This document shows, piece by piece, positions 1 through 64,000 of a DNA stretch of 64,000 bases (positions are counted from its first letter, which is position 1; the number at the start of each line of letters is the position of its first letter). The stretch comes from an uncultured Candidatus Saccharibacteria bacterium (GTDB lineage Bacteria; Patescibacteriota; Saccharimonadia; Saccharimonadales; JAGQNJ01), in NCBI GenBank assembly GCA_964577565.1, contig CAZNZL010000001.1, forward strand, positions 398,566 to 462,565, given 5' to 3'. The position numbers and the translations under genes are program-made. The notes under the pieces are model-generated. The model saw nothing but the letters and a program-made list of their open reading frames with translations. It searched no databases and was not told the origin of the DNA.

Positions 1-2
1 CT

Positions 3-80
3 GATTATGTAGTTGATGGCACGCTGCCACCTGATGTATTAGCTGGTGAAGTTGCACGGTTAATCACACAAAAGCCCTAA
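3..80 (+). CDS. 3' end of a gene truncated by the window edge (..DYVVDGTLPPDVLAGEVARLITQKP*)
   Basis: The frame is open from the window start to TAA at 78-80. No function can be assigned. Confidence 0.3.
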   Translation, partial: DYVVDGTLPPDVLAGEVARLITQKP

Positions 81-175
81 ATGTTATAATTAAGTTAGAT
101 ACATGATGTAGTTAATACTTATCATTGAGCTCTTACCAAATTCTTCACCGCCCCACTAGTATAGGGGGTATACCC

Positions 176-313
176 TCAGGCGTTATGTACCTCTGACGTG
201 CGTTCTTTCTTGTATTTATAGTCTAGGTAGTCGTCCCAGAGTAAATCACGCCAACGATGCACCTCCTCAATAATGAGGGGTGAACTATTTTCGAGGTGCT
301 CCACCAATTGCAT
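176..313 (-). CDS. small 45-aa ORF (MQLVEHLENSSPLIIEEVHRWRDLLWDDYLDYKYKKERTSEVHNA) overlapping repeat copy 1
   Basis: ATG at 313 is preceded by GAGGT; stop TGA at 176-178. It falls below the ORF-track cutoff. The paralogous copy at 892-967 has lost its start codon. Confidence 0.25.
   Translation of the reverse strand: MQLVEHLENSSPLIIEEVHRWRDLLWDDYLDYKYKKERTSEVHNA
215..290. repeat. 76-bp dispersed direct repeat, copy 1
   Basis: Hand alignment to 892-967 gives about 80% identity, with identical runs tttatagtcta, tcgtcccagagtaaat and ggggtgaactattt. Confidence 0.8.
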
Positions 314-387
314 TTTGACCTCTGTAACAAAGAGGTCTTTTGTTTGCGGTGGTTTATATATTTACAGAATATTGTATAATAAAACTT

Positions 388-828
388 ATGAATGAGAGAA
401 AAGAGCCCGGACTTACCTTACCTAAGAGTCATTTTAGATATTTTGATAGAGCAATAAGAGCTAACTATGGCAAAGGTATTGCTGAAATTGCTCAAGTCGA
501 CCCAGTTTTCGCCTTCCAAGCAATGCGAACAGGTTTAACGGCATTATTCACCAGACGCGGTCACCGAGAATTAATACAGCAGACCGAGATGGCTGATGCT
601 GAACTAAAAACTACTGCTGTAACTAATAGAGAACTTGACGGCGAAGCAGCTTTCACGGGTTCTGTTGGTCATGCTATGGATGGGCTGGTAGATACTCTGA
701 TAGCACGTTATGAAAGTAGTGAACAAGACTTCGTTATTAAGGTGGTTGGTAACCGTAGCTTGATGGACAGAATTAGGCATCGAGAACCCGTACCGCAGGT
801 AGTGGCCACAATTCCTCAAGTTCCATAA
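388..828 (+). CDS. hypothetical protein (146 aa from the ATG at 388)
   Basis: This is track ORF 340-828. I moved the start to ATG 388, which lies 7 nt after TATAAT (375-380) in a leaderless-type layout. No recognisable domain. Confidence 0.5.
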   Translation: MNERKEPGLTLPKSHFRYFDRAIRANYGKGIAEIAQVDPVFAFQAMRTGLTALFTRRGHRELIQQTEMADAELKTTAVTNRELDGEAAFTGSVGHAMDGLVDTLIARYESSEQDFVIKVVGNRSLMDRIRHREPVPQVVATIPQVP

Positions 829-891
829 TACTTATGCTCATGGGGCTATAACCGTAAGGGGCTATCAACATCTGTTGAGCGTTTTGTGCGG

Positions 892-967
892 TTTATAGTC
901 TAAGTAATCGTCCCAGAGTAAATTATGCAATCTATGTATTTCCTCAACAATGGGGGGTGAACTATTT
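892..967. repeat. 76-bp dispersed direct repeat, copy 2
   Basis: See copy 1. The minus-strand frame is conserved (..IVEEIHRLHNLLWDDYLDYKPHKTLNRC*) but has no start codon after an upstream TGA. Confidence 0.8.
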
Positions 968-1086
968 GAAGTAGTCCAGCTAAAAACATATCAGAGAGAG
1001 CGAAGTCTTTTGTTGTAAAATATAGAAGATAAAGTATAATTAGTATCCTTGCCTAGTTTCAGTGACAAGGAGAATAGGATATAACT

Positions 1087-1494
1087 ATGAGCTTACAAAA
1101 CAAGGAAGCTTGCGAAGTAACTTTTGAAAAACCGTCTTTAGACGACATTCTTGCGGGTATTGCAGCAAGAAAACCCAGTGATGAAAAACCCGCTGACGAT
1201 GAACAGCTAGAAGCTCTTGCGGGTTTAATACACCAGGCTTATACGCCCGAAGAAATCCTGGCGCTAAAGCGTAGAGCTACCGACTTGCTGGATGTATCAT
1301 ATGGCCAACCCCAAGTCTTGCGTTTTGTTAATATACTAGGTGGTCAAGTACATGACCCTATACCACTTGATGTGCAATCGCCAGTTTACACTCTTAGACA
1401 AGTTACACCTGAAGTTGTTGTTGAGCGACTTCCAAAGCCAAATTACTGGTTAGAGCAACTCAGTATTGTGGGTATACCCCCAGAAAACTGTTAG
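1087..1494 (+). CDS. hypothetical protein (135 aa)
   Basis: Track ORF with a TATAAT-like box and a purine-rich stretch upstream. No recognisable domain. Confidence 0.5.
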   Translation: MSLQNKEACEVTFEKPSLDDILAGIAARKPSDEKPADDEQLEALAGLIHQAYTPEEILALKRRATDLLDVSYGQPQVLRFVNILGGQVHDPIPLDVQSPVYTLRQVTPEVVVERLPKPNYWLEQLSIVGIPPENC

Positions 1495-1627
1495 CTGCCT
1501 ACCTCCGTACTCTCAATTATTTATGAAATGAACTATTTGTTTAGATGATAACCTTGGTAGATTTTACTTCCTAGGAAGACGGTTTGGAGGTGTGGGAATA
1601 TTATCGACATTTAACTGAAAAAAGTGC

Positions 1628-1655
1628 TTGACATATTATTATAAAGTGCTATAAT
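1628..1655 (+). promoter_or_regulatory. sigma70-type promoter P1 (TTGACA-16 nt-TGCTATAAT, extended -10)
   Basis: TTGACA at 1628-1633 and TATAAT at 1650-1655, preceded by TGc. Confidence 0.55.
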
Positions 1656-1860
1656 GACAATTACCGGAATCGTTAAGATTCTGACCGTACCGTTAGCATG
1701 AAGTGACTATGGCGGTCACCGACAAGGCATTGTCCAAGCATTGCAGAAGCAGACCAATCATAACGTCTCCTGCCATGGATAAACAATCGCTCCCTAAGGC
1801 GAACGTTTAACTAAGGCGTAAAGGAGGCGTTTTTTAGACCCCAAAAACAGACACCACAAC

Positions 1861-1890
1861 TTGACATAAGTCTAGGTTTTGTGCTATAAT
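1861..1890 (+). promoter_or_regulatory. sigma70-type promoter P2 (TTGACA-18 nt-TGCTATAAT, extended -10)
   Basis: TTGACA at 1861-1866 and TATAAT at 1885-1890, preceded by TGc. It lies about 160 nt upstream of the GC-rich CDS. Confidence 0.6.
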
Positions 1891-2049
1891 ATAAAGTTAG
1901 GCTCACGGATGTAACAAGGGTAATGTAAAGCGTTAAGTCATTCCGTTTCTGACGTTCATAGGAGGGACGAAAACAGAGATGGGCGGACTTCCCCCCACGC
2001 TGTGGAGCGTTATAACCTTGTACATTCCCAATTAGAGAAAGGAACCCCA

Positions 2050-3753
2050 GTGAATCACTGGACAAAGAGAGTCCTCACGCTTGTCGCGTGGTGGCTGTGG
2101 ATCCCCGTCTTGTACCTGCTGATGCGAGGCATCGTTGCCCTGCTGTTCTCAGGTCATACGTGGGGTCGAGCAATGGACCAATGGCTGATGGCCAACATCC
2201 TTTCGGGTGGTGGCTGGCTCTGGATCATGCTCACCTTCGGCTTCATTGGTACTGGAGTGATCCTGCTGGCCGAATGGCTCGATGGAGAAACAGGCCCTCC
2301 TGTCTCACAAGCACTCGGAGTAGTTAGTCTCGTGTTGGCGCTTGTGATGATCGGCCAGACGGTTCGTGTGGAATGGGACAATGACAAGGACTTCGGGCGG
2401 TACTACAATGCCGCAACGACGTTCTACGTCTCTGACACCGACGAGCCGCCGACATCGCTCAATCTGCTGTTCAATGATGCACGGCAGAGCAACACCGACA
2501 AGTGCGACTTGGTCGGCGGAGCTGACGTCCCCAGCTGCATCAAGCAGGGAACGCTCAGCGAAGCTGGTTGGGATGCCCGCGTCGGGTCGCTCGATGGTGC
2601 CAAGATCGCTCTCAGGCGCACAACCGGTGACGCCCAACGAGTGAGCCTCAATGTCAAGACGCTGACTTACCTCAACGCTGGTGGTGAGCAGCAGGCACGG
2701 TGGAGCGGCATCATGGACGGCAAGGGCAGGCAACAGCCCATGGCGGGCGTCGCTGAATGGGAAGGCTCCGGCCAGCCCACGCAGTGTCAGTTTGAAGGGC
2801 AGTTCGAGCTCGACCGTGCATTCGGTGGAGAACGAATGAACAGCCTGCCAAACCTGCTGGCTGAGAAGTACCCAGCACTTCGCTGGAACATCTCTGACGT
2901 GTGGGGTTACTGCGACGGCGATGAGCCAATCGTGGTGATTCCGATGACACGCCAGATGTACTTCAAGGACCGGACGGTTGACACCGCCGGTGGCATCGTG
3001 ACGGTCAGGGGCGACAATGGCGATACGAAGCTGGAACATTTCAGCAGCGTCAAGCCGCGCCAGTTCCCCGGGCCGGTGTACCCGATGTCACTGGTTGTCA
3101 AGCAGCGTGATGAGATGCGTTGGGCAGCGGGCCGAAAGAACGCCGAGCCAAGTCGGGGTAGTTTCGGTTACGACCCAGCCACCTCAGAAGCGCAGGCTGG
3201 CAATGTGTCGGAATACCTGCTCCGCAACGCGGATACCGGCAGGCTTGAGTGGGTGACACCGCTGACGCTGCGTGGCAGCTCCTCGGAGCTCTTCGTGGCT
3301 TACGCAGTCACCCCCGCTGACACGGTGGCCGACAACCAGTTCAACGAGCTGTCGGTGTACGTCCTCGACGAGGACGATCCGCGACGGATCAACATCGACA
3401 ACCTCGAGGCGGACGCCCGGAACTTCCTGGCGACCAATGCAGGCACGTTCATCTCCAACGGCGGCAAGCTCATCGAGTTCACCCCCGTGGATGGAGACCT
3501 GTGGCGCGCCTTCGGCGAGCTGAACGGCCGGGTGGTCTACCGCCTGGACATCAGCGCTGGCAACAACATCCGTCCGAAGCTGGTCAACATCGGACCCTCA
3601 AGCGAAAGCGACGAGGAGGATCCCGACGAGCCCAGCAACGCCGCTTGCGGCAACGAACTCACTGAGCTCAGCCCAAAGCAATTGGGTGAGTGCCTCAGGG
3701 TGTTCACGGACGAGCTGGTCAAGCGCCAAGAAGTTGCCACTGGCACCTCCTAG
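2050..3753 (+). CDS. GC-rich integral membrane protein with a large Cys-containing extracytoplasmic domain and an acidic C-terminal tail (cassette A)
   Basis: Track ORF 2002-3753. I prefer GTG 2050 as the start because of GAAAGGA 7 nt upstream. It has 3-4 hydrophobic helices at the N-terminus, and sampled lines are 58-62% GC with GC-rich third positions. I recognise no family. Confidence 0.65.
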   Translation: MNHWTKRVLTLVAWWLWIPVLYLLMRGIVALLFSGHTWGRAMDQWLMANILSGGGWLWIMLTFGFIGTGVILLAEWLDGETGPPVSQALGVVSLVLALVMIGQTVRVEWDNDKDFGRYYNAATTFYVSDTDEPPTSLNLLFNDARQSNTDKCDLVGGADVPSCIKQGTLSEAGWDARVGSLDGAKIALRRTTGDAQRVSLNVKTLTYLNAGGEQQARWSGIMDGKGRQQPMAGVAEWEGSGQPTQCQFEGQFELDRAFGGERMNSLPNLLAEKYPALRWNISDVWGYCDGDEPIVVIPMTRQMYFKDRTVDTAGGIVTVRGDNGDTKLEHFSSVKPRQFPGPVYPMSLVVKQRDEMRWAAGRKNAEPSRGSFGYDPATSEAQAGNVSEYLLRNADTGRLEWVTPLTLRGSSSELFVAYAVTPADTVADNQFNELSVYVLDEDDPRRINIDNLEADARNFLATNAGTFISNGGKLIEFTPVDGDLWRAFGELNGRVVYRLDISAGNNIRPKLVNIGPSSESDEEDPDEPSNAACGNELTELSPKQLGECLRVFTDELVKRQEVATGTS

Positions 3754-3787
3754 CCTTCACAGCTAGCCTTTCTCAGGAAATGTGGAG

Positions 3788-3804
3788 CCTCTTGATCGAA
3801 GAGG
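3788..3804 (+). terminator. hairpin after cassette A (CCTCTT-gatcg-AAGAGG followed by taatttgtttc)
   Basis: A 6-bp stem 35 nt after the stop, with a U-rich tail. This is a weak intrinsic terminator. Confidence 0.35.
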
Positions 3805-4000
3805 TAATTTGTTTCGGTGTGCAAGCACCTAAAAGAAACGAATCGATCTGGTTGAGAGACACCAACAATCTCTCACTAGGGTGAGGTTGCTTGCGTTTGT
3901 TCAGCTTCGGCTGTTCAACCCTGCAATCTCCCCTTAACGATCCGTAGAGTAATAACTGCGCTGATGAGCCGTAACGGCGGCGAAATCGTAACTGAACTTG

Positions 4001-4027
4001 TTGACTTTTTAGCATAAGTGGTATACT
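4001..4027 (+). promoter_or_regulatory. promoter of the CAP-domain gene (TTGACT..TGgTATACT)
   Basis: TTGACT at 4001-4006 and TATACT at 4022-4027 with an upstream TGg. The sequence is nearly identical to the pdaD promoter at 37420-37447. Confidence 0.5.
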
Positions 4028-4056
4028 AGGCGTATCTTTAAAGTCAAGGAATAAAA

Positions 4057-5133
4057 ATGGCCAAAAAATCAAAAACAACTAAAAAATCTAACTATTTTAC
4101 TACCCTATCTCGTACCCAAAAATTTATCGTTATTGCTGTTGTAGCAATTGTGGGTTTGGCAACACTGCGCTTCCTATCTGCCCAATCTGCCAAGCAAAGC
4201 CTCAATCTTAATTTGCCCACTGAAAAAGTTGCTCTTAGCATCAGCGATGAAAAACCTATGGCTGTCAGCCGTGACGAGTCGGGCAAGCTTGTTTATGAAT
4301 CACGCGGTAAATCAGTTGACGTAACCGCCAGCGGTACCGTCTACTGTACGCCCGAAGGTAACGGAGAAGTTACCGCCGCTCAAATTACGCAAGAAGAAGT
4401 CGATAAAATTCTTACCGATGTTAAAAGTAAAAACCCCGAAGCCACGGCTGCCGACGCCAGTGATATAAAAACTTCGGTTGGCAACAATAAACAGCTTATC
4501 TTGGCCGATGATGGCTCGACTGATGTTTTAGTGGGTGATCAAAACAATGAAGCCCTTAAACAAGCCGAACAAATTTTGGAGGCGGTGTGTGATCGTACTA
4601 ACCAAACCGTACCAGCAGAAGCCGTACCAGTTATGACGCCCGACGATTCAAACAAACCAACCTCAACACTGAATAGTAGATTTAGCGTTATTCCTAAAGC
4701 AAGCGCTGCTGGCGGGACAACAGGCCAAGCAATTGAGCAAGACCAGATTAATAGAATTAATAACGAAAGAAGAGCGCGCGGTTTGCCAATCTTAGGGCGC
4801 TCTGAATGCTTAACGATTGCGGCCAGAAAATGGACAAACTATATGGCAACAACCAATGTCTTAAGCCACAGCAACCTCGTAGGGCCGGTAGAGAATAACT
4901 GCGGGGCAAATTGGTGGCAAAGAATTGGTGAGAACGTTGGCTACGGTGGAGATTCGGCTACTATTTTTAATGCATATATGAACAGTAAAGGCCATCGTGA
5001 AAATATTCTTAGGCCCGAATATCAACGCGTTGGCGTTGGTGCAATGACCTATAAACACCCAGCCAATCCATGGGTCTTAGTATGGACAACTCAGTTATTT
5101 GCTCAATGTAAGGGCGCCTGCGCTAACAAATAG
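4057..5133 (+). CDS. membrane-anchored secreted protein with a C-terminal CAP/SCP (YkwD-like) domain
   Basis: N-terminal TM segment, and a C-terminal region INNERRARGLP..GENVGYG..YMNSKGHRENIL..YQRVGVG typical of CAP/SCP/PR1-like domains. RBS is AAGGAA. Confidence 0.75.
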   Translation: MAKKSKTTKKSNYFTTLSRTQKFIVIAVVAIVGLATLRFLSAQSAKQSLNLNLPTEKVALSISDEKPMAVSRDESGKLVYESRGKSVDVTASGTVYCTPEGNGEVTAAQITQEEVDKILTDVKSKNPEATAADASDIKTSVGNNKQLILADDGSTDVLVGDQNNEALKQAEQILEAVCDRTNQTVPAEAVPVMTPDDSNKPTSTLNSRFSVIPKASAAGGTTGQAIEQDQINRINNERRARGLPILGRSECLTIAARKWTNYMATTNVLSHSNLVGPVENNCGANWWQRIGENVGYGGDSATIFNAYMNSKGHRENILRPEYQRVGVGAMTYKHPANPWVLVWTTQLFAQCKGACANK

Positions 5134-5266
5134 CTAATAGCTTTGCTGAAACTGCATCATGATGCTCAGCAAGCTCTGCAAAATGTTTCATGCCGCAATG
5201 ATAGCACGCCAAATCAAAATAACCATAAGTAGCTTGTACTTGATAACAGAGGCTGTGAGAAACTTT

Positions 5267-5986
5267 TTACTCCTGAGGCGAAACGTAGTGTGCTACAAGT
5301 TCGGCTTGTTCAGTAGCTTTAAATATATCATATGCCCATACAAGCGCCGCAATTCTATCCTCATAGTTGGTATAATCGCCGAATGGCTCTACAGTGACTT
5401 GCCGACATTCTGAACCATTGCTAACCATAAAATCTACCCCGTATCTTGGAGTAAAGTGTTGGAAATTTTTGATTTCAAGATTGCCGTTACCGTTCACATA
5501 AAATAATGGTGACCATGAGTTGATTCTAGCATCGCGGCTAGGCATCACAGCCCCTGAGTCATTTACAAATATAGCGTCCACGAATAGCTGCGCATCACCA
5601 TCTGTATCTACGGTCACGTCTTCAGTAAAAAAAGCTATTTCATCATTGAGCCTATACTCAGTATTGGTCATCAATCGTATATTTGGACCGATTTTAGGCG
5701 ACCCGTTTTGCCCGTGTACTTCAGGAACAAATACTGCAACTAAAGTTTCTTTGTCGTGACCATCAACCAATACGTTCGATACAGGATGAGAACGTTCTCG
5801 GTATACTGCCCATCCAGCTTTTCCATGTAGGGCATTAAGGCCTAGTAGTCTTTGGATAACGCTAGCCCTGAATTCGGCTACTCGTCCATAATACTGCGCC
5901 TCTAAAAATGTAGCGTTTTTCTCACGCAGCTCTTCAATAGCTTTTGCTTCTACGCGCTCAACCTCTGGCATTTCGAACTCGGCCAT
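5267..5986 (-). CDS. hypothetical protein (239 aa)
   Basis: Long ORF with ordinary composition. No recognisable motif. Confidence 0.55.
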   Translation of the reverse strand: MAEFEMPEVERVEAKAIEELREKNATFLEAQYYGRVAEFRASVIQRLLGLNALHGKAGWAVYRERSHPVSNVLVDGHDKETLVAVFVPEVHGQNGSPKIGPNIRLMTNTEYRLNDEIAFFTEDVTVDTDGDAQLFVDAIFVNDSGAVMPSRDARINSWSPLFYVNGNGNLEIKNFQHFTPRYGVDFMVSNGSECRQVTVEPFGDYTNYEDRIAALVWAYDIFKATEQAELVAHYVSPQE

Positions 5987-6193
5987 CTTGCTGCCTATTG
6001 TACTGGCTTATTAAATATTGTCTACTGTTAATTTGCTTGGTTACAAGGCATGAGCTTCGTTGATCATTGCCTCGCCAGGTTGAAGATCAATTTCGTCGGG
6101 CACTATTTCTGTCATAGCCTCGATAACTGCGTCATGAGGGTCTCGGTAATTTTCGGTTTAATTGAGAGGAAAGTTCGCTTGAAGGGTCGCTGG

Positions 6194-6239
6194 GCGGGGG
6201 TGGGCTTGATACTAAAGTACCAAAATTCACCACCCCCGC
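6194..6239. repeat. GC-rich inverted repeat / long-loop hairpin directly after the cassette B stop
   Basis: GCGGGGGTGG (6194-6203) and CCACCCCCGC (6230-6239) form a perfect 10-bp stem with a 26-nt AT-rich loop and no U-run. It starts 7 nt after the stop at 6247-6249. Confidence 0.5.
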
Positions 6240-6246
6240 GGCGACC

Positions 6247-6795
6247 TCAAGCTGACCTTCCTCGGTCGAGGCGAACGACGTTGTCCGGCTCGGCTGGATC
6301 TTGCCCGTGTTCGAGCATTGCGATATCGCGGTCGAGCTTCATGTAGCGCAGGAGGACCTTCCAGTCGCTTTTCGACGTTCTGACGCCCTTGAGCGCATAG
6401 CCCTCGGGTGGCTTGTAGTCGTTGCGATCTTTCTGGCCGAGGCCGTTGACGATGATGATCTTGATCATCCCGCAACGCTCGCAGCGTTCGGTCTCGTAGA
6501 ACGCGGCACCGATGGGGTGGTAGTCGAGCATGATGTCGACCTCATCCCAACGGTGTTGACGTGCCTTACACTGCGCGTGGTCGTAGCTTCGAGACTTGAA
6601 GTCTTCAAAGCTTTCACCAAGCTTGGGCTTGAGCGCGAACAACGCCTCGCGGACGTAACGCTCGCGACGCATGAGCTCGTTGAATTGAGCCCTCGTGATT
6701 GCGTCGTCGTCGTACAGCGCTTCGATCCGCTGCTTCATGGTCGGCGTGTTTGCCAACGCTGTCACCAACTTTCTGCTAGGGTACTTTCCTCTCAA
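6247..6795 (-). CDS. GC-rich hypothetical soluble protein with a CxxC pair (ETERCERCG) (cassette B); start uncertain
   Basis: Sampled lines are 55-57% GC with GC-rich third positions. Candidate starts are TTG 6795, GTG 6765 and ATG 6738. No domain recognised. Confidence 0.55.
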   Translation of the reverse strand: MRGKYPSRKLVTALANTPTMKQRIEALYDDDAITRAQFNELMRRERYVREALFALKPKLGESFEDFKSRSYDHAQCKARQHRWDEVDIMLDYHPIGAAFYETERCERCGMIKIIIVNGLGQKDRNDYKPPEGYALKGVRTSKSDWKVLLRYMKLDRDIAMLEHGQDPAEPDNVVRLDRGRSA

Positions 6796-6815
6796 ATTCC
6801 TTACGGAACTATATT

Positions 6816-6844
6816 ATTGTACTACATCATCGATATTTTGTCAA
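6816..6844 (-). promoter_or_regulatory. promoter of cassette B (TTGACA-17 nt-TACAAT)
   Basis: On the minus strand, TTGACA is at 6844-6839 and TACAAT at 6821-6816, in AT-rich sequence immediately upstream of the GC-rich CDS. Confidence 0.5.
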
Positions 6845-6919
6845 TAGACGGAGCGGTAACCACAGGTGTAAACTGCCGCCTACCCTGGGTGCTGCGCGGA
6901 ACGGGTGGCGAAGTTATTA

Positions 6920-7210
6920 TTACGCGCCCTGATTGGTGTCAGGAAATAACTGAATTACTTCCGCCTCATCGGGCGTTACCAAATGCAAGGTTGGCTGCCG
7001 AGCTTCATCGATCTCAGGCACTTCTTCAATTGTAATTTCACCGCCCGCACGAGTTATTGCACCACTCAGAGTACCTAGAAATTTCGCGGCGATGTCCGGG
7101 TGACTCTCTTCTCTGCCAGTACCCAGATTAATCACCGTAACATCGTTGCCGACCATGTCGTGCCGACGTTTTATACCCCATCTTTCGTTTGGCTGTTCTT
7201 TATCTGTCAT
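6920..7210 (-). CDS. hypothetical protein (96 aa)
   Basis: Track ORF with an AAGGAG RBS 7 nt upstream of the ATG. Confidence 0.5.
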   Translation of the reverse strand: MTDKEQPNERWGIKRRHDMVGNDVTVINLGTGREESHPDIAAKFLGTLSGAITRAGGEITIEEVPEIDEARQPTLHLVTPDEAEVIQLFPDTNQGA

Positions 7211-7261
7211 AAATAACTCCTTAATACTTTTATTAAACGGTAATTATAAGATGTACGCAAG

Positions 7262-7831
7262 CTAGTTGTTATTGCGGCGGGGGTGGTTGTTACCGGGACC
7301 AGTGTTGTCAGGTTGTTCGGGTTCTTCTTGAGGTTCTTCTTCTAGCTCGTCTGGTTCGGGCTCTTCTTGATCAGGCCCCGCACCGCCTCCTCGGCCAGGC
7401 GAATTGTCTTGCACGGGTAACTGCTGGGGGGCCGCTTCTGGTGTTGGCTCTGCTGGTACCTCTTTAATGGTTGTGCGTTTTGGCGGCGCAGCCGCTACTT
7501 CATCGCCGAGCAGTTGCCACTTCATATCATAGAAAAGGTAGGTGGTTTGGGGGCTCGTTTCATCTGGCGCGATTTGTAGTCTGTACACATCTTGACCACC
7601 TCGCCTCATTTTATGGGCGCGTATAACAGCATGCCCCTGATACGTCATATGCACGTAATCCAAAACATCGTATGGAACCTCTATGTCGTCTATGAAACTG
7701 CCGGGTAAAGGGCGGGAGATTCCGTTATCTGGCACACCTGAGCCCACTTGGGCGCCAACCGAGTCAGCCACCGCCACACTAGTCACCGCCAACACCACTG
7801 CAGCCGCACCTGACACAATAAGCCTCCTCAT
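7262..7831 (-). CDS. secreted protein with a signal peptide, a possible PepSY-like core and an acidic Pro/Glu-rich tail
   Basis: Start moved to MRRLIVSGAAAVVLAV (GAGGGGG RBS). The signal-peptide-like N-terminus and the EEPEPDELEEEPQEEPEQ tail are visible. The PepSY assignment is weak. Confidence 0.55.
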   Translation of the reverse strand: MRRLIVSGAAAVVLAVTSVAVADSVGAQVGSGVPDNGISRPLPGSFIDDIEVPYDVLDYVHMTYQGHAVIRAHKMRRGGQDVYRLQIAPDETSPQTTYLFYDMKWQLLGDEVAAAPPKRTTIKEVPAEPTPEAAPQQLPVQDNSPGRGGGAGPDQEEPEPDELEEEPQEEPEQPDNTGPGNNHPRRNNN

Positions 7832-7914
7832 ATATTCCCCCTCGTTAATCAACGTGAAGTATAGAGGCTGTAGCTTATTGCTGCCATAAAATATTTAACA
7901 GAATAGTCAACTCG

Positions 7915-8898
7915 TTATCGGGTTTGTTCCCAGGTAAACTCGGAGTGACCAAAGTGACCCCACCGGGCAGTAGCCTCGTAACCAGACCTCAGAAGTTCAA
8001 GCCACTCGATAATGCCATTGGGCGAAAGGTCATAGCCGCTAACGGTTTGCGGCTTGCCATCAATGATGACGCTAGCCTCAAGCGGCTGATCATGGCCAAT
8101 TGCATAGGCCAGCCGGCAAAAAACCTCGTTAGCTTTGTGTTTTTGTAGGTAATCTATGGCAATTTTACGAGCGGCATAGGCAGCAGAACGGTCAACCTTG
8201 CTTGGATCTTTGCCGCTAAAACAACCGCCGCCAATTGGAATGCGCGGCCCATAATTATCGACCACCAATTTACGACCGGTTAAGCCAGTATCGGCATCAA
8301 AACCGCCCACCTCCCAATCGCCTGCTGGATTTATGTGAAGCTTTGGGCTTGTGCCGGTTGTAGCGAGCGGCTCTTGTTGTAGCCAGGCCGATACTCTCTC
8401 TTGTAAATCTGGTTGTGAGGCGTGCTGAAAACTGGCAACGATAGACTCTATTAAACTACCGCGCAACGTTACCTGTGTTTTGCCGTCATGCGGCCACTCA
8501 TCATAGAGGTATTGATTAAGCTTACGGCTTAATACCACCTCGAGCGGCAACAGCTCTGGCGTCTCGTTGCACGCATAGCCAACCATAATGCCTTGGTCGC
8601 CTGCTCCGCCGGTATCGACGCCTTGGGCAATCTCGGGGCTTTGTTTAACCAAACGAACCTCAACCTCAACCTTGCCGGCTAGGCGTGTCACGATTGGCTC
8701 AACCGCAACCTTTGCGTTTGAGGTAACTTCTCCGACAACAAAGACTTTACCGTGGCCACCAACCGCCTCAACCGCTACCCGGGCAGCCGGATCCTGAGAA
8801 AGATAGGCATCTAAAATTGCATCTGAGATTTGATCGCATAGTTTATCTGGATGCTTTGGCGAGACGCTCTCAGCTGATTTATATTGCTTTGCAGACAT
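7915..8898 (-). CDS. metK: S-adenosylmethionine synthetase
   Basis: SVSPKHPDKLCDQISDAILD, GAGDQGIMVGYA and GGGCFSGKDPSKVDRSAAY motifs. The true start is ATG 8898 (AAAGGAG RBS). The track's upstream 69 codons are the riboswitch. Confidence 0.9.
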   Translation of the reverse strand: MSAKQYKSAESVSPKHPDKLCDQISDAILDAYLSQDPAARVAVEAVGGHGKVFVVGEVTSNAKVAVEPIVTRLAGKVEVEVRLVKQSPEIAQGVDTGGAGDQGIMVGYACNETPELLPLEVVLSRKLNQYLYDEWPHDGKTQVTLRGSLIESIVASFQHASQPDLQERVSAWLQQEPLATTGTSPKLHINPAGDWEVGGFDADTGLTGRKLVVDNYGPRIPIGGGCFSGKDPSKVDRSAAYAARKIAIDYLQKHKANEVFCRLAYAIGHDQPLEASVIIDGKPQTVSGYDLSPNGIIEWLELLRSGYEATARWGHFGHSEFTWEQTR

Positions 8899-9061
8899 AA
8901 AAAAACTCCTTTCTATCTGCCGCCGCGTAATCGGAGAAAAAGGAGCTTGGAACTCTGCTATCTTCCCCGCGTGCGGGCTGAATGTAGCACCAACATCCGT
9001 TACAAAACGGACAGGTTGCTGGTGGGTCGTAGGGTCAGTTCCCTCACCACACTCTTGATAG
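8899..9061 (-). promoter_or_regulatory. SAM-I (S-box) riboswitch with a terminator / SD-sequestering hairpin
   Basis: The minus strand reads CTATCAAGAGTGTGGTGAGGGAACTGACCCTACGACCCACCAGCAACC..TGGTGCTACATTCAGCC..GAAGATAG, which matches the S-box core. It is followed by CTCCTTT..AAAGGAG and U7 abutting the ATG. Confidence 0.85.
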
Positions 9062-9081
9062 GTTACATTGTTAACGTTTGT

Positions 9082-9110
9082 AGTATAGCGCAAACCTAGC
9101 AACAAACCAA
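9082..9110 (-). promoter_or_regulatory. candidate metK/riboswitch promoter (TTGGTT-17 nt-TATACT)
   Basis: On the minus strand, -35 is at 9110-9105 and -10 at 9087-9082, about 20 nt upstream of the aptamer P1. Confidence 0.45.
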
Positions 9111-9169
9111 CCCGTGGTTTGATTTCTTATTTTAGTGAGGGCTTGAAAGCGGTTATACTAAAAAGGTTC

Positions 9170-11680
9170 ATGTCTTTTGCCTTTACTACGTCAGATCACC
9201 AACACGTATTCGAACATCTAAAATCAAGCGAGCAAGGCTTGAGTACGGCCGAGGCTAACTCACGGCTTATCCAACACGGCCACAACGTTTTAACAGCTCG
9301 GCATAAGCTGCCATGGTGGAAAAAATTACTCGAACCTTTCTTGGGTGTCTTTGTTTATATTTTAGTATTTGCCGCCATTATTAGTTTAATTGCGCGCGAG
9401 CCACTCGATGCAATGATCATTGGCATTATACTATGTGCTAACGCAGCCATTTATTATATCCAGCGCTTCTCGTCTGACCGCGTGCTCGATAAACTTAAAA
9501 GTTTTGATAAACGGCAGGTGCCTGTACTACGTGATGGCGAGCCCGTGTATGTAGATGCTCAGCAACTGGTGCCAGGCGATATTGTATTTTTAGACGAAGG
9601 TATGCAAGTACCGGCAGACGGGCGCATTATTCATGCTGACCAGTTAGAGATCAACGAAGCCGCTCTGACCGGCGAATCGTCGCCTGTCAAAAAACTGAGT
9701 GCTAAGCTTAAAAATGTACCGCAAATTTTTGCGCAAACAAATATGGTCTTTCAGGGCACGTTAGTACGAGCCGGCAAAGCGCAGTACATTGTAACCGCAA
9801 CCGGGAACCACACCGAACTGGGCCGTATAGCGCACTTAATTCCTCCGCAACGCGAAGAAACCGAGGTTGAAAAAACAATAAACAAACTTTTTACTCGCGT
9901 GGTAATTGGCGTTGCACTCATTGCTTGTTTGGTTTTTTTACTGGCAATTTTACGCGGCATATCGTTGCCCGAGAGCTTGCACTACGCCCTCAGCTTAACG
10001 GTTTCTTCGGTGCCCGAAGGATTACCGTTGGCAATATCGGTAGTCTTAATTTTTGGTGCCCGTCGCATGGCAAAACATCATGCGCTGGTACGTAACCTGC
10101 ATGCGATTGAGGCATTTGGTCAGACCAGCGTCATCATTACTGATAAAACTGGTACGCTTACCAAAAATAAACTCGAGTTTGAATCTATGTGGCAACTCCC
10201 TGGCAAAGAAGACGCCATTACAACCTATACGCCGCTTTCGGTTGCGGTTGACCGCCACACCGCCACCACTGACAGCCTCGAACAAGCTCTCTTAAAGCAA
10301 AAACGCACGACTCTAGAAGGCTGGAAACAAGTTGGGCTGATCCCGTTTGATCAACAGCACCGCATGAGCGGCGCTTATTGGCAAACTAACAAAGGGCTCG
10401 TTGCAGTCGTCAAAGGTGCGCCCGAAAGTCTCCTAAAATATGCCAAGCTCAGCGCCACACATAAAACAGCCCTTGAAACGCAATTAGAAACCTATCTAAC
10501 AAAAGGCTACCGCGTGCTTGCAATCGGCCTTGAGCCAATTACGGATCTGCCCACTAAATACTCACCTCGCACGATTGATATGTTAGGATTGCTGATCTTT
10601 GGCGACACCATACGCCCGAGCGCCAAAACGGCCGTTGCCACTGCCAAAGAAGCGGGCATTACGGTAGTAATGCTTACCGGCGACCACGTCACAACGGCAC
10701 GACACGTTGGCCTTGAAACCGGCATAATATCGAGTCGTGAAGCAGCCACGCTGGCAACTGACGAACACATTAAAGCCATCACCAAAGACCCGCTTCATGA
10801 GCTTGAGAAAGTACAGGTATTAGCGCGCGTGTTGCCAGAGCATAAATACGATATTTTACGCGCCGTACAACATCATCACATTGTGGTCATGACTGGCGAC
10901 GGCGTTAATGACGTACCGGCGCTTTCTAAAGCCCACATTGGCGTCGCCATGGGCAGCGGCACCGATGCCGCCAAAGAAGCAAGTGATGTTATTTTGCTCA
11001 ACGATAATTTTGCTTCAATTGTAAAAGCGATCGAGCAAGGCAGAACCATTACCCGCAACATCAAAAAAATCGTCTACTGCCTGTTTTCAACTAACCTGAG
11101 TACCATCATCATTATTATCTTTTCTTTAATTGCCAACTTAGGCGTGCCGTTGCTGGCGGTACAAATTCTCTGGATTAATCTTATCGTTGACGATATTGTG
11201 GTTATTCCGCTTGGTCTGGAGCCGCCAGAGCCCGACATCATGAAACAAAAACCACGCCGTTTAACACGCGGTTTCTTCAGCAACTATGATCACTTACGGG
11301 CTTTTTTGATTGCAGCAACCATGGCAGCTATTACCTTAAGTGTGTACGTTTTCTACAAAGATGTCGCCCCTGCGCTTGCCAATACGGCAGCTTTTTTTGT
11401 GCTTACCGCTATGCAATGGGCAAACGCTATTAACTCGCGCAGTTTTACAAAACCTTTTTGGGCGCTGCTGCACCGGCCAAATTATCGCTTATATGCAGGC
11501 ATTAGTATTGCCATTATCTTGCAAATTATTGTGTTAACAACCCCGCTTGGTAGGCTGTTGCATATTCATCACATTGGCTTTACTGAAGTAATAGTTATGG
11601 TGCTGGCGGTCATTATTGTACTGCTGACAGATGGCATCTTTAAAGTTGCCGTGAAAGAACACCGCACTCGCACTGCTTAA
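9170..11680 (+). CDS. cation-transporting P-type ATPase (P2-type, Ca2+/Mg2+-like)
   Basis: DKTGTLT phosphorylation motif, PEGLP, TGDHVTTA and MTGDGVNDVPAL. Start moved to ATG 9170 (MSFAFTTSDHQH..). Confidence 0.9.
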   Translation: MSFAFTTSDHQHVFEHLKSSEQGLSTAEANSRLIQHGHNVLTARHKLPWWKKLLEPFLGVFVYILVFAAIISLIAREPLDAMIIGIILCANAAIYYIQRFSSDRVLDKLKSFDKRQVPVLRDGEPVYVDAQQLVPGDIVFLDEGMQVPADGRIIHADQLEINEAALTGESSPVKKLSAKLKNVPQIFAQTNMVFQGTLVRAGKAQYIVTATGNHTELGRIAHLIPPQREETEVEKTINKLFTRVVIGVALIACLVFLLAILRGISLPESLHYALSLTVSSVPEGLPLAISVVLIFGARRMAKHHALVRNLHAIEAFGQTSVIITDKTGTLTKNKLEFESMWQLPGKEDAITTYTPLSVAVDRHTATTDSLEQALLKQKRTTLEGWKQVGLIPFDQQHRMSGAYWQTNKGLVAVVKGAPESLLKYAKLSATHKTALETQLETYLTKGYRVLAIGLEPITDLPTKYSPRTIDMLGLLIFGDTIRPSAKTAVATAKEAGITVVMLTGDHVTTARHVGLETGIISSREAATLATDEHIKAITKDPLHELEKVQVLARVLPEHKYDILRAVQHHHIVVMTGDGVNDVPALSKAHIGVAMGSGTDAAKEASDVILLNDNFASIVKAIEQGRTITRNIKKIVYCLFSTNLSTIIIIIFSLIANLGVPLLAVQILWINLIVDDIVVIPLGLEPPEPDIMKQKPRRLTRGFFSNYDHLRAFLIAATMAAITLSVYVFYKDVAPALANTAAFFVLTAMQWANAINSRSFTKPFWALLHRPNYRLYAGISIAIILQIIVLTTPLGRLLHIHHIGFTEVIVMVLAVIIVLLTDGIFKVAVKEHRTRTA

Positions 11681-12102
11681 CCCAAGTTACGATTGAGCGT
11701 TTGCAACCCTGAAAGCAAAGCCCGCTGCTGATTGGCAGGAATAGTGGCAAGCAAGGGACGAAGCTGATTATTAAGTAGCACCTGCGCACGGCGCACAATC
11801 CGCTGGCCGCGTGGTGTCAGGCTGACGACATGCTCACGACGATCACCTGGCTTGGTAGTTATTCTGAGTAGGCCATCGCCATCCATCAGTTTTATTTGCC
11901 GGCTAACGCTTGACTCGGTTTGGCCTAAGCTCCGCGCAATGTATTTTTGCTGCACATAGGGGCGCTCTTCAACCACGCATAACACCTTAAACTGCGCCAT
12001 GCCGATTTCTAAACGACTTAATAAAATTTCATCGTTAAAGCGGGCAAGGGAGGCAGCTACTTGCTGTAGTAGTAAGCCAAGACTTTGATTTGAATTATTC
12101 AT
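11677..12102 (-). CDS. MarR-family transcriptional regulator
   Basis: Winged-helix region LGQTESSVSRQIKLMDGDGLLRITTKPGDRREHVVSLTPRG. The 3' end overlaps the ATPase stop by 4 nt. Confidence 0.8.
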   Translation of the reverse strand: MNNSNQSLGLLLQQVAASLARFNDEILLSRLEIGMAQFKVLCVVEERPYVQQKYIARSLGQTESSVSRQIKLMDGDGLLRITTKPGDRREHVVSLTPRGQRIVRRAQVLLNNQLRPLLATIPANQQRALLSGLQTLNRNLG

Positions 12103-12134
12103 AGCAAATACTTTACATGTTAATAATTAACACG

Positions 12135-12935
12135 TCAAGTATTTGTCAATGGGTCAATGATGTGCGTAAGGTGTTGCCATTCGTCAATGGTTAGTTCTTG
12201 CGCCCGCTTATCAGGACTGATGTGAGCCTGCTGCAGCAAGGCTTCAGTTTGGATTTTAGGTAGCTTTAACCCCTTACTCAGACTGCTACGTAATTTTTTA
12301 CGCGGCTCGTTAAACCCGGCCGTAACGACGTTAAAAAAAGCATCACTAACCGTAATCAGCGGCCGCGTTCTTTGGGTTAAGATCAAAACTTGTGAATCAA
12401 CTTTTGGAGGTGGCGTAAAGAGCACCGCGGGTACTACCTGCCCTACAGTAACCTCATAAAATATTTGGGTAAAGATAGCGATGGGCGTAAGTTTGCCAGG
12501 GGTAGCCGCTACCCGCTCGGCAACCTCTTTTTGTACCAGCAGGGCGGCAATAACGGGCTTAGGCGCTTCGTCAACCAGCCGTCGGAGCAAGTTGGCAGTG
12601 AGATAGTACGGGATGTTAGCCACAATCTTGTAGTTTTTAGGAAGATACGAAAAATCAAAGGTACGGATATCACCTTCTTGAATAAATAGTTGGGTAGAGT
12701 GATTGCGGTGAAAGGTGTGCTGCAGCTGCTTAATGCGCTCACGGTCAACTTCAAGCGCTAAAACGTCTGCCCCAGCGGCTAATAAACGCTTCGTTAAGGT
12801 GCCGGTCCCGGGGCCAATCTCGAGCACATAGTCGCCGGTCGTAACTTTTGCACTTGAAATTATGTTGTCTAATACCTCGATATCGGTCAGCCAATGTTGA
12901 CCAAGCGACTTTTTTGCAAACGGCAAACGGCTCAT
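12135..12935 (-). CDS. rsmA: 16S rRNA (adenine1518/1519-N6)-dimethyltransferase
   Basis: LGQHWL, the SAM-binding motif VLEIGPGTGTLT and NIPYY. It ends at a TGA, so TGA is a stop in this genome. Confidence 0.9.
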   Translation of the reverse strand: MSRLPFAKKSLGQHWLTDIEVLDNIISSAKVTTGDYVLEIGPGTGTLTKRLLAAGADVLALEVDRERIKQLQHTFHRNHSTQLFIQEGDIRTFDFSYLPKNYKIVANIPYYLTANLLRRLVDEAPKPVIAALLVQKEVAERVAATPGKLTPIAIFTQIFYEVTVGQVVPAVLFTPPPKVDSQVLILTQRTRPLITVSDAFFNVVTAGFNEPRKKLRSSLSKGLKLPKIQTEALLQQAHISPDKRAQELTIDEWQHLTHIIDPLTNT

Positions 12936-13351
12936 AAATCGAATAAATTTAGCTTGGTGGTGTCGTCGCGTTTGCGGGTTAGCGTTTGCTCGAACACACG
13001 CAGATAAATCTCGCAGGTGCCGCCAACAATCAGATCTTTAACATGGCCGCCGATGGCCTGAAGGCGCTGGTCTGAAAGGGTAACGTGCATATGAATTATG
13101 GGCTTGTCGTTTTGCCAAGCAACATTGCCGGTTAGGTTAGTTATCTCCATGAGCTCAGTTAGTTTATGCCATTCGTACGTTTCTGTCTCTAGATTGTAGT
13201 AGCCAAGCTCAACTGCTTTTGCTGCCCCAAGGCCTTGCAACCAGGCGCCAGTGATATTGTGCTGTCGAATAAATAGTTGGAGCTCGCTCATAAGATCATC
13301 GTGCAGATCAAAACGCAGTATGTAGCCGTCGTCAACGTTTGTAGACTTCAT
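12932..13351 (-). CDS. PPC (DUF296)-domain protein
   Basis: GLGAAKAVELGYY..ITNLTGNVAW..IHMHVTLSD..GGHV pattern. The start overlaps the upstream stop (TAATG), and the stop overlaps the rsmA start (ATGA). Confidence 0.6.
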   Translation of the reverse strand: MKSTNVDDGYILRFDLHDDLMSELQLFIRQHNITGAWLQGLGAAKAVELGYYNLETETYEWHKLTELMEITNLTGNVAWQNDKPIIHMHVTLSDQRLQAIGGHVKDLIVGGTCEIYLRVFEQTLTRKRDDTTKLNLFDL

Positions 13352-14601
13352 TAATACCAACCTCTCGATTGTGATGCCGCCCATGCTCCGCACGGTGCGC
13401 CATAGCGCCCGGCTATATAGCCCATGCCCCAGCTTATTTGCGTCGCCGGATTAGTTGCCCAGTCAGCCCCTGCTGTAGCCATTTTGGTGCCCGGCAAGGC
13501 TTGCGGAATACCGTACGCGCCAGAACTTGGGTTACCGGCAGTCGTGCGCCAGCCTGATTCTTTTTGCCACAGCTGGTAGAGGCAGTACCACTGCTCACCC
13601 GTCCAGCCGCGTGAAGCAGCCATGCGTTCGCCTAGCTTCACATTGTCTGACGGATTAGAGATAACAATTTTTGTACCACGCGCAATGACTTTGCGAATAG
13701 GCTGAATGGTAATGACTTCTTGCAGCGGTGTACGACTTACTTCTACGCCATTTTCTAGTTTGATCTCGTAGGTTACCACTTTTTTACCAGGCACGCCAGG
13801 TTCTCTTTCAACCGTTTGGCCTTTTATAATTGACGGATCATCGACGTGCTCAACAGGCGGCTCAATCGCTTCTTCTACGGCAACTACCTGTTGGCCCTCG
13901 CGAGTAATCGACACCCGCATATCAGGCCGTAGCGGCGTATCGGCCGCTGGCGCAACCGTGTCATCGGGTGAGACCTTTATGCCCTTTTCTTTTAATAAAT
14001 CTCCGACGGTTTCTACCTGCGTGCGAACCGCACTAACGTTTCCGTAAAGCAGTAACGTAATGGGCACCGCTCGGTCAATGACATACCGCTCGCCAACCAC
14101 ACCTTCTTGCAGTAAGTTTTCAGGGGCCTCTGGTAAAACGTTATCTTCAGGGTACACAACAATACCGGCTTTTCGCGCAGCCACGCGGGGCGACTGGTCA
14201 GCCGAGTTAATAACAACTTTTTTATCGTTATCAACAATCAAAACCGGACGGGCACGGTATACGTTAATGTTAAAGTTATCCTCGACAATGGCCGCATCGA
14301 GCGATGGCTCGACAATGTCACCATCGTGCACTGTTATATCTAGCCGCTCAAATAATTCACTAACGGTTGATGCCCGCGTTGGCAACGTACGTTTAGTATC
14401 ATCAACGTACACGGTAACTACGCGTGCATCAGAGGGCCCGACAACGCTCCCCTCACCCAGCACCACAAAGCCGACAAGTGTAATAAAAAACAACCCTAGT
14501 AACGTGATGACCGGTACCACAAACGGATGTTTTTTTAGACTGAGTAGCTTCTTTGTGTGGCCGTGCTGTAACGAGCTGGTTGGTTGAATGGTCTTGCTCA
14601 T
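13351..14601 (-). CDS. membrane-anchored DUF348/G5-domain protein with a C-terminal lytic-transglycosylase-like domain
   Basis: N-terminal TM segment, repeated DUF348-like segments and a G5-like segment (GKKVVTYEIKLENG). The C-terminus reads LWQKESGWRTTAGNPSSGAYGIPQALPGTKM..WGMGYIAGRYG. Confidence 0.75.
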   Translation of the reverse strand: MSKTIQPTSSLQHGHTKKLLSLKKHPFVVPVITLLGLFFITLVGFVVLGEGSVVGPSDARVVTVYVDDTKRTLPTRASTVSELFERLDITVHDGDIVEPSLDAAIVEDNFNINVYRARPVLIVDNDKKVVINSADQSPRVAARKAGIVVYPEDNVLPEAPENLLQEGVVGERYVIDRAVPITLLLYGNVSAVRTQVETVGDLLKEKGIKVSPDDTVAPAADTPLRPDMRVSITREGQQVVAVEEAIEPPVEHVDDPSIIKGQTVEREPGVPGKKVVTYEIKLENGVEVSRTPLQEVITIQPIRKVIARGTKIVISNPSDNVKLGERMAASRGWTGEQWYCLYQLWQKESGWRTTAGNPSSGAYGIPQALPGTKMATAGADWATNPATQISWGMGYIAGRYGAPCGAWAASQSRGWY

Positions 14602-14677
14602 GGATCAAATGCCCCTCAAGCCGTTGTATCTTCGGCTTTACAGACCTTACTATTGTAACAGATGAAGCAAGCCTCCC

Positions 14678-15136
14678 CTACCGAATATAGTCAGCCAATG
14701 CTTGTAATACATCCGAGCTTGCATTACGCGTGTTAAGGTCTGAAGTTTTAATCCACCGTGACTCGACAACCTCTGATCGCGACGGCCGTAACGTTATTTT
14801 TTTAGGCAACGCAACCTTAAACAGCGCAAACGGAAACTCGAGCCCATTGTGGCGGTAGGTTTTATTGGCGAGTTTCTTAATTTGCGCGGGCGAAACGCGC
14901 AGTCCTATTTCTTCATCGACTTCCCTGATAATGGCTGCCTGTTCGGTTTCATGCGGCTTAATACCGCCGCCCGGTAATGACCACTTGCCGTTACCGAGCC
15001 ACGATTTTGTAACTACAATTTCATCATTAACCATAATCAATGCTCGTGTGCGCTTAGAGCGTTTTAAAAACACTCTTAAACCAGGCCACAATAGCCAGTA
15101 AACAGCCAGCCCTAAAATTGGTGGTCCTAGCTTCAT
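14678..15136 (-). CDS. NUDIX hydrolase with an N-terminal membrane anchor
   Basis: Nudix box GGGIKPHETEQAAIIREVDEEIGL. ATGA overlap with the pcrA stop. Confidence 0.8.
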   Translation of the reverse strand: MKLGPPILGLAVYWLLWPGLRVFLKRSKRTRALIMVNDEIVVTKSWLGNGKWSLPGGGIKPHETEQAAIIREVDEEIGLRVSPAQIKKLANKTYRHNGLEFPFALFKVALPKKITLRPSRSEVVESRWIKTSDLNTRNASSDVLQALADYIR

Positions 15137-18100
15137 AGTTTTTCTACACCCGCAAACGCAATATTAATTTTTTTGGTGCCCTTACCCTTAAAGTAAATCG
15201 TTGCCACGTCGCCGTCCATTTCAAGCACCGTACCAACACCAAAGACATTGTGTTTAATACCGTCGCCCTCATTAAGCTCGGGCACGTATCGTGGCTCGTC
15301 ATACGGGACCGGTTTTGTCGGCGATGGAGCTTCATCGTACGCCTGAGGCTGATGCATTGCCCTACCAAAACCAAGATTGTTCAAAAAACTATTTTCAATA
15401 ATTGATTCGGCATTGATCTCACTCAAGAAACGTGATGGCGGATTATGTTGCTGACCGCCGTACAGCAAACGACTGGCGGCATGAATCATATACAGCTCTT
15501 GCCGAGCCCGCGTCATACCCACGTAGCACAACCGGCGTTCTTCTTCCATTTCATGCTGGTCATATAAGGCACGTGAGTGCGGAAAGATCGACTCTTCCAT
15601 GCCGGTCATAAAGACCACCGGAAATTCCAGACCCTTGGCACTGTGCAGCGTCATGAGCGTTACGGCATTACCCTGAAGATCAACTTGATCAATATCACTG
15701 ATTAAACTGACCTCTTCTAAGAAGCCGTCGAGGCCCAAATCTTGATACTGCTCGGCCACACTCAGCAACTCCTTAACATTTTCTTGCCGCGATTCACCCT
15801 GTATGGTGCCGTCATCTAAATACGTCATGTAGTCAAGCCGCCTAATTAAAGAATCAATAACGCCGCTCACGCTCGCATCTTGCATAATGCTACGAAGGCT
15901 AATCAAAATATCAGTTAGCTCAACAAGGCCTTTGCGAGCTTTTGGTGTGATATCACTGCACTCAGAAGCCAAGTTAAGCGCCTCAAGCAAACGATAGTTA
16001 TTACGCGCCCGCCACGCCAAAAACTGCTCGAGCGACTTGGTGCCAATGCCGCGAGTTGGCACATTAACAATGCGCTCAAAACTAATAGCGTCTTCTGGTT
16101 GGTAAATGAGGCGCAGGTACGCCATGATATCTTTGATTTCTTTGCGGTCATAAAAACGTACGCCGCCAACGATCTTATACGGAATACCGTATTGCACAAA
16201 CGCTTCTTCAATGGAGCGGCTTTGTGCATTGGTACGGTACAAAATGGCAAAGTCACGGTACTGACGGGCACCAATGTCGACAGCGGTTTTAACACGCCGA
16301 ATAATTGCTTCGCCCTCCGCCCGTTCACTGGCTACCTGTAAGACTTGTACCGGGTGACCGTTGCCTTCGTCAGTCCACAGTTTTTTATCAGAACGTTGTT
16401 GATTCTTGGTAATAACAGCGTGGGCAGCATCAAGAATATGTTTTGTGCTCCGATAGTTGCGCTCTAGCTTGATAATGGTGGTGTCTTTATGGTCACGCTC
16501 AAAGTTAAGAATGTTTCTAAAATCTGCCCCTCTCCATGAATAGATTGAATTGTGAACTACGATCCCGTTCGCACTATAGTTATGAACCTGCTCGACATCA
16601 ATATCATACACATCACCGTCATAGTCGCTGCGACCCACCGATTCTATTTGTACCTCTTCAATCGCATCACCCTTGACAACCGGCAACATCATGCCCGGAT
16701 ACACATGCGCCGCTGGAGTAAAATTAAACTTCTTGTCTGTTAGAAAGGCATATTTAACGATCGTGATATTGCTGAGCTTATCTTTCATCCGGTTAATAGT
16801 TTCTTCAAGTTTACCGTAGTTAAGATTATGAACTTCAGCGCGTGAAGTTCCAGCTTTTCCAGCGCGCACCCTAAACCCAAGTCTGTCTAACACCATTAAC
16901 GATTGATTGTCGGATGTATTAATCGAAAGTCGACTAGCCGACCATGGACTCTGCTGAGTAATGCGCCGATCACCAAACAGCACGAGATTCAAAGCGACGC
17001 GTGCAATGCTGCCCCGTGACGTTGCCCCCGGTATAAAGTGAGGGTAATCCTCAAGTAAACCGAGTTCATCGAATAGATCCTGAGCTCGTTTACGCGTGTC
17101 TATTTGACTGTATATAGCATCTATGTAATTTTGACTAAATTTCATCTGTCGATTAGAGAAAGCATGGAATACCATCATTGGTATACCATATTTATAGGCA
17201 AGTAATGACTCGTTGAAAACTGCCTCTTCTCGATTTTCACACACCTTAAGAATCCACATTTTATCGGCTCGTTCTTGATTGGCACGAACCCGCAATCCTA
17301 TGTCGTCTTTCTTGCCATCAAATCGAGTACCCTTTGTAAAGCCAATTCTATAGCCATAGCGCGTCGAATACATAAGATAAACAAAGTATGAATCAGTGTG
17401 GGCCCATCGTGTGAACATAAGATGGTTGGGGGTGCAACGAAAGGTTTGCCCATCAACAGTAGTAATCTGTACCAGCTTACCCTTGTAGTGTGATCGTTTT
17501 TTTCTGGTTACGGGAAAATGATGCGTCTTACCATACCCAGCGGCTGCCTTAACAAGCGTTCCTTGCTCAATGTCTTTTATCGCTCGTGGTCCATGAACCG
17601 TTTCAATCAGGCTATCGGGCAGAATACATTGCCAGTCGTCCCCGACAACCGCGATATTGTTGTGCGGTCCGGTTAGTAATTTAATAAGCCGGTACTGGGC
17701 TGCGTTAGTATCTTGGTACTCATCGATGAGCACATATTTAAACTGTTGCTGCCATTTTTCTCTGATGGTCTGATGCTGTTCGAGCATAGAAACCGTACGC
17801 GCAATCAAGTCATCAAAGTCTAGCGCATTGGCTTCTTTGAGAAGCGCCTGATAATGCGGAAAAACTTTAGCCGCTGTTTCTTGGATTGGCCCGGACGCTA
17901 GACCAAGGTAAGCCTCTGGGGTCAGCAGCTCATTTTTAGCAGTGCTGATAATGTTTGCTGTGGTACGAGCCGGAAAACTCTTTTCATCAATTGAAAGTTG
18001 TTTGTTAATTTTTTTGATGGCGTTTAAGCGATCTGCTTCATCAAAGATAACAAAATTCGGGTGAATGCCGGCCTGCTCACCACTAGCCCGTAGTAAACGC

Positions 18101-18396
18101 ACACAAATAGCGTGAAAGGTGCCAGCATACGGCATAAATGAGCGGTTGTCTGGGTTTTCGCCCAGCAGCGCTGCAATGCGTTCGCGCATCTCTTTCGCTG
18201 CCTTATTGGTAAATGTCACTGCTAAAATGTTAAATGGTGTAGCCCGGTTAGAGGCCAGTATGTACGCTATGCGATGCGTTAGAGTTTTGGTTTTTCCGCT
18301 ACCCGCCCCAGCCAAGATTAATAGCGGGCCTTCAGTTGTTTCAACGGCCCGTCGTTGTTCAGGATTAAGACCTTCAAGTAGTTGATGCTCCACCAC
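15133..18396 (-). CDS. pcrA: ATP-dependent DNA helicase PcrA/UvrD interrupted by an intein
   Basis: GAGSGKT (motif I), LIDEYQDT (II), VGDDWQ|..|SIYSWRGA (III, split), YRS, and LMTLHSAKGLEFPVVF..VGMTRA. The extein is about 727 aa once residues 257-616 are removed. Confidence 0.9.
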   Translation of the reverse strand: MVEHQLLEGLNPEQRRAVETTEGPLLILAGAGSGKTKTLTHRIAYILASNRATPFNILAVTFTNKAAKEMRERIAALLGENPDNRSFMPYAGTFHAICVRLLRASGEQAGIHPNFVIFDEADRLNAIKKINKQLSIDEKSFPARTTANIISTAKNELLTPEAYLGLASGPIQETAAKVFPHYQALLKEANALDFDDLIARTVSMLEQHQTIREKWQQQFKYVLIDEYQDTNAAQYRLIKLLTGPHNNIAVVGDDWQCILPDSLIETVHGPRAIKDIEQGTLVKAAAGYGKTHHFPVTRKKRSHYKGKLVQITTVDGQTFRCTPNHLMFTRWAHTDSYFVYLMYSTRYGYRIGFTKGTRFDGKKDDIGLRVRANQERADKMWILKVCENREEAVFNESLLAYKYGIPMMVFHAFSNRQMKFSQNYIDAIYSQIDTRKRAQDLFDELGLLEDYPHFIPGATSRGSIARVALNLVLFGDRRITQQSPWSASRLSINTSDNQSLMVLDRLGFRVRAGKAGTSRAEVHNLNYGKLEETINRMKDKLSNITIVKYAFLTDKKFNFTPAAHVYPGMMLPVVKGDAIEEVQIESVGRSDYDGDVYDIDVEQVHNYSANGIVVHNSIYSWRGADFRNILNFERDHKDTTIIKLERNYRSTKHILDAAHAVITKNQQRSDKKLWTDEGNGHPVQVLQVASERAEGEAIIRRVKTAVDIGARQYRDFAILYRTNAQSRSIEEAFVQYGIPYKIVGGVRFYDRKEIKDIMAYLRLIYQPEDAISFERIVNVPTRGIGTKSLEQFLAWRARNNYRLLEALNLASECSDITPKARKGLVELTDILISLRSIMQDASVSGVIDSLIRRLDYMTYLDDGTIQGESRQENVKELLSVAEQYQDLGLDGFLEEVSLISDIDQVDLQGNAVTLMTLHSAKGLEFPVVFMTGMEESIFPHSRALYDQHEMEEERRLCYVGMTRARQELYMIHAASRLLYGGQQHNPPSRFLSEINAESIIENSFLNNLGFGRAMHQPQAYDEAPSPTKPVPYDEPRYVPELNEGDGIKHNVFGVGTVLEMDGDVATIYFKGKGTKKINIAFAGVEKL
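16549..17628 (-). mobile_element. intein (360 aa) inserted in helicase motif III
   Basis: It starts with Cys (CILPDSLIETVHG), has the block B motif TPNH, and ends VYDIDVEQVHNYSANGIVVHN followed by +1 Ser. It sits exactly between VGDDWQ and SIYSWRGA. Confidence 0.85.
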
Positions 18397-18412
18397 GTTA
18401 TTCTAGCAGAAT

Positions 18413-18928
18413 CTACACCTTACCGGTACTAAGCATATTCATTATCACATACGCAATAGCTGCCACGATAACAATGATACAAATAACTATAAGAGTACCT
18501 TTAATAATGCCGGGGCCGGCCTTGTGTTTTATGGGAAGTTGGTAGGCTTTGCTCTCAATTAGTTGTTTTACGTGATCATCAGCTGGCGCTTCTTTCTTTT
18601 GCGTCAATGGCGGCTCTTGCATGTCTTCTTCGAAGCTTGACACAACCTCGGGCTTGCTTGGTTCAGGGTCGACACCAGGTGCCGCCGGCTCAACTGCGTT
18701 TTCTGGATTTATAGTAGTTTCTTCTGCTTGCGAGGTAGGTGGTGTTATGTTGATTTTTGAATGCTGGGTAAGCGTAGGAGCTGCTTTATCTGAATCGGCA
18801 TCTTCGTCGCGAACCATCGGGTCTTTTACTAAATCCGACCGGCCAACAATAACCGGCCGTGACGTATGGCTAACCGGCTTTTTACCGGGGGGAGACACAT
18901 CAAATGGTTTACGCCCGTCAGTCATCAC
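18413..18928 (-). CDS. hypothetical protein with a C-terminal transmembrane anchor
   Basis: Low-complexity Pro/Glu-rich body, with IKGTLIVICIIVIVAAIAYVIMNML at the C-terminus. Confidence 0.5.
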   Translation of the reverse strand: MMTDGRKPFDVSPPGKKPVSHTSRPVIVGRSDLVKDPMVRDEDADSDKAAPTLTQHSKINITPPTSQAEETTINPENAVEPAAPGVDPEPSKPEVVSSFEEDMQEPPLTQKKEAPADDHVKQLIESKAYQLPIKHKAGPGIIKGTLIVICIIVIVAAIAYVIMNMLSTGKV

Positions 18929-19713
18929 TCGTCCATACTCTCATTAAGTAAACGATAAGCAGCAGAAACAATGCCCGAAAACTTATGATAGTTGATGCTC
19001 GCGCCGCCAACCAAGACGCCATCACAACCCTCTAGCTCAAGGTAGCCGCGTGCGATTTGTTCATCTATACTGCCGCCATATAAAATACGAATATTTTTAC
19101 TCACTTTTTTACCGTACAGGTCTTCAATAATTTTACGGATGTAATCCATAGCCTCTTTTGCTTGTGTGGGCTTAGCGAGTTCACCACCAAAAGTACTAAT
19201 AGCCCAGACCGGCTCATAAGCGATAACAATCTCGCCTACTTCACGAGCAGTGAGGTTGCTAAGGGCCGTAACGACTTGATCGTGAATGATACGTTTTGTG
19301 TGCCCACTTTTTCGTTCGACATGAGTTTCACCAACACATAGAATCGGCGTAATTTCGTTGCGGACACAGGCTGCTACTTTATCTCGGATTAAGGCATATT
19401 CTTCATTAAAGTGAATACGCCGTTCTGAATGCCCGATGATGACATAGTGAACAAGGTCGCGGAGCATCGTAAAAGAAACCTCACCAGTAAAAGCGCCCTC
19501 ATCCTTGGGGTACGCGTTTTGTGCAGCCAACCGAAATTTACGACGGTCAATCTGAAGGCTAAGCGGCTGTAAAACAAGCATGCTCGGCGCTAAAACAACC
19601 TCAATATTTCGGTATATTTTTATTCGTTCATGTAAACGATGCAATAGTAGGCTCGCTTGAGCCGTGTTGAGATGCATCTTCCAGTTGCCAACGATTAAGG
19701 TTCTTTTGGTCAT
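18925..19713 (-). CDS. tpiA: triosephosphate isomerase
   Basis: GNWKMH, IGHSERR, AYEPVWAI and YGGS motifs. Confidence 0.9.
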   Translation of the reverse strand: MTKRTLIVGNWKMHLNTAQASLLLHRLHERIKIYRNIEVVLAPSMLVLQPLSLQIDRRKFRLAAQNAYPKDEGAFTGEVSFTMLRDLVHYVIIGHSERRIHFNEEYALIRDKVAACVRNEITPILCVGETHVERKSGHTKRIIHDQVVTALSNLTAREVGEIVIAYEPVWAISTFGGELAKPTQAKEAMDYIRKIIEDLYGKKVSKNIRILYGGSIDEQIARGYLELEGCDGVLVGGASINYHKFSGIVSAAYRLLNESMDE

Positions 19714-19853
19714 AGCGCATCTCCCGTGTTACTGGAAAAGAGTAGCTCGTGCAGCAGTTTTACTTCGTGCCCGGCGCGATGAGAAAAACCGGAGGTTTGT
19801 CTTATTTTCTTAAGATGCATCTTGTCAACGATGGGTGTTCTTTTATGTGACAT
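19710..19853 (-). CDS. possible 47-aa small ORF translationally coupled to tpiA
   Basis: MSHKRTPIVDKMHLKKIRQTSGFSHRAGHEVKLLHELLFSSNTGDAL. Its TGA overlaps the tpiA ATG (ATGA). The RBS is weak and the ORF is below the track cutoff. Confidence 0.25.
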   Translation of the reverse strand: MSHKRTPIVDKMHLKKIRQTSGFSHRAGHEVKLLHELLFSSNTGDAL

Positions 19854-19873
19854 ACGTACTCACTTATTGTATC

Positions 19874-21163
19874 TTATTTATCCTTCAACGCTTCAACACC
19901 AGGTAATTTTTTACCTGCTAATAAATCAAGGCTTGCTCCGCCGCCAGTTGAAACATGATTAAAGCACTCTGTTAAGCCACGCTCTTCAATATAGGCAGAT
20001 GTATCGCCACCCCCTATTAAGCTATATGGTTTGTGCCCATACTCACCCATCAGGCTTTCTAAAATAGCTTCTGTGCCGTGTGCAAACGGTCCAACCGGCC
20101 CGTCAATAGCCGGTGTTTCTGTCACGCCCATCGTACCGTTCCATATGACTGTCTCGACCATTTGCATACTACCCGCGATAAACGCGCCCGAAAAGGGGCC
20201 AATGTCTAGAATAATTTCATTGGCCTTTACATAACCACTTTCACGAGGCGGTCGCTTTGGATAGTTTTCGAGTGTTGCTACTACGTGAGCGTCCCAGTCC
20301 ACTATACGCGTTTTGGCAGTCTTGCTTATTTCTGTTGCAACCACACCGTCTTGGGGTAGGTAAAATACGAAGCGTCTCTTTTTAGCCTCTGCTTCGGCCA
20401 TATGCAAGATATCTTTTGCAAGTGGAAGATCCTTGCGCTCCGATAAACTTTTGCCAATCTCTATACCGCGGGCACGATGAAACGTGTTTGCCATTGCGCC
20501 GCCAATTGCCACGATGTCCGCTAACTTCACAAACCGCTCAATAATTTCTATTTTATCGGCAATTTTAGCACCGCCAATAATAGCCATAAATGGTCGTTTT
20601 GGCTGCTCGATTAATTTTGTAATAGTATCAACTTCTTTCTCTAGCAGTAATCCGGCCACGCTTGGCAGATGTTTTGGAACACCAACGAGAGACGCGTGAG
20701 AACGGTGCACAACCCCAAAAGCATCCTCAACAAAAACATCAGCTAAACCTGCTAACTGTTTGGCAAAATGTGAATCATTAGCCTCTTCTTCTTCATAAAA
20801 GCGCAGATTTTCTAAGACGAGTATTTGCCCCTGCTTTAACCCGGCAACCGCTTGCGTTACCGTCTCCCCAATGCAGTCTGGTACAAAAAACACATCAGCT
20901 GTAACGTGCTGCTCAAGCTTTTTGGCCACTGGTGCTAAGGAGTAGGCAAGATTACGTTTGCCATCAGGCCGGCCAAGATGTGAGCAAATGACGATCTTGC
21001 AGTTTTGCTTCAATAAGTAGTCTATGGTTGGTAATGATTTCTTAATGCGGTAATCGTCGGCTATTTTACCATCAGCAGTTAATGGCACGTTGTAATCTGC
21101 CCTAAGCAGCACCGTTTTGCCCTTGAGGGATATATCTTTAATTGTCCTTTTCGCAAAGCTCAA
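19874..21163 (-). CDS. pgk: phosphoglycerate kinase
   Basis: LLRADYNVPL, IIGGAKIADKI and GGGDT/GGGAS motifs. TTG start 9 nt after GGGAGG, with a TGcTACAAT promoter upstream. Confidence 0.9.
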   Translation of the reverse strand: MSFAKRTIKDISLKGKTVLLRADYNVPLTADGKIADDYRIKKSLPTIDYLLKQNCKIVICSHLGRPDGKRNLAYSLAPVAKKLEQHVTADVFFVPDCIGETVTQAVAGLKQGQILVLENLRFYEEEEANDSHFAKQLAGLADVFVEDAFGVVHRSHASLVGVPKHLPSVAGLLLEKEVDTITKLIEQPKRPFMAIIGGAKIADKIEIIERFVKLADIVAIGGAMANTFHRARGIEIGKSLSERKDLPLAKDILHMAEAEAKKRRFVFYLPQDGVVATEISKTAKTRIVDWDAHVVATLENYPKRPPRESGYVKANEIILDIGPFSGAFIAGSMQMVETVIWNGTMGVTETPAIDGPVGPFAHGTEAILESLMGEYGHKPYSLIGGGDTSAYIEERGLTECFNHVSTGGGASLDLLAGKKLPGVEALKDK

Positions 21164-21212
21164 ATGAAAAGCCTCCCACCATTTATCCTCATTGTAGCAA
21201 AATATTACTGCT

Positions 21213-22643
21213 TTAGAGAACCCTTACTTTGATTGTATCGGTCGTACCTACGACTCCCGGGTACATTCCTGAAGCTGTTACCACAATGTCGCCTACTTTT
21301 AGTAAGCGCTTTTGTTTTAGCCAATTTGTCAGTTTAATGGCCGCTTTGGGGTCAGCCGGCCTGACATAACTTTTGGTTCCATATACAATGGCTAACTGCT
21401 GCGCTACATGAGGGTCAGACGCTACAGCAATGAGTGGGATCTGAGGCCGATAGCCGGCTATTTGCAAGACCGTTGCGCCAGACTTAGTCTCGGCCACAAT
21501 CGCTTTGGCCCCCAATTGGTCAGAAAGAGAAATAATTGCTTTAGATATAGCGCTTTGACGGTTATGCTCGTCGTGATCAGGAAATAGGGCTTTTACGGAT
21601 GAGTTACTTTGGGTGTATTTAATAACCCGCTTCATTACCTTAACTGCCTCTACCGGGAACTTTCCGCTTGCCGTTTCATCACTCAACATTACGCTGTCAG
21701 CACCCACAATTACGGCGGTAGCAATATCAGATACTTCTGCACGAGTCGGTTCGGGCGTTTCAGTCATACTTGCAAGCATTTGCGTCGCTACAATGGTGGG
21801 CTTTTTATAACGCAAACCAAGCCCAATGATATTCCGCTGTTCAATAGGGACTGATTCTGGCGAGGTTTCTATCGCTAAATCTCCCCGGGCTATCATCACC
21901 GCATCAGCTTCTTGCATGATGGCTTCTATATTTTCAATGGCAGCTTTGGTTTCTATTTTAGCAATAACCCGCGCCCGGCTGCCCAGGTTAGCCAGCAAAC
22001 GTTTTAGGCGCAAAATATCCTCAGCATTTTGCACAAAGCTCAGCGCTACATAATCAATGTCACTGGTTGACCCAAATGTAATGTCTTTTTTATCCTTGGC
22101 AGTGATAATATCGCCACCGAAATCTGTATCTGGCAAGTTTATGCCTTTTCGTTTTATTAAAATACCGTCATTTTCTGCTTGTACATGAACAACTCCGCCC
22201 GATACGCTAGTAATAATAGTCTGCAGCCTGCCATCATACAGAAACAGACGTTCGCCGCGTTTAACTTTTTTTGATAAGTCATACTGGGTGGGGATAATTC
22301 CAGAGCGTTCATAGTCGGCCTTGTATTTAAACTGCAGGCTTTGGCCGGTACGAACAGTAATAATACCCTCAAAGTCACCCAGCCGTATTTTAGGGCCCTG
22401 CAAGTCTTGGATGATTGCTACCGGCTTACCGTAACTGCTGCTGGCACGACGAATCCATTCAATTTGCTGCAATCGCTCCTCTTCGGTGCCATGACTAAAG
22501 TTAAGCCGAATGCCGTTTGCACCCGCCACGATCATGTCATAAATTGCCTTGTAACTATGGCTAGCCGGGCCAACGGTGGCGATGATCTTTGTTCGCTTAA
22601 ACTTATTGATTGGCACCACTGGTGCTCTATCCGTAACATTCAT
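21213..22643 (-). CDS. pyk: pyruvate kinase
   Basis: RTKIIATVGPAS, NFSHG, MIARGDLAIE and VATQMLASM motifs. Confidence 0.9.
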   Translation of the reverse strand: MNVTDRAPVVPINKFKRTKIIATVGPASHSYKAIYDMIVAGANGIRLNFSHGTEEERLQQIEWIRRASSSYGKPVAIIQDLQGPKIRLGDFEGIITVRTGQSLQFKYKADYERSGIIPTQYDLSKKVKRGERLFLYDGRLQTIITSVSGGVVHVQAENDGILIKRKGINLPDTDFGGDIITAKDKKDITFGSTSDIDYVALSFVQNAEDILRLKRLLANLGSRARVIAKIETKAAIENIEAIMQEADAVMIARGDLAIETSPESVPIEQRNIIGLGLRYKKPTIVATQMLASMTETPEPTRAEVSDIATAVIVGADSVMLSDETASGKFPVEAVKVMKRVIKYTQSNSSVKALFPDHDEHNRQSAISKAIISLSDQLGAKAIVAETKSGATVLQIAGYRPQIPLIAVASDPHVAQQLAIVYGTKSYVRPADPKAAIKLTNWLKQKRLLKVGDIVVTASGMYPGVVGTTDTIKVRVL

Positions 22644-22841
22644 CTTTTTATTAGTTTACTTGCTTATGCTAAGTTTTAAAAGCCGCGCAGCTTAATGTAA
22701 CGGCGCTTTAGAGCCCATGAACCAATATAAAAGTTTCTCATAAACCTAAATTATTTGCGCCACGTGACATTCGCCCACGGGCTACCGGCAATGCGAAATC
22801 GTTGAGAGGTCTGTTTTGGATTTTGTATTGGCATAGCGTCA

Positions 22842-23408
22842 TTACTTACTTGGGTCGCTTGCAGCACCTACTTTTTCAACATGGACAGCCGTAATATACA
22901 TGTTTAAAGGATCGGATTTTGCCTGTACACCAGCCTGCAAGCTGCTACCGGTCGTTAAATGTATGGCTTCTGGGTGACACTTTTTGAGAAAGTTTTGCGT
23001 TTGAACAACATCAATATCTCTAACCGCTCCTTGCCCAAACCCCCATGAAATGGTGGTTCGTACCACCTTTTGCGGAGCGGAGGCACGTGCCGTTAGACAA
23101 ACTCTATAATCGCCGGTGCTCGATATTTGCTGTCGGGTTTTTGCAGAGTAATACTGCGTTGATGCGGTAAAGGCTATATATCTCACGCCCGCTTTATTGT
23201 TGTCATCGTTAAGGGTACGCGCTGGGGCATCAAAATCCGCTGCCGTCCACGTTGCTGCTGAGGTTGCTGCAAAGCTTCGGTATGTAAAGTAACCGGCACC
23301 AACTATAGCAATAACAGTTATTATTGTTAAAAAGCGTGCTTTGGGTGAGGTTAACCAATTCTTAGTTTGCGTAGTTGATTTTTTGGCAAGTGGTTTTTGT
23401 TTTTTCAT
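22842..23408 (-). CDS. secreted/membrane-anchored hypothetical protein
   Basis: N-terminal basic region plus a TM segment (FLTIITVIAIVGAGYF). No domain recognised. Confidence 0.5.
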   Translation of the reverse strand: MKKQKPLAKKSTTQTKNWLTSPKARFLTIITVIAIVGAGYFTYRSFAATSAATWTAADFDAPARTLNDDNNKAGVRYIAFTASTQYYSAKTRQQISSTGDYRVCLTARASAPQKVVRTTISWGFGQGAVRDIDVVQTQNFLKKCHPEAIHLTTGSSLQAGVQAKSDPLNMYITAVHVEKVGAASDPSK

Positions 23409-23471
23409 AGTTTTCTCATTATTATAACTTTAATTAAAAACACAAGCAGTTATATTGTCAATCAAAAAAGA

Positions 23472-24149
23472 CTATGTATTCAGTGTAATAAATTCTTCGA
23501 GCCAATTTAAAAAGGTATTGTAATGGGTGTTCTCTTGCGCATTATAACTTCCATCATCTCCGGTGGTTGTGCTAAAAATAGCCTGTAACCATTGATTACC
23601 GGGTGTCTTATAAAAAGCAGTAACACCATCAGTAGTATGACCCGCATTAAACATTACTACTTGCTTACCACCTATGGTTGTGAGTTTTACTGACTTAGTG
23701 TCTAAATAGCCGCCTTCGCCGTTCTTTACGACATTAATGGCCTGTTCTGGTGTAGTGCTTGAGTCAATACCAACCCATTCAAGCTTTTGGAAGTTGATAT
23801 TTGCACCAGATTCTATAAATAGCTGTCCACCACCAGCCTCTTTATAATCGGGACTTAATAAATACTGACCGCTTCCAGCTATTTTTGTATCTTGAAATGG
23901 TTCTTTGGCGGTTTTCCAACTTACTGGCACTGTATATTTAATACCATCTAGGGTTTTGTAAGCTGAATCTTTGGTAGAATCTGCATTATCATTTGGTGAT
24001 TGAGTTTCTTGTGTTGACGATGCGTCTTTATTATTAGTGTTATTTTTTTGTCGGTCGTAAACAAGCCAACCTACTGCTCCCAGCAGCCCGACAACCACAA
24101 TTACAATAAGCACTTCTACGACACTAAAACCTTTTTGATTAGATTTCAT
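23472..24149 (-). CDS. type IV pilin-like protein (prepilin N-terminal motif)
   Basis: MKSNQKG|FSVVEVLIVIVVVGLLGAVGW class III signal / N-methylation motif. Confidence 0.7.
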   Translation of the reverse strand: MKSNQKGFSVVEVLIVIVVVGLLGAVGWLVYDRQKNNTNNKDASSTQETQSPNDNADSTKDSAYKTLDGIKYTVPVSWKTAKEPFQDTKIAGSGQYLLSPDYKEAGGGQLFIESGANINFQKLEWVGIDSSTTPEQAINVVKNGEGGYLDTKSVKLTTIGGKQVVMFNAGHTTDGVTAFYKTPGNQWLQAIFSTTTGDDGSYNAQENTHYNTFLNWLEEFITLNT

Positions 24150-24360
24150 GAATTTGTATTCTCCTTATGCTAAGGATACAACAATGCAACTAAGCATGGA
24201 ATAGAGATAAATTAGAATAGCCACAGAGAGGTATAAATACTCATTTTCGCTCTAAAACCCACCCTAGAAGCTTTCCGTGTGTTCCAGAGGGTGTAGTACT
24301 AGACACTAAGAGCTTAAAGTTTGGAACCCAAACAATTAGCCCATTTTACAGATACATATT

Positions 24361-24393
24361 AAACAAAAAGGACCTTTCCGTGTCGGAAAAGTC
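24361..24393 (-). terminator. intrinsic terminator after tRNA-Glu
   Basis: The minus strand reads GACTTTTCCG-aca-CGGAAAGGTC followed by CTTTTTGTTT. Confidence 0.6.
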
Positions 24394-24398
24394 TCTTT

Positions 24399-24473
24399 TG
24401 GTGACCTCAAGGGGAATCGAACCCCTATTGCCAGGATGAAAACCTGGTGTCCTAACCATTAGACGATGAGGCC
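24399..24473 (-). tRNA. tRNA-Glu (anticodon UUC), CCA encoded
   Basis: Cloverleaf folded by hand: acceptor GGCCTCA/TGAGGTC, anticodon stem CCAGG/CCTGG with loop TTTTCAT, T-arm AGGGG-TTCGATT-CCCCT. Confidence 0.9.
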
Positions 24474-24750
24474 AGATCACCATATACTTGATTTTTAAGG
24501 AGCAACATTTTTATGTTGGAGCTCATGATATTATAACCTCAACAAATATTAGGAGCGGAAACTGCTAAATGATTGCGATGGGACCGCGTCAGAACCGACG
24601 GTCAACTTCTGCAAAACTCATCGCTTTACTACACGTTTTAGTCGCTTCTTCCTTTACCCTCAAAAAGAATCCCCTCTTTTTGAGGACCCCATCTACGCCT
24701 TTAATGAGGTAAATAACTGGGGTATTGTAGCATTTTTATCCTCAAAATAA

Positions 24751-24773
24751 AACCCTCTGGTAGCCAGAGGGTT
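24751..24773. terminator. bidirectional intrinsic terminator hairpin
   Basis: AACCCTCTGG-tag-CCAGAGGGTT, flanked by an A-run upstream and a T-run downstream. Confidence 0.55.
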
Positions 24774-25059
24774 TTATTAGAGTTAGAGCGGTCAGTCAAA
24801 TCGCTTACTTATGTGAATAACACTAGCACAATTCTAACGACTTGGCTAGTGTTTATCCACAGCTTTTTGTGGTTCGCCATGTTAAGTCCTGCTTTCTAGC
24901 AAAGCCAGAAACTCTGCCTTAACACTCTTGCAACCATACTTTGTTGCGAGGTTGCGGTACGCAGTCGGCGTATTAAATATACGTCTCCTTTGCGTTCCGC
25001 CCTCGTGCCTCGTCTAGTTGCAAGCGAACTCACAAAACTATGAAAGATGTTTTGACTGA

Positions 25060-26625
25060 TTAGCCGTTTCGGCGACCGTATACCAATCGGTGTGCAGTTG
25101 CACCAGCTACAGTAACCGCAGCTACAATGCCAGCTACATCACCCGCACCCGTGACAGGCAACTCTGAAGGTTGCTCTGGCTGAGTTGGGGGTACTGGCTT
25201 AGCCGATGTATACGTAACCATGCTTTCACAAGTTTGGCTGGTTACGCCTGGCTTGTCTTGACCATCAACTGTAAAGTTAACTTTACCCACAATCTTATAG
25301 GTACCGTCTTTAGCGTATTCGTGTTCAACTGAAGTTTGATCAGTTAACAACGGTGCTGTACCGTCACCAAAATCAAAGGTGTAGTTTTTAACTTGTACGT
25401 TGCCAGTAAAGCTTGGCGTAATGCTTACGCGTACTTTTCGGCCACCAAGTTGGTCAACCTTGATGAGCTTACACTCATAGGTTGGTTTCTTTGGCTCTTC
25501 TTTAGGCTTACATTTACCATAATTAACATTTATGGTTGCAGTCTCCCAAATTGCTCCGAACCCAGTAGGTGTAGCAAACGCTTTGTTTGTGATTTTCTTG
25601 GTACCACATTCATCCTTTTTGCCATCACTTACTTTCGTACGGAAACCAAGGTACGCTATACCGTTAGGGTTATAGTTACCAATATCGACGTTAACCTGTC
25701 GGCCATTGGCCTGAACAGCTGAAGCTGGGTAAACATAACCATTTGGGTAGTTACCATTAATCAGCTTAACCGTACCAGGAACAACTTCTACTCCAGCAGG
25801 AACTTCGTCAACAATCTTCACATTCTTAAGCTCAGTAGAGCCAGCGTTCTTAAATGTAATCATCCAAGAAACATTGTCACCAGGCTTAACGTCAAGATTT
25901 TTCTGCCAAGAACCATTTTGCTGGCCAGCCATGCTAACCTGCTTATCGATGGTGTAGCGAGGTGATTTAACCTTAACCTTAAAGGTTACAAGCGCTACAT
26001 ACTCAAAACAACCCTTCATTGTACCGTTGACGTTATTATCGCCAATCTTCACACCACCCTTAACGATTTCATCGCTAACTTTTTGATCAATAAAGTTTGT
26101 TTTAATGGTTGCAGAACCAGGAACATAATCTAGTTGTACAGGATACTCACCAGTCATGCTCAAAGTGTCTTCAATTACTTTTGGTTGTGCATTATCTGCA
26201 CTCACAAATGCTTTAGCAGTTTGTGATTTGTTGAGGCCATCAGGCAGCTCAACGCGTACACGTGTATTCTTAGCCACGCCTTTGCCGCTTGCATTATGCT
26301 TTGGATCAGCGCCGTTATGAACATACACGCGCATTAAAATTTCGTCACCGTCACGCACGCCGTTCATCGGGTCATAAAAACCGTCTGGAGCGCCTGCTAT
26401 TTTACCGTGAAAGAAATTCCGTTCATCACCAATGTTAGGAACACCGGTAAATGAGTTAAACGTAACGTGATCAAAACCAGGGGTACCCGGGCCTTGATAT
26501 TGCTTAACAGGTCGGTCCCCGCCAAGCAACGCCATACCTACTGCACTCATACTCACAAGTGTTACTGCAAACAATGCAGCGCTTGCAATGAGTTTTTTAG
26601 GCAGGCGGTTAAATAGTCTCTTCAT
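25060..26625 (-). CDS. LPXTG-anchored cell-surface protein with DUF11-like and PKD-like repeats
   Basis: Signal peptide; PKD-like segment YTFDFGDGTAPLL..YAKDGTYKI. The C-terminus carries LPVTG, a hydrophobic stretch and RRNG. Start moved to MKRLFN (AAGGAGG RBS). Confidence 0.8.
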   Translation of the reverse strand: MKRLFNRLPKKLIASAALFAVTLVSMSAVGMALLGGDRPVKQYQGPGTPGFDHVTFNSFTGVPNIGDERNFFHGKIAGAPDGFYDPMNGVRDGDEILMRVYVHNGADPKHNASGKGVAKNTRVRVELPDGLNKSQTAKAFVSADNAQPKVIEDTLSMTGEYPVQLDYVPGSATIKTNFIDQKVSDEIVKGGVKIGDNNVNGTMKGCFEYVALVTFKVKVKSPRYTIDKQVSMAGQQNGSWQKNLDVKPGDNVSWMITFKNAGSTELKNVKIVDEVPAGVEVVPGTVKLINGNYPNGYVYPASAVQANGRQVNVDIGNYNPNGIAYLGFRTKVSDGKKDECGTKKITNKAFATPTGFGAIWETATINVNYGKCKPKEEPKKPTYECKLIKVDQLGGRKVRVSITPSFTGNVQVKNYTFDFGDGTAPLLTDQTSVEHEYAKDGTYKIVGKVNFTVDGQDKPGVTSQTCESMVTYTSAKPVPPTQPEQPSELPVTGAGDVAGIVAAVTVAGATAHRLVYGRRNG

Positions 26626-27246
26626 ATTAACCTCCTTAAAGGTAATGTTCTTTAACAAAATGTAAACCTTATTCTTGCCGCTCTAATTGTTAAAGACCAA
26701 AACTGTAGAGGCACCTATGCTTGAGCATAGACCCCACCTCACAGTCGTGCTTTATATTACCATTTCAATTACACTTTGTCAATATTATGGTTATGCTTTC
26801 TTCTAGATTGTTAAAGGACTTGATCTACCTCTTGGCTTACAAGAGATAAGTCAAATCATTACAATCCACAATCATGCTTATTTTGGGTTTAGCGGGGGCA
26901 TTCTTTAGGTTTAGTCAATAAAGACTAACTTTTAAGAATGCCCACGCGGGTTAACTATGTACGCGAACCGGTAAAGGCTCAAGCGTTTCAACACATATGT
27001 TGGTTTTTGCTGCATGACTGCAAGCGGGTTTTACCAACAACCAGTTGACGAGTTTGCGAGCAAGTAGCTCAAGCGAAAGTCGCCAACATGCGAATGGTGG
27101 TGGGTTTGTCTAAGCGTTGCCACTTAGTTAATAGCCGTGAGGCTAACCAGGTCCACCAAACCTACCTCGGTTTTCCTACGCAAGAGGAGAGGAAGGGAGC
27201 GTAGGTGAGCTCACGAGGCATTGCTCGAAATTACCGACCAGAACCG

Positions 27247-28401
27247 TCAGAAGCTCCCGGGCGGGGGCGGTGGCGGATTGGTGGTCGGCGGTGCCGTGGT
27301 TGGCGGAGCCGGCGGTGGCGCAACCGTGGTTGGCGGCGTCGTGGTGTTGGTCGGACCATGTCCACTGTCGCCTCGACCGGGCGGTTCGCCTGGCCTGGGT
27401 CGCGGCTGCGGTGCCGGTTCGGGCGCATCAGGAGGCCTGATGACCGTCGGCGGCGTCGGGATGACCGGACGGACTCGCTCGTCGGGGTGGTCACGATCGG
27501 AGCTCACCGGCGACTTGCGATGGTCCTTGCCACCTCGCGGCTTGTCCGGCTGGTCCGGCTTCGGCTTCTCCACGTCGGGAGGTGCCTCGTCCGTCGGACC
27601 TTCCGGCGCAACGGGAGCAGGGGTCACGGGGTTGCCGCAGCGCTTCATGACGCCATGACGACCGATCTCCTTGCCCGTCGCATCGACGAAGATGACCATC
27701 CAACCTTCGGTGTTACCCGTGGGAGGCCGACCGCTGGTGGGAGTGCCGTTGCTGACACCCGTGTTCCCCCAGCCATCCGGCATGGATGGTGCATCCTCGA
27801 TCCGCGTCGCCCTCCAAAGCACGGACCACTCCTGGTACTTCTGCATCCCCTCCTCGGAGTAGCAGACACCGTTCTTGACGACTCCTCCCTCAACGAGAGA
27901 TTCGACGTTGTCGATTGGTGACGTTTCTCCCAAGGGAGACGCGGTGTAGTACAAGAACAGACCACGCGGGTCATGCGAGTTGAAGTCCAGGATCTCCTGG
28001 CGCATCTCCTCACTGGTGGGTGCCTGCACACCGCCGGAGAGAACCCGGTTCTTCTGGTTCTCGTCCAGACGAGTGACGAAGGCGTCGCCGCACTGGGCCG
28101 GAGCCGAGGTCGACGTGCTGGTGGTGGACTCGGCCGGAGCCTCGCCGCAACCACGCAGCTGACGCAGGATGCGCCTGAGCTCACGGACTCGCTCCTTTGC
28201 CTGCTCCTCGTCGGGTGTTCCCTCCGATTCACGGACGTCGGCGCGAGCCGTGGCGAGCTCTTCCTCCGTGTTGGCGATCGCCGCGCTCAGGTCTTCGACC
28301 CGGTCGCAGTCGACCTCCGCCTGGGCGTCCGCGTCGTCGACGCAGCTGCTCAGACCCACCGCCATGAGGAGGGCGGCGAGGGTTACCAACAGTCGCTTCA
28401 T
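27247..28401 (-). CDS. GC-rich lipoprotein with a Pro-rich C-terminal tail (cassette C, gene 2)
   Basis: Lipobox signal peptide MKRLLVTLAALLMAVGLSSC and a GAGGAGG RBS. Sampled lines are 70-72% GC. The tail reads PPTTVAPPPAPPTTAPPTTNPPPPPP. No domain recognised. Confidence 0.65.
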   Translation of the reverse strand: MKRLLVTLAALLMAVGLSSCVDDADAQAEVDCDRVEDLSAAIANTEEELATARADVRESEGTPDEEQAKERVRELRRILRQLRGCGEAPAESTTSTSTSAPAQCGDAFVTRLDENQKNRVLSGGVQAPTSEEMRQEILDFNSHDPRGLFLYYTASPLGETSPIDNVESLVEGGVVKNGVCYSEEGMQKYQEWSVLWRATRIEDAPSMPDGWGNTGVSNGTPTSGRPPTGNTEGWMVIFVDATGKEIGRHGVMKRCGNPVTPAPVAPEGPTDEAPPDVEKPKPDQPDKPRGGKDHRKSPVSSDRDHPDERVRPVIPTPPTVIRPPDAPEPAPQPRPRPGEPPGRGDSGHGPTNTTTPPTTVAPPPAPPTTAPPTTNPPPPPPGSF

Positions 28402-28579
28402 GAGAATTACCTCCTCGTGGCGACTATTTGCTCAATTCGGATGGTCCGAGGCTGAGCTGGGGTACCTCCCAACTTGACGTAGAGATTGGACTCTAGAGAA
28501 TTTACTATCAGCGTTGCTAGGCGCGGCTGATTGTCGGACTGGTTACCGCCACTTTCTCAAGTGGAATGAGGCGTGAACC

Positions 28580-29089
28580 TCAAGTCGTGGGTGCAGCCAC
28601 GGTACCCGGCGGAGGTGGCGGAGCCACGTTCTGACCCGGGGGAGGTGGGGGCGGAGCCATGTGCGGATGCGGGTGCCAACCGGGCGCTTGGGGCGCTGGT
28701 TGTGCAGCCTGCAGACGCTGTCTCCAGGTGTGGGTGTTCTCGGTGTCCAGGATCGTGAGGACCCAGAGGACAACCAAGATCGCGATGCAGCCGGCGATGA
28801 TGCCGATCTGCAACCACGCGATGCCTTCCAACAACTCCATGCCCCACAACGCGGCAGCGAAGCCCAAGCCGAAGCTGAGCAACACCTTCCACGATGAGGG
28901 TCGAACGATCCCCCACACCAGCAGCGCGACTGAAACCACGCCAAGGATGAGGAGCGACACGCTCTGCCACGGATGATCGCTGACACGATCTCGAAGCTCA
29001 GGAGTGTACCACCAGTAGGTGACCAAGTACCCCGTCACCACGATGGTGACGATGAAGAACACCGACTTACGCACGATGTTGTTACCCAT
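28580..29089 (-). CDS. GC-rich 4-TM membrane protein with a Pro-rich tail (cassette C, gene 1)
   Basis: GGGAGG RBS and four hydrophobic segments. The tail reads HPHPHMAPPPPPPGQNVAPPPPPG. Confidence 0.6.
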   Translation of the reverse strand: MGNNIVRKSVFFIVTIVVTGYLVTYWWYTPELRDRVSDHPWQSVSLLILGVVSVALLVWGIVRPSSWKVLLSFGLGFAAALWGMELLEGIAWLQIGIIAGCIAILVVLWVLTILDTENTHTWRQRLQAAQPAPQAPGWHPHPHMAPPPPPPGQNVAPPPPPGTVAAPTT

Positions 29090-29846
29090 GATGACCTCCC
29101 TTCCCCAATGCGGGAAAGTAAGCAGTCCCGAGGATTTCTCGAAACAGGCTGATCTCCCACATGGTAAGGAGCAGCGCGGCAGCCATCAAGTTATTTGATC
29201 GCTCTCGCGCCACTCCTTAGCACAAATTCCACACCAGCAAACCTGCCAGCTAGCAATGCTAGCCGCACCGTTTGCTTCTTGGTTATTTTTGACTCACCTC
29301 TTCCGGTACTCCTGCAACATATTGCTATACGTCTTAGTCTGTTCCTCAGAGCTTCATCAAAACTAACTCAAGCGTGTAATGTGCGCATGGAAAGGAAGCA
29401 CATGTTGTGTTAGTGTTGAATGTTACATAGTTGCTCTGCTCAATCAGGGAGATATTGCTACCTCTACCCGAGAGCAAACCGCCTATTACTAGTATTACCC
29501 TGTTTTATACCAAATTATGACAATATATTGATATGGTTTGTTAGCTAGTATTAGATGGCTTGCCCTCAAGTACACTCCTGACAAACAGATTACTAAATAT
29601 CTGATTACACTGATGTAGTGCGGTGTAATGCGAGGAGCGAACGAGGCACGCCCAGAGACGTATAAATAATACGGCGAGGACGTACCGGAGTTCAGCGACA
29701 AAGCAGAACACCGTAAAGCAGAAATGGTGTTTCACCTATGGTGAAAACATATTTCTGCGATAGATCAGTGTAAAAATGAACTGTAATGATCTGACTTGTT
29801 AAATTGCATCCAACCTTACAAACTGGGGTCGCATGATAAAAGACGG

Positions 29847-29981
29847 CAAAAAACAACAGATAACCTCTGTTGCTTCTCATTCCACCTCTGTTAAAAGTTT
29901 AGCGTCCCGTTACGGATGTACACTCACCTCACATCTGTAATTGGATGTTTACATACTATCACATTTAGGCATAATAGTCAA
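29847..29981 (-). ncRNA. candidate ~100-nt sRNA (promoter + terminator), or alternatively the leader/5' part of a 62-aa hydrophobic ORF
   Basis: On the minus strand, TTGACT (29981-29976)-17 nt-TAGTAT (29958-29953). About 90 nt later comes CAACAGA-ggtta-TCTGTTG (29872-29854) followed by U6. Confidence 0.3.
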
Positions 29982-30040
29982 GTATATGCATAAGCTTTTT
30001 TAGCTTTGTCAACCCTCTTTGGAGTAGTGTTACTTGACAC

Positions 30041-30070
30041 TACCAACAAAGCACTCCGGTCAGGAGTGCT
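30041..30070 (-). terminator. terminator hairpin after the 105-aa gene
   Basis: AGCACTCC / GGAGTGCT 8-bp stem 24 nt after the stop, with a short T-rich tail (ttgtt). Confidence 0.45.
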
Positions 30071-30093
30071 CTGTTGGTACTGGTACGGGTTGT

Positions 30094-30411
30094 TTAAATA
30101 CTTCTTTCTAGTATTTTACGTGAGGTTTCTTTAGCCTCTGCTTTAAGCTTGTCTAGCTCTTCTACGGCTATTTGCTGATAATTTGGCACGTTATCTTTAA
30201 GCCATTGCGCTGCCTCTTGATCTTTGCCGTTTTTTACAAGCTCTTCAAAGGCTTTCAGCTTTTCTGGGCCTACTTCTTTGACCATACGCATGCCCATGCG
30301 TAATTCCAGCGCTTGATATATGCGCCCAAGCATTGCGTCTTTATCGGCGTCGCTAAATTTATCTAGCCCAAGCTCTTTCAGCAAACTGTCATCTAATTTT
30401 ATTTGTGCCAT
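30094..30411 (-). CDS. small helical hypothetical protein (105 aa)
   Basis: Track ORF with a helical, Lys/Glu-rich sequence. It resembles small conserved CPR proteins, but I cannot name the family with confidence. Confidence 0.6.
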   Translation of the reverse strand: MAQIKLDDSLLKELGLDKFSDADKDAMLGRIYQALELRMGMRMVKEVGPEKLKAFEELVKNGKDQEAAQWLKDNVPNYQQIAVEELDKLKAEAKETSRKILERSI

Positions 30412-30427
30412 AGTCTCACCCTTTCTT

Positions 30428-31489
30428 TTATACCGTTTGTGGCGCTACGTTAAGTTGACTCATAACCTGATCTACGCTGTTGCCTTGCTTGACGAGATCA
30501 AGAATTCTATCGGCATTATTGACCGTCCAGTTATTGCCAAAACCTTCGGTAGCCGAGAGCCGCCCAATAACCTGATTGTAGACACGATCTTGTTGCGGGC
30601 TAAGCTGGTCTTTAACGCTCTCCCATATTTGGTCAATACGTGATACGTCTGGGCTTTGAGGTGTGCCTGGCTCAATACTGCCAAAGAACGCATCTGCCCG
30701 CCCTGGTGCGTCAGGGCTTGATCCACGAATACCAATCATTCTGTCAATATTTGGATTGTACTCTGCCTCTGGCCGTGGGCCGCTAACCATCGTAGCGCGG
30801 TCGCCACCGCCTCCTCCAAATATAAAGTTACCTGCTAATGCTCCCAATGCTCCGGCACCGGCGGCTATCGCCATTGAGGTAAGGGCACGGCGATCATTGC
30901 CACGTTTTGTTTCACCAGTTTGGGTTCGCGCCTGACCGGTCATGCCTTCATTCACCGCCTCGGCATAGTCGTGAGCGACATAATTCTGAACAAAGTCGTC
31001 TTCTTCTGCTCTGGTTGCGCTTTCAAGCGCATCGATAATTTGCTGCGCTTCACGGTGGCGTTGTTGTGCTTTAGCCTCAGCAACACCAGCAGCTTCTGCA
31101 TTCCTGCGGACAACGTTACCAACTAAGCCTTTGCTAATTCCGCGCGCCGCCGCAAAGCCGGCACCAGCCGCCAAACCAGCGCCAACTACCGGAGCAGCTA
31201 CAATACCGGCTATACCAACAGCCGCCCCTATTGGTGCGCCAATTGCAGCCATAACCGCACCTTTTTTAACTGTGCCGAAGCTAAATAATTTTGTGCCTTG
31301 TTTGTTCCACCAATCGTAAAAACCTTTTAGTTTTTTAGTTTCCACATTCTGAACTTCAATTTGATATTGGGCTTCTATTAACTTAACGGATTCTTCCATA
31401 GCACCCCAGTGAATGGCACTCACCAGCTCTTGACCAGTAAAGCCATGTGCTCGTAGCAACTCAACGCTGATTCGGCCGGCTTCAGCCAT
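30428..31489 (-). CDS. Gly/Ala-rich membrane-associated protein; N-terminus uncertain
   Basis: Gly/Ala-rich hydrophobic segments (AIGAPIGAAVGIAGIVAAPVVGAGLAAGAGFAAA). The same frame stays open for 67 codons upstream of ATG 31489. Confidence 0.55.
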   Translation of the reverse strand: MAEAGRISVELLRAHGFTGQELVSAIHWGAMEESVKLIEAQYQIEVQNVETKKLKGFYDWWNKQGTKLFSFGTVKKGAVMAAIGAPIGAAVGIAGIVAAPVVGAGLAAGAGFAAARGISKGLVGNVVRRNAEAAGVAEAKAQQRHREAQQIIDALESATRAEEDDFVQNYVAHDYAEAVNEGMTGQARTQTGETKRGNDRRALTSMAIAAGAGALGALAGNFIFGGGGGDRATMVSGPRPEAEYNPNIDRMIGIRGSSPDAPGRADAFFGSIEPGTPQSPDVSRIDQIWESVKDQLSPQQDRVYNQVIGRLSATEGFGNNWTVNNADRILDLVKQGNSVDQVMSQLNVAPQTV

Positions 31490-31636
31490 AGCCTCTTCAT
31501 AGGTCTCAAAAGCGGCTTCTAGCTTTTTCTTACTAAACTTGCGTGAAAAGAACGTGGCACTCTCTTGGCCGGCCCGTAATCTAGCTAGCTCATCGCGGGC
31601 AACCTCTAATACTGCCAGGGCTTCTTCGAGCTCTGG

Positions 31637-31744
31637 CGAGGTAATTCTTTCTTGGTTTTCGGGTTTTTGATGGTGTTCGTGGTTTCCGGGTTAGTGGGTA
31701 TTTTGTGGGTTTTCGGGGTGCTACGGATTCTCTGGGTTTTCGGG
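31637..31744 (-). repeat. 4 x 27-nt degenerate tandem repeat (PENPENP*H / PENPQNTH* / PGNHEHHQK / PENQERITS)
   Basis: The unit starts CCC GAA AAC. Units 1 and 2 carry the in-frame stops TAG (31723-31721) and TAA (31693-31691). Confidence 0.7.
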
Positions 31745-32428
31745 GGGTACCTCAATACCACCACCTGATGACGCTTCTGGAGTTTTACCCCAAAATTCAT
31801 CGTGCGCTTCAGCATGTGCGTCCGCCTCGCTTTTGCCATCTGCTTTTATCTCATCAATGCGTTCTTTGACTGCCTTGCCAATACGCTTTCTTGGGTCTTC
31901 GGGGTTGTCCCAAAAATCCTCTGCGGCTTCATCTTCAGCTGTATCTTTATTTTGGCCAGCCTCTTCACCCTTTTTGACTCGCTTGGTAGTGGCGTCTTTG
32001 ATTTTATCGCTCACTTCTTTTGGAATTTTAATTTCACCGCTTTTATCCGTGCCCGGTGTCTCTTGGCCTGATTTATTAGATTCTTCTGGTGGATTTGTTT
32101 GTTCGCCAGATTTGCCTTTATCTTCTTTAAGATCAAAAGTCCATGGTTCATGGCCCATTGCCGCAATTGGCAAATAATCTGGGTCATTTTCATCCATGAG
32201 CTTCGGCCGCTCTTTAACCATTTTGTCCCACTCACCTTCACCGACAGGACGTAAACCGTGAGTGCTTTCTGTAGCTGCAGGTTCTGGTTTGGGCTGCTCT
32301 TCTGCTACTGTTACGGGTATTCTTTGGCCTTGTGCTTCGACAGCAGCGTCTATCGCCGCCATTTCTTCACCCATAGCGTCAGGACTAGGCACATCTTCTG
32401 GCCGTGGTTGAGGGGCTCGTTCGTTCAT
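31721..32428 (-). CDS. acidic low-complexity protein (235 aa), possibly the N-terminal half of a split gene
   Basis: Track ORF, in the same frame as 30428-31489 ((31723-31489)/3 = 78). Confidence 0.5.
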   Translation of the reverse strand: MNERAPQPRPEDVPSPDAMGEEMAAIDAAVEAQGQRIPVTVAEEQPKPEPAATESTHGLRPVGEGEWDKMVKERPKLMDENDPDYLPIAAMGHEPWTFDLKEDKGKSGEQTNPPEESNKSGQETPGTDKSGEIKIPKEVSDKIKDATTKRVKKGEEAGQNKDTAEDEAAEDFWDNPEDPRKRIGKAVKERIDEIKADGKSEADAHAEAHDEFWGKTPEASSGGGIEVPPENPENP

Positions 32429-32508
32429 AATGTCTCTTATTTATCTTAAATTATGTTTATGTTTGTAATAGTACCACACAAATGCATTTGCAAAAAAAAC
32501 TTTCTTGA

Positions 32509-34713
32509 TTACTTCTTTGAGTTTCTGGCAATACCCTTGAAGTTTTCGGGGAGGAGTTTTTTCTTTTCAAAGCTAAAGCCAAAGGTACTGCCCTTGCCCT
32601 CTTGGCTCTTAAAGATGATTGAGCCGCCTTGCGCTACCACAACTTTTTTGGCCATAAAGAGGCCCAGTCCCGTGCCATCCGGCCGCGCCTTTTTGGCGTT
32701 GTGTGCACGATAAAACTTATTAAACATATGATGCTGTTCGCTCTTTGGTACACCGATGCCGTCATCAGTAACGGCAAATTCGATTGTCTCGCCCTTGTCT
32801 TCTAGCACAACGGCAATATGGCCGCCGCTGGGTGTGTAGTAAATAGCATTATCGGCAAAGTTCATAATGACCTGGCGGATCTTGGTTTCATCAAGCATAA
32901 GGGTAGGAAAGTTCTTTGGCTTATCATAGGTAAGTTCAAGGTTGCGGCCCTTGGCAGTTTCTTTAAGTTGCGCAATTTCACCATCAATAACATTAGCAAG
33001 ATTGGTTTCTTTGGGTTCAATCACAAACTTACCAGTGCGCAAACGCGAGACATTCAACAGATCGGCAATTAAATAAACCATGCGCTGAGAGCTAGTAAAG
33101 GCCTGGTCAAGCAGCTCACTTTGTTTTTTGGTAATTTTGCCGGCATCGCCCTCCATGACCATGCTGACATAGCCTTTTATGCTCGTAAGCGGCGTGCGTA
33201 ACTGGTGTGAGGCCATACTAATGAAGTCATCTTTGGTTTGATCGAGCTCAATGAGCCGCTGGTTAGCAGCACGCAACTTACGCGTCGCATCATCCACTTT
33301 ATCTTGCAGTGTTACGTTAAAATTCTTAATCTCCTCAAACCGCAGCGAGTTTTGAATGGCGATAACCAGTTCGTCAGCGATGATTTCTAAAACCGCTAGG
33401 TCTTGCCGAGCAAACGGACTGCCGCTTTTTTTATTGCCCAGAACAATATAACCAATACCTTCAGCTTTTTGGTTTGGTGTATCAGTTAAACGCACCAAAA
33501 CCGCAATGTCGTTTTTGCGCATGAGGGTTTGAAGGTTTGCTTGCGATTCGTCAAGTTCGTCAGCCACTATGGTTTTAATGCGCATTTTAGGCGTAATAGC
33601 ACGTACCTCGGTAATATCTTCGGGGCTGAATTCTTTATGTGCTGTACCAATAATCCGTTGGGGTGATTTGCCGATTTCTTTTATGCCAAAAATACAAAAC
33701 TCAGTTTTTAGCGTTTCGTTAATAATTTTGGCGCTGTTAGAAAGCAGTTTTTCTAGCTCTATGGTAGAGACCAGTACTTTATTGAGGTTATCAAGGAGCT
33801 CTTGCGTCTCATACGCATCACGGTAAAAGATCTTGTTACTCCACCGGTCAAAAAAGCGCTTAAGTGGTTGAAACGTAAAGGCTAATACTACTGCCAATAA
33901 AGTATACACAAACTGTTGCAACGTACGACTCGAGTTAACATTGGCAAAAATAATTTCAGCCACCGAGAAAGCAAGTAGGCCGTACACAAACGCCAACACC
34001 CCCACCGACAGTAAATAACCTAGTGTTCTTGCTACAACAAGACGTATATCGAATAAGCCGTGTTTGATTACCGCAACACCAATGCTCCCAATAAAGAAGA
34101 TAATTGCAGGACCCGTCGCAAGAATAACGTATTCTGCAAAACGTGAGTTTATCAATACGAAATTTGCAATAAAACTCACAACTAACGAGGCACTGACTCC
34201 AGCGGCAATTAGATTTATTTGTGATTTTTTCTGATAAGTTTGACGAGATTTGTTCAATAGTAGCAATAGGATCCCAGCTAAGATATATGAGGTTGTTATT
34301 AATACTACGGAGGTATAGCCCCATAAAGGATCGACGACATACACTCCAAAGCGACGAAGCTCTATGTCGGTAAAAGTATACAGTGTGAGCGATAAAATCT
34401 GCGCAAAAAATATTGGAATATATAGTAAGGCATTCACGAGTCGACTGCCTTTGTCCAAGAAACTCAAACAAAAAACTACAAAATAGTAAGGCATAAACAT
34501 AGAGAATACTAAGGCGGTACGAAGGAATAATTCTGCGTAAAATTTAGAATTGGTCGTGTCTGACAAGAATAATAGAGTTTGCCATATAAATACAGATCCA
34601 ACTAGAAAAACAAAGATCTTATTGGATTTATTTTTAATACCCGACACCATCATGCCAGCGATAAGAGTAAGCGCAAGAACTAGTCCAGGCAAATATGCTA
34701 GTGTTTGGATCAT
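32509..34713 (-). CDS. sensor histidine kinase with a multi-pass N-terminal membrane domain
   Basis: About 8 TM segments, a GAF-like middle region, H-box SHQLRTPLTSIKGY, N-box NFADNAIYYT, and G-boxes DDGIGV and GTGLGLFMAKKV. Confidence 0.85.
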   Translation of the reverse strand: MIQTLAYLPGLVLALTLIAGMMVSGIKNKSNKIFVFLVGSVFIWQTLLFLSDTTNSKFYAELFLRTALVFSMFMPYYFVVFCLSFLDKGSRLVNALLYIPIFFAQILSLTLYTFTDIELRRFGVYVVDPLWGYTSVVLITTSYILAGILLLLLNKSRQTYQKKSQINLIAAGVSASLVVSFIANFVLINSRFAEYVILATGPAIIFFIGSIGVAVIKHGLFDIRLVVARTLGYLLSVGVLAFVYGLLAFSVAEIIFANVNSSRTLQQFVYTLLAVVLAFTFQPLKRFFDRWSNKIFYRDAYETQELLDNLNKVLVSTIELEKLLSNSAKIINETLKTEFCIFGIKEIGKSPQRIIGTAHKEFSPEDITEVRAITPKMRIKTIVADELDESQANLQTLMRKNDIAVLVRLTDTPNQKAEGIGYIVLGNKKSGSPFARQDLAVLEIIADELVIAIQNSLRFEEIKNFNVTLQDKVDDATRKLRAANQRLIELDQTKDDFISMASHQLRTPLTSIKGYVSMVMEGDAGKITKKQSELLDQAFTSSQRMVYLIADLLNVSRLRTGKFVIEPKETNLANVIDGEIAQLKETAKGRNLELTYDKPKNFPTLMLDETKIRQVIMNFADNAIYYTPSGGHIAVVLEDKGETIEFAVTDDGIGVPKSEQHHMFNKFYRAHNAKKARPDGTGLGLFMAKKVVVAQGGSIIFKSQEGKGSTFGFSFEKKKLLPENFKGIARNSKK

Positions 34714-34783
34714 TATTAGTATTGTAGTTTTTTTTTACTATTTCGTATAGTGAACGACTTATTTAGGGCATAATAATAACCAT

Positions 34784-35704
34784 ATGATCCCTCAATTCCC
34801 TTCATTCGCACCAATTCTTTCTGTCAATCTGGATGCGTATAAAGCATTCACTAATAGATACGAGCCATACTCGGACTTCAATTACACCAGTATAGTTAGC
34901 TGGGATACACAAGAGCAAGCTAGAATAAGTATCCTACATGATAATCTCATCCTTGAAATGAAAGATTACGATACAAGCAACGATAATATTATCTCCATCC
35001 TAGGCGCAACAAAAATCGAACAAACTATAAATCAAATCATTGATCACAAAAACATATCGAACGACGCCCCCTATGGGTTTAAGTTAATCCCTGAGTTTGT
35101 CATTAAGACGATACCACAAACAAAGGCATTTGAAATTCACCACGACATTGATAACGATGACTATATTTTATCTTGCGAAGAAGCAAATGATTTACCGGGC
35201 AAAAAATACATTAACAAACGTAAGAATCTTGCGCGTTTTTTAAGAGACTACCCTCAATGCCGAATTAGTAAGTCAAATCTCGACGACCCTCAAACATGGC
35301 AGAGAATCATAAACTTATGTGAATACTGGGCAAGCCTCGACACAGATGGATCAAAGGCAGGCGATGATGACTTGAAGGCTATTAAGAGACTGTTAGTTTT
35401 AATGCCTAAACTAAAAAATTTGAATATTCAATGCATGAGCATTTATAATAATGATAAGTTTGTTGCCTTTTGTATATACGAAATACTTAATGCCGAATGG
35501 GCAATATCTCATTTTGGAAAAAGCGACATTACAATTCGAAACTTGTATGAGTTTATGATGGTTGAAGTATTGCGTGATCTACATTCCCAAGGTATTAAGT
35601 GGCTTAACTACGAACAGGATTTGGGCATACCCGGACTTCGACAGAATAAACTAAGCTGTAAACCATCTACATTCTTAAAAAAATATATAATCCAGCAAAA
35701 CTAG
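34784..35704 (+). CDS. DUF2156-like protein (MprF C-terminal / GNAT-fold-like), tentative
   Basis: The N-terminal pattern YEPYSDFNYTSIVSWD..ILHDNLILE resembles stand-alone DUF2156 proteins. Assigned from memory only. Confidence 0.45.
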   Translation: MIPQFPSFAPILSVNLDAYKAFTNRYEPYSDFNYTSIVSWDTQEQARISILHDNLILEMKDYDTSNDNIISILGATKIEQTINQIIDHKNISNDAPYGFKLIPEFVIKTIPQTKAFEIHHDIDNDDYILSCEEANDLPGKKYINKRKNLARFLRDYPQCRISKSNLDDPQTWQRIINLCEYWASLDTDGSKAGDDDLKAIKRLLVLMPKLKNLNIQCMSIYNNDKFVAFCIYEILNAEWAISHFGKSDITIRNLYEFMMVEVLRDLHSQGIKWLNYEQDLGIPGLRQNKLSCKPSTFLKKYIIQQN

Positions 35705-36834
35705 CTATGTTCAGGTTTCCTAATAGCATAGTAGCTAAGCTGAGAAGCCGGATGATCTAGTCCCTCAACATGAGCTAAGCCACTATTTTCGATAGCTGCC
35801 TTAACTAAGTGAGGTGTAACATTTTCACTGATTTCATTACACTCAAAAGTCACTATCACCGATGAATTTCTGCGAGCAGTAACAGCTGTAAGTAAGTCCA
35901 CAACATCTGACGCATAATCATTGCCCCTTCTGTTTTTATCAGTAACAATTCCCAAGAATACAAAAATGTTATCGGTAGAGTATGCTTCAGGATGATTTGT
36001 TTCGTAATATTCCTTATCTAGCCAGGGGCATTGATCAAGATCTGTTAAGAACATACATAGTGTAGTGATATCTCCACCTACTCTATTAACTATCTTCACA
36101 ACCGACGGATCACGAAGCAACTCTTTAAAGCTTGGCTCATCATAACCCGCGTTGATCGGATGCTCTTCTGCCAGTTCTGCAAAAGGTTCATCATATAGCT
36201 GCCATAAACTCTCTATTTCATCTTCAGAAACCACATCAATGCAAGAGACGCCATTTATGGAAGCGTCGGGTAGCTCGTTATTTGCCAGCATCCTATTGTA
36301 GGCCTCAAACGTTGATTCGGTTCTTCGAAATTCTTTAGGCTGGCCATCGAACACCACCTCAGCAACATATTGATTTAAATACCTTTCTTGTTCACCTCCG
36401 CCCAAATTTTCAACAACAATTTCAGTATCTTCTGGAAGAATTAATCTAACTTTATCGAGCCGCTCTTGAGGTTTATCTTTATAAGCATCTACAATAACTA
36501 CTCCGCCAGCATTAATTCTTTCTGCAAGAACCTCTCCAATATGTCGCTTCGTCTTTTCCTCTAGTGAAGAATAGTTATAGGGGGGGAAATAAAATGTATC
36601 CAGGGGGCGACCATATGTACGATTAATAAAACTAGAATTAAACCAATCAATGGGGCCAATCGGCACTAGACTCGGCACTTCTTTATTTAAACGTTCATCA
36701 TATATAGATACCGCACCATCATATTCTACCAATTTATCCATCTCGTCTTCAGGCAGTCCAAGCCGTTGTGGATGCAAGTGATCAGTAATTTCAGAAAGGA
36801 CTTCGCTAGAGATTCGTGAAGTATGTTCTGTCAT
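35701..36834 (-). CDS. unknown 377-aa protein translationally coupled to pdaD; C-terminal half GNAT-like (tentative)
   Basis: The ATG overlaps the pdaD TAA (TAATG). FVFLGIVTDKNRRGNDYASDVVDLL resembles the acetyl-CoA-binding segment of GNATs. Confidence 0.5.
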   Translation of the reverse strand: MTEHTSRISSEVLSEITDHLHPQRLGLPEDEMDKLVEYDGAVSIYDERLNKEVPSLVPIGPIDWFNSSFINRTYGRPLDTFYFPPYNYSSLEEKTKRHIGEVLAERINAGGVVIVDAYKDKPQERLDKVRLILPEDTEIVVENLGGGEQERYLNQYVAEVVFDGQPKEFRRTESTFEAYNRMLANNELPDASINGVSCIDVVSEDEIESLWQLYDEPFAELAEEHPINAGYDEPSFKELLRDPSVVKIVNRVGGDITTLCMFLTDLDQCPWLDKEYYETNHPEAYSTDNIFVFLGIVTDKNRRGNDYASDVVDLLTAVTARRNSSVIVTFECNEISENVTPHLVKAAIENSGLAHVEGLDHPASQLSYYAIRKPEHS

Positions 36835-37328
36835 TATATTAGATTAGCACGATTCTGCCAGTCGCTGGCTTGGTATACGGCAACAACCATGGCACATACC
36901 GGTAAGTGCGTACAGGTTTTACCGACAACCTCCATATGTATGGGGCCAAAATCAACATTACGGGTAGCCATGAGTGCCTCAAGGCTTTGCTTGATATCGC
37001 GACGAACGGTTTTTTCACTGTTGCCTTCGTGCTCAACAAACAGACCTTTGCCGGTTGCTTTATCTTGCACCCAGCCAATACCGGCCCATGCCTCTGCATT
37101 GGGCGTATCTACTCGTTGTTCGGCCATTACCACATATAAACGATCACCCCAGTTACCGGGTAAATCTTTAAGCGGTTTGTCAGATACTTGAATCTGTGAC
37201 TCAGGCGGGATAACTGAACTCAGTCGCAACAGATTGTAATTGGCTATGCCCGCATGATTAAGGGCAGCATCAAACGCAGCCAACTTTGTGGGGCCAGAAC
37301 CGATTCCTTTGCTGAGTTTAATAATCAT
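36834..37328 (-). CDS. pdaD: pyruvoyl-dependent arginine decarboxylase
   Basis: GIGSGPTKLAAFDAALNHAGIANYNLLRLSSVIPP, including the Ser-Ser self-cleavage site. Size 164 aa. Confidence 0.82.
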   Translation of the reverse strand: MIIKLSKGIGSGPTKLAAFDAALNHAGIANYNLLRLSSVIPPESQIQVSDKPLKDLPGNWGDRLYVVMAEQRVDTPNAEAWAGIGWVQDKATGKGLFVEHEGNSEKTVRRDIKQSLEALMATRNVDFGPIHMEVVGKTCTHLPVCAMVVAVYQASDWQNRANLI

Positions 37329-37348
37329 AGTTGTTCCTTAAAACGAAA

Positions 37349-37396
37349 AATACTCGTGCAGGGGCGCCTTGGTTAAGGTGTCCACACACGAGTATT
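37349..37396 (-). promoter_or_regulatory. terminator-like leader hairpin between the pdaD promoter and the RBS (candidate attenuator)
   Basis: AATACTCGTG / CACGAGTATT perfect 10-bp stem with a 28-nt loop containing CCTT-aacc-AAGG, followed by TTTTTCGTTTT and then AAGGAA-N6-ATG. Confidence 0.5.
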
Positions 37397-37419
37397 AATC
37401 TTAAAAAGTACTGTTAAGC

Positions 37420-37447
37420 ATTATACCTCATATGCTAAAAAAGTCAA
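37420..37447 (-). promoter_or_regulatory. pdaD promoter (TTGACT-16 nt-TATAAT)
   Basis: The minus strand reads TTGACTTTTTTAGCATATGAGGTATAAT, matching the CAP-gene promoter at 24 of 27 positions plus one indel. Confidence 0.55.
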
Positions 37448-37469
37448 GCACAAAATGCTTATGCTTTCT

Positions 37470-37518
37470 GGGGACGGGAGGTGAGAACTTATTACAGTTC
37501 AATCAGACTCCCGTCCCC
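37470..37518. repeat. GC-rich inverted repeat / long-loop hairpin directly after the cassette D stop
   Basis: GGGGACGGGAG (37470-37480) and CTCCCGTCCCC (37508-37518) form a perfect 11-bp stem with a 27-nt AT-rich loop and no U-run. It starts 8 nt after the stop. Confidence 0.5.
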
Positions 37519-37526
37519 TATGTGTA

Positions 37527-38036
37527 CTACCGTATGAGCATGGAAATGCCGCTTCCGATTCCGAGCCCGTGAATGAGTGCGAACTCAAGAGCGTACAGGC
37601 CGCACAGCCAGAAGCCCAGGCGGTAGGCCCCATCCTGAGAAACGGCATTACGGCGACGTAGCCACAACACGGTAAGAACGCCACCAATAAGGAGGCTCAT
37701 CGGAACAGCAACCGCCACCGAGGTGACCTTACTTTTCAGCTGATCCTGCCGTGCCTGCAGCTCAGGGTTCTTCCGCTCTAGTTGTAGTCGGTTTAGCATC
37801 TTGCGAGCAAGCTTACCGGGGTTGGGGTTCAACCCTCGTATCAAGAGCCAGTATCCCACATTCCAGTAAATCGCCAGCGCAGCGATTGCCGATACCAGTG
37901 GATGAACCTGAGCTAGACCCCAGAATATCCACCCAAAGGCGAGATCGTCAATCACAACCAAGAACGCAAACAACTCAATCCAATAGTACAAGGTTCGGAG
38001 ACGCGACTGGTGCCGCACCTCGGTGTTATCAACCAT
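37527..38036 (-). CDS. GC-elevated 4-TM membrane protein (cassette D)
   Basis: Sampled lines are 55-63% GC. AAAGGAAA RBS 6 nt before the ATG, and hydrophobic helices. No domain recognised. Confidence 0.55.
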   Translation of the reverse strand: MVDNTEVRHQSRLRTLYYWIELFAFLVVIDDLAFGWIFWGLAQVHPLVSAIAALAIYWNVGYWLLIRGLNPNPGKLARKMLNRLQLERKNPELQARQDQLKSKVTSVAVAVPMSLLIGGVLTVLWLRRRNAVSQDGAYRLGFWLCGLYALEFALIHGLGIGSGISMLIR

Positions 38037-38076
38037 GCGCGTTTCCTTTCACTCGCAGCGATCAGATAACAACAAT

Positions 38077-38105
38077 ATTATACAATATTAGTTACTACTG
38101 GTCAA
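38077..38105 (-). promoter_or_regulatory. promoter of cassette D (TTGACC-17 nt-TATAAT)
   Basis: On the minus strand, TTGACC is at 38105-38100 and TATAAT at 38082-38077. Confidence 0.5.
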
Positions 38106-38144
38106 TCAGTTTTACTCTGCACCTACCTACAATATACTTATTGT

Positions 38145-38621
38145 ATGACTCTTTATCATGCATCGACAAACAAGTCCCTAGCGCTAATTACCCCCCAACC
38201 TACCTTAAGTCATAATCAATATATTGGTGATTTTGTCTTTGCGACTGCAAATAGAATTATGGCTATTATGTATCTTGCCCCTCGGGGAGTCCCCATTATG
38301 ATGAATCCTAATGCAAGTCGTCCAAATATCGTTATATGCTCTAGTGTTTCTGATTATAAAAGCAAAGACAAAGGGGGCGCCATTTATGAGCTTCTTTCTG
38401 ACTCTTTCATTGAGTCGCCACAAAAAGATTTAAGCATGTATGAAATGGTAAGCAAAGAACCAATTAAGCCAATCAATAAAACAGAGTATACAAGTTCCCT
38501 ATTAGCAATGTTAGAAAACAAAATTGAAGTAAAGTTCACTGATGAATACACTTTTAAAAAACTGATCAATAACCCAGAACAAAAACGGCTCATTAAAGCA
38601 ATCAAAAACTATTCAATCTAA
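38145..38621 (+). CDS. hypothetical protein (158 aa), first gene of the AT-rich island
   Basis: The N-terminal LYHAS..GDFVFATANRIMAIMY loosely recalls ART-fold/DUF3990-type proteins. This is very tentative. Confidence 0.45.
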   Translation: MTLYHASTNKSLALITPQPTLSHNQYIGDFVFATANRIMAIMYLAPRGVPIMMNPNASRPNIVICSSVSDYKSKDKGGAIYELLSDSFIESPQKDLSMYEMVSKEPIKPINKTEYTSSLLAMLENKIEVKFTDEYTFKKLINNPEQKRLIKAIKNYSI

Positions 38622-38914
38622 CCTGCCCTTACGCATAAATTTTACACCGTTTTATTAAGTTGATTTATCCACGCATGTCGCATTTATAAAAAATCGACGC
38701 TTGGGCCACAGTAAAGTAAGTTATTGAGTCGCCCTCTCGCTTCTAAAACACTGAATGGTGATTATACAAAAAAGTAAAGCATAAAATGGTTATGTTTATG
38801 GAAGCGATTGCGAACGGATAAAAACATTATTATTCAATATTATTGAGCCCTTCGTTGTTACAAAAAAACTATGTTTTTATTTGCCTTTATACCAACATGG
38901 TATATAATCTAAAT

Positions 38915-40201
38915 ATGTTGAGTGTATTATTACATCAAATTACGCTCCATCCTCTTTTGATTTCTAATAATTGGCAAAAATATAAGCACGAATACCAGGA
39001 TATAGAGAACACGCTTCTAAAATATGATCAGATAGAGAATCCTTTTATTTACGACAATAATATTTTACTTGGGTTCAACTTATCTAATGTTAACGATGAA
39101 ATTGCTAAACGACCACTCAATCAATACTTAAAAACAAAAACTACGGCATTCCTTAGATACAACGATCAAATATTTTCTCGCGGATTAGATTATTACCCCG
39201 GCTTGCAAAAACATCAACCTGTACAGGACACAGTTGAACAAATATATACCGACCTACTCTCCCTTTTAGAGGTATATGAAGATCATATCCGTATATCAAC
39301 AAATGACATGTTTGTTGTAGCTGCTGAAGATTATATTCGTAACTACTTATTGATTTTGTATCAAGCCTTTAGAACGCTAAGTTTTAAATATGTTTTTTTA
39401 AAAGAAAGCTCGTTTGAATACGAAATTATAAATAACAAGTTCCGAAACAATATAGAATCTGTGCTTACTGTTTTATTTTCACATCTAACAAACAAAAACA
39501 GCACAATGACAGTTTCTAAAGAAGAGGTTGTAAATCTGTGCAATTTGTCTCGTCAACTGTTGCTCATATTATTGGATGAACAACAAGTACATAAATTTAA
39601 CACCACTGATATAATTCGTGAATCAAGAGAGGTTGACAGCTTACGTCACATCTATACTTTTGCACAAAAAGTCGCAAAGCATAAATTGTCGCCCTCAACT
39701 TGTTTAATCGGCATTGAATACGGCGGTCTTGAACTACCGTTTGCAATCAACGCTGTTCGTATTCTTCAAGGCAAACAACAATTAAAAAATATAAGTGTAC
39801 GTGCCTCTAACTATTCTGCTAACGTTTCTAAAAATATTACAGTAATTGATTTAGCTCTTTTCTCACAAGAGCAAGACAGCCTCCAGAAAGCACGACAATG
39901 TGTAGTAGTTGATGACTCCATTACTACTGGCCGTTCAATATCACGCATAGTCAATTCTATGCCAAGCAACATTAAACGCGTTTATATTGCATGTGTTACA
40001 TTTAAGGTGTCCCATCGTTATCACCACCTTATCATGCCAGATCACGGCGGACTCAACCCGACCATTGCGCGTCACGCAACTTTATTATGCCAATCTAACT
40101 ATGCGGCAACATATAAAAATAACAGCTACCTAGATCGTTCTGGAAAATTTAATATTAATAAAGATACACTTTACAGAATATTGGGGGCACAGCATGCCTA
40201 A
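38915..40201 (+). CDS. two-domain protein: unknown helical N-terminal domain + C-terminal type I phosphoribosyltransferase domain
   Basis: PRPP-binding loop CVVVDDSITTGRSISRIV preceded by LIGIEYGGLELPFA. Start moved to ATG 38915, which lies 6 nt after TATAAT (38903-38908). Confidence 0.65.
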   Translation: MLSVLLHQITLHPLLISNNWQKYKHEYQDIENTLLKYDQIENPFIYDNNILLGFNLSNVNDEIAKRPLNQYLKTKTTAFLRYNDQIFSRGLDYYPGLQKHQPVQDTVEQIYTDLLSLLEVYEDHIRISTNDMFVVAAEDYIRNYLLILYQAFRTLSFKYVFLKESSFEYEIINNKFRNNIESVLTVLFSHLTNKNSTMTVSKEEVVNLCNLSRQLLLILLDEQQVHKFNTTDIIRESREVDSLRHIYTFAQKVAKHKLSPSTCLIGIEYGGLELPFAINAVRILQGKQQLKNISVRASNYSANVSKNITVIDLALFSQEQDSLQKARQCVVVDDSITTGRSISRIVNSMPSNIKRVYIACVTFKVSHRYHHLIMPDHGGLNPTIARHATLLCQSNYAATYKNNSYLDRSGKFNINKDTLYRILGAQHA

Positions 40202-40889
40202 AAAAATGCTTCTGTTTGATTTTGATGAAACCCTGGCATCATTGACTGATCTTCATCGCATATCGTGGAGACAAACGCTTGATGATGTTAACATAACTGA
40301 TGATTTAAAACTTTTACTTCCAGCTCAAAAATATCGCATGGAAAGATTTGATAGCGTAGCCAGGATAACGCAGCACTTTTTTAGAAGTAAAGCGCATGAG
40401 ATAAACCTTAAGGATTTTTTTCAGACTAATGATCGGTCTATTATCACCAGTCGCTTACTAGAATTAAAAGAAAGTCATTTGCTTTTTTCAATCAATCAAC
40501 TTGGCTACTCTGAAGCAGTACAACGACTGGTTCCTAATTTTATTTTTGCGTGTGACATATTATCAAAAGAGTATGATTTTGGAATTATATCCAGCACACG
40601 TCAGTCTATTATCTATAGCTTTTTAAATAAAGTTGGCTTGGTCGATACTTTCAAATTTGTAATCGGTGAGGAATTGCTTTGGCACAATAATAAACTACAT
40701 GACAAACCATCAGCGTATGCAATGACTCAAATTCCAGAACGCCACAAAACCAACACACTTCGCATTTATCTAGGTGATGACGTGAGGATTGATTCGCTTT
40801 TTGCTTACAACTCTAAAATGCCATTCATCCAAATGTCTGCCAAAGATGATGTTATGTATATAATCCCCCTACTTAAGGAAGTTGCATGA
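40194..40889 (+). CDS. HAD-superfamily phosphatase
   Basis: Motif I LLFDFDETL, motif II ISSTRQ and motif IV GDDVRID. The start overlaps the upstream stop by 8 nt. Confidence 0.7.
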   Translation: MPKKMLLFDFDETLASLTDLHRISWRQTLDDVNITDDLKLLLPAQKYRMERFDSVARITQHFFRSKAHEINLKDFFQTNDRSIITSRLLELKESHLLFSINQLGYSEAVQRLVPNFIFACDILSKEYDFGIISSTRQSIIYSFLNKVGLVDTFKFVIGEELLWHNNKLHDKPSAYAMTQIPERHKTNTLRIYLGDDVRIDSLFAYNSKMPFIQMSAKDDVMYIIPLLKEVA

Positions 40890-42181
40890 AGCCCCTATTA
40901 AAAATCTGCAATATTCAAAACATATACGAGGCTCGTTCAGCTGGTGAGCTTGGCATTCCCTATATTGGCTTACATGTTATTTCAGAAACTGATTATGCTA
41001 ACCTAGATACCATCAAGCGCATCGTCGTCATGATGCACGAAGAATTTCCTATCACAAAAACTATTTTAGTAACAAAAGAAAAAGATATTGAAAAACTAAT
41101 GCATCTCATTGATGAAATTGAGTGTGATGGAGTACAGCTACATTATAAAGTTCAATCAAAACAATTGCTGTTATTGAAATCTCGCTACGGGCAGAAATTC
41201 GTTATCTTTTGTGTTGTCACAGAAGAAGATCAATCGCATAAAACAACAGGTATCGATAAAGCCGATTTCATAATCTTAGATAAAAATTACATTGGCGGCA
41301 CGGGACAACAAATATCACCTCATGTCAGAGAAAAAATCCTTAATACATACAAAACAAATAAACTACTACTTGCAGGTGGTATTGACGCCACCTATTTACG
41401 GAAAGTTGCGCCTGGAATATCAGTCGCCGGTTTTGACATTCAGTCAGGGGTACGAAATGCCAACCGAACTGCTTTTGAAAATATTGAATACGATAAGCTT
41501 AAAGAGATCGTCCAATTATTCGATTACTCTCCAATTCAAACCCAACTCCCCAAAATCGGCTTTTCTGTCTTACCAGATGACAACATTAAGGATTACTATA
41601 ACATTGTGGATTTTTGGCATTTTGACTTTTTTGACGATACCCTTGGGCAGAACTCAAACCTTTCATCCAAACTCACGAGTGTGAAAGATTTCGCATCCAA
41701 AAATACACACTTTTCAATTCAGATACATATTTTTTCAAAATCAAAATCTTACATTTCTCACATTTACCGTAGTCTTGCAGGTCTAAAAACAAAATCAATA
41801 CATTTTTTTGTTCATGTGAATTCGCACTTGCAGCCTGAAATTAATTTTGACTATAATCTTAATATTTATCCCGCAATCGATGTTAAGGATGTCATAGACG
41901 ACGTTATTCCACTGGAAGATTTACTCAAAAGTAAGAAACTTCTTTTATGCCTTCAATCTGAAAAGCATAAAGAAAGAGCCGTTAACGCCGCAATCGCCAT
42001 CAAGCTACTAAAAGCCCTGAAGCCAACCGTTGAAGTAACGCTTGACCGAAGTATTACACCGAGTGACTTGAACTATATAGATGTACGTATTGACAGCATT
42101 ATATCGGGCAAGTATCTAAGAGAATATAAATTGCATGGATATTATGCACTAAAGAAAGGTATAAGACATGAGCTCCAGTAG
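40886..42181 (+). CDS. fusion of a TrpF-like (phosphoribosylanthranilate isomerase) barrel and an RPE-like ribulose-phosphate-binding barrel
   Basis: The N-terminal half reads KICNI..GIPYIGLHV..GVQLH..ILDKNYIGGTGQ..LAGGI..GFDIQSGV, collinear with TrpF. The C-terminal half carries FWHFDFFDDTLGQNSN, resembling the HxD..MDG..N segment of RPE. ATGA overlap upstream. Confidence 0.65.
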   Translation: MKPLLKICNIQNIYEARSAGELGIPYIGLHVISETDYANLDTIKRIVVMMHEEFPITKTILVTKEKDIEKLMHLIDEIECDGVQLHYKVQSKQLLLLKSRYGQKFVIFCVVTEEDQSHKTTGIDKADFIILDKNYIGGTGQQISPHVREKILNTYKTNKLLLAGGIDATYLRKVAPGISVAGFDIQSGVRNANRTAFENIEYDKLKEIVQLFDYSPIQTQLPKIGFSVLPDDNIKDYYNIVDFWHFDFFDDTLGQNSNLSSKLTSVKDFASKNTHFSIQIHIFSKSKSYISHIYRSLAGLKTKSIHFFVHVNSHLQPEINFDYNLNIYPAIDVKDVIDDVIPLEDLLKSKKLLLCLQSEKHKERAVNAAIAIKLLKALKPTVEVTLDRSITPSDLNYIDVRIDSIISGKYLREYKLHGYYALKKGIRHELQ

Positions 42182-43094
42182 GAATCGTCTAGCGGTCATT
42201 GATGTTGGCACACTAAAGTCAAAATTTGAAATTAGGGATTATCAATCACCAAATCGATATAACGTGATCTACAAAGATAAGAAGCTGACTGTATTGGGAA
42301 GAGATTTGCCTAAAACTAATGGTATGATTATCGATTCAGCAATCAAAACCACCATTGAGGCTTTAAATGAATTTAAACTAAAGATGAAAGAACTTGACGT
42401 TAAAAAGCACTTAGCCGTTACAACCGAAGCCGTGCGTAACGCCAAAAACTCCGAGACAGTCCTTAAGCGCATTAAAGATGAGACTGGCCTGGAGCTCAGA
42501 GTTTTATCCCACCAGGACGAGGCTGAGATATTCTTCAAACATATAGCCAATTCGTTTAATAACAAGCGGATTGCTGTTGCAGACATCGGTGGCGGTAGCG
42601 TTCAGGTAGTAGTTGGAAAAGGGTCAACCATAGAGTATGTGCATCTTTTTAAGACCGGAACGTACTTTATGCAAGAAACATTTTTTAAAACTCATAAACC
42701 AGAAAAAAGCGAACTACTAACCGCCAAAGAGTATGTTAAGCAAGAATTTAAAGGTCTTCGACATTTGGGCCTTACAGTAGATGAATTAGTGTATGGCAGT
42801 ACGAACATTATAGACTTCATGAAGGCTGTAGGTATTAAACTGAAAGCGTCTCATTACCCAGACCCCCACCCCTACCGAAGCTACATAAATGAATTAAAAT
42901 CTGTATACGAAAAAATATCCCCTATGCAGTACGAAGACCGCATGGAAATGTTTCCCGAAGAACCTTATTATATGTGGTCAGCCGACAATGCGCTTGTTAA
43001 TATAATTGAGCTAGCAGAAATTTTAAAACTCGATTCAGTTATACCGTCTAATGAGAATATCTCTAGCGGACTTTTTAGGCAGCTTTACCGTTAA
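42168..43094 (+). CDS. Ppx/GppA-family (ASKHA-fold) phosphatase-like protein
   Basis: LAVIDVGTLKSKFEI and VADIGGGSVQVVVG phosphate-binding motifs. 14-nt overlap upstream. Confidence 0.7.
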   Translation: MSSSRNRLAVIDVGTLKSKFEIRDYQSPNRYNVIYKDKKLTVLGRDLPKTNGMIIDSAIKTTIEALNEFKLKMKELDVKKHLAVTTEAVRNAKNSETVLKRIKDETGLELRVLSHQDEAEIFFKHIANSFNNKRIAVADIGGGSVQVVVGKGSTIEYVHLFKTGTYFMQETFFKTHKPEKSELLTAKEYVKQEFKGLRHLGLTVDELVYGSTNIIDFMKAVGIKLKASHYPDPHPYRSYINELKSVYEKISPMQYEDRMEMFPEEPYYMWSADNALVNIIELAEILKLDSVIPSNENISSGLFRQLYR

Positions 43095-43672
43095 TCATCG
43101 TGTAATCGCTTGAACTCCCGAGATATTAAGCTTCTAATGATATCTGCTTTAGTCAGCTCTAATTTTTGACTTAATACTTCTAACTCTTTCAAAGTTGTGG
43201 TCGTTAGCATTACGTTAAAACGTTTCTTTAGTGGCTCGGTCTCTTTCACAAATTCATCTATTTTTGCCCGTAACTCAAACGGGTCTTCATACGTTTTTAT
43301 AGTCACCAGGCCGCTTTTGTTGTGTCGAAGTAGCTCGGGAACGTTATCATAGTGATTTAGCTGTACAAGACAAAGTAATGGTACTTTTTTTTCAATGGCT
43401 AACATTGCCTGAAATATAACCGTTCTAGACTTTTCGCTAAACTCACATACCGCAAACTCTGATTTTGCCAACTGCCGGTGAGAATCTTCGGTTATGGTTG
43501 CTATCTTTGAGGGTAAGATACCCGCTTCGAATGGATAGCCTGCCACCAACCAAGGATCAATAGCTTTACAGCCTTGTTCCTTAAAAAACTTTAATATTTG
43601 TCGATACGTTTGAATGTGTTTGTCGATATTTTTTATCGTTGCAAAGAAAACAAAATTTCGTTTATTACTCAT
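43091..43672 (-). CDS. nucleoside 2-deoxyribosyltransferase/DNPH1-like domain fused to a C-terminal ribbon-helix-helix motif (tentative)
   Basis: FVFFATIKN..GCKAIDPW..AVCEFSEKSRTVIFQAMLAIEKKVPLLCL follows the NDT/Rcl pattern. The C-terminal RFNVMLTTTTLKELEVLSQKLELTKADIIRSLI is CopG/RHH-like. Confidence 0.45.
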   Translation of the reverse strand: MSNKRNFVFFATIKNIDKHIQTYRQILKFFKEQGCKAIDPWLVAGYPFEAGILPSKIATITEDSHRQLAKSEFAVCEFSEKSRTVIFQAMLAIEKKVPLLCLVQLNHYDNVPELLRHNKSGLVTIKTYEDPFELRAKIDEFVKETEPLKKRFNVMLTTTTLKELEVLSQKLELTKADIIRSLISREFKRLHDD

Positions 43673-52191: not shown

Positions 52192-52395
52192 TTACGAGAC
52201 ATAAGCACTATTCTCTGGTGCTTTTTTGTTCATTATTTTCCTAATTAACCACACGCAAACCAGCCACACCACTGGTGCAACAGCGATTAAAAACGGAAGA
52301 CCACTCATATTGGCTCCGACAATACAGACTGAAGCATTTATCTGTTCTTGAGTATAATCCAAAGGGCATTGCGGAGGGGTCAATAAATAATTCAA
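52192..52395 (-). CDS. possible small membrane protein (67 aa)
   Basis: One clear TM segment (LPFLIAVAPVVWLVCVWLI). No RBS checked. Confidence 0.3.
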   Translation of the reverse strand: MNYLLTPPQCPLDYTQEQINASVCIVGANMSGLPFLIAVAPVVWLVCVWLIRKIMNKKAPENSAYVS

Positions 52396-52572
52396 AATAG
52401 CTATAAAGGCGAGGCTAACAAAGTGCCGTAAAAATAAAGCCTATCGTTTTTCATAACTCAACTATGCCACCATTTAGTCTAATATTGGATGTAAAAGCGC
52501 CAAGATGGACCTTTAATCCCGACCATATTCACAACAGAGGCAATCTACCTCTATTTTTGTTACTATATAAAC

Positions 52573-53373
52573 ATGTCAAAACCTGATTTAGCCGTCTTGT
52601 ATTGGTTCTACAAGGAACCAGAAATTACCAAAAATCATCTTGAACTGCTTAGAAAACATAATCCTGGTCGTAAGATATTTGGTCTTTATGGAGGAGAAGA
52701 AAAGGATAAAGCCCAGTTTATTGGTGTGTTGAGTGGTTTGCTTGATGATTTCTGGGAGTACCCTGGTACATACGGCGTGGATTCCTATTCAAAATGGATC
52801 CACGGCGATCTGCTGTTACTAGATTGGTACGATAAGCGAGGCCGCAATCTCACTTGGGACAGCATCGCAATTACCCAATGGGACATGCTCGTTTTTGACG
52901 ACATTCTTAACATTTTGCCCGGCCTCCAGAAAGACCGGGTGTATTTTGCAGGCTATCGCACTATGGAAGAAAGCGTCGAGAACCGGTGGACCTGGACACG
53001 ACCTGACGGAAAGCATAGAGCTCAATACGAAGAGTTCTGTGATTTTGTCGATAAGACTTATGGCTGGAAAGAACCGTTGAAAATTTGCCTATACCTCTTC
53101 GAGGTCTTAACACGACAGTTCTATGATAACTACCTCAAGGTCAACAATAAATACATTGGCATGCTCGAGTACAAAGATCCGACCCTTGCTGCAGCGTGGG
53201 GAATGGATATTTATAAGAAGGATCTTGGTGTTTATTGGGGTGATCGGTATACAAAAGACACACCTGCGCTCATAGCTAAGGGCAATATGTACGTTTCAGA
53301 TAAATTTATAAAAGAACAGCTTAATGAACCCGACGGCTGGCGCATTTTTCACCCAAACTTATCTAACTGGTAA
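52573..53373 (+). CDS. hypothetical protein (266 aa)
   Basis: Long Trp/Tyr-rich ORF. ATG lies 6 nt after TGtTACTAT. No domain recognised. Confidence 0.5.
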   Translation: MSKPDLAVLYWFYKEPEITKNHLELLRKHNPGRKIFGLYGGEEKDKAQFIGVLSGLLDDFWEYPGTYGVDSYSKWIHGDLLLLDWYDKRGRNLTWDSIAITQWDMLVFDDILNILPGLQKDRVYFAGYRTMEESVENRWTWTRPDGKHRAQYEEFCDFVDKTYGWKEPLKICLYLFEVLTRQFYDNYLKVNNKYIGMLEYKDPTLAAAWGMDIYKKDLGVYWGDRYTKDTPALIAKGNMYVSDKFIKEQLNEPDGWRIFHPNLSNW

Positions 53374-53459
53374 TAGATGCCCCATATTCCACGATGGCTC
53401 TCCATGCGGTTATGCTTAAAATAAAGGCTTCTTGTCTTGTTTTTAGTATAATTCAACTT

Positions 53460-53762
53460 ATGATCAATCAACACCAACATATCGGCAATATTCATAAAAA
53501 ACGAAAGAAAAGACCCAAGCACTACGTAGTGTTGGCCTCAAGCATAATTTACCCTCTATCAACAAGTCCGCAAATCGTGGAAATATTCCGAAAAAAATCA
53601 GCTGTAAATGTTTCATTGATTACTTTTTTACTGTACCTTTTTTTCACTTTTGTTTTTTTAAGCTATGGAGTGAGTGAAAAGTTAAAACCCATAATTGTGC
53701 TCCAATCATTATGGCTCGCAATGTACTCAATCGTTATTGTTGGAATAGTACTATACAGCTAG
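53460..53762 (+). CDS. 3-TM PQ-loop/SemiSWEET-like small membrane protein (tentative)
   Basis: LASSIIYPLSTSPQIVEIF (PQ motif) plus two more TM segments. ATG 53460 lies 7 nt after TATAAT. Confidence 0.45.
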   Translation: MINQHQHIGNIHKKRKKRPKHYVVLASSIIYPLSTSPQIVEIFRKKSAVNVSLITFLLYLFFTFVFLSYGVSEKLKPIIVLQSLWLAMYSIVIVGIVLYS

Positions 53763-54175
53763 TTTGATAATGCGTTTATGGCAGAATTTGAATCAATAGA
53801 ACCCACAAGCTTAATAAAACAAATCCGTAGCTAAGAATGTGTTTACGACCCGAAAGTTATTGCTGCATTAAACTTTGCTTCATTTCTAAGACCACATATT
53901 GAGAATCTCGTAGAAGACCTCAGAAGACAAACTTAAGACGGATCTACTATGGATGGTGGACTTAAAGACGTGACGGAGGTGGTTAGAACGGGCCTGCAGC
54001 TTGCAATTGAACATCAAGAAGGCATGATGACTGCTATGCCGGCAACCCTAGTTGATGGCAGCGAACCACTATAGTCACAATTGCATTCACGATAACTATA
54101 CGATTTTGGTTACTTTATAACGTAAAAAGCAACTATAGATATATGCTACACTGTAGGTGTTAGATAACTGTAACA

Positions 54176-55138
54176 ATGAAAACAAAAAAGAAAACCGGGC
54201 ACAAACATCAAACACGATATGAGCTGATACGACAAAAAATCTATCAGAAAAAATTTATAGTACCGTTGACCATTGCATTAATTGGCTCTTTTTTCGTATG
54301 GAAGAGTTTTGCGGGCACGGTTGGGCAGCCCCCTATTTGCACCACCAGAACGAGTGTAGCAAAAAATGATATTCAATCTATGTCAGCGTGTAAAACTATT
54401 GGCAAAACAGGAGGCATAACCTATTGGCTCGATACATCCAACCCTGGCAAACGCATCCATATTGTACGCATTGATCTGACGAACAAGCATATGTACATCC
54501 GAGCTTCGCAATTTGATGAACGTGGCCAAACACCGAGCGAATTTGCGCATGCCACTAAAGCATTGGCCGCGATAAACGGCGATTTCTTCTATCCGGAAAA
54601 TAACTTTATAACCAATGGCTTGGCCGTTGGAAACGGCCTGCAGTGGCCTTTTACGGCCGATAAAAAGACAGCTAGCTTTATTGCCTGTACTATATACAGT
54701 GACTGTTTTATCGATACACATAATACTGAAGCAACACTCGATCCTGAACAATATACAACGGTAGTAGGCGGATCTGAAATCTTATTAGAGCCTAATTTTC
54801 AATGGCAACTCAAGCCCGGCCAGCCCGGTTGCGGTGATAAAGAGCATACCTGCAGTGCTTCACACCCACGTACAGCCGTAGGGTTGAGTTATGATAGAAA
54901 AACTATGTGGTGGGTAGTGGTTGAAGGGCGTCAAAAATACGTTTCTGGCATGTCCTTATATGATTTAACTAAAACTCTCAAACGGCTCGGAGCAGCCTGG
55001 GCAATCAATCTTGATGGTGGTGGAAGTTCGAGCATGGTAATTAATGGGCAGCTCGTTAACAATCGCCCCGATGACAGCCCTTATGAACGTAAGGTGGGTA
55101 ATGTTTTGGGCGTCGTTGAGCTACCGGCACCCAAGTAA
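54176..55138 (+). CDS. phosphodiester glycosidase (NAGPA/DUF2233) family protein, membrane-anchored
   Basis: AAINGDFF and AINLDGGGSSSMV signature segments, with an N-terminal TM anchor. Confidence 0.75.
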   Translation: MKTKKKTGHKHQTRYELIRQKIYQKKFIVPLTIALIGSFFVWKSFAGTVGQPPICTTRTSVAKNDIQSMSACKTIGKTGGITYWLDTSNPGKRIHIVRIDLTNKHMYIRASQFDERGQTPSEFAHATKALAAINGDFFYPENNFITNGLAVGNGLQWPFTADKKTASFIACTIYSDCFIDTHNTEATLDPEQYTTVVGGSEILLEPNFQWQLKPGQPGCGDKEHTCSASHPRTAVGLSYDRKTMWWVVVEGRQKYVSGMSLYDLTKTLKRLGAAWAINLDGGGSSSMVINGQLVNNRPDDSPYERKVGNVLGVVELPAPK

Positions 55139-55141
55139 TAT

Positions 55142-55435
55142 ATGAAGAAAAAACGCCTAAAATCAACAAAACGACAAGCGCAAAATTCATTGGGCAGGTT
55201 TATTATAATTCTTGGTATCGTAAACGTGTTTGCTACCCTGCCTCAGATATATCAAATCTGGGCCCACCAAAATAGTAATGGTGTGTCAATTATCGCCTGG
55301 GCTTACTACGTTTTTTATACCGTAATACTGTTTGTGTATGCATCTTCTCTTAAGTCTAAACCAATGACCATTATATACGCGAGCAACACCCTTATTTATA
55401 CCCTTGTATTAGTCACAGCCTTTTTGTTTCGATAG
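55142..55435 (+). CDS. 3-TM PQ-loop/SemiSWEET-like small membrane protein, paralogue of 53460-53762
   Basis: NVFATLPQIYQIW (PQ motif) and three TM segments. It starts 3 nt after the upstream stop. Confidence 0.5.
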   Translation: MKKKRLKSTKRQAQNSLGRFIIILGIVNVFATLPQIYQIWAHQNSNGVSIIAWAYYVFYTVILFVYASSLKSKPMTIIYASNTLIYTLVLVTAFLFR

Positions 55436-55570
55436 CTTATCAGACTTGCCCCCTCGTCACCAGTGTATAATTTTTAACTGCAAATTGCCGTAACAGGCTT
55501 ATACCTACTAAGTGCTTATGGATGCATTTTTTGACAAGAGGTATATAATTGTAGTCGTTCTTCTAAAGGT

Positions 55571-56596
55571 GTGAGAAATATCACAATGTTAAGGAATATT
55601 GAGTTCCCGATTGCAGTTTTGCGAGTTGGCCTTGCTGGTTTATTACTAGCAGCTAGTTTGCCACTTTTAGCCCTGTTACCACCGCTTGCTCATAGCGAAA
55701 GCAAGGCTTCTTCATCACACCATAAATCCGCTAGTACCTACTCGGTTGCGTATAATGACAGCCCGAATGTAGTAACCTCGGGGCTAGCCAACAGCACTGC
55801 ACAGGCTTCACAGACAGTTGACTCAACAATTGATTCGATGTGGAACGGCCTTCATCACTCATCAATTGCTGCCTATAACGGCTTGCGCCAAGTCGGTTCA
55901 GCCAGCGCCGCTACCGCTAGAACAGGAGCCACCTATACATGGCAAGCCATCTTGTATCTTGGTGATGTAACTGAACGCGGTGCCAATTATACCGTTAACA
56001 ATGTTTATCAAAGTGCCGTATTTATTGCACGTTTACCTGGTGTATTAGCTACACAGTTTGCACGCATACCTTCCATTAATGGTTATTTAAGACCGTCTGC
56101 CTATGCCAAAACTCCTACCATAGAAACCCTGCATTCTGCCCCTTCTCGCGATACTCGCGCTTCTTCAACCGCTTCTCAAAATGAATTACTCAATATAACC
56201 CCAGACTCATCGTGGCCAATCAGGGGCCGTGTGACGACTTTGTTTGGGGTTCCGCACCGGCCGTTTCAGCCGTTTCATACGGGTATTGATATTAGCTCGG
56301 GGCAACGATCGGGTGTAACTGAAGTTAAGCCGTTTAGGACCGGGCAGGTTAAGGAGGTTGTTTGGTCACGATATGGTCTTGGCAACCACGTCATTGTTTC
56401 GCACGGCAATGGCTTAACATCAGTGTATGCTCACCTGAGCTCAATTACGGTAGCCAACAAGCAGGTTGTAGATACCAATACGGTACTTGGGCTAGAGGGC
56501 ACCACTGGTCTCTCAACAGGCACCCATTTGCACTTTGAAATCAGGGAAAACGGCAAACCCGTCAACCCCAAACATTACATAAAAGCAAACCTCTAA
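55571..56596 (+). CDS. M23-family metallopeptidase (peptidoglycan endopeptidase)
   Basis: HTGIDI, GNHVIVSHGNGLTSVYAHL and GTHLHFEI motifs, with an N-terminal signal/TM segment. Confidence 0.85.
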   Translation: MRNITMLRNIEFPIAVLRVGLAGLLLAASLPLLALLPPLAHSESKASSSHHKSASTYSVAYNDSPNVVTSGLANSTAQASQTVDSTIDSMWNGLHHSSIAAYNGLRQVGSASAATARTGATYTWQAILYLGDVTERGANYTVNNVYQSAVFIARLPGVLATQFARIPSINGYLRPSAYAKTPTIETLHSAPSRDTRASSTASQNELLNITPDSSWPIRGRVTTLFGVPHRPFQPFHTGIDISSGQRSGVTEVKPFRTGQVKEVVWSRYGLGNHVIVSHGNGLTSVYAHLSSITVANKQVVDTNTVLGLEGTTGLSTGTHLHFEIRENGKPVNPKHYIKANL

Positions 56597-56628
56597 TGCT
56601 TACGTGTATAAAGCATCAAAACGCCAAG

Positions 56629-56805
56629 CTAATCAACTGAAGGGACCTTACCGCCCGCCTTGCGTGCTTTTGACAAACCTATCGCAACCGCTTGCTGGCG
56701 ATTAGTAACCTTTTGACCGCTTTTACCGCTCTTTAGCCTACCTTCCTTAAACTCGTGCATAGCTTGCTCAACTTCATGTTGCGCCTTAGGACCATACTTG
56801 TTCAT
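56629..56805 (-). CDS. small basic protein (58 aa), unannotated by the ORF track
   Basis: MNKYGPKAQHEVEQAMHEFKEGRLKSGKSGQKVTNRQQAVAIGLSKARKAGGKVPSVD, with a GGGAG RBS. It resembles a widespread small-protein family, but I am not certain of the name. Confidence 0.5.
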   Translation of the reverse strand: MNKYGPKAQHEVEQAMHEFKEGRLKSGKSGQKVTNRQQAVAIGLSKARKAGGKVPSVD

Positions 56806-56831
56806 AGTTACTCCCTACCTGAGTCTTATCT

Positions 56832-56942
56832 TCATAAATAACGTGATGCTTGCTTGCGGCTTTTATATCGGCCTAACTCTTGAAAGCCAGAAACAACTTT
56901 TCGTAACTCACGCCGTGTTCTGTTTGTATGCGTAGCCATCAT
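56832..56942 (-). CDS. possible small basic protein (36 aa)
   Basis: MMATHTNRTRRELRKVVSGFQELGRYKSRKQASRYL with an AAGGAG RBS. This is the C-terminal part of the track's 73-aa ORF. Confidence 0.3.
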   Translation of the reverse strand: MMATHTNRTRRELRKVVSGFQELGRYKSRKQASRYL

Positions 56943-56979
56943 CTGCTCCTTTTCAATTTCAACTTTATTAGCCCTATGC

Positions 56980-57096
56980 TTAATCGTAAATCTCTTCGTC
57001 TGCGTCTGGCATAGTTCGCTGTAAATCTTCAAGCTGATCATCCGGCAAGTCACGCATTAGATCAGGATCCTTATTGTTATCTGGTTGCTGTGCCAT
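56980..57096 (-). CDS. possible small acidic protein (38 aa)
   Basis: MAQQPDNNKDPDLMRDLPDDQLEDLQRTMPDADEEIYD, with an AGGAGG RBS 7 nt upstream. Confidence 0.35.
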   Translation of the reverse strand: MAQQPDNNKDPDLMRDLPDDQLEDLQRTMPDADEEIYD

Positions 57097-57272
57097 ATAA
57101 ACCCTCCTTTACTTAACCAAAGCAAGCCTGCTATGGTTACCTCATAATACAGGGGTACATCGGGGCATACAGTAAGAAAATTAACATGTTATCCTGTAAG
57201 AATTTTGATATACAAAACGACCGAGCAGCGCGTACGCTAATAAGCGTTACGTAACGTATAAGGAGGAGTACT

Positions 57273-57443
57273 ATGACTCGAAACAGCAATCAAAATGCAG
57301 GTAATTTTGCCCAAAATAAAAAACGTGCCAGCGAGGCTGGTAAGAAAGGTGGCTCAGAAAGCCCCGGTAACTTTAAGAATGATCCCCAACGAGCCAGCGA
57401 AGCCGGCCGAAAGGGTGGCTCACGCTCTAGAAGAACCTCATAG
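57273..57443 (+). CDS. KGG-repeat stress-induced protein (56 aa)
   Basis: Two repeats of GNF..RASEAG(K/R)KGGS, with an AAGGAGG RBS. It is out of frame with the track ORF 57295-57534. Confidence 0.7.
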   Translation: MTRNSNQNAGNFAQNKKRASEAGKKGGSESPGNFKNDPQRASEAGRKGGSRSRRTS

Positions 57444-57477
57444 GGGCTTACCTAACAGCCACACTACAAACGGCATA

Positions 57478-57510
57478 AAAGAGATTCCCTTAGAGAATCT
57501 CTTTTTGGGT
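57478..57510 (+). terminator. intrinsic terminator after the KGG gene
   Basis: AAAGAGATTC-ccttaga-GAATCTCTTT perfect 10-bp stem followed by TTGGGTTT. Confidence 0.65.
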
Positions 57511-57597
57511 TTGCGACCTGTATTTGGCTTGTAGCGCACAAGAAGAAGTTGATCAACCTTATAGCTTGCGCCAAAATCGGTTATACTAGACATAAGC

Positions 57598-57990
57598 ATG
57601 AAGCACAATGAGTCGGGACTGACCCTAGTTGAGCTGCTCGTCACCATTCTCGTAATTGGCGTTATTTTTGCTGGTCTGAGCAATATTTTTATTAGTATTC
57701 AGCGAGCGCAGGTACAAACAAGCTATCTCGATAGCGCTACCAGAGCTGCCCAACGGCAAATCGAATCATTGCGTAACAGTAATTACAATAATTTAATAGC
57801 CGGCCAAACCATTGATTTTTCTGACAATCTGCCTGACACGCTGCCACAAGGCAGTAGCGGTTTTGTTGTCGTAAGCGAGCCATCACCTGATATAAAACGC
57901 GTTGATGTAACGGTTACTTATACGTATGGCGGTGATACGCGCAACGTTAGCCTCAGTTCACTAATTGGCGTGATCGGAATCGTACAATGA
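57598..57990 (+). CDS. type IV minor pilin/pseudopilin (PilV/GspH-like)
   Basis: Prepilin N-terminus HNESG|LTLVELLVTILVIGVIFAGL. Confidence 0.75.
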   Translation: MKHNESGLTLVELLVTILVIGVIFAGLSNIFISIQRAQVQTSYLDSATRAAQRQIESLRNSNYNNLIAGQTIDFSDNLPDTLPQGSSGFVVVSEPSPDIKRVDVTVTYTYGGDTRNVSLSSLIGVIGIVQ

Positions 57991-58649
57991 GATCTAGTAA
58001 AGGTTTTACGCTGGTTGAAACCATTATTGCGCTGAGCGTCACCAGCTTGCTGATTTTTATCATCATTAACTTTATGACCAATAGCATCGTACAATACAGC
58101 ATTGTTGAGGCACGCTCGCAACTACTTGGGGAGGCGCAAGCTGCCCTTGACCTCATTGGCAATGATGTGCGACTTTCGGGTAATGCCGATGCAAACAACA
58201 GATGGGACGACGCTCATGCACCTGATGCTCCCGCCAACCTTTTAAGTTGGGTATCAGACGACGATACGCTTGTTTTAGCCACGGCTGTAGAAGATACTGC
58301 CGGTAACATTATTTTTGCTGACCCTGCTCTTTATATTTCAGAAAAGAATAATCTCATTTATTACCTTAACAACGGCACATTATATAAACGAACACTAGCC
58401 TCGCCCGTAGCGGGCAACAACGCTACAACCACCTGCCCACCACCATCCGCAACCCAAAATTGCCCCAGTGATCGAGAGATTTTAACTCATGTTGACACGT
58501 TCACGGTTCGTTATTTTAATGACCAAAATCAAGAGGTAACACCAACTGCCGCTCGCTCTATAGAGATATACGTTAAACTGCAAGATACAAAGTACAAGCA
58601 AGCCATCAGCGTAGATTATGAAACAAGAATGGTGTTTAGAAATGATTAA
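57987..58649 (+). CDS. type IV minor pilin/pseudopilin (PilW-like)
   Basis: Prepilin N-terminus SSKG|FTLVETIIALSVTSLLIF. ATGA overlap upstream. Confidence 0.7.
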   Translation: MRSSKGFTLVETIIALSVTSLLIFIIINFMTNSIVQYSIVEARSQLLGEAQAALDLIGNDVRLSGNADANNRWDDAHAPDAPANLLSWVSDDDTLVLATAVEDTAGNIIFADPALYISEKNNLIYYLNNGTLYKRTLASPVAGNNATTTCPPPSATQNCPSDREILTHVDTFTVRYFNDQNQEVTPTAARSIEIYVKLQDTKYKQAISVDYETRMVFRND

Positions 58650-60051
58650 AAACGTAATGCAGCGCATTCAAAAACAACAAAATGGCGTACTACTGGCAAG
58701 TGTATTGATTATAACGGCTGTGTTGTTGGTTGTGAGCTTTTCTTTAACCAGCCTAGCGATCAGCCAGTATGCAATTAGCAACAATAAGGTCTTTTCAGCC
58801 AACGCACTTATGGTGGCAGAAGCCGGCATTGAACAAGCCGTTAAAGAAATTAATGAGGATGAGAATTTTGGCGGCCACTCTACGGAACAAGAGTTCTTTA
58901 ACAACGCAACTCAGGGACGCGGCACGTATACCACCACCATAACCGCTATGGCAGACACGAATGCCAAACAAATCGTTTCAACCGGCAACGTCTATCGTTT
59001 TAATAAAACCGAAGTTGAAAGCTCACGGATTGTTAAGGTAACGATTGTGGGTACAAGTTCAGAGGGGTATGCGGTGCACACCGGGCCAGGCGGCTTGGTA
59101 CTGGGTGGCAGCACCAATGTGACTAACACCGATGTCTTCGTGAATGGTAATTTAAGCATGTCTGGTTCGGCACGTATCGGTACTCATGCACAACCAGTAA
59201 ATGTTAGCGTTGCTCACCAGTCATGCCCGAGCGGCCCCAACCCGGGGTCAACCTATCCGCAAGTATGCTCAAGCGGTGAACCAATCTCCTTTAATGGCAA
59301 TAGTACTAGAATTTATGGTACTGTTTGTGCGACTAATCAAACCAGCTCAGGCCCCGCAAACGGAGGCAATATACTACCCGGCAGTGATGGCCAGGGACTG
59401 CAGCTGGGCTGCACCGCTCCGCCCGTTTCCACGCCTACCTACAGCCGTCAAAATCATATTAATAATGTTACGACTACCGCCAATGCAAACGACTATGGCT
59501 GCCAAGGTTCAAAACAAAAAACCCTAACTAGTAACTTGCAACTAAATGGCAATTTATCGATATCTGGTTCGTGCGAAATGTCGGTTCAAGGCAACGTGTA
59601 TATAACCGGTAATTTGTCAATTAGCGGCTCAACTCGCTTACGAGTAGCGGACAGTGTTGGTGCTAATCGTCCGGTTATTGTGGTTGACGGCACCATTTCT
59701 GTCAGCGGCTCTACGCAACTCATTGCAAACAGTAGCGGCACAGGTATACATTTTATTAGCTACAAAACGACCGCAGCCTGCAACCCTAACTGTTCGAGCG
59801 TGACCGGTACCGATCTAAAAACCTCGCAAGATCTAGAAACGGTCAGTGTCAGCGGTAGTGTTAATATGCCTGGCATGATCTTTCACGCCTATTGGAGCAA
59901 AGTCTCCATAAGCGGTAGCGGTAGCCTTGGTTCTGCTATAGGTCAGACGGTCAACTTAAGCGGATCAGGCACCATAACTTTTGGTACCGAACTATCGTCT
60001 GGCGTCAGAACCTGGACCATTACGAGTTATCAACAAGATTTTCCTGAATAA
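58642..60051 (+). CDS. PilX-like minor pilin with a large beta-helix-like C-terminal domain
   Basis: PilX-type N-terminus NGVLLASVLIITAVLLVVSFSL..AEAGIEQA and a repeated (N/T)(L/I)S(I/V)SGS motif. Start at ATG 58642, overlapping the upstream stop. Confidence 0.65.
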   Translation: MIKNVMQRIQKQQNGVLLASVLIITAVLLVVSFSLTSLAISQYAISNNKVFSANALMVAEAGIEQAVKEINEDENFGGHSTEQEFFNNATQGRGTYTTTITAMADTNAKQIVSTGNVYRFNKTEVESSRIVKVTIVGTSSEGYAVHTGPGGLVLGGSTNVTNTDVFVNGNLSMSGSARIGTHAQPVNVSVAHQSCPSGPNPGSTYPQVCSSGEPISFNGNSTRIYGTVCATNQTSSGPANGGNILPGSDGQGLQLGCTAPPVSTPTYSRQNHINNVTTTANANDYGCQGSKQKTLTSNLQLNGNLSISGSCEMSVQGNVYITGNLSISGSTRLRVADSVGANRPVIVVDGTISVSGSTQLIANSSGTGIHFISYKTTAACNPNCSSVTGTDLKTSQDLETVSVSGSVNMPGMIFHAYWSKVSISGSGSLGSAIGQTVNLSGSGTITFGTELSSGVRTWTITSYQQDFPE

Positions 60052-60077
60052 AAAAGCTCCCTTCCGGGCAGGGAGCT
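60051..60077 (-). terminator. intrinsic terminator of hsp20 (also closes the pilin operon)
   Basis: AGCTCCCT / AGGGAGCT 8-bp stem, with a U5 tail on the minus strand. Confidence 0.6.
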
Positions 60078-60098
60078 TGTTCAAAAAAGTCTCTCAAA

Positions 60099-60569
60099 TT
60101 ACTTTTTTGATTTGTCTGCTTTTGGCTTGTCTGACTTAGCCTTTGCGCTGATAGCAATGCGCTTTGGTGCCGGCAATTCTTTATACGGTACAGTTACCCG
60201 CAGTACGCCATTTTCAAACTTGGCGGTAATATTCTCTGCATCTGCGTTTTTCGGTAACGTAAAGCGTCGGTAATACTTATTAACGCTTTCACGTACCAGG
60301 TATTTACGATCTTTACTTTCTTCTTTTTCGGCGTGTTCAGCTTTGATCTCAAGCTCATTCTGGTGTTGTTCAACGCTAATCTCATCATCCTTAAAATTAG
60401 GAAGATGCGCTTCAACGGTTAGGCCGTTTTTGTCGCTAAACACATCGGTCGCCGGTGTCATACCGCTTGCGAGTGGCAGATTGCTGCCGAACGCATCATT
60501 AAAGAGTGAGTTAACTTGGTCATGGAGACTGTTGAGTTCCGCGAATGGATCCCATCGTATTAATGCCAT
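60099..60569 (-). CDS. small heat-shock protein (Hsp20/alpha-crystallin)
   Basis: Alpha-crystallin domain pattern ..FSDKNGLTVEAHLPNF..ISV..LEIKAE...RRFTLP..A.FENGVL.V.VPK. Confidence 0.9.
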   Translation of the reverse strand: MALIRWDPFAELNSLHDQVNSLFNDAFGSNLPLASGMTPATDVFSDKNGLTVEAHLPNFKDDEISVEQHQNELEIKAEHAEKEESKDRKYLVRESVNKYYRRFTLPKNADAENITAKFENGVLRVTVPYKELPAPKRIAISAKAKSDKPKADKSKK

Positions 60570-60617
60570 ATGTTTCCTCCTTTCTTTTAATCTTGCTTGT
60601 GGTTACTCCACACTTCT

Positions 60618-60646
60618 ATTATAGGAATTTAGCACTCTCGTGTCAA
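60618..60646 (-). promoter_or_regulatory. hsp20 promoter (TTGACA-17 nt-TATAAT)
   Basis: On the minus strand, -35 is at 60646-60641 (inside the CIRCE spacer) and -10 at 60623-60618. Confidence 0.6.
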
Positions 60647-60655
60647 GAGTGCTAA
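60629..60655. promoter_or_regulatory. CIRCE operator (HrcA binding site), perfect consensus
   Basis: TTAGCACTC-N9-GAGTGCTAA exactly, overlapping the -35 and spacer of the hsp20 promoter. Confidence 0.85.
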
Positions 60656-60657
60656 TA

Positions 60658-61344
60658 CTATGTCTCTCCCTCTGCTGAATCAATATATCGTCTGGTCAAA
60701 AAATATTGAATATCAAGTTCATATTCCCCAAGCGCAAGATCACATACCATTTTGGCCATTGTTGGAATATCCGCTTCGCAAAAATCAGCAATTTCTGCCA
60801 CCTCAACACTCTCATTTCCCGCGTCTCGCAAGGGCATGAATTTCACGAGAGACAACAAGAGCTTATCGCCACCCGACAAACTAGAATATATTCCCGTCCC
60901 TCCAACTTTTTCTATAAGGCCAGGCTGGCTGGGCTTCGCTGGCATTAAGCATTCTCTATTGTGCAGGGGCAAATCAAAGTCAGGATAAGGCCGACCACTC
61001 GACAAAGCATCTATAGCAGAGTCATTAATAGAGCTCCTGAAACGAACCCGGTCTGGATTATTTCTAGCAACTTTTTCTCCAGCTGTCAGCATGACTTCAG
61101 AAACTTCACCTTCGGTTTGTCCACAACGAACCAAATAGCCTGCGAACGAAGCCAGTATATAAACATCACTGCCGTGCGCCATACCAAACCGTTTTGAAAC
61201 ACCGTCTTGGCTCGTCGGGTCATGATCTAAATCACCTTCCCATGTAGCCATAACAATATCACCATGACCAAAGTAACCTATCTCAAAACAACGATGCTCA
61301 CCTAGCTCTGATTCGGGTAATCTAGCTTTCTGCAGATGTTCCAT
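60658..61344 (-). CDS. hypothetical protein (228 aa)
   Basis: Track ORF. No recognisable motif. Confidence 0.5.
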   Translation of the reverse strand: MEHLQKARLPESELGEHRCFEIGYFGHGDIVMATWEGDLDHDPTSQDGVSKRFGMAHGSDVYILASFAGYLVRCGQTEGEVSEVMLTAGEKVARNNPDRVRFRSSINDSAIDALSSGRPYPDFDLPLHNRECLMPAKPSQPGLIEKVGGTGIYSSLSGGDKLLLSLVKFMPLRDAGNESVEVAEIADFCEADIPTMAKMVCDLALGEYELDIQYFLTRRYIDSAEGET

Positions 61345-61396
61345 AAAATAATCATGAGCTATAAGGTCGGCTTATTGCAAGCATGAGCAAGATACA

Positions 61397-61513
61397 TTAT
61401 CGATATTGATTGTGTTGCGATGATTTAACAAGCGGTACTTGTGGTGCGGTTCCTGCCTTGTTATGCAAATTTATTTTACCTTGTGATACCTTATCTGATT
61501 TGTGCTTGTTCAT
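61397..61513 (-). CDS. possible small protein (38 aa)
   Basis: MNKHKSDKVSQGKINLHNKAGTAPQVPLVKSSQHNQYR, with an AGGAGG RBS 6 nt upstream. Below the track cutoff. Confidence 0.35.
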   Translation of the reverse strand: MNKHKSDKVSQGKINLHNKAGTAPQVPLVKSSQHNQYR

Positions 61514-61584
61514 AAAATTCCTCCTGTTTAGCTATAGCAGTATCACATAGTTAGGGTTACCGAGCAGTGAGGTATTTTATACGG

Positions 61585-62493
61585 TTAGCATATATTGCGG
61601 TAAAGCTCTACGGTTTGGCGGGCGTTGGGTTCTATGTCTAATTGTCTGAGAGCCTCAGACGGTAATGCCCAAATATAGTCTTGCGCCTCTTCATTTAAAA
61701 CTACGTTTTTAGATTTTACTTTTACAATGTTATCTACAAAAATATGCTGCACACTCGATTGATAGTAGCCTGAGTTTTTAATCTGATCGAATGTGCAGAT
61801 GTGTTGCCCAACTTCGCCCTTCAGGCTGGTTTCTTCCTTCACCTCGCGCAGTAAAGCTTGTTGCAATCGTTCATGACGCCTAACTTTACCCCCAACTATT
61901 GAGTATCTATTACCCCATTTATGCGTTTTGACCAATAAAATCTCTTTCTCTTTTTGAGTTGTTATTGCTTGATGCTCGATAATCGCACCCGTTGCCACGA
62001 CTGACCCCGGCACCATCAAGGCCTCCCATAACTCATGAATCTTCTTTTCATTTTGCCTGACATTAGGGCTCGGTAACATATCGTAATCTTTAATGTACTG
62101 CGCCAGCACATCAGGTCGCCAAATCGAACGGCCGTGTATGTAAGCTGGATGGTCAGCCAATTTATGACTAAGAAAGCAACGCGTATTTGTTAGCTGCGCA
62201 ATCCCAAGCTCATATGAAGCACTCTTGCCAATATAACCACCCGGGTTTACAAAGTAACTAAAACCGTTGGGGCCCAGACGTTTGAGGTTGTGCAAGTATA
62301 ATAATTCAACCAGGCGGGGGTCTTTATCAACTTCATCTGCAAAAAGACCAAAGCCATCTTTCTCTGCCACCAGTTCTGCCATTTGTGGCGCCAATACTTC
62401 AATGCCTGCTTCAGTAAAAATTTCAGCTGCGCGTTGAATCTCACTAAAATGTTTTGAAAAACTCCCGTGAATAATACACCTAAACGCACCCAT
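61585..62493 (-). CDS. two-domain protein: N-terminal Rossmann-like (NDT-like, tentative) domain + C-terminal NUDIX hydrolase
   Basis: Nudix box GGKVRRHERLQQALLREVKEETSL. The N-terminal IIHGSFSKHFSEIQRAAEIFTEAGIEVLAP resembles NDT-like/GSF-type domains. Confidence 0.65.
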   Translation of the reverse strand: MGAFRCIIHGSFSKHFSEIQRAAEIFTEAGIEVLAPQMAELVAEKDGFGLFADEVDKDPRLVELLYLHNLKRLGPNGFSYFVNPGGYIGKSASYELGIAQLTNTRCFLSHKLADHPAYIHGRSIWRPDVLAQYIKDYDMLPSPNVRQNEKKIHELWEALMVPGSVVATGAIIEHQAITTQKEKEILLVKTHKWGNRYSIVGGKVRRHERLQQALLREVKEETSLKGEVGQHICTFDQIKNSGYYQSSVQHIFVDNIVKVKSKNVVLNEEAQDYIWALPSEALRQLDIEPNARQTVELYRNIC

Positions 62494-62566
62494 ACATTAA
62501 CTGTACACCTTGTGTTTAAAATAAACACAATCGGATAGGTTAATACTTCATGACCTGAAAGAGTAT

Positions 62567-63073
62567 CTATTCTTGCTCAAAGTCGATTTCACCATCGCGG
62601 AGTTCTTCGCGGAGTCTCATCCAGATTTTACCTAGCTCATTACGCCCATCACGATTAGGCCCCCATCCCCAAAAATCATCCTTTGTTGAATCTTCTACAA
62701 TTTCTAAATCTCCGCTTAATTCAAGTTTTGCGCGTACGTACGGGTTTTGAACTAACTTTAGTCTGCAAATTTCATACATTACATCAACTTTATGCTCATC
62801 CCAATCTTCGGCTCGCCGCTGTCTATGTTGTCTTGCGATCATTAAAGCATCATGAGGTGACCTTGCTTCCTGCAGTAATTCAACAACGTCTGGTGCAGTA
62901 CCAACAAATTTGGCCGCATGATAGGCATGCTCAGATGTAGGCCATCGATAATCCAAAAAATCGACCTGAAAAGCTGCAAAATTATCAAAGATATAAAATT
63001 CACGTGGATAAAATCCAATGATTTCACCTGATGTTTCTAGCTCCGGGTCTCTAAACTGAGCTGGTCGTTCCAT
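62567..63073 (-). CDS. NADAR (DUF1768/YbiA-like) domain protein
   Basis: FYIFDNFAAFQV..WPTSEHAYHAAKF..DFWGWG pattern typical of NADAR. Confidence 0.8.
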   Translation of the reverse strand: MERPAQFRDPELETSGEIIGFYPREFYIFDNFAAFQVDFLDYRWPTSEHAYHAAKFVGTAPDVVELLQEARSPHDALMIARQHRQRRAEDWDEHKVDVMYEICRLKLVQNPYVRAKLELSGDLEIVEDSTKDDFWGWGPNRDGRNELGKIWMRLREELRDGEIDFEQE

Positions 63074-63173
63074 ACGCTAAGTATTGCAAAAAATATCATT
63101 TAAGCAAGCATAGGCAACATGTCAGGTGACACATGCACCATTAACCAGATTATCTATGTCTATTCCTGGATAC

Positions 63174-63560
63174 TCAGCGTTTTGATTTGCTTTGGCGGAT
63201 TTCGTCGCGCAATTCTTCAATCATTAGTTGGGTTCGGTAACTTTCTTCTTCGCCTTTTCTAAAGAGGTATTCAGAAAACCCGACCACAAGCAATGCTTGC
63301 GTAAATAGCTGTAGCCATTCTGATTGCCAGTTTTCTAGGGTTGCACTCCAAAACTCTGGCCAAAATTCACTCATTTGAAACACTTGCCCGTGCTGCTCTG
63401 CTTGGTTTTTTTCTGCTTGCAGCTGCGTTGCAAATTGGCCGCCCCAACTTGCCAAGAAAAAAGCTAACAAGATAAATACAGCGGCCCATCGTCGCCAAAA
63501 GGTATTTTTCTTTCGATACTCTTGATTTAGGTTTTCAAACTCCTCTTTGAGATACGCCAT
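63174..63560 (-). CDS. small membrane protein (128 aa)
   Basis: One or two TM segments (WAAVFILLAFFLASWGG and LLVVGFSEYLF). No confident family. Confidence 0.5.
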   Translation of the reverse strand: MAYLKEEFENLNQEYRKKNTFWRRWAAVFILLAFFLASWGGQFATQLQAEKNQAEQHGQVFQMSEFWPEFWSATLENWQSEWLQLFTQALLVVGFSEYLFRKGEEESYRTQLMIEELRDEIRQSKSKR

Positions 63561-63674
63561 GCTACCGCTCCTTACCCCAACCCATCAATTTGTAACTTCA
63601 GTATTCAACAGAGTTTAAATGAATGCAAGCACAAGCAAAATAATACACTCATCTGACTACACTATATTTTGTTG

Positions 63675-63971
63675 TTAGCTAGTTTGAGAATAAAGATCTA
63701 TTACTGCTCTACTTATTGGTAGCCAGCGGGCTTGCTCAGTTTCTATACGTACTAAATCTACAAAATCATCTACAAAACTACCGCAATAGCGTCTCAATAA
63801 ATCAACTTTTGGTGTTTTTGTCCCTTTTAAGGCAGTTATTTCAGCCAATAAATCATGCGTGGCAGCTGTCACGTGTGCTGCGGCTTGAAAAAGCTCCTCA
63901 TTATCTGAAATGACACGTGCTACGTTTCGATGATCATCACGCTGTAAGGCAATAGTAGTGGCAGCAAACAT
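63675..63971 (-). CDS. hypothetical protein (98 aa)
   Basis: Track ORF close to the window end. Helical, with no motif recognised. Confidence 0.4.
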   Translation of the reverse strand: MFAATTIALQRDDHRNVARVISDNEELFQAAAHVTAATHDLLAEITALKGTKTPKVDLLRRYCGSFVDDFVDLVRIETEQARWLPISRAVIDLYSQTS

Positions 63972-64000
63972 ATTGAACCTAAACTTTGAAAGCCAAAATT

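Follow-up and report, generated by a model that had tools for sequence, protein, structure and literature searches.

The four GC-rich blocks of the 64-kb window, meaning the whole stretch of DNA analyzed here, are probably (roughly 0.6) old residents of the genome: expression units, each with its own regulation, in which an active force keeps GC high. The blocks have not been recently captured; whole units, flanks included, have been inherited at orthologous Saccharibacteria loci. Each unit would comprise its own sigma-70 promoter, a Shine-Dalgarno site, a GC-rich coding sequence (CDS), and a gene-specific conserved 3' RNA structure, with a structured leader RNA in addition for A.

The host genome is that of a Candidatus Saccharibacteria (TM7, Patescibacteria) with 44.7% GC. 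The GC-rich set comprises five genes in four blocks (A, B, C1 plus C2, and D) with GC3 values of 0.64 to 0.76, and the remaining ~65 open reading frames (ORFs) of the window range from 0.24 to 0.55, native genes having 0.30 to 0.50. Codon usage is shifted toward G and C alike in every degeneracy class, with C/(C+T) at 0.79 versus 0.39 and G/(G+A) at 0.77 versus 0.35 in the GC-rich genes and the comparison set, respectively; the glycolytic and pilin genes of the native set do not have high GC3. Over window positions 3546 to 6742, the Logan contigs L002 and L003, which are independent, show 100% identity, and the GC/AT junctions there are thus not assembly artefacts.

Parts of the four units

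Near-consensus sigma-70 promoters precede A, B, and D, as an earlier note on this DNA had claimed (12/12, 11/12, and 11/12 matches). The window holds eight such sites of at least 11/12 in all, three of which belong to native genes. The purine-rich ribosome-binding sites (RBSs) described for the same three genes are present, except that the one assigned to B, GAGAGGAAAG, overlaps the first in-frame TTG, making the true start of B uncertain (TTG at 6795, TTG/GTG at 6768 to 6763, or ATG at 6738). Upstream homology stops at the -35 box both for B, compared with the sister species, and for D in L001, where the -10 box and RBS are conserved. Block C has its own GC-rich RBSs and no strong promoter, again as described; a 9/12 site at 29981-29953, ~890 nt upstream, lies in a conserved block that could serve operon C as a distal promoter or leader.

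Table 1. Features of the four GC-rich units (window coordinates)
Feature	Position	Strand	Basis
Promoter P1, TTGACA-16-TATAAT with TG	1628..1655	+	12/12 sigma-70 match; upstream of conserved element 1662-1840
Conserved noncoding element linked to A (candidate sRNA or leader)	1662..1840	+	Sequence conservation
Promoter P2 of A, TTGACA-18-TATAAT	1861..1890	+	12/12 sigma-70 match
Structured 5' leader of A; RBS GAGAAAGGAA at 2035-2044	1896..2049	+	Conserved blocks in seven species
Gene A, 567 aa, membrane-anchored	2050..3753	+	GC3 0.75; ~4 transmembrane (TM) helices, beta-rich ectodomain
Two small conserved hairpins, then U-rich tail (likely terminator of A)	3755..3815	+	Conserved in L004, L005, L010
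Type III hammerhead ribozyme, predicted cleavage after C3942	3935..3991	+	Complete CUGAUGA...GAAA core
Two-tier GC-clamped hairpin, 7 nt past B stop	6194..6239	-	10-bp stem, 26-nt loop, no U-run; -31.4 kcal/mol, z -4.6
Gene B, small soluble protein, CxxC motif	6247..6795	-	GC3 0.75
Promoter of B, TTGACA-17-TACAAT (6844-6816)	6816..6844	-	11/12 sigma-70 match
Two-tier hairpin, 300 nt downstream of C1	26892..26947	-	-28.6 kcal/mol, z -8.1
Gene C1, lipoprotein, Pro-rich C terminus	27247..28401	-	GC3 0.76; lipoprotein signal; RBS GAGGAGG at 28410-28416
Gene C2, 4-TM, Pro-rich tail	28580..29089	-	GC3 0.76; RBS GGGAGG at 29096-29101
Conserved block, 9/12 promoter-like site plus hairpin	29840..29981	-	79% identical to L035; surrounding DNA unalignable
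Two-tier GC-clamped hairpin, 8 nt past D stop	37470..37518	-	11-bp stem, 27-nt loop, no U-run; -31.4 kcal/mol, z -6.7
Gene D, 169 aa, 4-TM	37527..38036	-	GC3 0.64
Promoter of D, TTGACC-17-TATAAT (38105-38077), and RBS GAAAGGAAA (38050-38042)	38042..38105	-	Promoter 11/12

None of the five GC-rich genes has a Pfam or NCBIfam match. Three blocks would yield membrane proteins or lipoproteins and one a small soluble protein, in keeping with the envelope or unknown products that had been proposed: A, C2, and D have TM helices and C1 a lipoprotein signal, while soluble B belongs with the unknowns rather than being obviously an envelope protein. AlphaFold2 (AF2) models of A and D (pLDDT 82.5 and 87.9) find no match in the PDB. 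A set of 1.8 billion proteins contains 33 representatives of the D family, and in a set of 5.8 billion just four homologues of B were found.

Gene A has the most elaborate flanks. The conserved element between P1 and P2, which has no match in an Rfam search, is 91% identical in L004 and L014 and 80% in L005, upstream of A every time, and positions 1700 to 1799 are 95% identical to the sister species. P2-equivalent promoters (9 to 12/12) lie 129 to 181 nt upstream of A in L004 to L008. For the leader, RNAalifold predicts a long hairpin with compensatory change in 13 of 22 pairs. Downstream, compensated changes are visible in the two small hairpins among the L004, L005, and L010 sequences. The predicted self-cleaving hammerhead that follows them has 13 of 15 pairs covarying, with 95.6% of cells paired, and lies 3' of 11/11 GC-rich A genes; its covariance model matches the A locus 11 times in Saccharibacteria and never in actinobacteria, and the Rfam Hammerhead_3 model scores the interval at just 19.1 bits (E = 0.15).

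A hairpin after all four blocks, as previously proposed, is borne out for B and D. For A the hairpins are modest in folding terms (z -1.35), and for C the one adjoining the stop fails to reach significance (z -0.84), with the strong structure standing further downstream; L001 has an analogous hairpin at 11504 to 11552 with compensated arms. The B and D hairpins are indeed alike in stem, loop, spacing, and lack of a U-run, and since their "loops" fold into an inner A/U stem, they are two-tier. No other perfect stem in the window reaches 9 bp with 75% GC or more, and at the cutoff of at least 10 bp and 80% GC, two are observed (B and D) versus a block-shuffle mean of 0.17. Across 252 kb there are five independent long-loop GC stems, four of which follow genes with GC3 of at least 0.64. 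None of these hairpins is a REP-like repeat.

The B hairpin is kept in L004 and L014, and L039 has a GC-rich B at 49% protein identity with the same hairpin and one compensated stem change. In L001 the D hairpin is ~96% identical and the D CDS 88%; the D gene of L038 (GC3 0.57 versus 0.34 to 0.46 GC in its flanks) has a different GC hairpin directly past its stop. With GC-clamped hairpins after GC-rich CDSs in L012, L013, and L037 as well, the architecture does recur at other Saccharibacteria loci, which supports this part of the earlier note.

Age and origin of the units

The sister species (L001 and L004; ~80% nucleotide identity) has all four blocks in the same positions, and thus the units are older than that split. 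Synteny of blocks A and C extends to genomes far more distant. Gene A has CAP and metK as neighbors in L004, L014, and L005, and in L035 and L037 block C is flanked by DUF5663 and the PKD gene. In one genome whose best local C1 alignment reaches only 32% identity (47% over aligned columns), block C retains its place and conserved noncoding flanks, and noncoding blocks are common to the window and L035, which has a small GC-rich ORF (GC3 0.74) upstream of C1 at the position equivalent to C2. The syntenic C1 orthologues in L001, L035, and L037 have GC3 of 0.71 to 0.81, versus 0.26 to 0.41 for native genes there.

The coding sequences are passed on jointly with their promoters, leader RNA, and 3' structures. 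As the A promoter, structured leader, and 3' ribozyme accompany the CDS in at least nine species, the seemingly native flanks are part of an inherited unit and not a landing pad. This bears directly on the capture route that the earlier note had put forward, in which foreign CDSs taken up by competence pili recombine repeatedly into existing promoter-proximal, hairpin-ended landing pads. The recurring order of promoter, GC-rich CDS, and GC hairpin, the pilin-like genes in the window, and the actinobacterial origin of A would suit such a route. However, the four junction pairs share neither sequence nor repeat; a scan of 55 native ORFs turned up no reverse transcriptase and, in agreement with that note, no integrase or transposase, and there is no attC site; the units are old and syntenic; and leader RNA, ribozyme, and hairpins coevolve with their own CDS. 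Recurrent capture is therefore largely refuted, and we regard it as highly improbable.

Homologues of A occur in Saccharibacteria (55 to 83% identity), Nocardia (~50%), Frankia, and Actinomadura. In a neighbor-joining (NJ) tree the Saccharibacteria A genes form a clade (88% bootstrap) sister to Nocardia, L024 groups with Frankia (92%), and actinobacterial and Saccharibacteria alleles are not intermixed. A was acquired by an old transfer from Actinomycetota, to which the known Saccharibacteria hosts belong, and the recipient was an ancestor of the Saccharibacteria clade. The sought actinobacterial ancestry thus holds for A; searches found no actinobacterial homologue of C1 or D, which also speaks against recurrent capture, and for B just a weak match emerged, to a hypothetical Gordonia phage protein (34% identity, E = 2e-4).

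Ordinary transfer without amelioration would make the blocks fairly recent imports from high-GC Actinomycetota hosts or phages, the AT-rich flanks insertion sites, and the hairpins the donors' U-less terminators. The actinobacteria-like composition and codon usage, the Nocardia and Frankia homologues of A, and the Gordonia phage match speak for it. Yet lineages with fourfold sites randomised against those of the window have the same units and flanks, C was GC-rich at one syntenic site before C1 diverged to 29 to 47% identity (aligned columns), Saccharibacteria A is monophyletic, and the actinobacterial A genes are not followed by hairpins of this kind. Recent import is accordingly improbable, in spite of the decay discussed below.

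Persistence of high GC

At fourfold sites that are G or C in both lineages, deep pairs have identities of 0.55 to 0.68 versus 0.53 to 0.57 expected (0.88 for a close pair), and C1 compared with L035 and L037 gives 0.56 versus 0.54; the deeper pairs have 60 to 130 sites each. GC4 between the deep lineages remains 0.65 to 0.87. Fourfold sites are essentially randomised while GC stays high, and GC-richness is thus no fading relic: ordinary decay of foreign DNA does not explain its outlasting silent-site turnover. In the shallowest deep pair (window and L005), a GC4 of ~0.66 could still result from simple decay if the ancestor was very GC-rich, which leaves the deeper pairs to carry the argument.

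Randomised sites with high GC would also arise if GC-rich donors, diverged and unsampled, had supplied the units independently; synteny, conserved flanks, and NJ-tree monophyly are all that excludes this. At 10 Saccharibacteria loci, A has GC3 of 0.71 to 0.89 with flanks of 0.43 to 0.55 GC, and at 16 actinobacterial loci the gene matches its flanks.

Decay is possible, as L011 and L012 show, which again favors unameliorated transfer. A lineages that lost the hammerhead have relaxed in the direction of genomic GC, to GC3 of 0.46 to 0.59, among them L011 (0.46), nested with 100% support inside a clade with GC3 of 0.84. Recent substitutions in A and B within the sister species are also strongly AT-biased, 17 GC-to-AT versus 3 in the opposite direction, and this excess is what plain decay predicts; AT-biased recent substitution also occurs in GC-rich genomes at equilibrium (PMC2936529).

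Between the window and the sister species, cassette dS is 0.43 to 0.97, compared with >2 in most native genes. This three- to fivefold reduction exceeds the ~15 to 20% that weak GC selection was calculated to bring about, and it is compatible with later whole-unit exchange among related Saccharibacteria via homologous recombination, which may be what is left of the competence proposal. Units have moved as blocks (B in L004; A in L007 and L010), and the surroundings of the D 3' end are 93 to 96% identical beside a gene at 55 to 77%. Occasional exchange of whole units is likely.

Recombination might itself sustain the composition, if the blocks were transformation hotspots, fed by Saccharibacteria or host homologues, where GC-biased gene conversion (gBGC) or CDS-confined allelic replacement keeps GC high. 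The low dS, the sharp step in identity at D, and the relocations would all fit, as would the shift to G and C alike, which a mutation-like or conversion-like force would yield, and gBGC has been put forward as a bacterial process (discussed in PMC2936529 and PMC6867656). Against this, the PKD gene (dS 0.67) and a 452-aa gene (84% nucleotide identity) are equally little diverged with GC3 of just 0.37 and 0.31, the co-inherited leaders and 3' untranslated regions of the exchanged units are not GC-rich, host homologues of C1 and D were not found in the searches, and A alleles of the two groups do not intermix. Maintenance by recombination is thus doubtful.

We consider it most likely that long-resident units keep their composition through a force confined to the CDS, namely selection on the mRNA for stability, structure, or decoding speed. 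The U-tract-less, two-tier GC-clamped hairpins of B, D, and, further downstream, C could be factor-independent terminators or 3'-exonuclease blocks, and in A two small hairpins plus the predicted ribozyme would take their place. Each unit would then act as a high-output module, in which a strong promoter drives a GC-rich message and the 3' hairpin or ribozyme fixes and protects its 3' end and insulates the next gene.

Composition and ancestry of the GC-rich blocks

The window has a GC content of 44.7% and encodes glycolytic enzymes, type IV pilin-like proteins, a DUF5663 protein, metK behind a SAM riboswitch, and a P-type ATPase. The GC-rich blocks described in an earlier note on this DNA were correctly observed: five ORFs in four blocks (A, B, C with its two genes C1 and C2, and D) are outliers in GC3, the GC content at third codon positions, with 0.64 to 0.76 against 0.24 to 0.55 in the other ORFs. 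In GC3 (0.30 to 0.50 in native genes) and codon usage, A to D are atypical for the resident genome, and amino acid usage is shifted as well. Codons ending in C and in G both rise, in all degeneracy classes, while the glycolytic and pilin genes are not GC3-rich, which makes translational selection an unlikely source of the high GC3. The GC junctions are identical in independent assemblies (L002 and L003); the 5' steps of A and C2 proved blunter than implied earlier. The description of the products as envelope or unknown proteins needs amending for B, which is not evidently an envelope protein and whose start codon is uncertain. No cassette protein has a match in Pfam or NCBIfam, and Foldseek searches of the PDB with confident AlphaFold models of A and D returned nothing at E <= 0.001. 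A literature search found no paper on GC-rich islands or hammerheads in Saccharibacteria.

Coordinates of the GC-rich genes and of conserved elements in the window and in related loci
Feature	Sequence	Position	Strand	GC3	Remark
A	window	2050-3753	+	0.75	
B	window	6247-6795	-	0.75	
C2	window	28580-29089	-	0.76	
C1	window	27247-28401	-	0.76	
D	window	37527-38036	-	0.64	
Element upstream of A	window	1662-1840	+		
A leader	window	1896-2049	+		
Promoter 3' of A	window	3996-4023	+		
Promoter 3' of D	window	37447-37420	-		
Island 1 upstream of C2	window	29840-29963			promoter-like site and 14-pair terminator-like hairpin
Island 2 upstream of C2	window	29435-29492			conserved with L035
Hammerhead	window	3935-3991	+		minimal type III, 3' of A
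Hammerhead	L004	4100-4156			
Hammerhead	L005	6878-6934			
Hammerhead	L006	6812-6869			
Hammerhead	L007	6927-6983			
Hammerhead	L009	2185-2258			
Hammerhead	L009	2871-2927			
Hammerhead	L010	6886-6941			
Hammerhead	L013	6767-6821			
Hammerhead	L020	2071-2125			
Hammerhead	L020	6899-6947			
PKD start inverted repeat	window	26646-26699			
PKD start inverted repeat	L001	11772-11827			
PKD start inverted repeat	L035	9766-9827			

The donor phylogeny called for in the earlier note gives a clear answer for A. This protein has about 213 detectable homologues, the named ones belonging to Saccharibacteria, Nocardia, Frankia, Thermomonospora, and Actinomadura, and in the actinobacterial loci the GC of the gene equals that of its flanks. 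In neighbor-joining trees, Nocardia is the sister group of the main Saccharibacteria clade (88% support), L024, a Saccharimonadia sequence, joins Frankia (92%), and Actinomycetota are paraphyletic around the Saccharibacteria clade. The tree therefore implies at least two transfers from Actinomycetota, the one leading to the window being ancient, and actinobacterial ancestry of A is proven. All known hosts of Saccharibacteria belong to Actinomycetota (PMC11659515, PMC8406219). For the other blocks, B has four homologues, with a weak match to a Gordonia phage protein, while C1 (14 relatives) and D (33) have readable contigs that are Saccharibacteria-like. No donor homologue was found for C1 or D; searches of D against plasmids and phages and of C1 against plasmids gave no matches, and a single-protein metagenome scan with D returned one locus, L038. 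Foreign origin is therefore demonstrated for A only.

A recurrent capture route, as the earlier note proposed, is not supported: the units share no junction, have no recombinase, and are syntenic in relatives. When the nine flanks were compared with each other by blastn-short, nothing was common except two look-alike downstream promoters. The absence of an integrase or attC site was borne out, as no integrase, transposase, reverse transcriptase, attC core, or adjacent tRNA was found, and integrase and recombinase domains are missing from the 55 native ORFs and the cassette ORFs of the window. None of the units, which lie at 2, 6, 27-29, and 37 kb with housekeeping genes between them, adjoins a tRNA (24.4 and 50.9 kb). 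No flanking repeats were found at the units, nor do the units show the patchy presence, mobility genes, or tRNA anchor of a genomic island.

Persistence of high GC at silent sites

Contigs from a sister species (L004 and L001, also L014), with ~80% nucleotide identity to the window, carry A, B, C, and D at corresponding sites, promoters and hairpins included. C1 lies between the DUF5663 and PKD-domain genes in the related loci L035 and L037, as in the window, and L035 has a small GC-rich ORF (GC3 of 0.74) 5' of C1, at the place held by C2 in the window; noncoding blocks on both sides of C are conserved with L035. The C1 proteins there are 44-47% identical to that of the window when aligned columns are counted (best BLAST alignments, 32% and 42%), and their genes have a GC3 of 0.74-0.81, against 0.26-0.41 in native genes of those genomes. 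A is a single-gene GC island in at least nine Saccharibacteria species, with a GC3 of 0.71-0.89 and flanks of 0.43-0.55 GC, and is inherited together with its promoter, a covarying leader, two 3' hairpins, and a hammerhead. The blocks are long-standing Saccharibacteria expression modules. Homology between species stops at the -35 boxes and just past the hairpins, as rearrangement between transcription units would produce.

Lawrence and Ochman reportedly modeled the amelioration of acquired genes of atypical composition. If the high GC were a donor relic, most positions at which two lineages have both kept G or C would be ancestral and therefore identical. At fourfold-degenerate sites with G or C in both lineages, identity is 0.88 against 0.58 expected in the close pair, falling to 0.55-0.68 against 0.53-0.57 in the deep pairs for A and to 0.56 against 0.54 for C1 (window versus L035 and L037), and GC at fourfold sites is 0.65-0.87 throughout the compared lineages. 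The GC-rich coding composition and the 3' RNA structures are conserved far past what amelioration theory allows. Randomized silent sites of high GC would equally result from independent acquisitions from diverged GC-rich donors, an explanation at odds with the conservation of AT-rich flanks around the units, with their synteny, and with their monophyly. As silent sites turn over at steady GC and these rivals are disfavored, we infer a force confined to the coding sequence that keeps GC high; selection on the message, biased gene conversion, or allelic replacement confined to the coding sequence could supply it.

Decay of GC does happen, and it follows the loss of something. The A gene of L011, with a GC3 of 0.46 and no hammerhead, is nested with 100% support in a clade with a GC3 of 0.84, and that of L012 (0.57) stands beside L013 (0.89), a relationship that is poorly resolved (26-58% bootstrap). 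When substitutions between L004 and L014 were polarized by the window as outgroup, A and B showed 17 GC-to-AT and 3 AT-to-GC changes, an excess that shows that mutational input erodes GC and that is compatible with decay and with mutation-selection balance alike, as the test does not separate them. Such erosion is general in GC-rich genomes (PMC2936529).

Between the window and the sister species, dS is 0.43-0.97 for the cassettes, and most native genes are above 2 or saturated. By our own calculation this gap is too large for weak selection on GC; it indicates that the units were exchanged between species at a later time. Two genes that stay AT-rich are as little diverged as the cassettes, namely the PKD-domain gene (25060-26658; dS of 0.67; 88% nucleotide identity) and a 452-amino-acid gene at 38843-40201 (84% nucleotide identity). 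Divergence from L001 is mosaic, the genes neighboring these two being saturated, which suggests recombination between species.

Several observations adjoin these loci. In three species, a conserved inverted repeat of 13-16 nt with a spacer of ~30 nt covers the region where the PKD-domain gene starts; it is possibly a translational control structure. Upstream of the D promoter, the segment 38100-38850, with a DUF6886-like ORF inside (38145-38621), cannot be aligned with the sister species; an insertion or deletion directly adjoins unit D. Further genes with a GC3 of 0.66-0.91 adjoin AT-rich native ones in L013 (1470-4712), L005 (5-1164), and L020 (2364-3647), and GC-rich single-gene islands therefore seem common among Saccharibacteria.

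Promoters and RNA structures of the units

The near-consensus promoters claimed for A, B, and D hold, at 12/12, 11/12, and 11/12. Sites of at least 11/12 number only eight in the window, and three of these belong to native genes (HSP20, PvlArgDC, and the gene adjoining the pilin gene); the A, B, and D promoters are therefore ordinary strong promoters of this organism. For C, said to be without an identifiable promoter, transcription may be driven from a conserved block ~890 nt upstream. The ~1 kb upstream of C2 (29090-30093) has no credible ORF and contains two islands conserved with L035. The promoters downstream of A and D, serving a CAP-domain gene and a pyruvoyl arginine decarboxylase gene, respectively, have 18 of 20 nt in common, spacer included (TTGACTTTTTTAGCATA...), a match that suggests a common regulator site.

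Across Saccharibacteria loci, the A promoter lies 129-181 nt upstream of the coding sequence. The leader forms a long hairpin in which 13 of 22 pairs are compensated among seven species and contains the conserved blocks GCTGAGGAGC and GTACATTC; it is a candidate cis-regulatory RNA. A further element of ~180 nt, always upstream of A and placed between two 12/12 promoters, is 80-95% conserved in L004, L014, and L005, exceeding the neighboring genes. It has no match in Rfam and is possibly a small RNA or a small ORF.

The hammerhead 3' of A has the full core (C3-U-G-A-N-G-A9, G12-A-A14, the A15.1-U16.1 pair, and H17), invariant in nine aligned examples. Three helices surround this core, open at helix III, with changes on both sides in 13 of 15 pairs. 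Pairing holds in 95.6% of cells, against 25-44% in slid controls, and none of 500 shuffles reaches the observed value. With Rfam RF00008 it reaches 19.1 bits (E = 0.15), far below the gathering score of 48.5; that model expects longer stems and loops than the A-linked hammerhead has. Our covariance model finds a hammerhead 3' of A in all 11 loci in which A has a GC3 of at least 0.68, in none of three with a GC3 of 0.46-0.59 (L011, L012, and L025), and in no actinobacterial A locus. Two copies lie ~610 nt apart in L009, and two in L020 bracket 4.8 kb that includes GC-rich genes.

The hairpins of B and D are exactly as first described. No other perfect stem in the 64 kb has at least 9 bp and at least 75% GC, and at thresholds of at least 10 bp and 80% GC these two compare with a block-shuffle mean of 0.17. 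Their apparent loops contain an inner A/U stem, so that both are two-tier structures (-31.4 kcal/mol), with bases GCGGGGGTGG/CCACCCCCGC and GGGGACGGGAG/CTCCCGTCCCC. The 10 nt after the stems, CCAGCGACCC and AGAAAGCAUA, contain no U-tract, and the stem with a direct U-tract of a canonical intrinsic terminator is thus absent; of the two small 3' hairpins that A carries across Saccharibacteria loci, the second has a U-rich tail. The statement that a hairpin follows all four blocks needs qualifying for C, whose stop-adjacent hairpin is not significant and which has a strong two-tier one 300 nt downstream.

In L039, where B (49% identity) is still GC-rich, a hairpin 5 nt past the stop, GCGGAGGGTGG...CCACCCTCCGC, equals that of the window with one compensated change. 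D of L038 (52% identity; GC3 of 0.57 against flanks of 0.34-0.46 GC) has a different 11-bp GC hairpin directly 3' of the stop, followed by a canonical terminator, which suggests that the hairpin is not the terminator itself. Four of the five independent long-loop GC stems in 252 kb of Saccharibacteria DNA follow genes with a GC3 of at least 0.64. The hairpins are not the REP-like elements considered earlier, as each sequence occurs once in the 64 kb and, where it recurs in 252 kb from related loci, lies at the orthologous position; neither stretch has a consensus palindrome repeated many times, as REP or BIME elements would show. Rfam searches with the hairpins of B and D, with the leader of A, and with the surroundings of C gave no credible match, a RAGATH-21 match (E = 3.2) and miRNA matches being noise. 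GCGGG...CCCGC is not enriched as a common hairpin base (three found against 0.87 expected, just one in a hairpin). An origin of the hairpins as donor-type terminators was rejected, since the A loci of Nocardia, Frankia, and Actinomadura have nothing comparable 3' of the gene.

Among other genes of the window, a UvrD/PcrA-type helicase (15133-18396, minus strand) contains an intein (Pfam Intein_splicing and Hint at residues ~255-616). Upstream of metK lies a SAM (S-box) riboswitch (8955-9064, minus strand; Rfam, 58.8 bits), and the listed TTG-started metK ORF (7915-9105) therefore overruns the leader.

Interpretation and relation to known systems

A more far-reaching reading, to which we assign a probability of only roughly 0.2, is that these dispersed, mostly envelope-protein genes are kept host-like (actinobacterial) in composition as a selected trait, with the 3' RNA devices, GC-clamped two-tier hairpins and a minimal hammerhead, as part of the same module. 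Such a trait would have lasted long enough to randomize every silent site. Composition itself would then be functional: it might, for example, couple the synthesis of host-interaction proteins to the supply of G/C-rich nucleotides or other resources that the cell scavenges from its high-GC host, or it might provide unusually durable messages for a host-free dispersal stage. If GC is truly maintained, these loci are a natural experiment on the determinants of GC content within one genome and one mutational background: a few genes stay 30-45 GC3 points above their neighbors, sister lineages that lost the associated ribozyme relax, and selection and biased gene conversion could be told apart. Some Saccharibacteria strains are now genetically tractable, and natural transformation has been reported for Southlakia epibionticum. 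Genes of unusual composition are routinely taken for recent horizontal acquisitions, an assumption on which host predictions are based; for block C, at least, that conclusion would be mistaken. A, an old transfer from the host phylum encoding a conserved surface protein, offers, together with its leader RNA and hammerhead, concrete candidates for how an episymbiont regulates its host-interaction genes.

Like integron cassettes, the units comprise one coding sequence with an imperfect, bulged hairpin no more than a few nucleotides past its end, and a genome has several of them. They differ in having no IntI, attI, or tandem array, and their hairpin bases lack the RYYYAAC/GTTRRRY cores of attC. 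Whereas integron cassettes are promoterless, A, B, and D have promoters of their own, and each hairpin is gene specific and vertically inherited. Intrinsic terminators without a U-tract ("I-shaped") and 3' stabilizer stem-loops have been described mainly in Actinobacteria. The B and D stems resemble I-shaped terminators in being very stable, GC-rich, directly past the stop, and free of a U-run, but their design is two-tier with an A/U inner stem, and native genes of this genome have ordinary U-tract terminators (for example, 24746-24778 and 57477-57505).

Bacterial type III hammerheads occur in intergenic regions (PMC3088659). The A-linked hammerhead agrees with them (PMC3088659, RF00008) in its full catalytic core, three covarying helices, and intergenic place 3' of a gene of unknown function. 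Unlike them, it is minimal (its stems measure 4-6 bp, and no tertiary contact between loops is evident), and it is tied to one GC-rich gene family, its loss coinciding with loss of GC richness. With self-cleavage predicted from sequence, the hammerhead and the putative leader RNA are additions to known kinds of RNA.

As the amelioration model expects, the L011 and L012 lineages do ameliorate; elsewhere the composition is undecayed despite silent-site turnover. A to D share atypical GC and codon usage with horizontally acquired genes and islands (PMC8461475), and for A both the donor-phylum phylogeny and the contrast in composition fit a transfer from Actinomycetota to Saccharibacteria. Unlike acquired islands, the units are one gene each, have no mobility genes, tRNA anchors, or flanking repeats, carry conserved regulatory RNA of native type, and are orthologous across deep lineages. 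In bacteria, genome-wide selection or biased gene conversion in favor of GC has been proposed (PMC2936529, PMC6867656); here, too, new mutations are AT-biased and GC is held up in the long term, but the effect is confined to a few dispersed genes, with a GC3 step of 0.3-0.5 and borders near the ends of the coding sequences. This persistent, gene-confined GC plateau is the unusual part.

Follow-up and report, generated by a model that had tools for sequence, protein, structure and literature searches.

The two open reading frames at positions 30428–32428 of the window, the 64,000-nucleotide stretch of DNA that was analysed, are the halves of one conserved Saccharibacteria membrane-protein gene with an unprogrammed lesion. 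The gene is single, an intact allele of it exists, and the two alleles differ by 17 substitutions, most of them transversions, that lie within 61 nucleotides of a tandem repeat. The patch with its two stop codons is not a programmed feature. It is most likely, at somewhat better than an even chance, a consensus or assembly error at a repeat that is hard to sequence, and we infer that it originated outside the cell.

30428–32428, minus strand: conserved gene, whose 667 codons count two internal stops and the final one; homologues span both halves
31721–32428, minus strand: upstream reading frame of 235 amino acids, ending at the TAG; acidic N-terminal part, predicted to be largely disordered
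30428–31690, minus strand: downstream frame, open for 420 codons past the TAA; predicted helical core and all hydrophobic membrane segments
31721–31723, minus strand: in-frame TAG, which is GAG in the intact allele (comparison with contig L003)
31691–31693, minus strand: in-frame TAA, which is AAC in the intact allele (comparison with contig L003)
31664–31724, no strand assigned: patch of 61 nucleotides with all 17 differences from L003 (pairwise comparison)

The minus-strand frame from 32428 to 30428 has 667 codons, and its sole interruptions are the TAG (31723–31721) and the TAA (31693–31691). This arrangement, which had been described in the original prediction, was re-derived from the window sequence. 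The statement that the 67 sense codons from the TAA to the ATG at 31489 contain no in-frame ATG, GTG or TTG was borne out as well, because the listing of reading frames gives the first start at 31489. The gene caller divided the frame into two proteins, P0010 with 235 residues and P0004 with 353 residues, the latter from the nominal start at ATG 31489. The two products are present on one NCBI contig only, and the gene is the sole split-gene candidate in the 64-kb window. The upstream reading frame carries the conserved motifs DPDYLPIAAMGHEPWTFDLKE and SEADAHAEAHDEFWG.

The gene belongs to a family of uncharacterised membrane proteins of Saccharibacteria and other members of the Candidate Phyla Radiation (CPR). 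The homologue P0001 (664 residues, 67% identity, 100% coverage) spans both halves, as do P0002 (609 residues) and P0003 (656 residues). These three are single reading frames flanked by genes for a histidine kinase and a DUF5663 protein, and the order histidine kinase, gene, DUF5663 is common to the three closest relatives. Both neighbours flank the gene in L001/L002, L006 and L013. In the window they are located as follows.

32509–34713, minus strand: histidine kinase with HisKA_7TM, HisKA and HATPase_c domains (profile match); conserved upstream neighbour
30094–30411, minus strand: DUF5663 gene of 105 amino acids, followed by a hairpin terminator (PF18908, E = 2.6e-20)

The 197 representatives of the family are mostly 550–750 residues long, and none of them is split at the site of the stops except the two reading frames of the window itself. 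The relatives have one reading frame of about 600–740 residues, and in L008 a distant homologue is encoded by one frame of 675 residues. The question of whether orthologues are one reading frame or two is thus answered by a single frame in every relative. Among species-representative genomes, orthologues were found at 67% and 46% only. P0010 and P0004 are best annotated as one gene of about 665 residues from an uncharacterised Saccharibacteria family.

The region between the second stop and the next start is conserved coding sequence, in which ITSPELEEA...FSKKKLEAAFE.YEEA aligns in all homologues. The conserved segment after the stops reads ITSPELEEA...ARxELARLRAGxESATFFSxKFSKKKLEAAFE. The suggestion that this stretch encodes a plausible helical peptide agrees with its presence in all homologues and with a structure prediction in which it is helical at high confidence. 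It was also proposed that the downstream half could be a gene in its own right. The caller output and a GAGG located 2 nucleotides before ATG 31489 are consistent with two truly separate genes, the second starting from ATG 31489 or from a non-canonical start. However, we give this arrangement very little credence: the homologues are all fused, the 67 codons before the ATG are conserved coding sequence, and the methionine at 31489 is not conserved, being replaced by lysine in P0001–P0003 and by valine in P0005. The GAGG lies too close to the ATG to form a good ribosome-binding site, and no promoter-like or terminator-like site was found on the minus strand between the halves.

The predicted architecture of the encoded protein begins with an N-terminal region that is acidic and disordered, followed by a spacer of (Pro-Glu-Asn)x10 and a core of long helices with three membrane segments; the C-terminal domain is small. 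The earlier assignment to a surface or membrane protein holds with respect to the membrane, since hydrophobic segments are located at residues of about 389–428 and 515–539, all in the downstream half. Searches of Pfam and PHROGs gave no match above the family threshold, with HTH_7 at the C-terminus remaining sub-threshold, and a Foldseek comparison with the PDB gave no match with E < 1. An AlphaFold model built from five sequences had a pLDDT of 45.7, which is too low for use. In an AlphaFold model of an orthologue, the equivalent of the linker (residues of about 222–260) is predicted to be disordered, with low pLDDT. A literature search found nothing on DUF5663, on SRP144015, or on its SRR runs.

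The intact allele was identified by comparison with six Logan short-read contigs from the public runs SRR7082966 and SRR7082976. The window is 100.000% identical to these contigs over positions 29776–31746, 32863–37415, and 42131–43976, which together represent 8,370 nucleotides of unique window sequence, except for the 17 substitutions of the patch. The contigs therefore derive from the same clone. The repeat is covered by a single independent contig, L003, which starts at 31746. In L003 the repeat is a clean (PEN)x10 array with neither stop, and all other compared bases are identical. Variants at the two stop codons, as sought in the original prediction, are thus present in independently obtained sequence of this clone, which is free of the lesion. 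The chance that all 17 differences would fall into one such span is about 4e-23.

The two alleles are equal in length, with 17 substitutions and no insertions or deletions, and a gapped alignment of them scores hardly better than an ungapped one. A double frameshift was considered, as the reading frame at 31606–31839 is open across both stops; however, it was rejected because L003 has no indels and the gapped alignment gains almost nothing. The TAG arises from GAG by one change and the TAA from AAC by two. The original prediction had placed the TAG one substitution away from CAC or CAA in other repeat units, which is imprecise, as it differs from these codons by more. Fifteen of the substitutions are transversions; at most two transitions would occur with a probability of 0.044 if substitution were random, and of 0.001 if transitions made up half of the changes. 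Coding constraint is absent from the patch, because only one of the 13 altered codons is silently changed and the other 12 have a new meaning, two of them as stops. Two stops are unremarkable among 17 random changes in the patch (simulated P = 0.10). No source copy of the variant bases was found among nearby 9–14-mers on either strand, and the changes are therefore untemplated. Template switching and gene conversion were rejected, since 9–14-mers with at least two variant bases match only by chance, kilobases away.

Further alleles were sought in several ways. An exact search for the flanks in JGI metagenomes found none, a protein-pattern scan of metagenomes returned distant relatives only, and a further protein search, with a word index, gave the two reading frames of the window alone. 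Exact look-ups of the kinase, of both half-frames, and of the window proteins at 28580–29089, 49070–49594, and 18413–18928 gave no match.

It was also suggested that the stops are read through. Programmed readthrough, suppression, or an altered genetic code would yield the full-length protein, and the frame is open for 420 codons past the second stop, with the downstream sequence intact and conserved. Nevertheless, expression of this kind is highly improbable. TAA and TAG are the main terminators of the window, ending 45 of its 54 long reading frames (TAA 30, TAG 15, TGA 9), whereas neither stop is present in any homologue or in the near-identical contig L003. Suppression would be needed at two different stop codons. 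There is no stable RNA structure around the stops (folding z = -0.57), and the window contains no suppressor tRNA, its tRNAs being tRNA-Glu and tRNA-Lys only.

The patch is located in the repeat that encodes the linker, and the intact repeat contains a telomere-like G-quadruplex (G4) motif.

31655–31744, minus strand: linker repeat of 10 units of 9 nucleotides, encoding (Pro-Glu-Asn)x10 in the intact allele and degenerate in the window
31661–31691, plus strand: canonical, telomere-like G-quadruplex motif site (GGGGTTCTCAGGGTTTTCGGGGTTTTCGGGG), present in the intact allele and lost in the window

The original prediction described a repeat of four 27-nucleotide units. The repeat is real; however, it is better described as 10 units of 9 nucleotides (CCN GAR AAY) with a super-period of 27 nucleotides. 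Tandem Repeats Finder detects a weak signal with a period of 9, 10.2 copies, and 56% matches. The sequence CCCGAAAACC(C/A) occurs at 31744, 31717, and 31663, with five matches against 0.8 expected by chance. Homologues are rich in proline, glutamate, and aspartate at the linker site and differ in length there, those of P0001–P0003 being shorter. The G4 motif is lost in the window allele because each of its four G-tracts contains a G-to-T change, and all five G-to-T changes of the plus strand fall in G-runs. The 64-kb window contains only one other canonical G4 motif, at 6184–6204; the patch overlaps one of the two.

Under the favoured explanation, the telomere-like, G4-forming short tandem repeat would have led to an error of consensus or assembly, and the error would have produced the 61-nucleotide patch of 17 untemplated substitutions, two of which by chance created the TAG and the TAA. 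The real gene of the organism would then be the intact (PEN)x10 version, as in the short-read contig L003. Both L003 and L004 have a contig break at the repeat or close to it (31746 and 31556, respectively). The original prediction had listed sequencing error solely as a way in which it could fail; here, error ranks as the leading explanation. G4 motifs also raise real mutation rates, which counts against an artefact, as does the expectation that a consensus of many reads should not hold 17 coincident errors. The remainder of the contig is flawless, and therefore the assembly is otherwise accurate; this too speaks against error, and the independent evidence over the repeat is the one contig that starts at 31746. 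Illumina, HiFi, and ONT data all show more mismatch errors at G4 motifs (PMC10519405), and in nanopore basecalling G-rich telomere repeats are mistaken for different repeats (PMC9414165). The patch resembles such errors (PMC9414165, PMC10519405) in consisting of substitutions that keep the length and in being confined to a short, G-rich tandem repeat with a canonical G4 motif between flawless flanks. By contrast, G4 motifs increase the Illumina error rate only about 2–3.6-fold (PMC10519405), which is far below the 28% divergence observed here, and 17 changes per 61 nucleotides in a final consensus exceed the published average effects. Unlike the miscalled telomere repeats, the repeat of the window is only 90 nucleotides long. 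In metagenome-assembled genomes that are otherwise perfect, short G-rich tandem repeats can hold densely packed substitution errors that leave the length unchanged, and such errors can mimic split genes or recoding.

The original prediction had a recently split or pseudogenised gene among its options. That there is one gene and that the split is recent are borne out by the single-frame relatives and the otherwise identical intact contig; however, sequence error is now preferred to pseudogenisation. The main rival, which we consider less likely, is that the allele is real and represents a very recent, strain-specific pseudogene generated by a clustered burst of substitutions at the G4-forming repeat in one lineage of an otherwise clonal population. 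The protein would be cut to a soluble fragment of 235 residues, and the membrane part would be untranslated or poorly translated. The deposited 483-kb contig that carries the stops is otherwise free of errors relative to the independent contigs, which favours a real allele, as does the placement of the five plus-strand G-to-T changes in G-runs, with one in each G4 tract. Signatures of guanine oxidation are G-to-T and A-to-C changes. The contigs L011 and L012, which originate from two runs, break at one position, 32863, and this shared break hints at microdiversity near the locus. However, no donor sequence was found in the searches above, the spectrum is far from the natural one, which is rich in transitions, and the split products are confined to one contig. 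The gene resembles a recent nonsense pseudogene of a symbiont with a reduced genome in being a conserved single-copy gene with in-frame stops, in which the remaining frame is intact and the orthologues are uninterrupted. Ordinary pseudogenisation, by contrast, leaves scattered mutations, mostly transitions and indels, whereas the patch has 17 transversion-rich changes in 61 nucleotides. No bacterial process is known to produce 28% untemplated divergence over 61 nucleotides and leave flanks of more than 8 kb unchanged.

The more specific proposal, that in real DNA one burst introduced 17 untemplated substitutions with a bias towards transversions into 61 nucleotides of a GGGGTTTTC-type coding repeat, destroyed the G4 motif, and knocked out the membrane protein, is improbable. 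If true, it would represent localised hypermutation that is linked to DNA structure and is not driven by a diversity-generating retroelement (DGR), in a bacterium with few repair functions. If real, the allele would be an unusually clean case of clustered mutagenesis associated with DNA structure, here in a CPR bacterium.

The least likely origin of the patch is targeted diversification, in which it would be the variable region of a DGR or of a comparable system. DGRs are frequent in CPR bacteria, and the patch is similar to their variable regions in its dense, substitution-only variation over about 60–100 nucleotides, clustered here within about 60, in an AAY-rich segment, a repeat rich in asparagine codons, of a membrane and putative envelope protein. 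However, the 64-kb window contains no second, template copy of the repeat, and the changes are not specific to adenine, as adenine is lacking from both alleles at 6 of the 17 sites; a DGR target was rejected on these two grounds. No reverse transcriptase was found among the 24 window reading frames scanned. The PEN array of the intact allele is clean and constrained in its codons, and it is not randomised. The AAY codon design of DGR targets avoids stops, whereas stops were created in the patch, and the site is predicted to be a disordered linker, unlike a ligand-binding fold.

A contingency locus, in which rearrangement mediated by the repeats acts as an on/off switch of the gene, is very unlikely. 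The gene shares with simple-sequence contingency loci an in-frame tandem repeat inside a membrane-protein gene at the point of interruption, and direct repeats of 10–11 nucleotides flank both stops with in-frame spacing. Unlike at such loci, the unit is 9 nucleotides long, the alleles do not differ in length, and the interruption is due to base substitution. Slippage cannot shift the frame, because the 9-nucleotide unit is a multiple of three; the earlier suggestion of phase variation is contradicted by this and by the two alleles, which are of equal length and differ in point substitutions alone. The searches for further alleles yielded none with a deletion. The length of the linker varies by species, and a shorter linker should therefore be tolerated, in agreement with P0001–P0003. 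An in-frame deletion of 81 nucleotides between the CCCGAAAACC repeats at 31744 and 31663 would remove both stops, and, if the burst of substitutions were real, such a deletion between the flanking 10–11-nucleotide repeats could reverse the knock-out.

The minus strand from 32428 to 30428 translates as a single 667-codon frame with two internal stops, and an ORF finder places ORFs in the same frame on either side of them:

31721-32428, minus strand: upstream ORF, 235 residues
31723-31721, minus strand: in-frame TAG
31693-31691, minus strand: in-frame TAA
30428-31489, minus strand: downstream ORF, 353 residues

Translation and the ORF finder confirm the original prediction that only TAG and TAA break the frame, and that no start precedes ATG 31489, the earliest one possible after TAA, 67 codons further on. 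Other same-frame neighbours in the window are unrelated genes, which leaves this gene as the sole split candidate there.

The two ORFs are one gene. A homologue search using the conceptual fusion of both halves as the query identified three proteins of Candidatus Saccharibacteria, each spanning both halves: P0001 (664 residues, 67% identity, 100% coverage), P0002 (609 residues), and P0003 (656 residues). Their loci share with the window the order of histidine kinase, this gene, and a 105-residue DUF5663 gene; the kinase carries the HisKA_7TM annotation both in the window and at the P0001 loci. A distant homologue adjoining secA is also one ORF, of 675 residues. Searching 1.84 billion representative proteins with a profile (E up to 0.001) yielded 197 family members, mostly 550–750 residues long. 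Lengths of 353 and 235 residues occur only in P0004 and P0010, which match the two ORFs of the window exactly and both come from a single 482,922-nt NCBI contig. The 67 codons between TAA and ATG 31489, expected to encode a helical peptide, specify a helix conserved in homologues (ITSPELEEA...ARxELARLRAGxESATFFSxKFSKKKLEAAFE), whereas the methionine at 31489 is replaced by lysine or valine in relatives. Between the halves, the minus strand has no promoter-like or terminator-like site. The fused relatives, the conserved intervening codons, the variable methionine, and the lack of such a site establish a single gene and argue against the proposal that the downstream half has its own non-canonical start.

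Both stops lie within a repeat, of which CCCGAAAACC(C/A) occurs at 31744, 31717, and 31663, with five matches at one mismatch versus 0.8 expected. The predicted tandem repeat is present; however, its basic unit is 9 nt (CCN GAR AAY, Pro-Glu-Asn), and 27 nt is a super-period. Tandem Repeats Finder detects the array only weakly, with period 9, 10.2 copies, and 56% matches.

Exact look-up of the DUF5663 protein retrieved Logan short-read contigs L003 (run SRR7082966) and L004 (SRR7082976), and further look-ups added L011, L012, L014, and L015 from the same runs. The six contigs together cover 8,370 unique nt of the window (29776-31746, 32863-37415, and 42131-43976) and are 100.000% identical to it, except for 17 positions of L003, all within 31724-31664. 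Under a uniform model, the chance of all 17 differences falling in one 61-nt span of the 1,971-nt alignment is about 4e-23. An intact allele is present in the same clone: the L003 codons (CCC GAA AAC, CCA GAG AAT, CCT GAG AAC, etc.) encode (PEN)x10 followed by QERITSPELEE, without a stop. The L003 units vary among themselves at synonymous sites only, the same variants occur in the window wherever it is unchanged, and homologues have acidic linkers rich in Pro, Glu, and Asp at this position. These features indicate that the L003 repeat is ancestral and under selection, and that the window repeat is derived from it.

The changes are all substitutions, and gapped alignments of the window with L003 improve almost nothing. 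Transversions account for 15 of the 17 and transitions for two (P for two or fewer = 0.044 under random substitution, 0.001 if half of changes are transitions). The coding-strand spectrum is C>A five times, G>C four, A>C three, and T>G, G>T, A>T, A>G, and G>A once each. Only one change is synonymous among 13 altered codons; therefore, the patch shows no coding constraint. In simulations, 17 random substitutions in the patch produced at least two stops in 10% of runs, and the stops are an unremarkable by-product of the patch changes. Template switching or local gene conversion is not supported, because no 9–14-mer bearing at least two variant bases recurs close by on either strand. Diversification by a diversity-generating retroelement is likewise not supported, because the window has no second repeat copy and the changes are not adenine-specific (at six of the 17 sites neither allele has an A).

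Programmed expression, which was among the original proposals, is not supported. Readthrough is disfavoured because TAA and TAG are ordinary terminators here (54 long ORFs end in TAA 30, TAG 15, and TGA nine times), folding of the RNA that spans them is no stronger at the two stops than for shuffled controls (z = -0.57), and all relatives lack stops at this site. The tRNAs in the window are tRNA-Glu and tRNA-Lys only. Phase variation is opposed by the 9-nt unit, slippage of which keeps the frame, and by the equal length of the alleles. Even taken jointly, readthrough, phase variation, a diversity-generating retroelement, and two separate genes are improbable.

On the plus strand, the intact repeat reads (GGTTTTCGG/GGTTCTCAG)n, like ciliate telomeres, and contains a G-quadruplex motif:

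31661-31691, plus strand: canonical G-quadruplex motif GGGGTTCTCAGGGTTTTCGGGGTTTTCGGGG, intact allele

All four G-tracts carry a G-to-T change in the window allele, which does not match the motif any more. The 64 kb hold one other canonical motif, at 6184-6204 on the plus strand, the only one in the window as assembled. G-quadruplex motifs also undergo real mutagenesis; therefore, the coincidence of patch and motif alone cannot separate artefact from biology. Single-nucleotide mismatch errors are raised at such motifs in Illumina, HiFi, and ONT data, about 2–3.6-fold in Illumina (PMC10519405), and G-rich telomere repeats are systematically miscalled by nanopore basecallers (PMC9414165). Two Logan contigs break off at the repeat or close to it (L003 at 31746, L004 at 31556), consistent with a hard-to-assemble locus. 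The stops are part of a 61-nt, substitution-only, transversion-rich, untemplated patch without coding constraint on a G-quadruplex-forming repeat. We know of no cellular process that would leave a 61-nt stretch 28% diverged without a template while more than 8 kb alongside it stays identical, and short G-rich repeats are documented sequencing trouble spots; the most likely origin of the patch is therefore an error of consensus or assembly, a reading we hold with moderate confidence. A real, very recent cluster of inactivating mutations, with which the otherwise flawless contig would agree, is less likely but is the main rival. For annotation the finding is ordinary: the ORFs should be joined or the gene marked as disrupted.

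The protein has no above-threshold Pfam or PHROGs match. The AlphaFold model of the orthologue P0001 (60-sequence alignment, pLDDT 71.6) has a mainly disordered N-terminal region, two short helical modules around a conserved AHDEFWG motif, a disordered linker spanning roughly residues 222–260 that is the counterpart of the PEN repeat, long helices bundled with confidence from about residue 260 to 535, and a small helical C-terminal domain. Foldseek found no match in the PDB at E below 1. By hydrophobicity, the membrane segments of the window protein lie at about residues 389–428 and 515–539, so that every one follows the stops. Its conserved neighbours, a 7TM sensor kinase and DUF5663, hint at a possible envelope-associated role.

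Some Logan contigs from the two independent runs have the same or nearly the same ends: L011 and L012 both stop exactly at 32863, and L003 and L004 end 7 nt or less apart (29776 and 29783). No 18-mer at these ends is repeated in the window, which points to branching between strains of the population or to sequence common to another genome.

Downstream of the DUF5663 gene lies a conserved non-coding element (29776-29981, minus strand), with copies in the orthologous loci L001 (9783-9966) and L006 (3776-3993). Its nucleotide identity is 91.5% to a species whose neighbouring proteins are 67–84% identical, and 72% to a more distant one. After a promoter-like TTGACT-17-TAGTAT come the invariant blocks CATCCGTAAxGGGACG and TTTTAACAGAGGTGGA, a terminator-like hairpin (29879-29847), and then an invariant TTTAACAAGTCAGATCATTACAGTTCAT. 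The element matches no Rfam family and may represent a new small RNA or a riboswitch-like leader in Saccharibacteria. Nearby, positions 27200-29200 form a two-gene island of 60–73% GC in a 44.7% GC genome:

27247-28401: proline-rich putative lipoprotein, 384 residues
28580-29089: membrane protein with a proline-rich tail, 169 residues

Both proteins lack Pfam matches. The orthologous locus L001 also contains the island, with a GC content just as high and a lipoprotein of 84% identity; therefore, the island is old and conserved, not a recent insertion. The sole strong tandem repeat of the window (27281-27345, period 15, 4.3 copies) encodes part of the proline-rich tail of the lipoprotein. A SAM (S-box) riboswitch (8955-9064, minus strand, 58.8 bits) sits inside ORF 7915-9105, a mechanical call, at its 5' end, and the true start of that gene must therefore be downstream of the riboswitch.
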